NCBI RefSeq assembly: GCF_003918875.1
Contig: NW_025767085.1
Location: 682,001 to 746,000 of the forward strand
Length of the DNA stretch: 64,000 nucleotides
Direction of reading: 5' to 3'
Origin: Haliotis rubra
Taxonomy: Eukaryota
This document shows positions 1 through 64,000 of the stretch, in pieces. The notes below the pieces were generated by a model. That model was given only the letters and a program-made list of their open reading frames with translations, did not search any database and was not told where the DNA came from. A program made the translations under genes and the position numbers. Within the stretch, counting starts at the first letter, position 1. Each line of letters begins with the position of its first letter.

Positions 1-156
1 CGTGATGCTTTGAAAGAGTTCTGAATACAATGATGAAAAAGAAACACAACAAACCAAAGAGTGTTTAACGATACATGTACATTATTCATGTCCATGGCTT
101 TACATATACATATCAAGTCATTTCACAAGTCACATATCACACGTCAATACACATTT

Positions 157-1081
157 TCAGTTGGGCAATGATCCACAAGCTAACAAATAGGAAGCCATGT
201 CCCTCTCGCACATCATGTATTCAAGTCCAAGCTGGTAAATCTGATTGTTCACTCGTGTAACGCGTCGACGTTTAGCCTGTTGATGTCCACCTTCAAGTTG
301 GAGAAGACGTGTTTGTTTGTGTTCTTGTTTGAAGAGTAGGATCAATTAATACAGGTTCTGGTGTGGTTTCAATGACCGTTTACTCACAGTAGCAGATTAA
401 CTCTTTGTTTTGACAACTAATAAGTTGTCCCACACTGGCCCCCACGTTCACACCTTCTTAACGAGTTGTCCGGGAGTGGCCCCTCATTTTGGGTGTTACG
501 TAACAGACAGAGGGGCCACTCTGGGAATACACCAGGACTGATGTTGTTACTGAAGAACCTTGGACACAAACTAGAGATGGCCGCCGATTCATGTTGTTTA
601 CAGATGATGATGAAGACAGGATGGTGGTCTTCTCTACAGATGAACAGCTTGCTGCCCTCCAGTCTGCTGATGCCATTTATATGGATAGGACGTTTTCTTC
701 AGCTCCACTTCTCTAGAACCAGCTATACATACTTCATGCCAAACTTGGATCAGTTATGTAGCCATTGGTGTATGCTCTACTACCGGATCGTCAATGAAGC
801 ACATTTTGTTGATTCTTCAGCAAGCTAAAACATCGGTGAAAGAAATCCTTCATCGACAGCTATCTCGACAGATTTTGAAAAAACTGCCATTCAAACAGTT
901 GAACTTGAAGAGGCCACTCCCGGGCAACTCGTTAAGAAGGTGTGAACGTGGGGGCCAGTGTGTGACAACTTATTAGTTGTCAAAACAAAGAGTTAATCAG
1001 CTACTGTGAGTAAACGGTCATTGAAACCACACCAGAACCTGTATTAATTGATCCTACTCTTCAAACAAGAACACAAACAAA
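157..1081. mobile_element. Decayed MULE (Mutator-like) transposase remnant rearranged into a foldback
   Basis: + strand DDEDRMVVFSTDEQLAALQSADAIYMDRTFSSAP and KPHQNLY*LILLFKQE; - strand C-terminal LLQLEGG...KRRR...YLLACG resembling 59897-60136; arms 312-481 and 912-1081 are inverted copies. Confidence 0.75.
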
Positions 1082-1082
1082 A

Positions 1083-1490
1083 TAGAGTCAGTGATGTTTA
1101 TACATGCAATGAGATGTTTATAGAGTCAATGATTTTTATAGAGTCAGTGATGTTTATACATGCAATGAGATGTTTATAGAGTCAATGATTTTTATAGAGT
1201 CAGTGATGTTTATAGAGTCAATGAGGTGTTTAAGATTCATGAGATGTTTATAGAGTAAATGATTTTTATAGAGTCAGTGGTGTTAATAGAGGCAATGAGA
1301 TGTTTAAGAGTCAATTAGATGTTTATAGAGTCAATGATGTTTATAGTCAGTGATGTTTATAGAGTGAATGATTTTTATAGAGTCAATGAGCTGTTTATAG
1401 AGTCAATGAGATGTTTATAGAGTCAATGATTTTTATAGTCAGTGATGTTTATAGAGTCAATGAGGTGTTTAAGAGTCAATGATATGTTTG
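1083..1490. repeat. Minisatellite, about 20-22-bp unit (TTTATAGAGTCAATGAGATG)
   Basis: Visible tandem degenerate copies. Confidence 0.9.
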
Positions 1491-1494
1491 GAAA

Positions 1495-1576
1495 ACTGAC
1501 CACCCGATCCCGTTAGTCGCCTCTTACGACAAGTATGGGTTACTGAAGATTCATTCTAACCCGGATCTTCACGGGT
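1495..1576 (-). mobile_element. SINE family A fragment (Nin-domain-like)
   Basis: CCACCCGATCCCGTTAGTCGCCTCTTACGACAAG matches the full copies at 31031, 32404 and 46652. Confidence 0.85.
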
Positions 1577-1659
1577 TTGTCCATGATGACTGGTCGTATG
1601 TTCATACACCAACCCTGTCTCGAATGTCAGTGATGTACCATAATCCACTCAGAGTTTGT

Positions 1660-1995
1660 CTGTCAGGTCAAGTTTGCAGTCACGTGAGATGCTCACCCTA
1701 ACAGCGAACGCCCGAAGAAATGGTACTTGCTCCAAGATTTCATTTGCGCCAAACACAAGAGCATCGGTCGTGAACGAAAGAAATCGATCTTCTACCAGTG
1801 GTCACTTCCTCATGGTCTCAAATTCCGGTGACGTCGAGTGTGACACCAGGTTGGTCGTGTTGCTTTGTGTTTCGAGGATAACAACGGACGTCTGACAGGT
1901 CGTCTGGTTCTATAATCGACCGATTTTGGGCGATTTGGAACCATTTGGTGGACAACAACAATGTGGAAGCCGCTCTGCTTTTAACACGCCATTTG
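1660..1995 (-). mobile_element. Tc1/mariner transposase N-terminal remnant
   Basis: Minus strand contains TTNLVSHSTSP and EDRFLSFTTDA segments typical of decayed Tc1 HTH regions; highly degraded. Confidence 0.4.
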
Positions 1996-4239
1996 ACATG
2001 AGATATTCAAGTATTTTGACTCTGAAAAGGGCTGTATCCTGCCTAGGAGTTGTCACGTGTGCATGACATGAACGCTGACGTCATTAACGTCATTAGTTTG
2101 CTGATGTTTTCTGGCCAATCCTCTTATGATGACAACCAACATCTAGTGTAAGAGCCCTCAATGACATGCCAGCATTCTGCATACCAATAACTTGCCATCG
2201 TGGCGCATTTGTCAGTTGAAGAGGCTCCAATATGCTTATCAACAACGACATCAATTGATTTTCCAAGTTTTCGAGTGACGAACAAAGACCATATATCCAC
2301 CATTTCGGACCACTTCGAGGCTCGCCCATATCACAACGTTCTTTGGAACAGCAGCAAACGAATTCACCTGCAATGAGGCCTACCGCCAGATCAGGAATGG
2401 AGTAGAAACCATTCACATCAACAGATTCCAACCATCGATTATCAGAGACCATTATTCTCATTTCTGCAACACAGTCATTAATCACTTCCTTGTTAATTCT
2501 GCATTGTGTACACATTAATCCTTATTGTGTAAACATCCATCTCTGAGTTTGTAATCAGCTATGTACATCATTAAAGTAACTTTACCCATGCATATAGATG
2601 CTTTACCCACAGTACTGTACATTACTTTACACATAAACCTTCAATGCCTCAGGTATTTTTTCTAATCATAACCGGCCATCTAGGACGCATATACTTCAAA
2701 GTAACCAACATATACTAATCTAAATCACCAACACAGCCTAACCAAAAACAATAGCAACCAATACACCCCGTACTTCGTTCCCTTCCACCACTTCTGGCAC
2801 ATTTCAAAATTCCCGTCATTCATTTAATGATTAAGTATCGCACACACCTCTAAATGTCTCTCAAGAATCCTTGTAGGCGTCTGCATAAACGTTTGTAAAA
2901 TATGAAATCTTCAGAAATTGCTGTTACGTCATTTGGATTCATACCCTAAACAAAAGTAATTCAGTTCACAGCAAATCCTAGCATAAGGGGACGCCAAGGT
3001 GCAGTTTTAGAAGGTGTAGATGTAACCACTGGATTCAAGTGAACAACTACATGATGCTTTGCCAATTTCTGAAAGTCAAACAAAACGAAATCTTGCCATG
3101 AGACCAGTCACACGTGACATACTCCTCACAGTCACCAAATATATCCCCGACCGTATGGTAGCTGTTCATAGCCTTAATCTTAATCTCTTGACGTCTGAAG
3201 AACAAGGGCATGTCAGAACACTCAACTCAACTTTCTCTTGTACCACCAAACGTGGTTATCTGAGAATAACCTGAACTGAACTGCAGAGCCGAGAAAAGAA
3301 ATGTTAGAATTGGCAGCCGTAGTAGAATCTCTTTAGGACAAGTGCTTTATACGGCAATACCTTGGTATATTTATCATCTCATCCTTGTGTATGAGGCGCA
3401 CACGTCCTGACTGTAATGTCGTTCTTGCAGTTACCGCAATTCATTAAGAAAGAGACAAGAGGCCAAAATGAAAAATTATACAAATTATTTTTAAAAAGTG
3501 CATAATGGGACAGGAATCAGGGGACACGCCATCAATAGCAAGTGTGACCACTCTGGGCATCCGTACACGTGAACACACATCTCCTTATTGACGTCGCCAG
3601 TCGGCGTAAGCAGGAGACCTGTTAAATAAGCCCAAGAGAGTCTGTTCATGTTCCTCTCGGTTCGCTGGAAGTGGTCCACGCTGTCTCAGCTGACGATCAC
3701 GATGAGATGTTTAATGGGGTTTATGTCTGGAGAACGTACTTGCCAAGACAATGCGTTGGCGTTAACGCTGTGCATGTATTCTCGAACAATTCATATAAGT
3801 CCCATTTCGTTCAAAGTATGTTAAAACTTTATATCTGTCATCGTTTTAATGGCAGAATATTTGTTCTTTTAGTGACAGGCTAAAATTCCAAACACTTGAA
3901 GGGATGGTGTAAATCCAACTGGGGTCAATGCAGGAAGCAAAAGTATTGTAAGTCCCCATGGTCCCTGGTATGGTGTTTCTACCTTCGGTTGTTGGCGCTC
4001 AGTAGCCTGTTTTATTTTGTATTGTTTTCTGTAGTAATAGATTTTATTACAACATACTAGTTTTAGCCCAAATATGTGATATTCTTGTATTTTTACTGTC
4101 CTTCGACGACAGGTTTATATAATATAGATTTATTCTGGTTTAATGTATAAATTGTTCTCGTCACGATATGGCTGAAATACTGCTGATGTGACGTTCAATA
4201 TTAAGTCACTCACACACCCGAACAATTTGAGTTGTTCTA

Positions 4240-5000
4240 CAAAATGGCTCCTCTTGGATCGAATATAGGGCACCACAAAAGGTCTCAACACTTCATCCTT
4301 GTATCGCTGGGCATTCAGATTCCCTCTGATGATAACCACTTTTGTTGTTTCTGGCCACAAATGACGCCGCATTCCATGACAATTCCCCCATCGAACAGAA
4401 AACCCTCTTGAACTCTCCTCTACGTCGAAAAACTTGAACTCTGCCATCGTTTCTGAACGGATTGAACCGAATTTCAAATGCGCTCTCTCCCAGTAACGTC
4501 GCTGCCATCGACGTACAATTCGTGCCCATAGCAGTCTGCGTTGATTGTGTGGATGGGTCAAGGCCATTTCTCGGAATACCAGCCATACCAACTCGTCCAA
4601 GGACTGTTCGTCTGCTGATGGTGTGTCTTTGTGCTGTCGCTGCCTTTGACGTCGCCGTCACCGTCACGAATCTGTTCCGGAGCTGGATCTGCCGGACGTA
4701 GCGGTCTTCGGCAGGTGCCATGACTCTTGGTCTTCCAGATCTTGGGCGGTCTTGGGTCTGGCATGTTAGTGTTAGCGGTTTATCAATTTGCTGGTGGTGG
4801 CTTGGCTGCAGTTGAAGGTTCTTGCCAACCCCCATATTGGTCATACCGATCGTGCTCGCAGCGCTTGCGTGGCATATTCGTGGTATCATGCACATGCATT
4901 CGGACAATGTCCCACAATTACGTTTTTATTGTTTTGAAAAATGCATGATTCGCACGAAGTTTTCGGACAGCAGCGTTGTTATCGGGACCATGTTGGGTTC
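4240..5000 (-). mobile_element. Decayed Tc1/mariner element
   Basis: DRPRSGRPRVMAPAEDRYVRQIQLRNRF; IIRGNLNAQRYKDEVLRPFVVPY; frameshifted. Confidence 0.85.
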
Positions 5001-5299
5001 TGGAATGTTTCCTGCTTGGGTTCAAACCTGTACCAGCGTTTTGGGGGGTTATACAATTACTTCAAAAGTGGAAACTTTATTTTGCTTGGTAGCTTATGAT
5101 TAGTTATTCTCACTGTATGACTCAAATATTACCAATGTAATGCATGTGTTTCCCTTTTAATCATTATTATGAATGCATGAATCGAACGTGCTGAAGTAGG
5201 GGTTAAGCAAAGTATCTAAACGGAACGTGAACAGTGCTACACGATTTCTCTTCCTTCTGGACGCCACTGATCGTCCCACTCCCCATCTCTCACCGATAA

Positions 5300-5545
5300 C
5301 GCACGTTGCCAACGTCTCAATCTCCATCTTTTACACATAACCCACGTTGTCAACGTCCCACCCTCTATCTTTTTCCCATAACCCATGTTGCCAACGTCCC
5401 ATACCCCCTCTTGCACCTGGGCCCCACTTTTTCAACGTCCCACTCTGCATCATTTACCTGGGCCGCACTTTTTCAACGTCCAAACTCTCCATCATTTACC
5501 TGGCCCCACTTTTTCAACGTCCCACTCTCCATCATTTACTTTTAA
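5300..5545. repeat. C-rich degenerate minisatellite (about 40-45 bp)
   Basis: Repeats of TTTTTCAACGTCCCACTCTCCATCATTTACCTGG. Confidence 0.75.
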
Positions 5546-5865
5546 CTCACGTTAATATCCATCTATTGCCGATAGTATTCCACTCTCTCTCTCTCTCGCC
5601 AATGGAGACGCCATTACCGAACTGCCAGTCTCGTGACTGAGTATTTGAGGTCAGATCTCAACTTTCCACTGATTGTTAAAAACAATTTGCAATAAATCTT
5701 CAATGCTGGTTAATCACACGTTATCCCTTAGTTTTCCACCTGCATGGTCCAAATAATACGTTACAATATCAGAGATGTCAGATGCAAGAAAACTAAGACC
5801 ACCTTGATGTGTATTATTGATAGGCTGAAAAAGGCATAATGAGTTGTAAATTGGTCCACGATATA

Positions 5866-7043
5866 TACTGAAAGCCATTAAAAACGCAATTGGTATTTGT
5901 TGTCCTGAAACTTACAAAAGTTCTATTGAAGATGTTTTCCTGCGATACAGAGGATGTAGGAATAAAAGGCTGTTATTCTGGCCCATTTCGAGTTCGAGTC
6001 CCGGAGCATTCCTCTCACATGAACTTTGATACTTAAAACTGAACATTGACATTTCTCGTAAACACAACCACATTCATGAAACACGTTGTGCACATGCATT
6101 ACCTGCACCCAGGCCCTGTAAAAGCACAAGGAATTGTGGAACTCAATCACTTTGAGAAAATGCCACACTTGACACAAGACGAAAGGAATCAGGTTATCGG
6201 TATGGTCAGCCAAGGTGCTTCAGATGATGGCCAGGAACTTTAATGTGCATCCATCCACTGTAAGTCGACTCAGACAACGTTTTCGGGCTACCGGAAGTGT
6301 TGCTGATCGTCCGCGATCTGGTGCACCACCTGTGATAACAGCTCGACAAAACCACAATATCCGAGTTTCACACTTGCGAAATCGGTTCCAAACATCTGAT
6401 GATGAGGCAAGGAGGACAATTGGGACAAGTCAACGTCATTTCAGCGCCCAAAAGGTGCAAGGACGCCTTGCTGCCTTCAACATCCGGTGTCGTCACCCGT
6501 ACCGTGGTCCAACCTTATTGCATCGCCACAGACTTGCCAGACAGCGACGGGCAGCAAATGGGGCCAATCTTGGCAACAGGACATGGCCAGATGTCATTTT
6601 TTCAGATGAATCCAGGTTTAACTTATCCTTTGCAGATGGACGTCAACAGATTTATCGACGTAAAGGAGAAAGACTTGCGCCAAACTGTGTCCTTGAACAT
6701 GATCGTTTTGGAGGGGGTGGTGTCATGATCAGACCACAGACCATCAGAGGCTGCAGACCATCCAACAGCTGTTCCTGAGAAATGTGTGTCTTTCAATGCC
6801 CCAAAGACTGCGAGCATGTCTTGCAGCGCACGGTGGACACACACGACATTGACTGCAAGTGACCCCTCCTTTGTGTGATGTCGTTGTTGCGTCACTGCTG
6901 TTGTTGTTGACTGGATATTTTCAGATGAAATTATTCCCAGATGTTCACTTAAAACATATCTGCCTGTTAGGTTTATATATGTTGAAATTAGTGTGAGTAA
7001 AGAAAGTATGAATGTCAAATTGCATTTTTAATGGCTTTCAGTA
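5866..7043 (+). mobile_element. Tc1/mariner element with TIRs; internally deleted, frameshifted transposase (6160-6778)
   Basis: TIR TACTGAAAGCCATTAAAAA / TTTTTAATGGCTTTCAGTA with TA flanks; ARNFNVHPSTVSRLRQRF, DRPRSGAP, VIFSDESRF, FGGGGVM. Confidence 0.92.
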
Positions 7044-7049
7044 TATTTC

Positions 7050-7208
7050 TTTTTATTCATGAAGGTATTGAATTTAAAAACTGACATAAGATAAATTGTG
7101 TGCAACTATTTTATTCTATTGTAACAAGGGTTGTAATTGACTCCCAGCGACTTCCTCCGAAGGTTGAAGAAATTGTTATTGCGTTAAGCATCTGTGATGA
7201 GACATCAT
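7050..7208 (-). other. Gene A putative non-coding 3' UTR exon
   Basis: tttgattttcag| acceptor at 7209; AATAAA on the minus strand near 7110 and 7052. Confidence 0.5.
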
Positions 7209-7609
7209 CTGAAAATCAAAATTATACGACAGATTAGCATCAGTGTTAACAGGAGGGCACTGTATTTTGACTGAAATGCGATTAAATAAATGGGCACTGA
7301 ATCCAATGTTGTGAGTAGTTCATCATACTTGGAACCAATGTCGTGTCAGTTGGAATGTAAGATTAGAAAAAAATCTGGGGCTCATTAAAGGTTCGATTAA
7401 ACGTCGATGACATAAGATTAAAATTACATGTTACACCACATACCATAAACTTGCTGCATATCAAATTTCATAATTTCACATTCGATGAGATATGTATTCC
7501 TCAAATATGACACTTTCAAAATGTCCACAGTGGCAGTGGCGTAAAACTGAACTCACCCACTACAATTATGTTAACACTACCGTGACAAGCATTCTGATAC
7601 TTACCTTGG

Positions 7610-7743
7610 CTATCCTTGACAGCAGGTATACCGACCATCAAGTGTTGGGTCCAGTAGACTGACACAGTCGTCGGTCAACACACCACTACCGCATAGAGTT
7701 GCCACTAAGTCGTTACGGACGCATCGTTGAACACAAGGGGTCA
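7610..7743 (-). CDS. Gene A last coding exon: six-Cys C-terminal module
   Basis: cttcattttcag|; LTPCVQRCVRNDLVATLCGSGVLTDDCVSLLDPTLDGRYTCCQG-TAG, followed 5 nt later by AAG|GTAAGT. Confidence 0.75.
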
Positions 7744-7810
7744 CTGAAAATGAAGATTAACAACCACGAGTAAACATTTGGTTCTCTGACTGTAGTTATA
7801 CCAGTTTACC

Positions 7811-8146
7811 TCTCAGACGAAACACGCACTATGTTAGATACATCTCAGACGAAGCACGCTCTATGTTAGATACGTCTAGACGAAACACGCTCTATGTTAG
7901 ATACATCTCAGACGACACAAACTATATGTTAGATACCTCTCAGACGAAACACGCTCCATGTTAGATACATCTCAGACGAAACACGCACTATGTTAGATAC
8001 GTCTCAGACGAAACACGCACTATGTTATATACATCTCAGACGAAACACGCTCTATGTTAGATACATCTCAGACGAAACACACTCTATGTTATATACATCT
8101 CAGACGAAACACGCTCTATGTTAGATACGTTTCAGACGAAACACGC
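7811..8146. repeat. 32-bp minisatellite (about 10 copies) in a gene A intron
   Basis: CTCAGACGAAACACGCTCTATGTTAGATACAT tandem. Confidence 0.92.
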
Positions 8147-8281
8147 AGGATATGTAATTACCTCCGACGTGATGTATGACCGACACAACTTTACCCGGCC
8201 AATGTTCCAGACAATACCAACGATCAAACAAAAGCTTATAACGCACAGAATAGGTGGTACGATGCGGAAGTATGTTCTTAC

Positions 8282-8413
8282 GGAACGTTGGATCAGCGAT
8301 CTCTGGTCCTTGAAGTGCAGTTTGTGTTGTTGTAGGGGTTGTTGTAGGAGTCGTTGTAGGCGTCGTTGTAGGCGTCGTTGTAGGTGAGGCCGCTGGAGGG
8401 ACAATGCAATGAC
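8282..8413 (-). CDS. Gene A second coding exon: (PTTT)5 mucin-like stalk
   Basis: HCIVPPAASPTTTPTTTPTTTPTTTPTTTQTALQGPEIADPTF|gtaag; phase-compatible if the CCAAG acceptor is used (a TAG acceptor lies 5 nt upstream). Confidence 0.72.
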
Positions 8414-8949
8414 CTTGGCTATAAGTTTAGGTATTTACAAATACACAACTGTACGGGTACAGTAAACGTTTACAAAGTTTCACGCAATCATATATATATT
8501 ATGAAATATGGATTCATGTTTCAGTTTCAGCCTAAATTGTTGCATAGATATATGACGTGTGACGCCTATATTTCCGTTTGCGTAAATACTTGTAAATTTA
8601 GAAGTTGTACATTAAATGTAATCAAAAATTGAAGTTAATCTACACATGAAACACATTAATTAATAAATAAAAACCTAGTTGGAAACGTACAAATAACCAC
8701 ATCATGATGCAAATATATTTCAGTATTGGAATACTTATTATAAATATATTTAGTTTTAGCTATAAATTTGGCAAAATAGCCATTATGATGAACTAAAGTA
8801 ATCAGGCAAGATTATTCCTATATTATGTACAGAAAACCTGACAGTGTGTTTATGACCTTGCTTTGGTTTGGATTCCTTACAAAATGGCTGACTTCATGGT
8901 TTCTTTGATCTTTACTAACGCTCAACAACCAGTCGTATCTGTGTCTGTG

Positions 8950-9240
8950 TCACTGAATGAATTAATGAACGAATAACTCACTTGTAACAAAGCACGAAGC
9001 AGTCAGTTCTGCTATGGAATTTGTGTCATTGAATGAATGAATGAATGAATCAATGAATGATCGAATGAATTAATGAATGAATGAACCACTCAGTTGTAAC
9101 AAAGCACGAAGCGGTCTGTTCTGCAATGGGATATGTGTCATTGAATGAATGAATGAATGAATGAATGAATGAATGAATGAATGAATGAACCACTCACTTG
9201 TAACAAAGCACGAAGCAGCCTGTTGTGCGATGGGGCACAC
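8950..9240. repeat. Triplicated exon-end/donor segment interleaved with (TGAA)n microsatellite
   Basis: ACTCA(C/G)TTGTAACAAAGCACGAAGC at about 8976, 9087 and 9192. Confidence 0.85.
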
Positions 9241-9539
9241 GATCTGATGTGCCCAGGCGGTGATGGATGAACAGTGTTGGGTATAGAAGTCGGTGATGTT
9301 CGAACACTGGAAGCCTAGAACCGTCTCACTGCAAAAGCCGTATTTCGACACAGCGTCTTTACTGTTAAAGGAAAGCCTTCTCTCACTGAACACCAGTTAC
9401 ATGACGAACAGTTGCCAATGGCGCTGACAGCATCGCAGATGTTGTTGATATCGTCGTTTGTGAGGGCTTGTGAGGCGGATAGGGTAATGGACAACATCAC
9501 CAGGAATGTACAAGTCATCACCATCGTGGTCGTCGTCAT
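9198..9539 (-). CDS. Gene A first coding exon: signal peptide and Cys-rich region, with an apparent 1-nt frameshift
   Basis: Acceptor aattacag| lies 9 nt upstream of the ATG. MTTTTMVMTCTFLVMLSITLSASQA-LTNDDINNICDAVSAIGNCSSCN runs to a stop at 9315, while a second frame LVFSERR...GFCSETVLGFQC...IVCPIAQQAASCFVT continues to an A|GTGAGT donor at 9197. Confidence 0.7.
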
Positions 9540-9997
9540 ATTGGTTAGCTGTAATTACATAAAGTACACTACCATTATGACGAACACACTTACAACATAT
9601 TGACGAATATAAGGAAGTGCTCTTTTGTCCGCGCCACTTGCCGTATAGTTTAGTTGAAATGCGTATAACGAACTACTGTTATAACGAACTAGGTGTCGCT
9701 TTGAGTTATAAGATATAATTATAGTAGACTGCTGTATACGTAAATATTATTGACGAATATACTTTGAAGAAATCTCAAATACAAGCATCAGAGATCAGTG
9801 ATTATATAAAGGATAGAAAACATTCACGATTATCCGGTAACCCTCGTTGTCTGATGTACCGCAATTCGATGTCCAGAGACTAATGGCTGAATTAGGTTTT
9901 AATTCACAGAGACGTGCGTATTGATTCTTGATTGACAGGCGCCATAACCGTGAGCTCGTAAGTTTCATTAAGAAGGTCGAAAACTTCTACAAGTTGC

Positions 9998-10083
9998 GTG
10001 TGAAGCCCATTTTTGGTGTCCCCGCCGTGATATTGCTGGAATATTGCTAAAAGCGGCGTAAAACTATACTCACTCACTCACTC
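9998..10083 (+). mobile_element. SINE family B 3' fragment
   Basis: GGTGTCCCCGCCGTGATATTGCTGGAATATTGCTAAAAGCGGCGTAAAAC...(ACTC)n tail. Confidence 0.85.
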
Positions 10084-10861
10084 TACAAGTTGTATCGTAC
10101 TTCCACACGAAGCTAAAAATTCGTGATATCCATGACACACAGATTCAAACGGCGATAAACCCAAATCACTCACTCACTTACTCACAGCCCTAGAAGTTAT
10201 CCCCATCCTTCCATTGAGATGAGCATTCAGTGCGTTCAGTTATTTTAAAATTTAAACAAAGAAAGATTTGCTCACAAGAAATTTCTGAAAAAACCTTTAA
10301 CAACCCGGCAACTTATTTCCCTTGGAATGTACGAATTTGATCGGTCTAGTGGCTTCATACCGATCTAGGTCAACTTGCCATTGGGCATTTGAAAATACAG
10401 TATGCAAGGCAGGTCTAGACGAACACCACATGTCAGTGTTAGAGCTACCTCGGTACATCTCAAATTCATATCACACTTCCCAGTCATGCACTCAGTTGTA
10501 TTATTCACACAAGCCATGCACGGCTGTAGCGTTAATCGGTGAATATTGCGTTACAGTGAGGAATACTACAAAGCAAGGAGAAATTGAATAATTCAGATCA
10601 GACCAACTGGTCGAGGAATGCTAGAAAGCGCATCATTTCAAGACAAATATCGGTAACTTGAGCATACTGGCATTGTCGTACACGACCCTTTTTCTCTATA
10701 CGTTCGTAGCCCTAAGAATTCTTAACTTTGATCGTAGCAAATGTGTTAAGAATGGGCTTAAGAAGTTCGTAGGTCTACGAACGTTTCGAGAATAGCTAAC
10801 TGTCACGTACTCTCGTCCAATTCGTGAAAATTCCTGCTGCAGTACCCCGGCTAAGTCGATA

Positions 10862-11263
10862 TGATAATGAACTATGAACACCTGATAATGAACTATGAAC
10901 ACCTGATAATGAACTATGAACACCTGATAATGAACTATGAACACCTGATAATGAACTATGAACACCTGATAATGAACTATGAACACCTGATAATGAACTA
11001 TGAACACCTGATAATGAACTATAAACACCTGATAATTAACTATAAACACCTGATAATGAACTATGAACACCTGATAATGAACTATGAACACCTGATAATG
11101 AACTATGAACACCTGATAATGAACTATGAACACCTGATAATGAACTATGAACACCTGATAATGAACTATGAACACCTGATAATTAACTATGAACACCTGA
11201 TAATGAACTATGAACACCTGATAATTAACTATAAACACCTGATAATGAACTATAAACACCTGA
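10862..11263. repeat. 21-bp minisatellite (about 19 near-perfect copies)
   Basis: TGATAATGAACTATGAACACC tandem; produces spurious repeat ORFs on both strands. Confidence 0.97.
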
Positions 11264-11411
11264 CTGTGTATTGGTTCCCGGGAGTTAACAGAAGCGTCCA
11301 AAAAGAACGAAGGAATCAGGACTCTCCGAAACTAGCGTCGTTGTCTCCTTTTTGATAATATTTGCCTATCTCCACATACAAATAATGACGAAGAGCCTCA
11401 GTGTTCAGCCG

Positions 11412-12420
11412 CATTTGAGCTTTAGCATAACTGCGATGTTAAATATACACTAGACACATTTGAGCATTAGCATAATTATGATGTTAAAAATACAGACACA
11501 TTTGAGCTTTTATTGGCATAATTGTGATGTTAAATATGCAGACATAAAGCTTTAGAATAATTGTGATGCTAACTATACAGACACATTTGAGCTTTAGCAT
11601 AATTGTGATGTCACACATACAGACACATTTGAGCTTTAGCATAATTGTGATGCTATATATACAGTAGACACATTTGAGCTTTAGCTTAATTGTGATGTTA
11701 ACTATACAGTAGACACATGTGAATTTTAGCATAATTGTGATGTTAAATATACAGACACATTTGAGCTTTAGCATAATTGTGATGTTAACTATACAGTAGA
11801 CACATGTGAACTTTAGCATAATTGTGATGTTAAATATACAGTAGACACATTTGAGCTTTAGCATAATTGTGATGTTAAATATACAGTAGACACATTTGAG
11901 CTTTAGCATAATTGTGATGTTAAATATACAGTAGACACATTTGAGCTTTAGCTTAATTGTGATGTTAAATATACACACACATCTGAGCTTTAGCATAATT
12001 GTGATGTTAAATATACAGTAGACACATCTGAGCTTTAGCATAATTGTGATGTTAAATATACAGTAGACACATTTGAGCTTTAGCATAATTGTGATGTTAA
12101 ATATACAGTAGACACATTTGAGCTTTAGCATAATTGTGATGTTAAATATACAGTAGACACATTTGAGCTTTAGCATAATTGTGATGTTAAATATACAGTA
12201 GACACATCTGAGCTTTAGCATAATTGTGATGTTAAATATACAGTGTACACATTTGAGCTTTAGCTTAATTGTGATGTTAAATATACAGACACATTTGAGC
12301 TTTAGCATAATTGTGATGTTAGATATACAGTAGACACATGTGAGCTTTAGCATAATTGTGATGTTAAATATACAGTAGACACATTTGAGCTTTAGCATAA
12401 TTGTGATGTTAGATATACAG
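11412..12420. repeat. 45/42-bp minisatellite (about 22 copies)
   Basis: CACATTTGAGCTTTAGCATAATTGTGATGTTAAATATACAGTAGA tandem. Confidence 0.97.
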
Positions 12421-12524
12421 AATATTTTATAGAATTCTATGCGGAGATATTTAATGCTGAGCTAGAAGAAGCTAAAAGTGACAGAGGATGACAATAAATA
12501 CACTAGACAAATTCTGTTCCATTT

Positions 12525-13245
12525 GTTGAAGGACACTGTTTGCATGAGACGGGGCCTCTTTTTGAGGGACACTGTCTGAATTAGACAAGGATAAATTGTT
12601 CCCCTTCCAGGACACTGTCTGTATTAGGCAGATATAAAACATGTTTCTCTTGATGAATGAGCGAGTCAAGAAGGACACTATGTGTATTAGACAGATTATA
12701 TAACATGTTTCTCTTGATGAATGAGCGAGTCTAGAAGGACACTGTTTGTATTAGACGGATATAAAACATGTTTCTCTTGATGAATGAGCGAGTCTAGAAG
12801 GACACTGTCTGTATAAGACGGATATAAAACATGTTTCTCTTGATGAATGAGAGAGTCTAGAAGGACACTGTCTGTATTAGACGGATATAAAACATGTTTC
12901 TCTTGATGAATGAGCGAGTCTAGAAGGGCGTTGTCTGTATTGGACGAAGATAAATCATGTTCCCCTCAATGAAGGACACTGTCTGTATTAGACGGATATA
13001 AAACATGTTTCTCTTGATGAATGAGCGAGTCTAGAAGGACAATGTCTGTATTGAACGAAGATAAATCATGTTCCCCTTGATGAAGGACACTGTCTGTATT
13101 AGACAGATAATACAACATGTTCCTCCTGTTGATAGGCACTGTCCGTATTTCGTGGGGGTAAACCTTATTCCTCTTGTTGCAATACACTGCCTGCATTAGA
13201 CGAAGATGAATCATGTCTTCTTCGTTGAAGACAACTGTCAGTATA
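12525..13245. repeat. 63-bp minisatellite (with about 48-bp variant)
   Basis: GAAGGACACTGTCTGTATTAGACGGATATAAAACATGTTTCTCTTGATGAATGAGCGAGTCTA tandem. Confidence 0.92.
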
Positions 13246-15152
13246 GGGCAAAGATCTCTGACGCTAACCCTACATGATGGAAACAGCCTCGATCCTATAA
13301 ATAACATTACCATGAATACTTCTCTTTAGGAATCCTACAAAGTGTCAATGATCGAATACTGTACTAGAGCAAAGAAAAAGAAATACTTGAACATGTCAGG
13401 TAGGAACAAAAGGAATAGAAATAAATAACAAATGCACAGCAGATAAATAAAAATATCAAGCCAAGGATTTAACCTGATTATTATTTTGTTGCATAGCAAT
13501 ATCTTCAGACTGATGTTTCGGGTCAGAGAGATGTGGTTTTCTATGCTTCAATCAAATACAATCGACAGCTTGAGTTGTGATAAATCTATTCTTATTTCTG
13601 ACACATGTGGCAGGCAAACATATTATTAATCACGAACACGTGACTTTGTCAAATGTAGGTGTTAAACTGCTAAAGTCGTGTATGCATACGTACTGTGTAA
13701 TGTTACTGAAATATGAGACTGGAGACCCACCCACCCAAAGCTAAAAATATATAACTTGAGCAGGCCGAATAACATCAATCGTTAATTATTTTACTATTTA
13801 TTTGTAACGACGCAATAGCCATGCTAGCATTTGTATTGATGTTATGTGATTTTAGTTTTAATGGCACTCAAGATATAATGAGGTATACAAGATATACTGA
13901 GGACAGCGTATTTTATGTGTCGCGGTTGGGTGAATACTTCCAGGTGTATACAGTTCGTAAATATTTAAATATCATAAAGATTTATTATTACATGTACATA
14001 CGTAAATTAATTAACCTGCTGGAGGTTACCTATCTGACAAGTCTCACCAAAACGGAGGTGTAAAAGAAAGTATACCGAGTTTGTTGTATATGTAACTGAA
14101 ATCTTTGCAGTTTGTTTATGTCTGTTTAACCGCCAGTCATTCCCGCACCATTTTGTAAAAGTAATCCGTGGCTGGGTAACTGTGAGTAAATGGAGAAAAT
14201 GGAGACTGGTCTAAGAAATGTATTTCTTCCATTCCCTATCATATCTGATATATGTTCAATTTGTCCCGATAAAAAGCAAATATATTGATTTCAACTCATC
14301 GACAGCTTGGTAATATTCGAGTATTTAAAATTTAAGTTTAGTTCAGTTTGTTTCATTTAGCAGAAATAAAAGGTATGAACAAATCAGCTGAAGGGTATGG
14401 TTCATGCTCTCTCAAAATATAAAAACGGAAATTCCTACACTTTAATGCAACTTTATCCCCCCATTGAGCTGCTCAGAAATACCTGGACCCATTCTGAACG
14501 TTCTAATGCTATAGGTTTACAACCGATCAGGTCAGCATAAATGACTCATTGGCCATATTATATATTTCAATAGATAATGATACTGCAACAATATAAAATA
14601 AACATTGTCATGAAATCCATATGATAATAGAATATAGTGAAATATATAAGTCATCCCAGTATACCTGTAGCCATGTCATTGTGTGTTTAGTAATATCTCT
14701 ATGCACATAAGTCGTGGGTTTAAACTGACAGAATGCTTTTCAGCTCAACGACTTTAGGGCAAGTTTGTAAGTAATCCAGTGAGTAAATAGGCTAGGTTTA
14801 AGAACCCAGCGACCCCCATAAGTTAAAACGTGAAAGTTTAAAATCAACAGCTGAACAGCATTGTTTCCCACCCCACTGACCAGGATAAGTACAATGTGAA
14901 AAAGCTCATGTAAGCTCAACGGCATTAAAATACATGATTTCAAATGCTGTAATTGATAGAGGTATATAGTTTATCTAAAAAACTCTCATCTCCACTATTT
15001 TTATATCCCATACCTATTTGACACCTACAGACCCGAACCGTACGCCCTAAAAACATTACCAAACAATAACTTCCACTTTTTGCAATGTACCCGCAAGATA
15101 TACATAATTACTGCATATTCAGAGCAACGGATTAACATGCGTATCCTAGTCC

Positions 15153-15781
15153 TTGCAGTTTCTGGTACATATTTCCTAAGCAATCTGACAAATAACAATG
15201 CGATTATAGTCTGTTTGCGGTGAAAACGTACCGATGAATTTCACTTTAAACAAAAAAGTAAATCAAATAAAGTGAAATTAAGATTGCAAATCCTCATAAT
15301 TTTACCTTGCCATTGGAAAATTTAATTCTCAGAATTTTATTCAACTTATGATAAATGTTGTTTCACATACGATCATAGTTTCAAATCGGTATTATTGGTT
15401 TGTATTACAAGGGGGTATGCACATTAAATGAAACACCGAGAACAAGGAGGGTTGGTCTAAGTTAACGCTCATCACGTACCGTACGTGCATTTGTTTCACT
15501 GTTCCAACTACTGCGCTTATCCCCTTGTAATACAAACAAAAATAAGCGATTTGAAACTTTGATCGTTTGTTAAACAACTTTTTTCCTAAGTTGAATAAAA
15601 ATAAAGATTTAAAGTTTCAATTGGCAAGGTAGAATTATAAGGTTACGCAATCTCAATTTCACTTTATTCCATTTACATTTTTGTTTAAAGTGAAATTCAC
15701 CGGTACGTTTTCACTGCAAACAGACTATAATCGCATTGTTATTTCTCAGAATGCTTAGGAAATATGTACCAGAAACTGCAA
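15153..15781. mobile_element. Foldback element/MITE with about 268-bp imperfect inverted arms
   Basis: 15153-15420 is the reverse complement of 15514-15781 (TTGCAGTTTCTGGTACATATTTCCTAAGC ... GCTTAGGAAATATGTACCAGAAACTGCAA). Confidence 0.85.
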
Positions 15782-17355
15782 AACATTTCTCATTTAAAGC
15801 GTATAGTTATGTCTTATTTGTCGCTTGTCATTTTGCTATTTAAGAGACTCATCAAGTCTAGGCTCTGGCGTCAAGTGAGAGATAGGTGTAGATTAGCAGA
15901 CACTGTTTCCCGAACAAGATGCATTCTTGTTGCACACATATCCCACGAATAATTTATCAAACAATCTCCACAGAAATAGGACGGTTAACATTAAAACAGG
16001 AAAACATATGGCTCGTCAACATCAGGTTATAGCTGTTGTGTTCTTCTAGCGTTGTAAATATTAATGTTGTCATGACACGACGAGGCAGAATGAATGCCAG
16101 GTCATCTATGACGAACGCTCTGGCCGTCGCATGTGTAAACAATGTTAAACTATGGCAAGCCCCTGTGTATGTATAACCATATGACTTGGATACCCCGTGT
16201 ACCTCACACGTGTACAGGTATAAGGTTGTTGTGTCGCGAGGACACCTGTCTCAAAGAGACTACAGTGAACACAGCCATTGCACATATTTGTGTAATGGCC
16301 GCCTGCCGAGGTCAAGGGCTTGGGGTTTCACGTAGACTGGCTTCATGAAACCGCAGTATATTGATCCTGTTATGGTCTGGTATGATGAATGGTAGCAATC
16401 TGATAGCCAGACAGACTCGGCTGTCAGTTTGTCATATATAGTTGTTTGTGTCGAATGTACTTGGATTACACGGTTGGTTGCCCAACTCGCATTCCTGTGT
16501 ACCTGCCTCTACACGCCGACTACATCTTGAGCTCACAACGACTACCAGTCCCCAGAAAATAAAATTTTAACGCACACACATACACATACACGCACACGAA
16601 CACACACACACAAAACAAAACAAAACAAAACAAAACAAAACAAAACAATTTTTTACATAAAGAAGCGAAGTTCTGCAGTATATACTGTGCTGTGAGTTCG
16701 TGTGTAAACAACGTGTATATATAATAACAATTAAATATTGTGATTACAGTCAGTTGTTGTATAGTTGTTTACAATCACGTTTGGCAATCCATTGAGAAAA
16801 CAACATTAACTACAACAGGTGCACTAACAGGTGAAGTGAACAAAGTCCTTTATGCATATACTGACACCTACCTCTCGGATGTGTTGCAAATGTCTCTTCT
16901 AAATCCTGTTATATAATAACATCATGTTATAGCCTCAGACGAGCTCAACGAGAATATATCACTAGACACATTTCCGCTCCACTTAACACGAGAAGCTCGT
17001 CGTGTACATCCTGTTGACCGCTCACCAGTGCTTCGGTTCAAACTTTAACAATGAATAGACACACTAGATCAAAATCTCGTTTGCTTGGTTTGTTGTGGTC
17101 TTCAGCTTACACTGACAATGGAGTTCATGTAGTGCAGCAAGCCCTCTGAAACACTGCGGAACAGTTAATAGGAGTGAGTTTGTGTCCACGCTGCTTGTAT
17201 CATTATTCAGGTATTAGTTTTGGGGCTATATATAGTTATGTCCAAAACGACACAGGCTTTCAGACAAGTGGAGAACTTTTGACAAATCACGGAGTTTCTA
17301 GATTCCTGGTTACATTTGACTTCCCTTTGCATGTGTTTTTAATGGCTGCCATATA

Positions 17356-18895
17356 AACTACTGTCCAAAAGAAACGATACCACGTGTTTCAAAGATCACT
17401 AAATGAAAACAAAACAACATAAACATTTCAAATTGATATCTTTCATTAGATAAATGATTTTACGGCATGTGTACAAAAAGTCATGGCAATCAAAGATTTA
17501 CAATCATGAACACAGGGCTTTAAACGAAGTGTGGTGCCCAAAATTCAAAATTCATTTTAGCACAGTGGAGGAGGCTAGTGAGGGTAGTCTCTGAAAACAG
17601 TCTTAACGCCACTTTAGTACCGGGTATGTCCACCAGCAGCTGCGATACATGCCATGACACGCCTCCGAGCTGATGACGTCTTGTTCTTGAAAACGTTGGA
17701 TGACGTTAGGGATGATTCGCTGCCACTCATCCAGGAGACAATGTTCCAATTGTTGGAGGTTGACTCGGGGCATTTTCTGATTTTTGAGGTGATCCCAGAT
17801 GTGCTCAATGGTATTCAAATCTGGTGAACACGCTGGCCATGGCAAAACCTGTATGTTGGCGTTGGCAAGGAAGTTCTGGGTCAATCTTGCCGTATGAGGC
17901 CTAGCGTTATCGTGCTGGAACACGATTCCTCCTGGATGCTGTTGGGCGAATGGCTGCACGACTGGTCGTAAAACCACATCTTGGTAACGCTGTGCATTCA
18001 GGTTCCCCCGAATAATGACGAGCCTCGTTTTCACATCACCGCAGATACCTCCTCACACCATTGCACTTCCGCCTCCAAATGCATGGACTTGCTGGATGCA
18101 GTTCGGCGCCAAACGTTCACGAACTCTTCGGTATACTCGCTGCCGACCATCGTTCTTGTAAAGGCAAAACCTGCTTTCGTTCGAAAACAAGACACGTGCC
18201 CAGTTTCGACGTTGCCACCGCCGAACACGCATGGCCCATATCAATCTGTTGACTGTTTTGACGTGTCAGGTAGACTCTGCGGTAGGGGCGACGTGCACGG
18301 ATACCATGTGCCTGCAGTCTCCTGTAGACGGTTTGTCGACTGATCCGGTGTCCCAGTCCCGTTGCCGCCGTTAACGTCGCAGGAACGAAGCGGTTACGTA
18401 GGTGAAGTAACCGGATGTGGTTGTCTTGAATAGGCGTGGTCACCCGGGGTCTCCCGCTTCTCGGCCTGACTGTTGTTCGGACTGTTTGACGCAACCGTCG
18501 CATTAACCTGGTAACGGTTATGCGTACGCATCCAAACGTTCTTGCTACAGCGGCGTGTGATGCTCGCTGTAGGACCATTCTAACGGCTCTTTCTCTCTGG
18601 ATCGCTGTCAAACGTGCCATTTCTTGTGTGTGCTTTTTACTGCTGTGGGCACAACGTGTCGGACCAGCGGTTTTCTACAGTTCATCTGCACGTGCATTTC
18701 GTGCTACACGACTTAACGTCATTTTGAGTATTCGTGCGATTGCTTCTTAAGTGAATAAATGTTACCGTTTTTTTCGATCGAATACGTTTGGTTAGGAACG
18801 TGGGATACACAGAAATATGTTTTTTCTCCAAAAAGTATCATTAATTTAAAAATATTGAAAAAAATATTTGGTATCGTTTCTTTTGGACATGAGTT
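17356..18895 (-). mobile_element. Near full-length Tc1/mariner element; frameshifted transposase 17614-18620
   Basis: TIR TGTCCAAAAGAAACGATACCA at both ends; MARLT...RPRSGRPRVTT, VLFSNESRF, FQHDNARPH, WPACSPDLNTIEHIW, GGHTRY. Confidence 0.95.
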
Positions 18896-20275
18896 TAGGT
18901 GAGGCAGGATACGGTGACCTTTTTACGAACACTAGCGTCATCACGAATCGATCATGAATCAAACATATGCGGCAGTTGACATCGTACTATCCGATTATGG
19001 TATGAATTGTCGCTTACATCTATAAATATGTGTGTGTTGCATGAAAGTAGGCCATGAGTCAGTATTCACACCGACATCTGGTATATTAAACATCCCTGCC
19101 ATTTCATGATGACAAAAAGCGCTACACATGCAATCAATTTCTTTGCGGCAAATGAACATTGTAGATTTATATATGCAAGTAAAACGTCACTGAAATGCAC
19201 ATTGTTGATTTCTATATGTAACTCTGACGTCACTGAAATGCACATTGTTGATTTCTATAAGTAAATCTGACGTCACAGAAGTGAAGCTGAATCATAACTT
19301 CATAGCTTGAAATTATTTGAATATTTACATTAATAAAATATTTGAATATGGTTTGACCACACATAGATCTTAAATGGAAGTGCTTTACGTTCACAGAAGT
19401 ATCTGGTTCTGTTTTTGAAATTAATTAGTAGAAGGTTCCTTGGATCGCATTACTTGACAACAGATTCGAGGAATCTTGTAACTGGGAATGTTTGATGCCA
19501 GCTAATCATTTGTACATTACAGCCAATTTGATTTTAACGTATATATTGTGTCGATTTCAATAGGTTTGATAAGTTAGTATGCATGAACGTTAAACCATTC
19601 TAATTTGTCATCCAGTTCGCTATCCACATCCAGAGACCATATAATAGGACCTGTATTATATGGTCTCCGATATATCACAGTGTATTTGTCATGTGAGTGT
19701 AAGAATGGAAAATATAAATATGGCCATGGAACATCTACATGTATATCATAATGGTTTGGTTCCGATACGCCTTGATAATGTTCCGAAGTTCTCCACTACT
19801 GCAATAATACAAATATGACAATTATTTATTTATAAAGCGCCTAATATCAACCGTAGTGGTGCTCAGTGGCTCAATTCACAATACTCGTTAATGTACAGCC
19901 AACATACCTTTGGTCTTTTCTCCTTCAGCGAGCAGGCACGTGGTGATAGAACCGATACACTACTGGAAGCTTTAAAATATTTCCAGACACAAGCATGCCA
20001 CAATACACATTACTTGATACGAAGCTCCACTATACTATCTCCACCACCGCCACAACTAACAGCACCACCGCCTTCTACGATAACGTATTCTGTCAGACAT
20101 ATACGTTATGCGGTACAACTATGTTATACTGACACAGATACATGCACCATTGTTCTCATATTGACTTGTATGGTAAATAAAATGTATTGTGTTAGGCATA
20201 TACATACTGAAGCATGTACACACACATGCACTATAATGTTTATACTGATCATGACGAAAATAATTGTACAATAAC

Positions 20276-20365
20276 ATATACTCATGCCAATAATGGTTGT
20301 CACCCCCAGCCTATTAATATACTAGTAATTGAAGAGGGTGACAACCATTATTGGCATGAGTATAT
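20276..20365. mobile_element. 90-bp Tc1-like MITE consisting almost only of TIRs
   Basis: Perfect 30-bp inverted repeat ATATACTCATGCCAATAATGGTTGTCACCC with a 30-nt spacer and TA ends. Confidence 0.75.
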
Positions 20366-20607
20366 TTAAATATGTTAGTAGGGTTCTTGTGTACTGAGTA
20401 AGGATTAAACAAACAATTCGCACATACTACGGCTATTTCAATGTGCCAATGTACCAATTCATAACGCACGCGCGCAATCACGCGCACGCACGCACTCACA
20501 CAAATCTCGAAGCCGTGGAAGAAAATACGGATAAGTAAACATAAAAGCTGTTTATAAACACATCGACATTACTGACGCGCCGAAACGCAACTAATGGGCG
20601 TGAGCGG

Positions 20608-20614
20608 TATAAAG
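20608..20614 (+). promoter_or_regulatory. TATA box of gene B
   Basis: TATAAAG about 80 nt upstream of ATG 20689, preceded by a CpG-containing stretch (20465-20600). Confidence 0.55.
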
Positions 20615-20688
20615 GGGACCGGGTATGTTCCTTACCTGGGTTGACTAAAGGATATGTTATTGACACCACTGTCGTCACTGACTCGACG

Positions 20689-20725
20689 ATGTCGTGGGCA
20701 CTGTTGTTGACGTTTGCTCTAACAG
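20689..20725 (+). CDS. Gene B exon 1 (signal peptide MSWALLLTFALT)
   Basis: ATG in ACGATG context, hydrophobic run, CAG|GTAAGT donor, phase 1. Confidence 0.82.
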
Positions 20726-20969
20726 GTAAGTGGATAGTTAGAGTGTATGCTGTTTAGATGTACTGTTACACGAAAATAAAAAATGCAGATATAAAGTAAA
20801 GTAAGCAATACCTGTTGCTGTTATTTTCCTTTAAGCGGATTGGGAAAATATATACTAGGATGTGTAAATAGTTTCTTTGTCGGGTATAAATAAGAAATAT
20901 TTCTGAATTATGTGTCAATATAAACTACACATGTTTGCGTGTTGGTTTGATTTGGTTATATGTTTTTGA

Positions 20970-21390
20970 TTAACGCAACAATCAGCAATATTCCAGTTAT
21001 GTGACCGTGGTCTGTAAACAATCAAGTCTGGACCAGGCACTCATTGATTGCCTTCATATTATTGTATACTCCCCAGGGAGTTGAGATTGATAATACGCTG
21101 TACCGATGAGATTGACATCCAATGAGCGAGGGAAAAATACTAGCGCCTTGAGCATGCACTAGTTGCCTGGATATGTGCGCTATATAAATAACCTATCATC
21201 ATCATCATATTTATCTATCTACGCAATTTGGGTACGCTGACATGCACCAACCGAGTTACCATGCATGGCCTGTACAACCCCAATATGTAAAATCAACACA
21301 ATATGTAAAAACTAACGCACATGGCCACCCGATCCCGTTACGACAAAAAGAGGTTACTGAAGATCAATTCTAAACAAGATGTTTACTGGT
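20970..21390 (-). mobile_element. Old SINE family A copy interrupted by an L2-tailed SINE fragment (about 21060-21208)
   Basis: GTCTGTAAACAATCAAGTCTGGACCAG ... CCACCCGATCCCGTTA; the insert ends GCGCCTTGAGC...GCGCTATATAAATAACC(ATC)n. Confidence 0.6.
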
Positions 21391-22926
21391 AATACTAGAT
21401 GTACACCCTGGGGATACGCCCCTCCTAAATACGCCCCTCCTAAATCCTTTGACTGAAATTTTCAAACAGCGAATAAGACGTTTACGATTTCAATCTCGTC
21501 AACCGTGCCAAGCTGCATCGGACACATGCATCTGCTCCCTTCACCTTGCACAACAATCTTAACGCATGTGTTATATTGAATGCCTGTGATATATTGAGGT
21601 GGTATATTCACTAGGTTCTGATGCACGCTGGGTCTTTAATTACAAACTTAAAAGACCCGATGAACATGTTGACAAACCTAGAAACGCCCTCAATTCCTCA
21701 ACACCCCCACCCCACACCACTCGACATCTCCAGCAGGGTGCGACCTGTTGTATACTATACATATTGTACAGAGGGCACTATAGGCCTACAAGGGACAATG
21801 TGAGCTGGGGATTCTACGTGAGGGGGACAATGGGGCCATACACACACCTAGAAAGCTTTCACGGGGTGAAGGATATATATTATGTTGATATATTTACATT
21901 GGAATGTTCATGGAAAGTGGGTTCTGTATACCAGCTAAGAACGGTGTTATGTTTTCAAAAACAGGTATAGACATAGGTACAGTCAGGAGACATTCACGTG
22001 CACATATATACTCCACCAGATACAAACATACATGTACGAATATTGACCTGTCATACAGTATATCTACTGTAATATGTTAAATAGGTCATTTGATATTGAC
22101 CGTATGATATATTTAATATGTCTACTGTATGATATCTTTAGCACGTACCAATACGCCTTACTAGAATTTCCTAGTTTTGCCTTAGGCGGTAAGTTTGTTT
22201 GTCGTTTAACCCCATACTCAACAATGTTCCAGCTATATGATAGTCTGTAAATAATAGTCCAGGAGCTTCGATTTATTTCTATTAATTTATCAACACGTAT
22301 CAAATAGATCTTATTTGTGGTCTTTAGAAAATCAACAACACAAGTGATGCTATTTTGATTTTATGCAGCGGTGAGAGAGAGAGAGCTGTTTATTTCAGTA
22401 AAGGGGCCACAGGCCCATTATACATGTTGTACCATCCGCACAGTTTATCAAGCGCCAATATAATAATTAACATAGATGCTACGGGGCAGGATACACATCA
22501 GGATATAGAGATATCGCAATCGCAAAAACGTATTACCTTTTTTAAGAGCTAGGTCTAAATATTTTCCCAGATCATTAATGACAATTATATTCCTTGACAA
22601 GAACAGTTGAAACAGCTACTCATGTGATCGGAGATTATAGTAATATTTGGGAATTGTATTTTCTCTAAAACCATTGTATTATGGACTTTATGCAGCGGTA
22701 GATGAAACATGTTTAGTCATGTTAAAAGTTAACGGTCGGTATGAGTACAGTTTGGAAGAGTAATCACCCACATCTACATGTATACGTAACGCGTCGACAA
22801 CTTGCTGATATATTTAACTATGGTGTATATCAATAGTATGGCTCAGACACAACAACATGACAGTTGCATGCAGTATGTTTAGATATATCACTTGGGTACA
22901 AAACAGTGTACAGTTCCTAAGTGAAA

Positions 22927-23130
22927 GGGGCGGACGGAGGGATAGCTTGGCGCCTAAAGCGTTAGCGCGTCAGGCCGACGACCCGGGTTCGATTCCCTGC
23001 TTTGATACAAATGTAAAGCCAAATTCTGGTGTCCCACCCCCGCCCCCACAAACACACACACACACCCACCCGCCTTGATGGTGCTGTAATATTGATAAAA
23101 GGGAAATAAAATCCTGTCCACTAACTCATA
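22927..23130 (+). mobile_element. SINE family B (tRNA-derived head), diverged
   Basis: GGGGCGG...TAGCTTGGCG...GACCCGGGTTCGATTCCC with A/B-box-like motifs. Confidence 0.7.
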
Positions 23131-23343
23131 TCAACGATACACTATAACGCTTAAAGACGCCAACAATATATATTTGCTCCTGTATCACCCAACCTTGAAG
23201 GTAGGGACATCGGAAACATCTGGGTGGTATTCTTTTCCCATGAGAAAACAAGGAAGGAATACTGTCACACAAATGCAACATGCAAGTGCATTGGTGCTAT
23301 TCATAAAGCGAAAAACAAAAAAAATAAACAAGGTCTCATGCTA

Positions 23344-23663
23344 ATTGTCATATACTCGCTAATCCCTTGTATAATGTTAAATTTGTATGTGTCCCATTGT
23401 CATATACTCGCTAATCCCTTGTATAATGTTAAATTTGTATGTGTCCCATTGTCATATACTCGCTAATCCCTTGTATAATGTTAAATTTGTATCTGTCCCA
23501 TTGTCATATACTCGCTAATCCCTTGTATAATGTTAAATTTGTATCTGTCCCATTGCCATATACTCGCTTATCCCTTGTATAATGTTAAATTTGTATCTGT
23601 CCCATTGTCATGTACTCGCTAATCCCTTGTATAATGTTAAATTTGTATCTGTCCCATTGCCAT
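23344..23663. repeat. 52-bp minisatellite (6 copies)
   Basis: ATTGTCATATACTCGCTAATCCCTTGTATAATGTTAAATTTGTATCTGTCCC tandem. Confidence 0.95.
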
Positions 23664-24057
23664 AAGAGCCTAAAGAAACATGCTCATTAAGTCGGACACT
23701 TCATTAAAGGTAAACAAAATTGTGTATATCTTTAAAAATAATTAATAAAAGTTTTAAAAAATATTTATGTCCATGAATACACGTAAAATACGTTAGTGAT
23801 CGGAATTTATTGTATCTGTATAAAACGCTGATTAACTATGAGCAAAATCTCCTCTCTTCATAATGAAGTCATTTTACTCTCGAATGCACAATAGTATTGT
23901 CTTGAGAAAATGTTACTTCTCGACAGTCAGCCTTATAGGCAGGTGAGTGTACATTACCTGTTATCTGTAACATAATGATCCATTTCAACCTGCCACATCA
24001 AGCGTAAACAAACAACAGGTGCTGCTATAGGCAACGTTCTCGTTAACTGTGATTCTT

Positions 24058-24482
24058 ATATACCGTCAGATAAATATGTCCAAATGTATACCGTCATACA
24101 AATATGTCCAAATGTATACCGTCATACAAATATGTCCAAATGTATACCGTCATACAAATATGTCCAAATGTATACCGTCATACAAATATGTCCAAATGTA
24201 TACCGTCATACAAATATGTCCAAATGTATACCGTCATACAAATATGTCCAAATGTATACATAATATGTCCAAATGTATACCGTCATACAAATATGTCCAA
24301 ATGTATACCGTCATACAAATATGTCCAAATGTATACCGTCATACAAATATGTCCAACCGTATACCGTCATACAAATATGTCCAAATGTATACCGTCATAC
24401 AAATATGTCCAAATGTATACCGTCATACAAATATGTCCAAATGTATAGCGTCATACAAGTATGTCCAAATGTATACTGTCAT
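24058..24482. repeat. 28-bp minisatellite (about 15 copies)
   Basis: AAATATGTCCAAATGTATACCGTCATAC tandem. Confidence 0.96.
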
Positions 24483-26024
24483 AATACAAACATGTAACCA
24501 CATATATAATTGTCACGATACAAATTCATGTATCTTCAAATATAGTCCCTTACGACACAGGCAAAGAAACATACCCCTACAATGCAAACATGCAAACATA
24601 TGTGACAATATGGTAATATATATGTACACATGGGCTACAAATTGTGTAGCTAGAAAACAAATATTATGAAAACTAACACGGCAAATGCTTGAAAGTTTCC
24701 ACCCCGAAACAGATTATATGCCCAATGCAACCATCGTACCTAACGTACCTTGACAGACAGCTAGACGACAATGTATGCAATGTGTTGTACCATATGTTGT
24801 CCTCAGTGTAAAACTCTTCTTAAATCTATATCATATACAAGGTAGTAGAACATTGTGATCATCCACGTCTTTGTGGTGTGTTTGACAGACATTGCCTACA
24901 GTCATAACAGATGAATACTTCACCCTGTTAGATATTTGGAAAACTAAGCTTAAGGCTATGTCGTGTTACAAACTTGCATAGCATCTGCCTTCTATCTAGG
25001 TCTGTTGTCACAATCAACATTCTCTTTAAGACGAGCAATATTCCAGAAGACCCAGCCTCTAGTTTATACATTTCACAATACATGTACTAGTTTGTGAGTA
25101 CGATAGAGCATTCTCTTTTCATACCGATTTCAAACATTCTCAAAAGCTTTGTCAGTAAAGGTTTGAAGAAGATCAATGGCATATATACAAAGGACATTTT
25201 CAAATTTATAAATTACTGACAAAAATGCAATTCCTATTTTCAATTGTGCCATATGTTCTCGTGTACGTTTACATGAACAATTCAATTTGCACGTATTTTT
25301 AACGGTGGCACCGACACACTACATACAATACATTCGGAATTGGAATGACTCAGGAGTCGACTTTCAGACGAGATTTCTGATGAATATTATGTATTGTTAG
25401 CTTGAAATCCATGTGAATCAAATGTAATATCCAAACCTGTAAACATTAGCTGTATACTACTCTTTTTCAACGTTAGTGTTTTTGTTTAGAGAAATATACT
25501 GAAATCTATGAACACTTATTTCCTTAGGGTTCAGCCGTCATCATAAAAAATGAAAGTCCAGTCTTCTTTATGAAACACTGACCTAATCATCCAAGTCAGC
25601 CATTGGGCGTCACGGCACGCCGCTAGCGTATTTGCCACCTAACGTTAATTCGCGGGGCATGTGATATAGCATTACGCTTGTCTAAACACTTTTCTCACTC
25701 AAAAGAAATCTGAAGCAATGTTTAAGCATAATCAATATTATTGGGTATGATAATAATTTCCTCTTATCCCATTTGAATATCTAATACGAAAACAGATGTT
25801 GATCGGTGTTCCATAATCTAATAGACATGTGTTTTCTGTGCGATGTAAAAGAACAGGGATTAAAAACAACAAAGGGATATAGCTGGTTAGAATAGGCCTT
25901 TTTGTTTCTTGTCGATTCTCTGTCGAGTTTTAACTGGGAATCTTCACGCAAGGGAATAAAGTGTGAAACCATCAAACAACACGGAAATGTGGCATACAAA
26001 CACGACTGTATTCTAAAGCTATTT

Positions 26025-26241
26025 CAGTGTATGAAATATGCCAAAAACCCAGCCAGACATCAGGGCTGGTAACTTCAAAATGTTACCAGCCAAAATGGAT
26101 TTAACAAGACCATACACCAAGATATGTATGGAACATCTAAACGTTTTACCAGACCATCGGGGTGGCTAGCTGTAAATCTAGACCGTCCGTCAGAAATCTA
26201 GCCCGTCTCGGGCGGTCGGACGGGCCTTATTTCATACACTG
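26025..26241. mobile_element. hAT-like MITE
   Basis: 14-bp TIR CAGTGTATGAAATA / TATTTCATACACTG flanked by direct repeat GCTATTT. Confidence 0.7.
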
Positions 26242-27572
26242 GCTATTTACATTTTTAAGTCACAAATAATTACAAAGGAATCAATATGACAATACAAGAG
26301 AGAGTGGCAGTACAAATTCAAGATCAGTGCAAATACACTGGTAATATGATATCAAAATAATAGCAATATAGTGGGTAAGGTTTTACGCCGCTTTTCGCAA
26401 CATTCAAGCAATAAATCGAACCCGTGTCTTGGGGGTGACAAGCGAATGCTTTAACCACAAGGATGCCTAAACTCCTCAATATTAATACAGACTATGATGA
26501 TGACATTAACCTCGATACAAGAGCAGTCAAGCTTCAAACATAGTCCTTTATAGGCTGGGTATCCTAGGTGTCAAATAAGCTTCCCTCAACTGCTGGTCTT
26601 AATGTAATGTGAGATGTGTTGATTGATGACAGAGACAGGCCATAACAACTTCCAGAAGTTTCCTTTCAGGAATATTCCGTGAAACGGTGGGTCAGACTAA
26701 GTAGGAATATTACAGATCCTCCGGAAATTCCCATAACTCCCAGTCTATACATGTACACTACTGTCAATGTAACAGTTACTTATTTACATGATCACTGTTA
26801 CACACTTAACGTCCCACAATCTGGTGTATATACTATTGAAAGAAGACCAACCCATCAACATGTACTGTATGGATTAATGAAGACAATTGAAGTCAAGAAA
26901 GCTAGGATAGCTTGGTCTGTCAACGCGTTTGCTGACGGGATTTAACTCTTTGAGGAAACAAGCACAAACTCGGCATCACTGTCCCGGAACACTTATTAAA
27001 CAAGATATAAACAATGAACAGCAAATAAGCGAAATATATATGTTCAGAAATTACAAGGGCAGCAGCGAGCTAAGGGTCCGGCTAAGACATAAAAAGGTCA
27101 GTCGTCTTCCAACTCAACCTCATTTCTTTCCTACTAAGGCTTTGGTAGAATTCATTCTTCTTGGGGCTTCAAAACTTCAGCAATCCTTTGGCAATGAAAG
27201 TTGGATCTTTACACTGATATATTGAAATATGAACACGAGGGCATGTACTAGTAAACTCAGTTCCAGCTAATGTCAATAGTGAGGGTCCAGCTCAGACATG
27301 AAAGAGGTGAGCCGAGTTACAACTTAACCTCAATGCCTTTCCTACTAGCAGCATATCCTCCTCTCGGTTGAACTTGTTTGTTTTAGGACAGATATTGACC
27401 GAATGAACCATTAATTCCGAACGCTAATTACTATGTTCATTTTAACAATAGCTATCTTGAATTAGTCGATGTTATATGACCATTAAGAAAGAGTAGGATT
27501 GAATTTTGCAAGCATTAACATAGACTTATCACTTTCAACTTACTTATCTCTTGACACATTGATCTCTGCGTG

Positions 27573-28954
27573 GGTCTACTCCCATTTGTGAGAACTCCCA
27601 ATTGTGAGACTCCCAGTTATGAGACAGTGGAGTAGGTAATTAACAAAGTAAACACACCATACTCCCCTGCCTGATAGAATAGATTAACCCTAGCTAATTA
27701 CTGATTTGCTATGAAATTGAATCTTTGGAGGTAACATAATGAAACTTTATAAGATAAATTGATTAACATACTCCGGTAAATGTACTTAAAAATTAAACAC
27801 TTTGTGTAAGTAACTTCATGATCATTTGAAAGAGAAATTAATTTACCTACTCAGATTTACTCCGTCTCCGAAACTACAAGCTATAGTTTAAGAAATAACT
27901 CTGAAATACAAGGAATTTACCGTCGAACTGCCTCTTATGCCAAATCCTTTTTACCCGACACAATAAATTTATGGAACGCCCTACCAAGAGTCATGTAGTC
28001 TCACAGAATTTAAAAACCTAATTACAAAAACCGAAAACAAGATTTATATTGACCTTAATTATGGATCTTGTTTTTGTCAAATCGTCCACTGCCGCCTCAG
28101 GCTCGGATGTAGCGACCTAAACGCCGATAAGTATAACAGACATTTAACAGACAGTCCATGTTGTTCTTGTCGATATCAGAGTGAAAACGCCCTACACTAT
28201 TTCCTCACTTGATAAGAATTAATATGTAGTTTACACTACTCGTTATAACCCGGATACCATTTTGAACGGAAACAAGAATTTACTTCTTGTGTAAACCAGC
28301 AGAAAATAGTTGAATTCGTCCACGATTACATCATCAAGACACAACGCTTAAATTTTCTCAGGAAAATACTTAAATTAACTCAACAACCTTCTCATGATTG
28401 ATGTATATTCCTACAATAGCTTGTTAGACACACACAACTGTAACTCTCTAATTATGACTACTTAGAGAATAGTTGTATTTGATGTAATCTGTATATATTT
28501 ATCTGTAGTTAAAATATATTTATGCAACAGTCAATATCGATGACGTCACATCCTCCATTTCATTTTGTATTTTATGTTGCATGGGAGCAGTGTTAACATA
28601 AGCAGTTATGCTTGTTCACCAATCCCAATTCATTTTCATAAATGATAATAAAATATGTTTAAACCAAAATGACTTTCAAATTTCATAATAGTCAATAAAA
28701 ATGTGTTATCATAATTAATTTACTATTCTCTGAATAAATAAAATATTTAATGAACTATTTCTTCTTTGTAAATAAAATCTTTGATAATCTATTTCATTAA
28801 TCAACTCATCAATGAACTATGGCTCCTGTGGGTACTCTTCAACAACTTGGCTGATCCCACTTTCATTGTAGGGATGTGGAAACACCACCTATGTGCACTG
28901 TACCATTAATTAATGTGTCTCACAACTGGGAGTTCTCACAAATGGGAGGACACC
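27573..28954 (+). mobile_element. Non-autonomous MULE-family element whose interior is occupied by a LINE 3' fragment
   Basis: TIRs GGTCTACTCCCATTTGTGAGAACTCCCA / TGGGAGTTCTCACAAATGGGAGGACACC; TSD TCTGCGTG; ends homologous to the element at 59515-60923. Confidence 0.88.
27861..28650 (+). mobile_element. LINE (CR1/L2-group) ORF2 C-terminus and 3' end
   Basis: SFLPDTINLWNALP, HCRLRLGCSDLN, SPCCSC...ENALHYFL; ends with AATAAAATATGTTTAAACC. Confidence 0.8.
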
Positions 28955-29144
28955 TCTGCGTGTATTGACTACACGTACATCAAATGTCAAATGTCCTGTC
29001 CCTAATAAATTTTGGCAGTGCTAAAAAGGCATTTACAAGCAGTCATAATTACAGTTTCAGAAATCACTCTTCCCTAATATTACATGTGCCTTCTTAATGG
29101 TTGCAATATAACCCAGTATGTTGTAGTTTATTTTGTTTTGATTT

Positions 29145-29372
29145 TAACGCCGAACTAAGCAAAATTCCAGCTACAGGGCGGCTGTCAGTAAATAATCGAG
29201 TCTGGACCAGACAATCCAGTGATCAACAGCATGAGAATCGACCATATTGGGAAACGATGACATGCGTCAGCCACGTTAGTGAGCCTGACCACCCGATCCC
29301 GTTAGTAGCCTCTAACCACAGGCAGGGTTACTGAAGACCAATTCTTACCCGAATCTTCGATGGATCTTCGGG
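29145..29372 (-). mobile_element. SINE family A
   Basis: AATAATCGAGTCTGGACCAGACAATCCAGTGATCAACAGCATGAG...CCACCCGATCCCGTTAGT. Confidence 0.85.
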
Positions 29373-29432
29373 TCTGGGGTATGTTGTAACTGTCTTTGAA
29401 TTCGGTGCGTTTTCAACGTAACGTTCATTATA

Positions 29433-30926
29433 TACTCTCCCAAAAAAGAAACGCATATAGGAATTTCAACTGTATTTTTATGTTTATTTTGAAACATCTT
29501 GCAGGCTTTAAGAGTCAATGAAATATAAAATATATGAAATTGCACACTGGGAATGTAGACTTATCCGTCTTCGGCACCAACTCGAGGAAAGTCAGTTTGA
29601 CTGTCACATGGAGACGTGTGGTGGCGCTGAAGTCAATACCTCGTGTGACCACCGTGGGCATCCAGAACTGCACGGCATCGCCTCGGCATCGAACGAATAA
29701 GTCTCAGAATCTCGTGTTGCCCAATCGCAGCCCACTCTGCCTGTAGTGCCTGTGCGAGTTGCTGAAGTGTCTGGGGCTGATGGTTACGGGGTCGCACCCG
29801 TCTGTCCAGGGCATCCCACAGATGTTGGATTGGGTTTAAGTCCGGTGATCTTGAGGGCCAGGGGAGCACATTGATGTTGTGGTTCTGGAGGAAGTCTCTA
29901 GTGTGACGTGCTGTGTGGGGCCTGGCATTGTCCTGTTGAAACAACTCCCTCTGGCGATCAGTGATCGTAGGATGGGCGTAGGATTTCGTCACAGTACCGT
30001 TGAGCTGTCAGGTTGCCCTGGATCATCACCAATCACTTCTCCTACGGCAGGTAATTTTCTCCCCAAATCATAACACTTCCTCGGCCGAATCTGTCCACCT
30101 GGGGAACGCAAGCGTCGGCGAAACGTTCATGTCGACGTCTGTACACCCGCATTCCTCCATCGCGTCGTTCCAATAGAAATCGTGATTCATCACTGAACCA
30201 GATTCTACGCCAATTCGGTCAGTTCCAGGCCTGAACGTTGGTGCACCATTGAACTCGATGTCGACGATGTTGTTGTCGAAGCACAGGGCCAAAATAAGGT
30301 CTTCTGGCACGTAAACCAGACTCTCTCAACCTGTTCCTGACGGTCTGTGCAGAAAGCCTCCACAATCCGGGTATTTGTCGAGCGGTACTGGTCGCCGTAG
30401 CTGTTCGATGACGCAGGTGATGTAGCGATCCTGCGCCGCAGTGGTCGCTCGGGGTCGCCCACTACGAGGGGCATCTGCATCTCCCAGAGCCGTGAAATGG
30501 TGCTTTGGTGAACATTCATGCGTCGGGCAACTGCACGTTGAGACTGGCCAGCTTCAAGCAAACCAATGGCGATATGACGGTTGGCTTCACTTAGACGTGG
30601 CATTTTGCGTTCGTCAACAATATTCCAAATACAGTGAATAATCGACAGATAGCGATCAACCTTTTATACCCATCACTGAGACTATCTGATTCCCAACTTT
30701 CACGTACATTGCATGTGAATTGTGTATTCTGTGACACTACACGCCGAAATTAAAAATCATGCTGTTAAATACGGGTATTCTACGGATGGTGCGTTTTGTT
30801 GTGATGTTTCAAAACATAAACATAGGACTCATAAACAGAGCAAAACCTTTTGTAAAATGAATCATGTTTTAATTCATTTGCTACATGAAATTGCTATTTT
30901 CATGATGCGTTTCTTTTGGGAGAGTA
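29433..30926 (-). mobile_element. Tc1/mariner element with TIRs; frameshifted and deleted transposase (29633-30603)
   Basis: TIR TACTCTCCCAAAA(AA)GAAACGCAT with TA flanks; MPRLSEANRHIAIG, FQQDNARPH, WPSRSPDLNPIQHLW, GGHTRY. Confidence 0.95.
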
Positions 30927-31029
30927 TATATTCATTATATGTGTTATGCATTGTCTTCAGCAAAAGCTTTGATAGAAATCATTCTTCATCGGGCTTCCAA
31001 TTGTCAGCTTTCCTTTGAAATATTAATGG

Positions 31030-31293
31030 GTGAGTGAGTGAATGAGTTTTACGCCGCACCTAGCAATATTCCAGCTATATGGTGGCGGTCTGTAAATAAT
31101 CGAGTCTGGACCAGACAGTCCAGTGATCAAGAGCATGAGCATCGATCTGCGCAATTGGGAACCGATGACATGTGTCAACCAAGTCATCGAGCCTGACCAC
31201 CCGATCCCGTTAGTCGCCTCTTACGACAAGCAGAGTCACCTTTTGTGGGAAGCATGGGTTGCTGAAGACCTATTCTACCCCGGATCTTCTCGC
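31030..31293 (-). mobile_element. SINE family A, full length
   Basis: (GAGT)n tail and Nin-like core TTAGTCGCCTCTTACGACAAGCA. Confidence 0.9.
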
Positions 31294-31405
31294 GTCGCAA
31301 ATTTAATGAAAGCAGGTTAGATATTTACAATAGTTGTCATTTCATTGAAGTATGAACACACCCGGGCGTGTATTAGTAAATTCAGTTCCAACTAATGTCA
31401 TCAGA

Positions 31406-31575
31406 GAGTGAGTGATTGAGTATGGTTTTACGCCGCTTTTAGCAATATTGAAGCAATATCACGGCGATGAACACCAGAAATGGGCACCACACACTATACC
31501 CATGTTGGGAATCGAACCACTGTCTTCGACGTGACGAGCAAACACTATAACGACTAGGCTAACCCCACCGCCCCT
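31406..31575 (-). mobile_element. SINE family B, full length
   Basis: tRNA-like head (GGGAATCGAACC) and the same 3' tail as family A. Confidence 0.88.
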
Positions 31576-32403
31576 AAGTGACGCGTTGCATTTATACAGT
31601 GTCGTGTTCGATTAGGTGATGCCACCACTGTAAGCGGTAGTTTAAGAAAACATGAACATTTTCAACGTATTTCATTTCTACCCGTCAACTTTAAGACTAA
31701 AGGGATTATAAATGGGAACGATTTAGTTTTAAGATTATGGACTTACCATCGTTCAGCAGAGGTCTGCAGTGTTTTGAATTATTTATTTACGCTACACACA
31801 TTTATACGTCCCTGGTCGTCACAACATCTTACGTGGGTTAGCTTTTACAATAAATCATTTAGTTTAGCATTCCCTTCTCATCTGAGGATTACCTGACCAC
31901 TTTCTCTTCACCACTTTTTTAGTCACCCAAAAGTTTGATATAAAGTTTATGTTTCTCGTGAAATAGTGTTAAGTTTTTCCTCGGTAAACATCAGATTAAC
32001 TAAAAAATATACATGTATTTACTGAGGACATAAACGTGACATAAAATTGAAGTGAACTGATTGAATGTATTGTATGAGAGACAGGTTCTATAATTTTGTT
32101 CTGTGTAAATAAAACCACCCACTTTCGAGTGTTTTCTATGTCGTTAACATTCATTATTGGTAGATTTTAAAACTCTGCAGTCATATATTTTTCATTAAAA
32201 CCCGTTCAACTCCGCATAGCCATATTTTACCGTTTAACATTTGTGAGTTGTTTTAATATGTATGCCCTGTTACTAAATATTTTATTTCTGAAATGAATGT
32301 AACTAGTTGAGATATCAACAATATAAATCTGCCTGTCTGACAGCTTTAAAGCTTTTGCTATTATTGAAAATGTTTATTGAAGTGTCTCGCTGTCTGGTAT
32401 TAC

Positions 32404-32673
32404 GACCCGTGAAGATCCGGGGTAGAATAGGTCTTCAGCAACCCATGTGATTGCCATAAAAGGCGACTATGCTTGTTGTAAGAGGCGACTAACGGGATCG
32501 GGTGGTCAGTTTCGCTGACTTGGTTGACACATGTCATCGGTTCCAAATTGTGCAGATCGATGCTCATGCTGTTGATCACTGGATTGTCTGGTCCAGACTC
32601 GATTATTTACAGACCGCAGCCATATAGCTGGGATATTGCTGAGTGCGGCGTAAAACTAAACTCACTCACTCAC
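32404..32673 (+). mobile_element. SINE family A, full length with TSD
   Basis: 12-bp TSD GTCTGGTATTAC; GACCCGTGAAGATCCGGG head; (ACTC)n tail. Confidence 0.93.
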
Positions 32674-32795
32674 GTCTGGTATTACAATTATTGGTATGGT
32701 GTCTGATATAACGGCAACCACTCAAGTGTATGATATACAGGTACGTAGCAGTGTACAAAACAATGTGCCACCATGCTCCCAGGGTAAAGACCATC

Positions 32796-33245
32796 TCTCC
32801 CAGAGCCGTGAAATGGTGCTTTGGTGAACATTCATGCGTCGGGCAACTGCACGTTGAGACTGGCCAGCTTCAAGCAAACCAATGGCGATATGACGGTTGG
32901 CTTCACTTAGACGTGGCATTTTGCTTTCAGTAACAATATTCCAAATACAGTGAATAATCGACAGACAGCGATCAACCTTTTATACCCATCATTGAGACTA
33001 TCTGATCCCCAACGTTCACGTACATTGCATGTGAATTGTGTATTCTGTGACACTACACGCCGAAATTAAAAATCATGCTGTTAAATACGGGTATTCTACG
33101 GATGGTGCGTTTTGTTGTGATGTTTCAAAACATAAACACCATAGGACTCATAAACAGAGCAAAACCTTTTGTAAAATGAATCACGTTTTAATTCATTGCT
33201 ACATGAAATTGCTATTTTCATAATGCGTTTCATTTTGGGAGAGTA
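32796..33245 (-). mobile_element. 5' half-copy of the Tc1 element at 29433-30926
   Basis: Near-identical to 30480-30926, including TIR and MPRLSEANRHIAIG...ISRLWE. Confidence 0.92.
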
Positions 33246-34282
33246 CATATATACATGTACATATATACATCGGCAATACGTTTTGCTTGTTTGATCCAGT
33301 TAACCGGACGCCTGGCTATCCGGACGATTTCTGAGTGTAACCAAAGAGTACGGATAAACGGGGTTCGACTGTACATCGAACAAACATGAAAACACTTAAT
33401 GTCGTACGATCGGATTAATGATGTAGAATGGGACTTAGTCATACAGTATATAGTTTTGTTATTACGGATGAAGCATTTGCAGACCTCAGTCTGCTTTTGT
33501 CCAAATAAAAAACCCAAACCTGTCTCTTGAAACGATTACGATTAAATGTGAATTAGCACATGAGTATGTCGTATCGCATTATCAAGTTGCCGTACTTGAA
33601 CACGCTTTCTTTTGGCTTACCTTGTTGTAGCATTCAACACATACTAGTGACGTTTGACCCTAATTCTTAGAACTAAGGACTGTTATGCGAATCAGCTACC
33701 ATATGTTTACCGTACACGTAGCAGGGTTAGCGTATCATAGTGAAGGTAAATAAAAACCCGGATATTGAAGTCAATGAACGTTTTCTAATCCTTTACAATC
33801 TGATGTCTTTTGATTGTCAATAGGTTTGTCCTCGGTATAAATATTCCGGTTCTGTTTATGACATGACAAATAAATACATAACGATACATTAATGGCATAT
33901 TTCACACATGAATTGAGAAGTCAACGAACTTGTTAAATGAGGTGATCGGACAAGACACACAACCCAGTGATCAACAGCATAAGCATCGATCTACGCAATT
34001 GGGATACGATGGGACACCATATGAACAACCATCCACTGCCATTGTATTAACCCCAGGAAGCAGGAATATTGTTGTGTTAAATAATCCCAAACCCATAAAA
34101 CACCTTTATGGTACGTAGTCGGTTCACGTAATGGTCTATGTTCTGAAATACGTCTTGGATAAATTGGCGAGAAAACCTTTCATTTATCATTTTATATCAT
34201 TTCCCATTTTGACTGTGTTTGAAGCAGGCTGCATTACTATGTACAATTGTCCTGATATTTTAAGTCAAATATCAAATTACAG

Positions 34283-34385
34283 GTCTTATTTTCGGGGATA
34301 ACTGCGTCGAAGATTCAGTCTGTTTGGACAGTCTGTATTTGGCTGTTATCAATCTACAGTCAGGAGACTTCAGTGGCTATTGTCG
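34283..34385 (+). CDS. Gene B exon 2 (signal peptide end and first half of domain 1)
   Basis: ttacag| ... |gtaagt; GLIFGDNCVEDSVC...SGYC; phase 1 to 2. Confidence 0.87.
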
Positions 34386-35400
34386 GTAAGTCACAGACAT
34401 AGTAAGTCAGGTCTACTACTGTCTGTAGCCAGCAGACTGTGGTGGTCACAGTCGGTAAGTCACAGATCAAGAACCGGCTGCCAGGAGTCAACAGACTGCA
34501 GCAGTGTTAAACTAGTAAGTTACAGACATAGACCCTGCTATCTGTAGTCAGCAGACTATGGAGGTCACAGTCGGTAAGTCACGGACCTAGACCCAACTGT
34601 CTATAGTTAACAGACGTCTATGGTGTAACAGACTATGGTGGTGTAAATCGGTAAGTCACAGACCTAGACCTCAACTGTCTATAGTTGTTAACAGACTATG
34701 GTGGTGTAAATCGGTAAGTCAGACAGACCTAGAGTCAACTGTCTATAGTTAACAGACGATGGTGGTGTAAATCGGTAAGTCACAGACCTAGACCTAACTG
34801 TCTATAGTTGTTAACAGACTATGGTGGTGTAAATCGGTAAGTCACAGACCTAGAGCCAACTGTCTATAGTTAACAGACTATGGTGGTGTAAATCGATAAG
34901 TCACAGACTTAGACCCAACTGTCTATAGTAAACAGACGGTGGTGTAAATCGGTAAGTCACAGACCTAGACCTAACTGTCTATAGTTGTTAACAGACTATG
35001 GTGGTGTAAATCGGTAAGTCACAGACCTAGAGCCAACTGTCTATAGTTGGTAACAGACTATGGTGGTGTAAATCGATAAGTCACAGACTTAGCGTCAACT
35101 GTCTATAGTTAACAGACGATGGTGTAAATCGGTAAGTCACAGACCTAGAGCCAACTGTCTATAGTTGGTAACAGACTATGGTGGTGTAAATCGGTAAGTC
35201 ACAGACTTAGAGCCAACTGTCTACAGTTAACAGACTGTGGTGGTGTAAATCGGTAAGTCACAGACCTAGACCCAACAATCCTGTCAGATGTCCGAATGTG
35301 AAAATGTTGTTTGTGACGTAGCCCAAACTGTCTACATGTATAAGATCTCAGTGAACACTGTCGGTAGGTCAGCTGTCTACAGTCAGAAGACTACAGCGGA
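34380..35400. repeat. About 58-62-bp minisatellite derived from the exon 2 end and donor site of gene B
   Basis: Unit CGGTAAGTCACAGACCTAGACCCAACTGTCTATAGTTAACAGACTATGGTGGTGTAAAT, about 16 copies. Confidence 0.93.
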
Positions 35401-35608
35401 TACTATACACTGTATATATATTAAGTCGATGTAGTACTGGATATATGAGTCAAGCCAACTTTTCATTTGTTGCCATGCGAAATTAACATATACAAAATGA
35501 TCTATAGGTAAAATTGACATTCATGATATGTAAAATATGAATATGTTAGCACATGAACTTAGCCGTACTGTCTCACGTTAAAGATATTTTACGCTACTTT
35601 CCTTTCAG

Positions 35609-35721
35609 CAACTCAGAGTCGTATGTAGCGTGTTCGGAAACATCCCTTGTTGGTTGTAACAGAAAAACCTCGAACTTAGTCAAGCACACCCGAAACACAC
35701 AAGCCGTTTACTGCGCAAGTG
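35609..35721 (+). CDS. Gene B exon 3 (second half of domain 1)
   Basis: ctttcctttcag| ... |gtacgt; RNSESYVACSETSLVGC...VYCAS; phase 2 to 1. Confidence 0.87.
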
Positions 35722-36144
35722 GTACGTATTTGTTTGTTTCCAACCCATGACTATCACGCGAACGTATAAAACTATATGTAACATGTGGTCAACATCTGAA
35801 ACAGTATACCGTTTTGGACATGGCCGCGGTACAACTTTCTGAGGGAGGAAAACCCCATGGCGCACAGCTCTTGGACATTTACCTCTTCGGTGAAACCTTC
35901 AAACGCCGAAATTTACAGAACTTCAAACAACAGACATCAATATGAGTTTTACATCATAAGCGACTATTACAGTTAAAGGTGTTAAGTACGTTTCGGTGTG
36001 CGAGTTAACGCACAAAACGCACACGCAAAATCATTAAAGCACACACACCGACAGGTTGTTAACCATTTAACTCTAATACCAGTTGTTCGTCTCTCGATCT
36101 GCAGATACAGCGGTATCTTATTAACATCTTTGAGTTATGAAATA

Positions 36145-36540
36145 TCCTTGTTATTATGCCTAGTTTTGAAGAATGTACTTATATTGTGTCTAGTTTTGAA
36201 GAACGGATGGGTCTGGTGTAAGCAATGAAAGTTTCCTTGTACTTATGTCTAGTTTTGAGGAATAAATGAATCTGGTGTAAGCAATCAAAGTTTCCTTGCA
36301 CTTATGTCTAGTTTTGAAGAATGTACTTATGTCTAGTTTTGAAGAATGGGCGGGTCTGGTGTTAGCAAAAGAACTTTCCTTGATCTTATGTCTAGTTTTG
36401 AAGAATGGGCGGGTCTGGTGTTAGCAAAAGAACTTTCCTTGATCTTATGTCTAGTTTTGAAGAATGTACTTATGTCTAGTTTTGAAGAATGTACTTATGT
36501 CAAGTTTTGTTTATGTCAAGAATGGATGTGTCTGGTGTTA
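36145..36540. repeat. Degenerate minisatellite (CTTATGTCTAGTTTTGAAGAATG core)
   Basis: About 10 copies of the core with 23-bp and about 60-bp periodicities. Confidence 0.85.
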
Positions 36541-36772
36541 ACGATATTCCAGTACGATCACAGCTGGGGACACCAGCAATGGGTTCCACGCATGTGGAAA
36601 ATCGAGTTTAGAGGTGACACTACTTCGCTTCAACTCCAATGTTACCTCCCCCTATTGGTAATTTATGCCACAATAAAGCAAAGATTAAATTCCATGTACT
36701 TTACAGGTACTGTGGAAGTAACAAAGCATGTAGTGTCTGCTGTGTGTCTGAATGTGTCGTTATGTCTTCCAG

Positions 36773-36860
36773 GAAGCAACCCTGGCTACCTGGAGTGCCA
36801 GACACGCCGCAGTGTGTGCGAGGCAATATACGACCAGTTCCAGTCCCTGTCACTGTGCAG
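36773..36860 (+). CDS. Gene B exon 4 (first half of domain 2)
   Basis: tcttccag| ... |gtactg; GSNPGYLECQTRRSVC...SLC; phase 1 to 2. Confidence 0.87.
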
Positions 36861-37295
36861 GTACTGTGCCATAGTGAAAGAGCGACTTAATGAGTCGCAA
36901 CGATGTTTCATTATATTAGGCGTCAGTGTAATGTGTAAGGACATTCTAGATTCAAGCAGTACTCGTTTATTCCTTTTCCTGAATCGTAGACAACTACAGG
37001 AGCATGACCAGATGTCACAAGACGCAGGACACTTGTATCCTAATACATTCAGCAGCAATTCAAGTAACCCAAACATCATTTCACAGGCACTGCCCCGACA
37101 CTGTATTAAGTTACCTACCCTGAAATTAATGGAAAACGAGCCATTGTGCATGAACATATTGATTTACGTCATTTCAACATGTTGTTATTGAACCAATGGG
37201 GGGCTTATTGTGAGATATCAGTCAGTTTGAAATATTATATCTGACATATCTGCTTTGTGTATCGACAATTAATGCATGAAATGTTTTGGTCACAG

Positions 37296-37411
37296 TGATC
37301 TGGATCGATATGTTGTGTGTGTTCTACGTGACCTGTCATCATGTCACCAATCAACCTTCAACACCACGTCTATGACTCAAGCATTGAAGGAGAGTGCTAC
37401 TTTGTCCTGTG
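37296..37411 (+). CDS. Gene B exon 5 (second half of domain 2)
   Basis: gtcacag| ... |gtaaga; SDLDRYVVCVLRDLSSC...LSC; phase 2 to 1. Confidence 0.87.
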
Positions 37412-38017
37412 GTAAGAGATATGCAAACTGCCATTGATTAAAGATGTGATGGGTAAATTTCTATTTTTCCCAGAGAGCCATGTGGGACATTTTTGAAGAC
37501 AAACACGTGAAAGGAACATTTTTTCAGAATGTTAAGGTTGGGTTACATTTGGGCCCGGGTTATATTTCAGTTACGGTGAGGTTTAGGGTGACTGAGTCTA
37601 GTTTTACGCCGCTGATATTCAGCTATATCACCGCGGGGTAGGGATTAAGGGTAATGCTAAGTTAGCAGACTGACACTTGTCCGAATTACAAGATACATGT
37701 ATATGATTACATATCTCGGTTTAAGTATCAATGCATAACGACATATAAAACATCTTTGACGTAATGTGCTATTCTGCTTAATAGATGTGTCCTTTACATA
37801 TTTTAGTCGAATACTGATAATAATTAATATTTTCTTATATTTTCACTTAACTTTATGTCAAACAATCAGCAAACGTTCTTAACAGTTTAAGGAAAGATAA
37901 AGAACTGGTTCGACCAAGTGTTGAAGTGATAAAACGGAATCTTCATCTTGTTTACACACTTACTCAGAATCCGTTAAACGTATAAAGCCGGGAAGCGTAA
38001 TGGGTAGTCTAGTAATG

Positions 38018-38188
38018 GAGTGAGTGAGCGAGTTTAGTTTTACACCGCTTTTAGCAATATTCCAGCAATATAATTGCGGAGGCCACCACAAATCGGGCTT
38101 CACACATAAGTCCTATGTGGGGAATCGAACTCGGGTCTTCGGCGTGACGAGCGAACGCTTTAACCACTGCACTAGGCTACCCAACCAC
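38018..38188 (-). mobile_element. SINE family B
   Basis: GGGGAATCGAACTCGGGTCTTCGGCGTGACGAGCGAACGCTTTAACCAC. Confidence 0.9.
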
Positions 38189-38269
38189 CTGAACACCATG
38201 TTGATGTAGTGATATCTTAAAGGTGACGTGCACATTGCTCCTCCCTAGATGTGATTATTTCCCCTATAG

Positions 38270-38372
38270 GTGCTGGGAACGCATCGTGCGCTGTGCAGTA
38301 CATCATGTGCCAGACTACGTCACTCCTGGTCACCCAGAGTCTGGAGGTCAACAATTTGGATGGCTTCTGCAG
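38270..38372 (+). CDS. Gene B exon 6 (first half of domain 3)
   Basis: ttcccctatag| ... |gtgtgt; GAGNASCAVQYIMC...DGFC; same length (103 nt) as exon 2. Confidence 0.86.
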
Positions 38373-39254
38373 GTGTGTCTGAACGTTAGGCACCAAACAG
38401 GAACTTACTTTATTACGAAAATTATGTCAGTTCCGGATGGAACCGGTAAGCAGGACAGGTATATCTTTTTTGCAAATACCCGGTGCCATCCCTGATATTA
38501 AGTGTTCTATTAAAATTTCGTCTCTATTTTCTATGATGCTCAATGCTTTCTCAAAACACGGAACAGTGCATTAGGAAATTCATGTACATGAATGTTCATT
38601 CGTGCCAACACAGTAACTTCTGATATGGAAATTCAGAGTAACTTTAAATTAAATCGTAAATTCCAAAAACACTTGTGTACAAGTGAAGAGATTCGGCAGC
38701 ACATTATTACATACACAAATTTTAGAATTCCTTTTGAATCATCCGAACGAAAGTGACGCTCACACGAGGTGAGGTTAAGTGTAAGTAGTATCATACAACA
38801 TAACAGAAGAAACCCGATCATATTTCGAATGACGCGTCCTTTTGAAGGCATCCGTCTGTTACTTTCAACAATAGTGTAAACGAGCTATGTGTCAACTTGG
38901 GCGTGAATGAATGGGCCTGAATTGACGTTTTTGTTAATGTCCTACACATGTCATTCAACCAGTACGTTCTCGGTGAGGATTTGCTATGTAGCTTTGATTT
39001 CTAACTGTTACATATGCCTGAAAGAGGTATGTGTTACGTGAAGGCACTTCTTCATTAAGTTCATGACTAAAGTTCGTTCTGCAAAAAAGAAATCTGCACC
39101 TTTCTATTTAGGTTGATACTTTTGCAGCCAACACCTCATGGTATATTCTTTTTAAAACAGCTACATTTAAGTTCACTTTGCTGAAGCTATTACCTATGCA
39201 GCTTGTATGGTCCTATTGTGAGCCATGCTTAAAACTTTAGTGTGTGTGTGAGAG

Positions 39255-39418
39255 AGTGATTGTGTTTAGTTTTACGCTGCTTTTAGCAATATTCCAGCAA
39301 TATCCCTGCGGGGGACACCAAAAATGGGCTTCACACATTGTACCCATATGGGAAATCAAACCTGGGCCTTCGGTGTGACGAGCGAACGCCTTAACCACTA
39401 GGCTACCCCAACTCCCCT
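39255..39418 (-). mobile_element. SINE family B
   Basis: Same consensus as 38018. Confidence 0.9.
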
Positions 39419-39496
39419 GCTTAGTGTAACCTTAAGGAAAGATATAGTACTACTCAAGTCTAACATACATAATGTCTTCCACGCACATCTCCACAG

Positions 39497-39630
39497 CCAT
39501 GTTGATACCTTCCTGGCGTGTAGGAGGAGTCTGCATGATGGCTGTGACAACATCTATACCACACCAACAGCATTGTTACTGTCGGAGGAGATGGTAACGA
39601 AGGATAAAGCTTTGTACTGTAGACCAAATG
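39497..39630 (+). CDS. Gene B exon 7 (second half of domain 3)
   Basis: tctccacag| ... |gtaaga; SHVDTFLACRRSLHDGC...LYCRPN; phase 2 to 1. Confidence 0.86.
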
Positions 39631-39929
39631 GTAAGATGTTTCATTCTTTGGCCATTTTACGGATGTGTTTACCACAGTGGTAATAATTTACAAATCCTAA
39701 ACACATATTCCGATGAATTTTTTTTCGTCATATTAGGATGAATTAATGAAGAGTTTAAGTCTTCTTTATAACAGTTCTAAAACAGAAACTGAAATGGTAT
39801 ACATTTGATGACGTCTTTGACATTCCGATGTTACCGTGGATAATAGGAAATCAAAATGCTTCTAACAAATTTGGAGAAATTGTCAAACCTTCGTTTTGAA
39901 AATTATTTCTATACATTTTATGTCATTAG

Positions 39930-40035
39930 GATCAAGTCCAAGCTATTTTTCATGTTTACAAAAACAGAAGTCTTGCGAATCACGACTTTATATAACGGGG
40001 GACATAGACAACACGGTGGTCCTGTATTACTGCAG
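39930..40035 (+). CDS. Gene B exon 8 (first half of domain 4)
   Basis: tcattag| ... |gtgagt; GSSPSYFSCLQKQKSC...YYC; paralogous to exon 4. Confidence 0.86.
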
Positions 40036-40904
40036 GTGAGTATACATATGTCCTGTCTCTATACAAGCTTTCATGACGTTAAAACAGCATGATTTTAGTA
40101 GCGTAACAATATATAGCTACCACACCCAGTAGAGGTCGACTGTTATTATTTTTAAATGATCTTGTTGGAAAAGCGATCGTGTTGACCTCCTGTCAGTTTA
40201 AGTCATAGCATGCATGGCTAGCTTCTTGCGTATTATGTGCAGGAGATCTTAACTTCAATGCAAAGCTAGGTTACCTGGAGAGGTGATGTTGGGCGTTCGG
40301 TTCTATGATCAATTTAGCCCTGGGACACTGCCGTTAACCTACTTCTACAATGAAAACAATCTCTTGTCACTCATTGCACAATGACAAAAATAAAATAGGA
40401 ATATGCTGGCGCTGAGTCAAATGTTTGGAGAAGGTTGTTGATAATAATTTAAACAAATACTGTTTTTAGTCTTCAAATAAAGTATGTCGCTGTATAAATC
40501 ATTGTGACGTTACATCAACATAGCTTACTCAGTTATATTGGCATTTAGAGTAGGGCATAGCAGAACTTATTAAACGCAACCACGAAGTTGTCACGCTTGA
40601 AAAGACGAAGTAAGACTTCAAATGTACTTTAAATCGGGACCAATATATGTCAGAGATAGATGCTGAAATTTAGTTTCTGCAGTCCCTAAAACATTGTCTA
40701 TGGTTATTTCTACAGCCTTTGTGGACAATCATTTCACGCTTTGGATTTTATAATTCTATACGGTGAATTCTGACTGATGAAAAGTACTATTCTTGGGTAT
40801 ATAGCTTGCGCGATGAATTGGCATTAGAGCTGCATATTGTGATTTGAAACCATTGTTGACCAATTAGAATTTTAGCATCCCCATTTGTCTTGTTTGAAAA
40901 TATT

Positions 40905-42620
40905 TCAGCAGCTCACAATAGCATTAAGTGAATATAAACGTTATCAACTTACAATGTCAATACTTGAATATGCAAGGTATCAGCTCACAACATCATTAAC
41001 AGAATATTAACATCATCAATTTACAATATCAGCACGTGGATATATCAAGGTACAATAGCATTAACTAAATATAAACGTCATCAACGGACAATATCAATAC
41101 TGGAATATATACTCAGCAGCAAAACAACGTCAGTACGAATTCAAAATTAGATAGGCACTGTAATCAAATCATTACAGAAATTGACATAATAAGCGGATCA
41201 AAACCATTTTTTGTGTACAGTATCTTGACACATCAATGGATAACTCAGCACAATTTCAAGACATTACATGAACGTTTGCAGTCCATTCAGACCCTTGACT
41301 TCAGTATCTAGTGTGACCACCACGAGCGGCAATAACTGCAGCACAGCGTCTATGCTAGAGTGCACCAATCGATTGATGAAGGCCATTGGCACCTGGAACC
41401 ACACTCTGAGAAAGGCCTGGCGCAATAAATCGCCTGTGTTCGGCATTGGTATGACATTATTCAGTCTTCTCTGAATTTCATCCCAAAGATATTCAATTGG
41501 GTTTAAATCAGGACTAAGGGCTGGCCACTGCATAATGTTGACACCGTTCTGCTGTAGAACGTCCTGTGTAGCTCTGGCAGTATGGGCCCGGGCGTTATCA
41601 TGCTGGAAAATGTTGTTCCGGTGACGTGCGAAATGTGGTATGACGTGGGGTCTGGAGAGCTTGGTCGATGTAGTGCACCGCTGTGATGCCGGCTCCTCTC
41701 CCTGGACCAAGGTTCTGGAACACCACAGGACCCACTCTCTGGTTCAGGCCTATTCCACCCCATACCATGATGCTTGCACCTCCTCATGAGTCTCTTTCCA
41801 TAACACATTGGTCTGAGTAACGCTGGCCACGTCGTCGCCATATTCTTGTTCTGCCATCTGCAGTTGATACGCAGTACCGACTCTCATCTGTGAACAGAAC
41901 AGTTCTCCATTGCCTGTATTGCCAGTTTTGGTGTTGTAGGGCAACTGTAGACGTTCACGCCGATGACGAGGGGTGAGGATAGGTTCACGGTGGTTCCCGC
42001 TGTTAAGACGTCGGCGTACTGTATCAGTACTGATTGGTCTTCCGTGTGTTCCCACTGTCTGGCGTGCTGTTTCGGATGCCTGCATGAAGGGATTCTGTAC
42101 ATGCTGTCGCACAACATGGCGGTCTTGTCGTCTTGTGGTCACCCTTGGTCTGCCAGTACAGGGGCGATCATTTGTGGTGTTGGTGGTCTTCCTAGCGCCT
42201 GGTTCCTCTGAACTGTCGTGAGTCGCGGCATCATGCTGACGTTGTAATGTGAATGCTTCAACTAGGTTTGGGGGTGCATTTAAAACAGCTGGTCCTTGTG
42301 AACAGCACGTGCAGCATGAGTTGCATGAAAAACATAGAGAACACCGTACCATCTCCGAGATCAGGTTGCGTTTTTGAGACCATTTCCTGCGTTCCACTCT
42401 GAGTTTGGGAAGGAATGTCTTTTCTCAGGTAAAGTTTGAGATGTTGTCAAAAATATACAACCAGAACGTTAAATGAGTTTACACTTATCCGTTTCTGCGA
42501 AGGAAAATTCCTAACTGACGTTTCTTTTGCTGCTAAGTATATAAAGGTATCAGCTCACAACAGGATTAACTGAATATAAACACTATCAGCTTACTACTTC
42601 CTCAATTGAATATAAAGAGT
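40905..42620. repeat. Degenerate minisatellite (about 70 bp) split by the Tc1 insertion
   Basis: CAGCTCACAA...ATTAA...AATATAAAC..ATCA units at 40908-41108 resume at 42540-42620. Confidence 0.7.
41110..42539 (-). mobile_element. Tc1/mariner element with TIRs in intron 8 of gene B
   Basis: TIR TACTCAGCAGCAAAA.AACGTCAGT / ACTGACGTTTCTTTTGCTGCTAAGTA; DRPCTGRPRVTT, FQHDNARAH, WPALSPDLNPIEYLW. Confidence 0.93.
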
Positions 42621-42832
42621 ATAAGTAATTATAGGACTGTTTGTTGTTAATTTCTGTCAAACCGGAATACATGTCTGCAACACCTTACCCTGTAGATGTC
42701 AGGCTGCACTTTATTTAGAGCGGTGATGGCGTATTTAAGCATACAAAGCACTTGTCGTCACATCTAATGTCTGGATTCGAAGTTTGAGTTTGTCGACAGC
42801 ATGGAGGATTATTAGTGTTGGATTTTATTCAG

Positions 42833-42960
42833 GTCACTAGTCGAATACAGGACGTGTCTGTCACGTGACCTGGCACCCTGTCAGCAGGATGCCATCAATC
42901 TACCGGCACTATTGGCCTCGACCACGACCAACTTCACACGGACTTGTTCTGGCATCAATA
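42833..42960 (+). CDS. Gene B exon 9 (second half of domain 4)
   Basis: tttattcag| ... |gtgagg; RSLVEYRTCLSRDLAPCQQ...RTCSGIN; paralogous to exon 5. Confidence 0.86.
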
Positions 42961-43499
42961 GTGAGGCGCATTTTCATTTATCTGATTATAACAAGCATGA
43001 GATGTCATGAGTTTTGTGTTTGTTGTGGGTCTGTGTTTGTTGGTGAGGTAGTGAGGTGTGTTTAGGGACAAGTATTATGTGTAGTAGTTAGGTTTTTGTT
43101 TAGTGGTGAAGTGGGAAGGTTTGTGTGTGGTAGTGAGGTGAAGAAGTTTGTCTTTGGTTGTGACGCATATATTTGGATGATGAGATTACTTCTTTGTGGT
43201 GAGATTTTTGTTTGGGGGTGAGACTGAGAGGGTTTTGCTTGGTTGACAAATGTGTGTTTTGCTGTGAGGCATTTGGAATGTTCAGGTGTGTTATTTGGTT
43301 GTGACGTGGTGAGGTTTGTATCAAACTGCTCCGCAGTGTCTCACGGGCATACTAGAACATGTGATCATGAGTTTGTATGCCTCAATTATGTTTCTGTATC
43401 AGTATCAACCCCAGATCATGGGTTTCGCGATGTGAAACACATCTGAAAACTGCATCTCTTAGGAGATAGAGGGGCGCTATATTGCAAGTTTTCGTTGTT

Positions 43500-44150
43500 G
43501 CTAAAACATTGTTCAAGAAGTGTCAGGTCCAGCGTTGTTATTCAAGAATGTCGGGCGACGACAAGAGGATGGTTATCAAAATGTGGCACGACTGCTGCAT
43601 CCATAACTTCCTGTCGATAACGTTGACCATTTAGTGTCTCGGATCCTGTAATGCAGGCAGTCGAAAGGCATCCGCACACCGTAAGTGAGCCACCACCAAA
43701 GGGTTCAGCTGCATGAGTCACCTCCTGATGAGTGACAAATAAGCGACTAAGACCGCCGGTAACGCGTAGAAGGTAGCGACTTTCATCAGACCAATGAACA
43801 TTAGTTCAAGTGTTGTTCTCAAGTTGCGGTTTTCTTGGAGCGTTCTGTCTGTGCCTAGCTGTGAAGAACAGATGTCTGTTCGGACGACGAGTCCTCAAGC
43901 CAGCAGCCCGCTTCCTGAATCAGATGGTACTGTTGGAAAGTCTCTCCGACTCTCAATCCTCGGCGCAGTTCTGCAGAAGTCATTGTATTGCGTCTTGTCA
44001 GACCAATTAGGACTCTGTCATCACAGTTATTGGTCTTCCATGCTCTTCCGTGCCTTGGGCGATCCTTTATTACATCGGCATTGTGTAGAAAACTGTGCTG
44101 CACATATTGCAAGTATAAAATTTATGCCTCAATGTGCACGGCGCACATGA
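43500..44150 (-). mobile_element. Degraded Tc1/mariner transposase fragment
   Basis: KDRPRHGRAWKT...DRVLIGLTRRNTMTSAELRR; GGGSLTV and SPDI motifs downstream. Confidence 0.7.
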
Positions 44151-45103
44151 ACCCATAGGAAAGAAAGTTTTTTATGGATGTCAACTTCTTTATCATGAGT
44201 AACACAACGTTTCGGAGTACATTTTACCCCTCCATCAGAACCAATAGCTTTTGAGATATTGTGTTATATACAATATATATAACGCGTGCTTTACATGCAT
44301 TTCAGTATGCTTGGGTAGCATTGCCTGTTCAGACCAAAAGTTTGAATATTGTCCAATGATTCAGATGGTGTTTAATCAATGCCCATCTGTATAGACTGAG
44401 ATACTAAGCGGTAGTGCTTGTCGTAAAGGGTATCTATCTGGGTTAGTGGTCAGGCTCGGTAGCCAGGGTCATAGCTTGCCCATCGGCGTGGGACGTACAT
44501 ATCAATGTGAAGGTGATCGCGACATATTGAGCTTGTTTGCAGATATTGGTATCGTTTGAATGCGGGAATGTGTCCTTCGCACATGTCCCATACATAACAC
44601 GCTGACGGAGGTATTACCTTTCAACCATGCGCGACAGCCGACGTGTGAAAATCGCAATTCAATATACTGAAAAAAACATGAAATAGACGGAACACTAACC
44701 AGTGAGATGTGATACAAGCGAATGAATATTCATTATCATTAACGTACATATTAAAATAGGGTACATGATTGCCTGCACAATTAAAGTATTGACGCTTGTC
44801 GATGACGAATGTTGTATGTGTTATAGCCTTCAGCAATCCGATTGCTTAATGGTGCATGTCTTTGTCGTCTACTGCTAGCATGTTGATGACATCCTGTAGA
44901 TACGTATGTGTCATCTATCATCATCATCATCATCGTCATCTACTTTCTTGTGAATTTTACATATCATCATTACAAATAACACGACATTTTATGGGAATCA
45001 TTTGTGATTTACGCCTTATCCCAAAAGAGCGTTAGTTACTAGATTCCCAATAAGAGACATACAACTCTATAACTATATTCATCTAGTTTTATCTATGTTT
45101 CAG

Positions 45104-45130
45104 TTTATGCTGGAGTCCGGGAAATGTGCT
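45104..45130 (+). CDS. Gene B exon 10 (27-nt microexon IYAGVREMC)
   Basis: tatgtttcag| ... |gtaagt; symmetric phase 1-1. Confidence 0.65.
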
Positions 45131-45570
45131 GTAAGTAATACAATTACATAAACGTAACTTATTATGTCTGTGTAATGAATCCATATATTAACCTGAAGTC
45201 AGAAAATCAGGATAAACGATGCATTATTGTACACATATCTCACCACTAAAAGACAATCCATATGCTACGTATAAAGGAATAAAATAATATATCAAGATGT
45301 AAATCCACTTTAAGTGCTGATGTAAATAAGATATTTTATTTACTCTTTATTGCTCACCCAAGAAGCAATCAACCGTCAAGATAACACCTTTATTACACTA
45401 TGTACAATAACATCACGTGCGAAACAGGACTATATTGGTCAATGGCCTTGTTAGTACCACTGCGCAACCGTTAGATATTTGTTGAAATAAATCCGTAATT
45501 TAAACGTCATCTAATGGGGACCCTTTGAGAAACATATAGATATATACGTTATAAACTTCCCTTTTTGCAG

Positions 45571-45629
45571 GTTCACCGATTATGCTGCTGTTGACGTTGG
45601 CTGTTGTATTGGTATACGTCGCTTCCTGA
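45571..45629 (+). CDS. Gene B exon 11 (hydrophobic C-terminal GPI-signal-like tail and stop)
   Basis: cttccctttttgcag|; CSPIMLLLTLAVVLVYVAS-TGA. Confidence 0.82.
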
Positions 45630-46114
45630 CGTAACCAGGCATTGAAGCGGAATTCCATATAGAACTGCTTATGTATAGCATTGTCATTACCCCCTGTATC
45701 AGGTGTGCTGCCGACTACATTGGGTTGAACTTCCTTTGGCATAGTTCAGACAGCTGCCTTCGAAACACCTAGAGCTCGATATGTCAAGTCAGTTTTCCGT
45801 TGTACAGAGTCAGGGTTGAATGTTCCAGTGTGTGAAGCAGACCATTTTAAGTCAAAATTTAAAGGGGTAAGGATATCTGTTTAAGACCAGCAACACATAC
45901 TTTGTATTTGATCTGAAAAAGAAAAGAACTTTCTTTTTTCCAGCTCATATTATGCCTGTTCAAAACTTTTGCAGTTTCTAATATCAAAGGAAGATATGAT
46001 ATATTCACTATATGTGTTCGTTCCCATGTTTACATTCAGTTATATATATTCATAGTGAAGAAAATTGACAAATAGGTAAATACATTAGTAGTGATTGTAT
46101 CTGTGAGTACTGGG

Positions 46115-46183
46115 AATAAAGGGAGCCATTTGTGGTTGAAATTCTCCATATCATTGTTTTTCATTGCAGAAAATTTAAATAAA
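46115..46183 (+). terminator. Candidate polyadenylation signals for gene B
   Basis: AATAAA at 46115 and 46178, about 0.5 kb after the stop codon. Confidence 0.4.
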
Positions 46184-46189
46184 TATGTC

Positions 46190-46640
46190 TTTCAAAGATT
46201 CTAGGATATTATCATATTTTGGATTATGTTTTTTATACAACATGAAGTGTTGTACTTCATCATTGTTTGTCAGTGCAGCTAACGTTTAATAAATATATCT
46301 TTCAAAAGTTTTAGAAAATTATTTTTGGGAGTATATTTTTATAGCATAAACATGGATGTATCTTTGTCAGCTGTTATTGTGTGATTTAATAATCTATGCA
46401 TGCTTGCTCAAGATCAGGCATTTTGATAATTGATTTTGAAAGGTAAACATTTATTATGCCAGATTTCAAGATTATTCCCAAATATTTGTGTTTCCATCAA
46501 TCCCAGTACAAGTGACAAAGTCTCTTTGTCTTTGCAGAAGCAACACAAAATATTATCAACAAATTTCATCTTAAATATTTTACTTTTGCAGCAAACAATA
46601 CACAAAGTTGTACTTATTCCAAAGATACACTTACAAGCAT
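46190..46640 (-). mobile_element. L1/Tx1-like LINE ORF2 C-terminal (zf-RVT-like) fragment
   Basis: FKMKFVDNILCCFCKDKETL; similar to 58260-58720. Confidence 0.6.
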
Positions 46641-46651
46641 TCCTCACGAGT

Positions 46652-46896
46652 GACCCGTGAAGGTCCGGCTTAGAACGTACCTTCAGTAACCCATGCTTGT
46701 CGTAAGAGGCGACTAATGGGATCGCGTGGTCAGACTCGCTGACTTGGTTGACACATGTCATCGGTTCCCAATTGCGCATATCGATGCTCATGATGTTGAT
46801 CACTGGATTGTCTGGTCCAGACTCGATTATTTACAGACCGCCGCCATATAGCTGGAATATTGCTGAGTGCGGCGTAAAACTAAACTCACTCACTCA
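46652..46896 (+). mobile_element. SINE family A, full length with TSD
   Basis: Flanked by CTCACGAGT; near-identical to 32404-32673. Confidence 0.93.
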
Positions 46897-47731
46897 CGAG
46901 TCAACTTAATCCTACAGTAAATATTGCACCGCTGTGGAACATGGCATGATAACGAGGTTCAGAGGAACTACCCGTTTTTATTTGTATGTTAATTGTAGAT
47001 TGGGGCAGTAGCAAACTTGTGTTAGATGTAATACAATCTGTGTACATGTACATAGATGGGGTCAGTTGTATAGTAGCACAGACTATCAGCATCGCTTTCT
47101 TGTGGGTAATCACCTATAAGACGGATCTCACGCTGTTTAATTTCATCGGCTTTGCTTAAGGCCTCAATACTCTAGCATGGTGTATTGATTAGTGTTAATA
47201 AATTCTTCAATACCAATTTGGTGTATGTTTATTAATGCGCCTTACTCCAATCGGTCTGTCTATGTATATTTTCTCCAGGTCATGAGAAACTACGCCATTA
47301 AACCCCAGTTTGACACTGTCACGACAATAACTTGACTTGGCTTTACTCCAGCGTTGGTGAAGTAATCATTTGTAGCGCACTGACATGTTAGATTTGGGAT
47401 TTACACTTTTTCAGTAAGTACAGATCTAGTACATTTGGGGGCTGAATTCCATTCGGGATTTGAACCCAGACTCTCAGAATGAGACACCTAATGAAACATT
47501 ATGTAATATTTGTATACTACATATTTCACATGATACATTCGAGCACTTTCTAACATTCACTGTGTATCCAGCGTGGTGACACTATCCAGCCCGAGTAGTA
47601 TACTATATGGCAAAAGTTGACTATTTGTCAAACGAATTTTCAGATATTGAATAATAAAACCTCTTAAAACTGTCACCCATTAGAAGCAGCAAAAACCAGA
47701 AAAAACCCCAAACAAAACAAACGCAACCCCC

Positions 47732-47763
<32 letters not shown>

Positions 47764-50327
47764 TTAAAAAAAAATTAAAAAAATAAAATAATATAGTTGC
47801 AAGCAACGATAAGGGCTCCTCGGTCGTAATACAATCTAGCCATTTGTATCTGTCACGTACTTGTGACAATATTAATGGCTACAGTTAGTATGGATCGTGT
47901 CACTGTGAGTAATGATAAATACTTCAGTCATTAACTGTAAATTCTTATGGTCGAGGGTTAGATACAAAGCATTGTGTGGTATGGTTTGGATAATGATACT
48001 TGTGGCTTCGGAAACAGATGCTGACTTTAATATAACTTCAACGGAATAAGCATACTGGTTTCAGGTTGCAAATTATTTATTTGTTTTAACTGAATAAATG
48101 ACATCACCGCCAATTATGACAATGTTTTGCTTCTATGTGAAAGTTTTTGAACTGAGAGTACTAAGCGTCCTGTAAGTTTAGATTAGTTTATAGAAATCTT
48201 CCATACTTGGATCTGAAGTTAAGAATATCATTTGGTGTCTAGGGGGAAAATAGGAATGTCAAGACAGAACAACCTGTTCAAACCGTCAAAATAACACACC
48301 CAAAAACCCGACACTTTGGTAATCTTAGCTAACAAAGGTGCAAGATTCACACTGTGATTCACATAACATTAATCAAAACAAATCTGTCTCTCAAAAAAAC
48401 CCCAGAACAAATGTTTCCAGTGATCTAACTTCAAGAACATTTAGGAAAATTACCCTGGAATTTGTTGATATACTTAAATTGTTACCGAGCTTGTGATGAA
48501 TCTTGGAAATTCCACACCACCAGCACAAACATCGAACCAGTCCAGTTGGATAGACGTCATTCACTGTATTCACTTGGGTGGTTCAACTGGTGTAAATTTG
48601 ACTTAAAATATTCATATCAGTTCCAGCTGAATGTTCATTACATTGGCACTATAACCCAAATGAATTTGGTTGTGATTTCTTGAAATAAGACCAACAGAAT
48701 TAATAGCAACTGTTTCTGTTCCAATAACAAGATTTTGCAATTTCATCAGCAAAAATATACGTCAGGTACTAGAAATATTAAATCTGGTGAGACATTTTGG
48801 TTCAAAGTACCGTCCACAAAGTATTTTATATGCCTAATAAACGCCGAATAAAATGTCAGGACTATTTACTGTTTCTACGGTTACAGGTCAGCAAAACAAG
48901 ACTGAGGGCGGGTGTCAAACTTAAAGTCTGTAATACGATGGAAACAGTATATGAACACAATGCATAGTCAACAAGGCTTGCGCCGTTTTCCTTTGAAACA
49001 TGTATATGCCCCATGTTCGTCACCTGTGAATCGTCCATTAACTATATGTACTGCAAATGTACAACACAAATAAATAATGAGATGTAGATATAGATGTAGA
49101 TGTTATGAACATGTGACTGCATACTTACCTATTAGTTTTCAAGTGCTATCGATGCTGACACGGTGAATAAGCGTGTGCAACTTGCCTGCGTCTGTGAGGA
49201 ATCGATAACAGACAGCGCGAGTACCTGCTTGAAAGAGCGGCCATAATCGTCCTCGCACTTTCCTTCAGACTGTCGCATGTTTTGCACGGGTACTCTGCCG
49301 TGCTGTAAATGTCGATGAAACTTTAAAAAATTCGGCAATGTATCCCTGGGCCGTCGGTGATATAAAGAAGTCCCTATTTTATTAAATCTGTGCAAACTTT
49401 GGGGTTCTGAGTGTAAGTATTATTTATCATGACTGGTACGTTGTTAACAGTCTGTTTGCGTGATTTTTGGTGTGGTGTGCCTCGAGTTGTGGGTCAGTTT
49501 GCTTAGCACTCTTTTTCTTTCATTTGGGGCAGGTCTCAAATAGGTTTTTTTCCTTTTAGCTCCCATACACACGGATAATGTTGAACGCCGTAGCGCTTGC
49601 AGTGACTTTTGACATAGTACCAAGAACAGAAAATGTTCAGCAACCAAAGGCCACTTCAGAGCAAGCGTTTAAAGTGTTGTATGTGCTACGTTTGGTTTGG
49701 CACAAAATGGCAAAGAAGCCCGTGGAAGTTTTTAAAGACAAGTTTTGCCCAGAAGTAGCGTCCAATATGGCAGCCATCATATCCACATAGCCACATTTGA
49801 CGATGCTACTGTGTAGTAAGGTGCATAGACACAAAGTATGCAAAGTTTGAAAGCCGTAGCTCTTGTAGTTTCAGTGCAGCACATTTTGGGAGGTAAGCAG
49901 TCAGGATTTTGCTGAAAAACATCACCCAAAACTTCAATCCAACATAGAGGCCAAACGGTGCATTTTAGCGACTCGACCCGTCCAGGCGAAATTGTAGACA
50001 TTTTGATTGCGCATCTGCTCAAGACATTTGGTAGTCATTGGATCAGTAGTTTTGCAGATATTTGCTGCTGAAATTGAATTTTTTAAATTAATTTTGAATT
50101 ATCTGCCCTTTGCTATTGGGCATAGAACCTTGAGATTTTTGCAGAAACAACTTCAGCACTGTGGACACCATGGGAATTTTTTTCAAGCGATTCTATCCAC
50201 TGGTGTTCTTTGTAGGAGTGGTACAAAATTCGTCGGAATAATAAATAATAATAATAATAAAAACATTATGAATTACAATAGGTCTCCTGCTTAGCAGCAA
50301 GGAGCCCTAAAAAAACAACAACAAACG

Positions 50328-51255
50328 AATATGACCGGCAAAACACCTAGCAAATGCAGCATCGTAATCAAAGGGTACGAACAGAAACTCAAACAGAAAG
50401 CTAATGATGCTCATATAGTGCTGGCGACTTCATCTGAACAAGTTACTGTTATTGTTTCCATGGAATTGAAGCACTGTCTGTCATTTAATTCAGTGTTCAA
50501 TAATCACACATGTATCCTCTGTCTTTTTATTTGTGTGTGGAAAGGGTGTTTTAGGCTGGAAAACGTTTGCCTAATCTATTTGATCTTTTATGTCAATAAA
50601 ATATGTTTAAAACAAATTACTATCGGTATATGGAACTTCTTCGTTCGATAATCAATGCAAGTTAACGTGACACACAGCCAATAAGCACATGCGTTAAAAT
50701 ATCCAATTATCCAGTTATGATAGCATGAGAAATTCGTTACCTTCAAAGTTTCTGAGCACAAAGGTAATCGCGATATGAGTTGCTTGTCATTCTCTGAATA
50801 TGTTTGAAAGATATTTTATTGACATAAAAGATCCAATGGATTGCTCTAAGATTCTCTGAATGACAACCGTGACCACGAACAACTTCCAGGCAACGTCTCT
50901 TGTGTGTCATGAAATCTCAAGGATAAATATCAACAGGCAGACAATTTATTAACATTGACAAAAACGTTTGTATCACATTATGTCCTTTAAAATACAATTT
51001 GTAATGTAAAAATATGTGATACTGTCTCTGTTTGAAAGCATGTTAATTGTCACTCAAGGGAAAGGTGTAACTAAATTCGAAATAAAGCATATGACTTAAC
51101 ATAAATGAAAATCAGCCTTGGTTTACGGGTTCCATGTGGTGAATGTAGACATTTATTGCGCAAAGGTATATTGGAAACGACATTCGAAAAAACAGCACTA
51201 TTTGACAAAAATACTTTAAATAATGTATAACATGAGGTTCAAGGTCATTGGTCTC
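50328..51255 (+). repeat. Dispersed about 0.9-kb repeat, copy 1
   Basis: Colinear with 63100-63960 (ATGACCGGCAAAACACC...GAGGTTCAAGGTCA.TGGTCTC). Confidence 0.88.
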
Positions 51256-52194
51256 GGCATAAAACCACACTCACTCACTCACTCACATTTTCGCGAACAT
51301 CTGGTATCAAAAAGTATTTCTAGGTAAGTCAAAAAGACACGCTTGTGGTATAGACGGAATCGAACACTGAAGACTGCTTAAGCCGAAAATCTTTACCTTT
51401 AATTATGAGAACCTTTAATTATGTACTTTTGCTTCAGGTAAGCAAGTGCTCCCACAGTTCCTCAACCGCAGTGACCAACATTTCTGCTTATTCCGTACAT
51501 TCATATAACCATATTTATTAGGAAAATAATAGCTTCCTTCAAATAATCTTGAAAATTTAACATGCATGACTAATACCATGTCGGAATAATATATTTCTTT
51601 TATATCTTTTCCAAACAATGATCAATGATGCCTGCAAACAGGCATTCGTACTGTAAACCAACTGAAGCCCTTGCAGAATCTATACTAGTTTTTTCTGTTA
51701 AGTGAAAAGAGTACATGCAAAATGGATGAGCTGAGTTTACAGATGCTCGCGACGCCGCGTGCAACAACAATCATCACACGGCATCTGTATGTGTCGTACG
51801 TGAAACACAAAGGTCGTCCACGTTTTATCTAGGGCATCAATCTTCTTAAAAATCGAAATTAGGGGTAAAAAAATAACCATCAGTAAGATTACATTGGTCA
51901 CCGAAAGAGTATTTTAGGTACATGTTTGTCTTTTGAAAACTGAAACAAAGCATGAATCCAAATTGTGTTGCCAAATTTAACATATTGCTTAATTTGAACA
52001 TATCGAAATCTCAAATTCTCAAAATATTTTCAAAACATATTTTTTGGAACGGACCAAATATTTCAGTAATTGTCCTATCCTATCAGAGACATTTTGGTAA
52101 TTTTGAGAGTGACCTTCAGCCATGGCTTGTGTAAACCCGGGCGAGGGGTAATCTGCATTATATGGATTACCCGTTTGTGGATTTGGCTATGAAC

Positions 52195-52412
52195 GTTGGT
52201 TGCACTCAGCAGTATTCCAGATATCTGGCGGCGGTCTGTAAATAATCGAGTCTGGACCATACATTATGTAAATAATCGAGTCTGGACCACACAATCCAGT
52301 CGTCAACAGCATGAACATCGATCTACGCAGTTGGGATACGATGAGGTGTCAACCAAGTCAGCAAGTCTGACCACCCGAGCCAGAACAATTCTACCCGGGA
52401 TCTTCACGGGTG
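52195..52412 (-). mobile_element. SINE family A with an internal duplication
   Basis: TGTAAATAATCGAGTCTGGACCA occurs twice. Confidence 0.85.
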
Positions 52413-52529
52413 GGCTTATGGACGTAATAGCATCTTGAGTTTAAATTGAGTGCATCCTTCACATTGAATAAAAAGACACAACTACATCCATATTACAACT
52501 ATATTGTGTTTTTGTGCCTTAAGTATGCA

Positions 52530-53240
52530 GTGCTGCAGTCAAAGACCTCGGTGCCACTCTTGACACTGAACTGTCAATGGAGAAGCATGTAAATCAACTA
52601 GCCAAGACGTGTTACATGTACATCCGTAACATCAGCAAGATCCGCATGCTGATCTCAAAAGATGCTACAATCAAGCTGATGAGGTCATTAATATTATCAC
52701 ATCTGTACTACTGCAATGTTCTGCTAACGGGATCTCCAAAAGGATTAATCAACAAACTACAGCGTGTACAAAACACAGCAGCAATAATTGTAACCATGTA
52801 CCCAGCACGAGAACACTACTCCGATGCCTGCACTGGCTACCTATACAAGAGAAGATTATATACAAAACCTTGTGTATAACATTCCAGTGCATCCAGGGTA
52901 CAGCGCCAGTCTATCTGCATGAGCTTCTCAAGCCATACGTTCCATCTAGTTCTCTGAGATCTCAGACAAGGAACTTGCTGCAAGTTCCAAAAACAACAAC
53001 AAAGGCCTATGGCGAACTGTATTTCTTTCATACAGCAGCAGTCCAATGGAACCAACTGCCAGAAAATCTAAAATCATGTGACAATTTCTCAACTTTTCAA
53101 ACTCTATTAACGACCTATCTCTTTCAGGTGGCATACCTCTAAAACTTTTTCCTACCTACTTCAAAGCGCTTTGAGCATGTCATTCAACGTGGATATTGCG
53201 CTATAGAAATTGACTTTATTATTATATTATTATTATTTTA
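52530..53240 (+). mobile_element. L2-clade LINE 3' fragment (RT C-terminus and tail)
   Basis: KDLGATLDTELSMEKHV, LYYCNVLLTG, KLQRVQNTAA, AVQWNQLP; ends in AAAGCGCTTTGAGC...GCGCTATAGAAA(TTA)n. Confidence 0.88.
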
Positions 53241-53774
53241 GATGATATTGCTATGATGAACATCTAGTACATGCCAAAGTGTTTTTCCTTTCAAACTCTG
53301 GCACCTGAAGTAGTAATTAGAACATCCAGCTCATTGAGTGGGTGTTGGGCTTTGAGTTAGACATGATGTATACCTAGTTTGTGTTTACTTACAATAGTTT
53401 TTACGACAGAATAAGTGGATGGAAAATCATTTACTTAGTCAGGAGAATTAATATTATTTTCCTAAAGAAATTAATATTAATGATTTTCTATAAAACTAAT
53501 GCTCAGTTATTAAGCTATGTCAACATGTACGCTAAAGTACATATTATACTGTTTTAGTATTTGCCTTTTTACTGTTCCCTAACTCTTTTATCGACTGCCA
53601 TCTGATGAGAAATGATGTTTGTATAAATGCATATCGCCACAGAGAGATTGAACAAGCTTAAATAACGTGCATCTGTTGCAGACAAAGCTTCATTGAAAAT
53701 TCAGGTCATATATTGAAGTAGGATTGTTGATTGTAGCCTCGTGAACTAGGCCGTGAAAATCGGAGAAAATCGAG

Positions 53775-53930
53775 TTGAATAAGTTTAATTTTACACTGCT
53801 TTTAGCAATATTCCAGCAACATCAAGGCGGGGAATACGCGAAATGGGCTTCACACAATGTACAAATGTGAGGAATGGAACCGGTTATTCGGCGTGACGAG
53901 CGAACGCTTTCACCACTTGAGTACCTCACG
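53775..53930 (-). mobile_element. SINE family B
   Basis: TTTTAGCAATATTCCAGCAA...CGGCGTGACGAGCGAACGCTT. Confidence 0.85.
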
Positions 53931-54033
53931 AGTTAGTTGCTATTAATACAGATGTCCCTGTGTCATTCATCGCAAGCAATCGAAACAAACATCGCATGCA
54001 ACATATAACAAAAGTCTCCACGCAAAACAAACC

Positions 54034-54392
54034 TTACACAAACATGACCCAAACATTCACATGACGAACAAATACAAACCCAACATGATCAACAAACACA
54101 AACCATACATGTCTAACAAACACAAACACAACATGATCAACAAACACAAACCCTACATGACCAACAAACACAAACCCAATTTGACCAACAAACACAAACC
54201 CAACATGATCAACACACATGAACTCTTTATGACCAACAAACACAAACCCTACATGACCAACAAACACAAACCCAACATGACCTAGAAACACAAACCCTAC
54301 ACGGCAAACAACCAAGAACTCTATATGACGAACGAACATTAACCTTACATGACCAACAAACATGAACTCTACATGACCAACAAACATGAACT
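54034..54392. repeat. 24-bp AC-rich minisatellite
   Basis: ACATGACCAACAAACACAAACCCA tandem. Confidence 0.88.
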
Positions 54393-54499
54393 GGAACCAG
54401 CTCAGACATCCGATTACTCCAGGATATGTTATCTCTTTCACTGAGACTTGTATTCATCATTATGACTGAGTAAACCCAAGAACACATTGTGCAAGGAAG

Positions 54500-54760
54500 T
54501 ATGCCTGGACAGAACGGTCTGGAAACCAACAGACAAACGGTGTGTTGGTCTCGTTTCTTTCAACGAGACAATGCACGTGCTCATCGCGCGCGAATGGGCA
54601 GTGTTAACCTCCCAACATCGCACCAACCAGTGAATGGCATGACCAGCAACGGAAATCATTGGAAACGAGAGCAAGATGTGCGCGTTAATGTCATTACTCG
54701 GCGACAACATTGAATGAACATGATAGGCGCTACAAGAGGAGTAGGACATATTCCCTTAAA
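54500..54760 (+). mobile_element. Tc1 transposase C-terminal fragment
   Basis: FFQRDNARAHRAR; GATRGVGH. Confidence 0.55.
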
Positions 54761-55835
54761 TCCCCATTGGCAGCCCGGTACACACTGTGCCTCTTTAGGT
54801 GAATACATGTTTGACAAATCGGGGTGGTATTTCCCTATACCGATCCCACACCGTCATCTTTCAAAACTCCTATCGTCCTTCAAGATCGTCGGCGGTGGCA
54901 CTTCGATCACCACCCGTTGTTATCCAAATACTTTTAGTGTTTTTCTTACAAGTTTTAATAGAAATAATATGTCATTTTCCGGGTATCACGTCATTCTATA
55001 AAAAGCAGTGGAGCTTTTTAGTATGTTACATATTATAACAAGGCTTGTCAGTTACGGACAATGTTGAATGTGATACTCTATTGATATTGCGGGCTTAATA
55101 CTATGTCCCGTTAGTATCCTTGTAGAAAGTTTTACAAAGTACTAAATATATCCTGACAATTAGTGTTAGATTTAGCGCAAATAGTTTCATCTGATGGTTT
55201 CAGTGAATCAGAAAATTCAAACATGCAATGCATAAGGATTCGACAAAACTGCGCCGTCCAGGACGTCTACTAAAGCAGTTTATAAACCTATGGCCAATTT
55301 TGTCTATTGTTCTTGCAGTTGCTTCGCATTATGGACTAACCTCGGTAGAGGTTTTACGATTGCAGGAGGTTTTACAATGATCATTGTAATACCTCGCAGG
55401 AGGTTTTACAATGACCGTTGTAATACCTCATACGAGGTACGAAGTTTTACAATGGTCGTTGTAAAACCTCATACCCTGATGACTGATCGTAAAATATCTA
55501 GTTATTGAAAACTTCCAATATTCTTTGGCCATAACTGGTTTCGAACCCGCAACCCATCGCTCTCTAGCTTGGCGCTTTTATCCACTACGCTACGAAGGAT
55601 CGCTGTGAGGAAGGAGATTGTTTGTCAGTATGAACCATGTGTTTCTCACACGACAGGTACTGCGGGCAGCGCACGTGCAGGACACGGGTAGCGCGTGCAG
55701 AGCACGAGCATTGTGCCAGTCGCATCCCAGTTGACACCGGCTGTTCCAACATTTGCGGGCTGTTCCATCAATGTTGTTCTACTCAGTACATGCACAAATT
55801 GAAATTAAGTGTTGTCTTAGACGGTTTATAAGTTA

Positions 55836-55943
55836 GATAAAACACTCCTCCTCGGTTTTGGTTGAGATTGTAAAACCTCAGTGTCAGTTTCCTTCCCCTG
55901 AGGTTTTACAATCTCAACCAAAACCGAGGAGGAGTGTTTTATC
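55836..55943. repeat. Perfect 46-bp inverted repeat with a 16-nt loop
   Basis: GATAAAACACTCCTCCTCGGTTTTGGTTGAGATTGTAAAACCTCAG and its exact reverse complement. Confidence 0.92.
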
Positions 55944-56699
55944 CTACACATATCATATTATAACTACGCAATTATATGACCGACATGTAAGCGTCCGACA
56001 GGATCAAAGATATGTAAGCGTCCGACAGGACCTAAGGAATCTTCTCTTTATCGAGACAAGTCACAAGGTGACCACACCTTAAACATAATGGAAATTATAC
56101 ACGTACGTACCTTTGCCCTGTGCTAACCCGTCTCGAAAGTCAGCTGCAGAATGCGCTGTTGCCCAGTTAGAGGAGGATCGTTATGTGCGCCTTTTGATAA
56201 CTCGCCAAATGGCATTCCGCTTCAGTTCACAACGGGGACGAATGAAACACCACCGTGGTACAATGGTACAACGTTTTTATAAGCTTAATACTCTTCATGT
56301 AAACAGGGCAAATTGTGTGTTGCATTTCTGCGTCTTAAAATAAACAAGTAACTGTGGGTGAACAAACATTCAAATTGTGAAATCAAGGGACTCAATTTAT
56401 GCGACAATACTAACACTTTAGTCAGTGTATTTTATTTTGCTGCACCCAACAACATGTATCTGTTAACATCCGTGATACACGCTGATACAACGCAGTTGCA
56501 ATTTTACGTCAGAGCCAGGAAGAAATGTCACATACAAGGAATGTCAGCATGTCCTTGTAATGTGTGTTAATAGACTGGAGACAAATCGGTGGCTCTCAAT
56601 GATTATTTGTACATGGTGTGTGAGTATGATATTCAGTCGCAAGTATTTATCCTTTGTTTTGGCAGATGACAATTTAGAATTGATTAAAACTCTTTTCCA

Positions 56700-57900
56700 T
56701 ATTTGTATAGAATCGATACTAATATCTATTCTGTTTTCTTTAAGATATTTGATACGCAAATCCAACCAATTCTTTTATATGGCGCTGAAGTTTGGGGTAA
56801 TAATAATTTCAATAAAATGAAATGTCCATCTCACTGAATGTAAAAAGTTTATAAACGTTGGTCCACAGACACCAAATGCCATTGTATTCGGTGAATGTGG
56901 CCGATATCTACTGTACATAAATGCACAATGTCGATTTGTAAAATACTGGTTAAAACTTGTGTTTATGTGTCAATATAGAATAGAAAGAAAAGCTTATGAC
57001 ATGTTACTTTATTATGATAACTGTGGATATACAACTTATATTTCTTTTGTTCGTTATTTTTTAATTCCACAAGGTTTTGGGTATGTTTGGTTGTCTCAAG
57101 GGGTTGGTGATATACTACTCACACTTTACTAAGGATAACAAAAATTCGTAACTTCACTTAAACGTTCAATTATAATTTGAAATTGTATCCATTTAAAACT
57201 GGATAAATAATGATGTGGTAACACATCTTTAGAAAAACAGACACTTTAAGCTAACCGTATGCACTTGATGCACGAGTAACCCCAAAAATGGTTTTCATGG
57301 CACCAACCAACCATTTTGCAAATCATGGCACGGGACATTGACAAGTACACAACACCTGTCAATAGCAGATACGGGATCCACAAGAAGCAGTCACATACTG
57401 AAACCTAGGATCCATGCTTACAATTGGCTTAGATATTTAAACCAAAATTGACCCCACGTCACAGTTTTTTGTTGAATCCATGATTTGATCCTTATCAAAG
57501 TGTGAATAGTATATTTCAGTTTTCTTCAAATGTTTAAGAATGTTGCAGTTAATGTGTATTTACAGTCATGGAATGGTATTTTACAAGAAAGCTACTCGAT
57601 ATAGTGTATATAGACAATATAAAAGCCTATTTGAACCAGAAAAGTATCTCACTCTATTAACTGATTATGTCAGTTGTGTAGCACTGGAAGTGAAGATGAG
57701 TATCATTTTATTCTAGTGGGTAAATACTATAGGAATTTAAGACAGCGTTATCTACCATGTATGTATCACCACAACGTTAATATTAACAAATTTAGACAGC
57801 TACTGAATTCAAAGTGTAGTGATGTATTAAATAATTGATGTAGATATGTTTGTCAAGGGTTAATCTCAAGAGAACAATATATCAAACATCCATGTACATT
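56700..57900 (+). mobile_element. Degraded LINE ORF2 C-terminal fragment
   Basis: FDTQIQPILLYGAEVWG, TPNAIVFGECGRY, VKYWLKL, EDEYHFIL. Confidence 0.75.
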
Positions 57901-58259
57901 GTATGCAATTCATGTGCGATGTAGACGTATTATGTTATGTGTATATGGGCCAAAGTCCTTCATACACCTTAACAACTTGAAATCAGGTGTGAATGTACGA
58001 TTATGACTATATCAGGAGCATGTGTTTATGAATCGCTTTCAGATTATTTTTTTTATTATTATTAATTTTTTTTATTGGTTCCCAATATTACAATATTGCA
58101 GATATACCAAGCCGTGATACGTACGGCTTAAAGTAATATGGCTACATGATGTACAGGTAAGATATTTTTGTATTAATATATTTATAAACATGCATAATTC
58201 ATTAAATAGATAATGTACAGATAGTGTGAGGTACAAGTCAATACAGTTTGAGTCATCTA

Positions 58260-58720
58260 AGTACTGGGGAGAGAAGGCTCCATTTATTATTTATTTTATT
58301 ATTCTTTGCTGATATATGTTTTTCCACAAAAAATATTTCTTTTAGAGTTTTTATATAGAAAGTTAGATTTGGAAGCATATTTTTAATACTGCATGAGTGA
58401 ATATGTCTCTTTGCAGCAATGATGATGTGATTTAGTAATCTATTTTCATTTTGAGTACCAAATCATGTTTTTTGATAATTTCAATGGATGTGGATAGTAA
58501 TTGTTAAGCCAAATTTGTAGGTTTATCCAAAATGTTTGAGTCTCCTGACATTCCCAGTACACATGACACACACTCTCATTTACATCTTTGTAAAACACAA
58601 ACTGTTGTCAATTTTTTTCATTTTGACTAATTCCTTTTTTGTGTAAATAATACCTTGTAGAAATCTATATTGAAAGTCTATAATCTTTGTATCTTGCAAT
58701 CCCTTTCTATATACTGTAAA
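58260..58720 (-). mobile_element. L1/Tx1-like LINE fragment
   Basis: DFQYRFLQGIIYTKKELVKMK...HVYWECQETQTFW. Confidence 0.7.
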
Positions 58721-58734
58721 ATCGCTATCAGATT

Positions 58735-59222
58735 AGTATAGGATATTTATATAGCGCACATATTCACGCAAGGCGTTGGAGTGTTCCCTTGGTCAAAGGA
58801 TGTCTTAAGTTTCTTCTGGCATTCTTTTTAACCAACTCAACTCCCTGTGGAGTATTCATGCAGCCTGTGAAGTGCAGAGAGTTATCACACAGCCTCATCC
58901 TCACAAGGTACACATTAGCAGCTGGGTGAACTGGGACACATAGTCACAGTATATTGTAATGATACTGCACATTACTATACCCGTAACTAGGTGTCTGCAC
59001 GTGTACGTGTGTCCACCATCTGGTCACCTACCGTCGGATGAGTGGGTTCTTTTAAGAGCACAAGGTTGTGTACAGCACACTAGGAGTTTTGACAACACTG
59101 AAAGAGCCGGCAAGTAATGTTAGCTCCAAGGTTTTTATACCCGGTCACATGTGGGGATCGATCCAGGCTCCTTTCGCTTACTAGCGCAGTGCCTTAGACA
59201 GCTCGTCTACCTTGCCCCCAGA
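58735..59222 (-). mobile_element. SINE family C: tRNA head, conserved central domain, L2-like tail
   Basis: Head GGGGGCAAGGTAGACGAG...GGATCGATCCC; central CCCAGTTCACCCAGCTGCTAATGTGTACC; tail GCGCTATATAAAT resembling the L2 end near 53200. Confidence 0.65.
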
Positions 59223-59514
59223 TAGTGATGGAACATGGTGTTCGCGAAACGATGAGCTCTTGATGGACAAGAAGGGTGAGATTGGCATGGTTGGGGACCC
59301 GGGTTTCATGTGGGAAATCGACCCTGGGTCTTCGGCGTGACGAGCGAACGCTTTAACCACTAGGCTACCTCACAGGTTAGGTCCAATACTGCCTACAGTT
59401 CCAAACTGCCTATATCCCAAACTGCCAACAAAACTATTGTAGGCAGCGTGGGAAAAGATTTTTTGCCCTGTAGAATAATGGAACAGCCCGAGTATCAATG
59501 AAAAAGGGTGCTCC

Positions 59515-60923
59515 GGTGTCCTCCCATTTGCGAGAACTCCCAGTTGTGAGACACACTAATTAATGGTTCAGTGCACACAGGTGGTGCTTCCCAATCCCTA
59601 CGATGAAAGTGGGAACAGCCCTGTTGCTGAAGAGTACCCGCAGGAGGCATAGTTCATTAATGAGACACAGAAGACATTGTTCATTGAAGAGCATTTATTG
59701 TTTTCAATAAAGAAGAAGATAAATACTGAAATGCTGAAAAAGATTATCATTATATTTACACAGAAGAAATAGTCCTTTAAATACTTCATTATCATTTTTT
59801 ATTCACACATTTTGATGATTTGCGCTATTATGATGTTTGTGTGTCATTATAAAACACTTTTTTACATGGGTCCATATTTGGAGAATTTGACACTTTTCAT
59901 ATTTTCGGCAGTTTGCCGACTGCATCAAGATACTGCATGTGATATTTCGTTCCATCTGCAAGTTGATCTTTGAGTCTATGTAGTCGATTGTCTATTTCCC
60001 TATACATGCGTTTCCTCGATCGAGGGGCGCCTCCCAGGTCGAGTTGGCACAGCTTGGTCTTCTCTGCCTTCTCTATTTTCCTGATGATTTCCATAAACCT
60101 GAAGATGTTTGGATGGCGATGACATGTAGCATTCAATCTACTGTGAAACCCCTCAATGTTGTTGTTAGTCCCAACGTTCTACAAACCCAAACTCAAGCTC
60201 AACAGCTCGAATAGCAGCCATCTCAAAGTCCACTTGAAACTTGTCAGGGTTGAGAGGCTGGTTGAGAAGTTGCTGAACATGGATCTTAAGGTTGCTGAAA
60301 AGGCGCTGGTATGTAGCTTGACGACGGTCAGGGAGCAGGGCGTATACCAAGGGGAAGGTCGTTATCCCTTTCCTGACATGGAGGATGTACCGCTGGTTCC
60401 AGAGGTCGGGACATGCTGTGAAGATAACTGTTGCGGATCGAAGCACTCGCAGCTGTTCATCTGTTGAGAACACGAGCATCTTGTCGTCTTCACCATCGCT
60501 GAACAGCAGAAATCTGTTGCCGCTTAGGGGTGGTGTGGCTTGTTGAAGGCCTGCCATAATGGTGATCGGAAAGAGCCGTCACAGGTTAATAAATACATTT
60601 GGATTAATTATAGTTACAACAGTTATTGCTAGATATTTCAAGCACGTAAATCTGAGTAGGTAAATTAATTTCTCTTTCAAATGATCACGAAGTTACCTAC
60701 ACAAAGTGTTTATTTTTTAAAGCCATTTACCTGAGTAGGTTAATTACTTTATCTTTTAAGCTACCTCCACAAGATTCAGTTAAATAGCTAATCCCTAATT
60801 AGCTGGGGTTAATCCATTCTATCAGATAGTGGAGTAAGGTGTGTTTTCTTTGCTACTTACCTTCTCCACTGTCTCACAACTGGGAGTCTCGCAACTGGGA
60901 GTTCTCGCAAATGGGAGTAGACC
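59515..60923 (-). mobile_element. Inner MULE element with transposase remnant (59897-60557)
   Basis: TIR GGT(GTC/CTA)CTCCCATTTGCGAGAACTCCCAGTTG; MLVFSTDEQL, FPLVYALLPDR, VDFEMAAIRA, TNNNIEGFH, HPNIFRF. Confidence 0.9.
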
Positions 60924-61537
60924 ATGAAAAAGGGGTGCTTCGTTTGGAGTAAGGGATAATTAGGGGGATTATATTAGTATATATCTGTGCATCTACTTCT
61001 GTGTATAGTATGTTTTGAGTCTTCTCATCCAATAAAGACTACAAGACAAGTACAATGATATTGTTTTATTTTGTTTTGGGAAGCAGTTAGCATGCTTATA
61101 TTGTAACCTCCAAAGCAGGATTAACTTAATCCTATTTGATCAAGTTGGGTAGGCTTGTTTTAACTATGTTGTTACAGGCTTTGTCTGTCTTTGTCAGATA
61201 AATGTCGAAAAACATGGTAAGGGCTAAATTGTTGAGAAGATCTCATCTTCTCAGTTAATTAAACTGTATCCATCACACAATGGCAAATGTTCAACGCGTT
61301 CAATTCATCACTTCTCAAGCAGGAGGACAGCAAGTTTTCTTTGCTGGGTACCGATATCGCCTCAACGTCAGACGACAGACCACAACGCATTGGAAGTGTG
61401 TACATTCTGAATGCAAAGGCCGCTGTTCTACAACTGGAGACTTCATGAAATCAACAACACCGCACAACCATGTCCCACTGGAATCTGAAAATGAGATTCA
61501 ACTCCTTAGCAGACTGCGTCAGCGTGTACAGGAGGTC

Positions 61538-61617
61538 ATCCATTTCTGGTGTCCCCCGCCGTGATGTTGCTGGAATATTGCTAAAAGCGGCGTAAAACCA
61601 AACTCAGTCAGTCAGTT
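61538..61617 (+). mobile_element. SINE family B 3' fragment inserted in the MULE ORF
   Basis: CTGGTGTCCCCCGCCGTGATGTTGCTGGAATATTGCTAAAAGCGGCGTAAAACC; AGGAGG duplicated on both sides. Confidence 0.85.
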
Positions 61618-63099
61618 AGGAGGACGTCACATCCATTCGGCAGCTGTACGATGAAGAGTTGTCCGAGGTTGCTGACCCAGCGTCTGTACGATCGTTCTCG
61701 AGTGTAAAGTCCTCCCTCTACCGGCACAGAAGCAAAGTTCTACCAAACCTACCCAAGTCTCTAGCTGATGTTCAACTCGAAGGACCATGGACTCAGACAA
61801 AAGATGGACAGCAATTCTTGTGCATTGATGATGGTGACGATGAAAAGACACTGGCTTTTGCTTCAGAGGACATGCTAAACATGCTCCACAGTGCCGCCAA
61901 GTGGTATATGGATGGAACTTTCTATGTTGCACCTGCCCTATGGGACCAGCTATGAGGCACGTTTTCCGGTACGGATCTGGACGCAGTATGGAAATATTGG
62001 CCAGCGGACTAGCAACCACCTTGAGGGGTGAAAAACCTTATTGCCAAAGTCCACCCAAACATCTACCTCTTCATCTGCAACATCAAGAAAATTTAAGCCG
62101 TGGACAAAGCTAAACGTGCTCAGCTCGACTGTGGTGCCCTCCCCAAGTCACGCAAGCGTGCTTACAGAGAGCTCGATGCCACATTTCTGAGACTGAAGGA
62201 GCACCCCCAGAGCGGCAGAAAAATGCCTCTTCAGTACCTTGATGCTGCTGGACATCAAGTTTGCAAAGTGATTGTCAGTTGTGTGTGAAAAGACTGTAAA
62301 ACCACTGAAAGACTGTAAAACCAGTTTTTCATGATAAATCCATGTCTCCATGTAAAGTCTGAGAATTCTCAGAATGAATAAGGATGTCCTACCAACCAAC
62401 ACTTGTAATTTGTTTAAACTTCTGTAGGCAGAGTGGGAAGACACCATAGAATTAACCAGCTAACTAGTCAAGTTCATTTTAGCAGGGGTAGAACAGGTCA
62501 GATCGGTGTATTCACTTCCTGATCACTGGACCGTTGTTTTAACCTGTAGGCAGTTTGGACCTGTAGGCAGTATGGAAATACGCCACCTCACAAGCCAGAA
62601 AAGGATAGCTAATTAGCAAACCATGACCAAATCTAATTAGCTGAGCAGCGTTATTACCGCATCCACCTAGCAACAACCACTCTGTGACAAGACAATCCAC
62701 AAGATGCATAGGCATCAGTTAAATCAACTACATAGATCGACCTAACTCAGCTTTTATAGTTATGAGATATGATCACTGAGGGTTTAGCCCTAAATATGTC
62801 TATTGGACAATTAGGATGAGGGGTGCGCGCCCAAATTAAATGCCCCACAATGAAAGCAGAATTGAGTTTGCTGAAATAAACTCGAGTAGCAAACTCACTA
62901 CTCAACAAGTATGTAATATTTGGATTACACCTTCTCGGCACTGAGAAAGGGCAATCCTATTTATTTCACATGATACATTTGACCACTTGTTAACATAGAC
63001 TGTGTATTGAGCGCTGTGGTACTACCCAGGAAGCATACCCAGTCCAAGTACGTAGACTTCATGTCAAAAACTCGAACAATAAAAAAGCCACCAAAACGA

Positions 63100-63961
63100 T
63101 TATGACCGGCAAAACACCAAGCACATGCAGCATCATAATCAAGGGTACGGTAAAGAACTCAAACAAAAAGGTAATGATACTCGTGTAGTGCTGGCGACGT
63201 CAGCTGAACAAGTTTATTTGTTTGTGGAAAGGGCGTTTTAAACTGGAAACGCCTGCCTAATCTACTAGTATTTGATCTTTTATGTCAATACAATATGTTT
63301 AAAACAAATTACTATGTGCATATGTCACTTCTTCGTTCGATAAACAAGTCCACGTGATCACACACAATTAATAAGCTGATGTGTTGCTAAAATATCCAGT
63401 CAATAAAGCATGAGAAATTCGTCGTTACCTTTAAAGTTTCTGCGCACAAAGGTTATCGCGATATGAGTTGATTGTCATTTTCTGAATATGTTTTAAACAT
63501 ATTTTATTGATATAAAAGATCCAATGGATTGGGCAAACATTCTCTGAATGACAACCGTGACCATGAAGAACTCCCAGACAACGTCTCTTGTGTGTCATGT
63601 AATCTCAGGGATAAGTATCAACTGGCAGACAATTAATTAACATTGACAAAAACCGTTTGTATCACATCATGTTCATTAAAATACAATTTGTAATGTAAGC
63701 ATATGTGACACTGTCTCTGTTGGAAAGCATGTTATTTGTCACTCACGGTAAAGGTGTAACTAGATTCGAAATAATGCCCATGACTAATATAATGAAAATC
63801 AGCTTTGGTTTACAGGCTTCATATGGTAATTGCAGACAAGTCGTGCACAAAGGTATTTTGGAAACGACATTCAAAAAGACAGCATTATATGACCAAAATA
63901 CTTTAAGTAATGTATAATCTGACTGTCAGCGAGATATCTGAGGTTCAAGGTCACTGGTCTC
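63100..63961 (+). repeat. Dispersed about 0.9-kb repeat, copy 2
   Basis: Colinear with 50328-51255. Confidence 0.88.
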
Positions 63962-64000
63962 AGATGTCTCGTGACAGGTATCATTGGGGAGCCAGGCTAC

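What the first reader, a model, noticed from the sequence alone, without database searches (positions are those of the whole stretch)
20689..45629. Hidden 11-exon gene encoding a GPI-anchored protein with four tandem neuritin/RGM-N-like six-cysteine domains
Seen in sequence: 11 exons splice with canonical sites and exact phase compatibility into a 337-aa ORF that the ORF track does not show. It has an N-terminal signal peptide, a hydrophobic C-terminal tail and N-glycosylation sequons (NTT, NAS, NFT). Its four domains have Cys spacings x5-x19-x8-x7-x18, x6-x12-x8-x7-x21, x6-x19-x8-x7-x24 and x6-x18-x8-x7-x21, with an aromatic residue three positions before the fourth Cys. Established knowledge: C-x8-C-x7-C in a disulfide-stapled helical bundle on a GPI-anchored protein is the pattern of vertebrate neuritin (CPG15) and of the BMP-binding N-terminal domain of repulsive guidance molecules, each of which has only one such domain. 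Inference: this is a tetravalent invertebrate member of that fold family, possibly a cell-surface ligand, co-receptor or BMP-type decoy; I do not recognise it as a named gene.
Basis: partly seen in the sequence, partly recalled or inferred. Interest (0 to 1): 0.85.

Follow-up and report, generated by a model that had tools for sequence, protein, structure and literature searches.

The report
Abalone four-domain RGM-N-like surface protein
This is a real 11-exon abalone gene, already in RefSeq as an unnamed protein, for a secreted and probably lipid-anchored protein made of four small disulfide-stapled helical domains that faintly but reproducibly resemble the growth-factor-binding head of repulsive guidance molecules; its function is unknown.

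Summary
I rebuilt the 11 exons on the + strand. All introns are GT-AG and the phases match. The 337-aa product is letter for letter RefSeq XP_046580127.1, "uncharacterized protein LOC124287668" of Haliotis rubra. So the gene is unnamed, not hidden.

H. rufescens keeps the same 11 exons, including the 27-nt exon 10. Its DNA similarity to the window falls on exons or repeats, and dN/dS is 0.40. No RNA run could be found.

An AlphaFold model of domain 3 (pLDDT 83.5) is a three-helix bundle, a generic fold.

No Pfam family matches significantly. RGM is nevertheless the only family hit in the PDB by the domain profile. The abalone's own RGM has the same six-Cys frame. The hhalign score against an RGM_N profile (25.0) exceeds all 640 shuffles, including those that keep the Cys spacing. 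Remote kinship to RGM_N is plausible (about 0.5) but unproven. Neuritin was not testable.

The RGM C-terminal domain is absent and RGM's conserved helix-3 motif is missing. The BMP-decoy idea is therefore unsupported.

Relatives were found only in Haliotis.

The parts
20689..20725 (+). Exon 1. Start codon plus the first 12 codons of the signal peptide. Donor GTAAGT, phase 1.
   Evidence: This is the first in-frame ATG after the stop at 20542-20544, with A at -3. It lies in a block conserved with H. rufescens.
34283..34385 (+). Exon 2. End of the signal peptide plus domain 1 Cys1-Cys3.
   Evidence: H. rufescens has the same 103-nt exon.
35609..35721 (+). Exon 3. Domain 1 Cys4-Cys6.
   Evidence: H. 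rufescens has the same 113-nt exon.
36773..36860 (+). Exon 4. Domain 2 Cys1-Cys3. Donor GTACTG, the weakest donor of the ten.
   Evidence: The H. rufescens exon is 97 nt.
37296..37411 (+). Exon 5. Domain 2 Cys4-Cys6, with the conserved NTT sequon.
   Evidence: The H. rufescens exon is 122 nt.
38270..38372 (+). Exon 6. Domain 3 Cys1-Cys3, with the NAS sequon.
   Evidence: H. rufescens has the same 103-nt exon.
39497..39630 (+). Exon 7. Domain 3 Cys4-Cys6.
   Evidence: Used as query it retrieved P0001 at 100% identity. It is single-copy in the genome.
39930..40035 (+). Exon 8. Domain 4 Cys1-Cys3.
   Evidence: H. rufescens has the same 106-nt exon.
42833..42960 (+). Exon 9. Domain 4 Cys4-Cys6, with the NFT sequon. 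Domain 4 is the most constrained domain (dN/dS 0.185).
   Evidence: H. rufescens has the same 128-nt exon.
45104..45130 (+). Exon 10. A 27-nt microexon, phase 1-1, encoding the linker and the likely GPI attachment region. Donor GTAAGT.
   Evidence: It has clean, consensus-like splice sites (polypyrimidine tract and CAG acceptor, GTAAGT donor) and the 27-nt length needed for 337 aa. It is required to match P0001 exactly. A 27-nt exon is also needed in H. rufescens, inside a conserved block.
45571..45629 (+). Exon 11. C-terminal hydrophobic tail and TGA stop (45627-45629).
   Evidence: Hydropathy.
34419..35276 (+). Minisatellite in intron 2. About 14 units of 59-62 bp, each holding a copy of the exon-2 donor sequence (TCGGTAAGTCACAGAC).
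   Evidence: The array is also present, and longer, in H. rufescens.
29633..30603 (-). Degraded Tc1/mariner-type transposase remnant in intron 1.
   Evidence: Pfam DDE_3 1.1e-10 and HTH_38 7e-9.
41264..42397 (-). Degraded Tc1/mariner-type transposase remnant in intron 8.
   Evidence: Pfam DDE_3 9.8e-12 and HTH_Tnp_Tc3_2 1.3e-4.

Best explanation
LOC124287668 of the blacklip abalone is a genuine single-copy protein-coding gene of 11 exons. Shown: the product starts with a hydrophobic signal-type segment. It has four tandem domains of about 70-80 residues, each encoded by an exon pair with identical intron phases and each holding six invariant Cys. It has three N-glycosylation sequons kept in three abalone species. 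It ends in a 13-16 residue hydrophobic tail with no cytoplasmic residues. Inferred: each domain folds as an up-down-up three-helix bundle stapled by three disulfides. From helix register the likely pairs are C1-C5, C2-C4 and C3-C6. The tail is exchanged for a GPI anchor near residues 309-313. That would remove the extra one or two Cys of exons 10-11 and leave 24 paired Cys. The mature protein would be an acidic, glycosylated string of four helical beads on the outer cell surface. The domain is most likely a distant relative of the N-terminal domain of repulsive guidance molecules (and perhaps of neuritin), multiplied by exon-pair duplication. It probably works as an extracellular protein-binding module, as a ligand or co-receptor. 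Its partner is unknown and is probably not a BMP.
For: Gene: the exact model was rebuilt from the sequence and equals XP_046580127.1. H. rufescens has the same 11 exons, with lengths 37,103,113,97,122,103,134,106,128,27,59. DNA conservation between the two species falls on exons or repeats. dN/dS is 0.40 with dS 0.46, and 0.185 in domain 4. All 24 domain Cys are invariant in the residues present in three species; H. asinina isoform X2 lacks the first two Cys of domain 4.
Fold: the AF2 model of domain 3 has pLDDT 83.5, pTM 0.72 and helices 4-26, 30-50 and 65-75. The low-confidence whole-protein model also shows three helices in each of domains 1-3.
RGM_N link: the domain profile searched against 177,635 PDB sequences returns only RGMB/RGMC N-domains (E 3.1-4.4). 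Pfam RGM_N is one of only three families hit by single domains (best E 0.043). The abalone RGM frame is C-x4-C-x22-C-x8-C-x7-C-x21-C with Tyr at -3 of Cys4. hhalign against a trimmed RGM_N profile gives P=1.6e-4 (probability 50%), and the global alignment puts all six Cys in register. The observed score of 25.0 compares with 9.0+/-1.9 for full column shuffles (0 of 200). It compares with 9.5+/-2.0 with Cys columns fixed (0 of 200). It compares with 10.7+/-2.9 with Cys spacing kept exactly (0 of 240). RGMB_ND is described as three helices with three disulfides (PMC7354924).
Membrane attachment: only the two terminal segments are hydrophobic, and the tail ends the protein.
Against: No transcript evidence could be obtained. 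No Logan or ENA transcript-derived sequence clusters with the protein. No match to any family is statistically significant in a database-wide sense. hhalign probabilities are only 15-50%, and the local match covers only Cys3-Cys5. Fold searches give a generic three-helix bundle: MIT domains reach Z 9.1, RGMB reaches TM 0.53-0.58 at Foldseek rank 11, and RGM is absent from the 50 rows VIA-align listed (lowest listed Z 6.0). The RGM N-domain lies in one exon in abalone, whereas every domain here is split after Cys3. The omega site in H. rubra is ambiguous: it reads Y-A-G where the other two species have N-A/V-G. No GPI or signal-peptide predictor was available. The disulfide pairing could not be read from the model.
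Confidence: 0.5

Rival explanations
1. The gene and the protein architecture are as described. However, the six-Cys helical domain is a lineage-specific invention of abalones or vetigastropods that only converges on the RGM_N/neuritin Cys frame. On this reading it is a fast-evolving surface or secreted protein, for example in reproduction, immunity or shell formation, with no relation to RGM biology.
For: Relatives were found only in Haliotis, at 70-72% identity. There is no paralog in the genome. The rate is fairly high, with dN 0.18 and dN/dS 0.40. No Pfam hit passes a threshold. The fold is generic. The intron that splits every domain is absent from the abalone RGM N-domain.
Against: RGM is the only family returned from the PDB. 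The profile-profile score exceeds all shuffles even when the Cys spacing is kept, so non-Cys positions also match, for example C-S-x-L-x-x-Y-x-x-C.
Confidence: 0.38
2. The protein is not GPI-anchored. It is either a type I membrane protein held by its C-terminal helix, or it is mainly secreted, for example through retention of intron 9, which would end the ORF 16 codons after exon 9.
For: The omega site in H. rubra is not canonical. The open frame continues 16 codons past the exon 9 donor to a stop. No predictor was run.
Against: The hydrophobic tail is only 13-16 residues, it ends the protein without any cytoplasmic or basic residues, and it is kept in three species. The Cys of exons 10-11 number two, two and one in the three species. 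The mature Cys count is even in all of them only if that stretch is removed.
Confidence: 0.2
3. It is a tetravalent BMP/GDF-binding decoy or co-receptor.
For: RGM_ND is the BMP/GDF-binding part of RGM (PMC7354924), and it is the closest detectable relative.
Against: After Cys5, RGMs keep G-x-[IL]-x-[YF]-H. This stretch includes RGMB Arg100 and Leu103, which lie at the core of the GDF5 interface. The four domains have NRKT, HQST, DNIY and QQDA there, and domain 2 has a conserved N-glycan sequon in that stretch. The abalone has its own complete RGM.
Confidence: 0.07
4. It is a gene-prediction artefact or a pseudogene.
For: No RNA evidence was available here.
Against: The 11-exon structure, the open frame and all Cys are conserved in H. 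rufescens, dN/dS is well below 1, and conservation falls on exons.
Confidence: 0.03

Closest known systems
N-terminal domain of repulsive guidance molecules (RGM_N, PF06535; RGMB_ND in PDB 4UHZ, 4UI0 and 6Z3M)
   Same: Both have six Cys in the same order, with Cys3-x8-Cys4-x7-Cys5 and an aromatic residue at -3 of Cys4. Cys5-Cys6 spacing is about 21. Both are three helices with three disulfides. Both sit on a protein with a signal peptide and a GPI-type tail. RGM is the only family returned by the PDB profile search.
   Different: RGM has one such domain followed by the RGM_C domain with the GDPH autocleavage site. Here there are four in tandem and no RGM_C. RGM's conserved helix-3 motif is absent. 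Cys1-Cys2 spacing is x5-6 against x4, and Cys2-Cys3 is x12-19 against x22. Each domain here is split by a phase-2 intron, whereas the abalone RGM_N lies in one exon.
Neuritin / CPG15 (NRN1, PF15056)
   Same: It is a small GPI-anchored protein (PMC10123642). From my own recall of the sequence it has six Cys with C-x8-C-x7-C and Phe at -3; the residue numbering agrees with the peptides quoted in that paper. It is a weak language-model look-alike (0.78, rank 16).
   Different: It has a single domain. The Pfam NRN1 model does not hit any of the domains at E<=10. Its Cys1-Cys2 and Cys2-Cys3 spacings are longer (my recall). Kinship was not testable here.
DUF19 / T20D4.11-like domain of nematodes (PF01579)
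   Same: It is a Cys-rich extracellular domain that occurs in tandem copies. It is the best named language-model look-alike of domain 4 alone (0.76).
   Different: There is no HMM hit. The score is in the range that shuffled proteins reach. From my own knowledge DUF19 has 12 Cys per unit.
MIT-type three-helix bundles (for example 2W2U and 2V6Y)
   Same: They are the best structural matches of the domain-3 model (Z 9.1, rmsd 2.6-3.0 over 72-74 residues).
   Different: They are cytosolic, have no disulfides and share 4-5% identity. The match reflects a common helix arrangement only.

Membership tests
RGM family (repulsive guidance molecules) | RGM_N domain (PF06535) above the Pfam gathering score | tested here: not met
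   The best single-domain hit is E 0.043, below the 24.2-bit cut-off, and two of 11 domains hit. By contrast the abalone's true RGM scores 67.9 bits.
RGM family (repulsive guidance molecules) | RGM_C domain with the GDPH autocleavage motif | tested here: not met
   There is no PF06534 hit and no GDPH in P0001. Both are present in the abalone RGM locus L003 and in its relatives.
RGM_N-like domain superfamily (remote) | Six-Cys frame with Cys3-x8-Cys4-x7-Cys5 and an aromatic residue at -3 of Cys4 | tested here: met
   All four domains in three species and the abalone RGM. The global hhalign alignment puts all six Cys in register.
RGM_N-like domain superfamily (remote) | Statistically supported profile-profile similarity | tested here: inconclusive
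   hhalign gives P 1.6e-4 to 1.7e-3 and probability 15-50%. The score exceeds 0 of 640 shuffles. The PDB search returns only RGM, but at E about 3.
RGM_N-like domain superfamily (remote) | Three-helix bundle with three disulfides of RGM_ND topology | tested here: inconclusive
   Three helices are predicted. For RGMB, TM is 0.53/0.58 and rmsd 3.5 over 66 columns at Foldseek rank 11. Generic bundles score higher. The disulfide pairing could not be read from the tool output.
RGM_N-like domain superfamily (remote) | Conserved helix-3 signature after Cys5 (G-x-[IL]-x-[YF]-H; RGMB Arg100 and Leu103) | tested here: not met
   The motif is conserved in 20 invertebrate RGMs and absent from all four domains. 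The role of these residues in GDF5 binding is described in PMC7354924.
Neuritin (NRN1, PF15056) | Match to the NRN1 profile | tested here: not met
   There is no hit at E<=10 for the whole protein or for any domain. The only signal is an ESM feature score of 0.78.
GPI-anchored proteins | N-terminal signal peptide, a C-terminal hydrophobic segment without a cytoplasmic tail, and a small-residue omega site 8-12 residues upstream | tested here: inconclusive
   The hydrophobic ends are shown. N-A/V-G is a good omega triplet in two species, but H. rubra has Y-A-G. No NetGPI, PredGPI or SignalP was available.
DUF19 (PF01579) | Match to the DUF19 profile | tested here: not met
   There is no hit. The only signal is an ESM feature score of 0.76 for domain 4.

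The most novel reading that the evidence does not exclude
The domain is a true, very divergent member of an unrecognised superfamily that joins RGM_N, neuritin and perhaps DUF19. On this reading the abalone protein is the first example in which the module is multiplied into a tetravalent GPI-anchored receptor or ligand trap for a secreted cystine-knot or other growth factor. That would give molluscs a cell-surface regulator of morphogen signalling with no counterpart in model animals.
Probability: 0.08. Interest if true: 0.7.

Novelty: new variant of a known kind. Interest (0 to 1): 0.4.

Why it matters
If the link to RGM_N holds, the three-helix, three-disulfide module would not be confined to RGM. 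Until now it is known only as the single BMP/GDF-binding head of RGM, and perhaps as neuritin. The module could then be duplicated into multi-domain surface proteins. That would widen the family and offer a natural set of four divergent copies in which to ask what the fold binds. For abalone biology it gives a first structural description to an unnamed, genus-restricted surface glycoprotein. There is no functional or expression evidence, the similarity is below standard significance, and the gene was already predicted by NCBI. The practical weight is therefore modest.

Tried and rejected
1. RNA evidence. The look-up of sequencing runs returned only two runs of one sample. Read laying showed that they are genomic contigs of a close relative that run through introns, so they say nothing about splicing.
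2. Exon-level Pfam scans found nothing.
3. The exhaustive search with exon 7 found P0001 and six long repetitive proteins. These six have no C-x8-C-x7-C motif and no real match to the domain profile, so I treat them as spurious.
4. Word-based homology searches with the protein and with the three-species profile found only Haliotis orthologs.
5. The whole-protein AF2 model was poor (pLDDT 51.5), and its Foldseek hits were TPR and 14-3-3 repeats, which are meaningless here.
6. The ESM Atlas shape search of the domain gave bacterial TPR and DUF proteins.
7. The OS-D/chemosensory-protein hit for domain 4 (E 0.023, 15 bits against a cut-off of 25) is rejected as chance, given that 16 sequences were scanned.
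8. The NRN1 profile searched against the abalone genome gave only sub-threshold hits, five of them at near-identical profile positions and three of those visibly copies of one short ORF.
9. The look-up of encoding contigs found no record for P0001 or P0008.
10. A literature search for the locus names found nothing.
11. I did not run complex prediction with a BMP.

Full report
**Observation**

The window comes from the blacklip abalone, Haliotis rubra. The ATG at 20689 is followed after 37 nt by GTAAGT. The stretch ending at 45629 is a hydrophobic reading frame that ends in TGA and follows a polypyrimidine tract and CAG.

Searching the + strand frames for partial Cys patterns located eight exon cores. 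Reading their borders gave AG..GT sites with compatible phases. Nine exons give a clean 309-codon frame. A 27-nt microexon at 45104-45130 has consensus-like splice sites and supplies the remaining codons needed before the last exon to reach 337 aa.

| Domain | Spacing Cys1 to Cys6 |
|---|---|
| 1 | x5-19-8-7-18 |
| 2 | x6-12-8-7-21 |
| 3 | x6-19-8-7-24 |
| 4 | x6-18-8-7-21 |

The aromatic residue three positions before Cys4 and the NTT, NAS and NFT sequons are also as stated. There is one more sequon, NGS at 231. Each domain is one exon pair that enters in phase 1, is split in phase 2 directly after Cys3, and leaves in phase 1.

**The gene is known to annotation**

I searched 1.84 billion representative proteins with the 44 residues of exon 7. 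This returned a 337-aa protein at 100% identity. Its sequence equals my spliced model letter for letter. It is XP_046580127.1, "uncharacterized protein LOC124287668 [Haliotis rubra]". The gene is therefore unnamed, not hidden.

**Is it a real gene?**

No RNA run holds the stretch. The two runs found are genomic contigs of a close relative that run straight through introns. Transcript evidence is therefore missing. The comparative evidence is strong:

- Orthologs exist in H. asinina (72% identity) and H. rufescens (70%).
- On the H. rufescens locus L027 exactly one exon chain reproduces the protein. It has the same 11 exons, with lengths 37,103,113,97,122,103,134,106,128,27,59. Only exons 4 and 5 differ in length, and the 27-nt exon is kept.
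- DNA similarity between the two species falls on exons and their immediate surroundings or on repeats.
- dN/dS is 0.40 overall (dS 0.46, dN 0.18). It is lowest in domain 4, at 0.185.
- All 24 domain Cys are invariant in the residues present; H. asinina isoform X2 lacks the first two Cys of domain 4.
- The gene is single-copy, and the domain profile finds no paralog in the 1.38-Gb genome.

**Protein features**

Only residues 3-15 and 317-337 are hydrophobic. The ATG is the first in frame after a stop and has A at -3.

The C-terminal hydrophobic stretch is 13-16 residues long. It ends the protein and is kept in three species. This is the usual form of a GPI signal rather than a transmembrane helix. 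The triplet N-A/V-G, eight to ten residues upstream, is a good attachment site in two species, but H. rubra has Y-A-G there, so the exact site is uncertain.

The one or two Cys encoded by exons 10-11 vary in number between species. They would be removed with the GPI signal, leaving 24 Cys. This is inference: no signal-peptide or GPI predictor was available.

**Fold**

With only three orthologs the whole-protein model is poor (pLDDT 51.5). It is all-helical, with three helices in each of domains 1-3.

I used the 11 domain sequences of the three species as an alignment (A4). With it, domain 3 folds with pLDDT 83.5 and pTM 0.72 into helices 4-26, 30-50 and 65-75. The helix register puts Cys2 opposite Cys4 and Cys1 opposite Cys5, which leaves Cys3 and Cys6 to pair. 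This too is inference.

Fold searches are non-specific:

- Foldseek finds nothing at E<=0.001. RGMB (6z3m_O) is at rank 11 with TM 0.53/0.58 and rmsd 3.5 over 66 columns. RGMC is at rank 45.
- VIA-align puts cytosolic MIT domains first (Z 9.1), and RGM is not among the 50 rows it listed (lowest listed Z 6.0).
- The Atlas shape search gives bacterial helical repeats.

**Family**

Pfam gives nothing significant for the protein or its domains. RGM_N appears for two of 11 domains (best E 0.043), next to OS-D and PIN_2.

A profile of the 11 domains, searched against all PDB sequences, returns three sequences at E<=10. All three are N-terminal domains of RGMB or RGMC (E 3.1-4.4), aligned from Cys2 to Cys5.

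The abalone has a true RGM in one exon (RGM_N 67.9 bits, with GDPH). Its frame is C-x4-C-x22-C-x8-C-x7-C-x21-C, with Tyr at -3 of Cys4.

The hhalign results against RGM are:

| Comparison | P | Probability |
|---|---|---|
| Domain profile vs the abalone RGM sequence | 7.9e-4 | 25% |
| Domain profile vs a 20-sequence RGM alignment | 1.7e-3 | 15% |
| Domain profile vs the same alignment trimmed to RGM_N | 1.6e-4 | 50% |

In the last comparison the global alignment places all six Cys in register.

As a control I shuffled the columns of the domain alignment. The observed score is 25.0.

| Shuffle | Null score (mean, sd) | Maximum | Shuffles reaching 25.0 |
|---|---|---|---|
| All columns | 9.0 +/- 1.9 | 16.1 | 0 of 200 |
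| Cys columns fixed | 9.5 +/- 2.0 | 18.3 | 0 of 200 |
| Within inter-Cys segments (spacing kept) | 10.7 +/- 2.9 | 23.2 | 0 of 240 |

The similarity therefore involves non-Cys positions as well, such as C-S-x-L-x-x-Y-x-x-C. I rate remote homology to RGM_N at about one half.

Neuritin could not be tested directly. Its Pfam model gives no hit, and the only signal is a language-model look-alike at 0.78. DUF19 appears only at 0.76 for domain 4. Both scores are in the range that shuffled proteins can reach.

**Function**

The protein is not an RGM, because the RGM_C domain and the GDPH site are absent.

RGMB_ND is a three-helix, three-disulfide bundle. Its helix 3 forms the core of the GDF5 interface through Arg100 and Leu103, directly after Cys5 (PMC7354924). 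Invertebrate RGMs keep G-x-[IL]-x-[YF]-H at that place. The four abalone domains have unrelated residues there, and domain 2 has a conserved glycosylation sequon in that stretch.

The BMP-decoy idea is therefore unsupported. The most likely role is an extracellular binding module displayed four times on the cell surface. The partner is unknown. The moderate rate of evolution and the restriction to one genus fit a lineage-specific interaction.

**Verdict**

The finding is a new multi-domain variant of an RGM_N-like module in an already predicted but uncharacterised gene, and it is of moderate interest.

Noticed in passing
window 34419-35276 (intron 2): A minisatellite of about 14 units of 59-62 bp starts just after exon 2. 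Each unit repeats the exon-2 donor sequence (TCGGTAAGTCACAGAC), which gives a row of decoy 5' splice sites. The array is also present, and about 2.2 kb long, at the same place in H. rufescens (L027 about 27235-29447).
   Followed up: partly
G000:C2577:335949-336155 (-), locus L003:1237-1764:-: This is the abalone's genuine RGM ortholog. The RGM_N domain (67.9 bits) and the start of RGM_C with the GDPH autocleavage motif lie together in one 176-codon open frame.
   Followed up: partly
L007-L010 and L014 (G000 contigs C2839, C2167, C2095, C2376, C450): Five loci give sub-threshold matches to the first half of the neuritin profile (E 0.07-8) at near-identical profile positions. Three of them (L007, L008, L014) visibly share one short ORF (C-x8-C then QIDLSDN...). 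This looks like a dispersed repeat that carries a neuritin-like fragment.
   Followed up: no
L005 (G000:C635:817490-817594 +): One open frame holds C-x8-C-x7-C-x21-C with Phe at -3 of the second Cys. It gives a weak RGM_N hit (18.3 bits). It may be another gene with the same Cys frame.
   Followed up: no
window 37943-38336 and 39125-39518: Two copies of a very high-copy short interspersed repeat lie in introns 5 and 6. Summed contig depth is in the millions in the DNA runs, and there are many chimeric joints between the two copies.
   Followed up: no
window 29633-30603 (-) and 41264-42397 (-): Degraded Tc1/mariner-type transposase genes (DDE_3 and HTH domains) lie inside introns 1 and 8.
   Followed up: yes
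window 24049-24669 (intron 1): A tandem repeat gives a long artefactual 206-codon ORF with a repeating MSKCIPSYKYVQMYTVIQICPNVYRHTN unit. Related arrays occur in intron 1 of H. rufescens.
   Followed up: no
L027:1-22304 (-): In H. rufescens a 433-aa gene without Pfam hits is annotated on the opposite strand. It overlaps the promoter and first intron of the ortholog. I did not find its counterpart in the window.
   Followed up: no
P0008 (H. asinina isoform X2): The annotated isoform has a 30-residue N-terminal extension and lacks 23 residues of domain 4, including Cys1 and Cys2. This could be an alternative acceptor or a model error.
   Followed up: no
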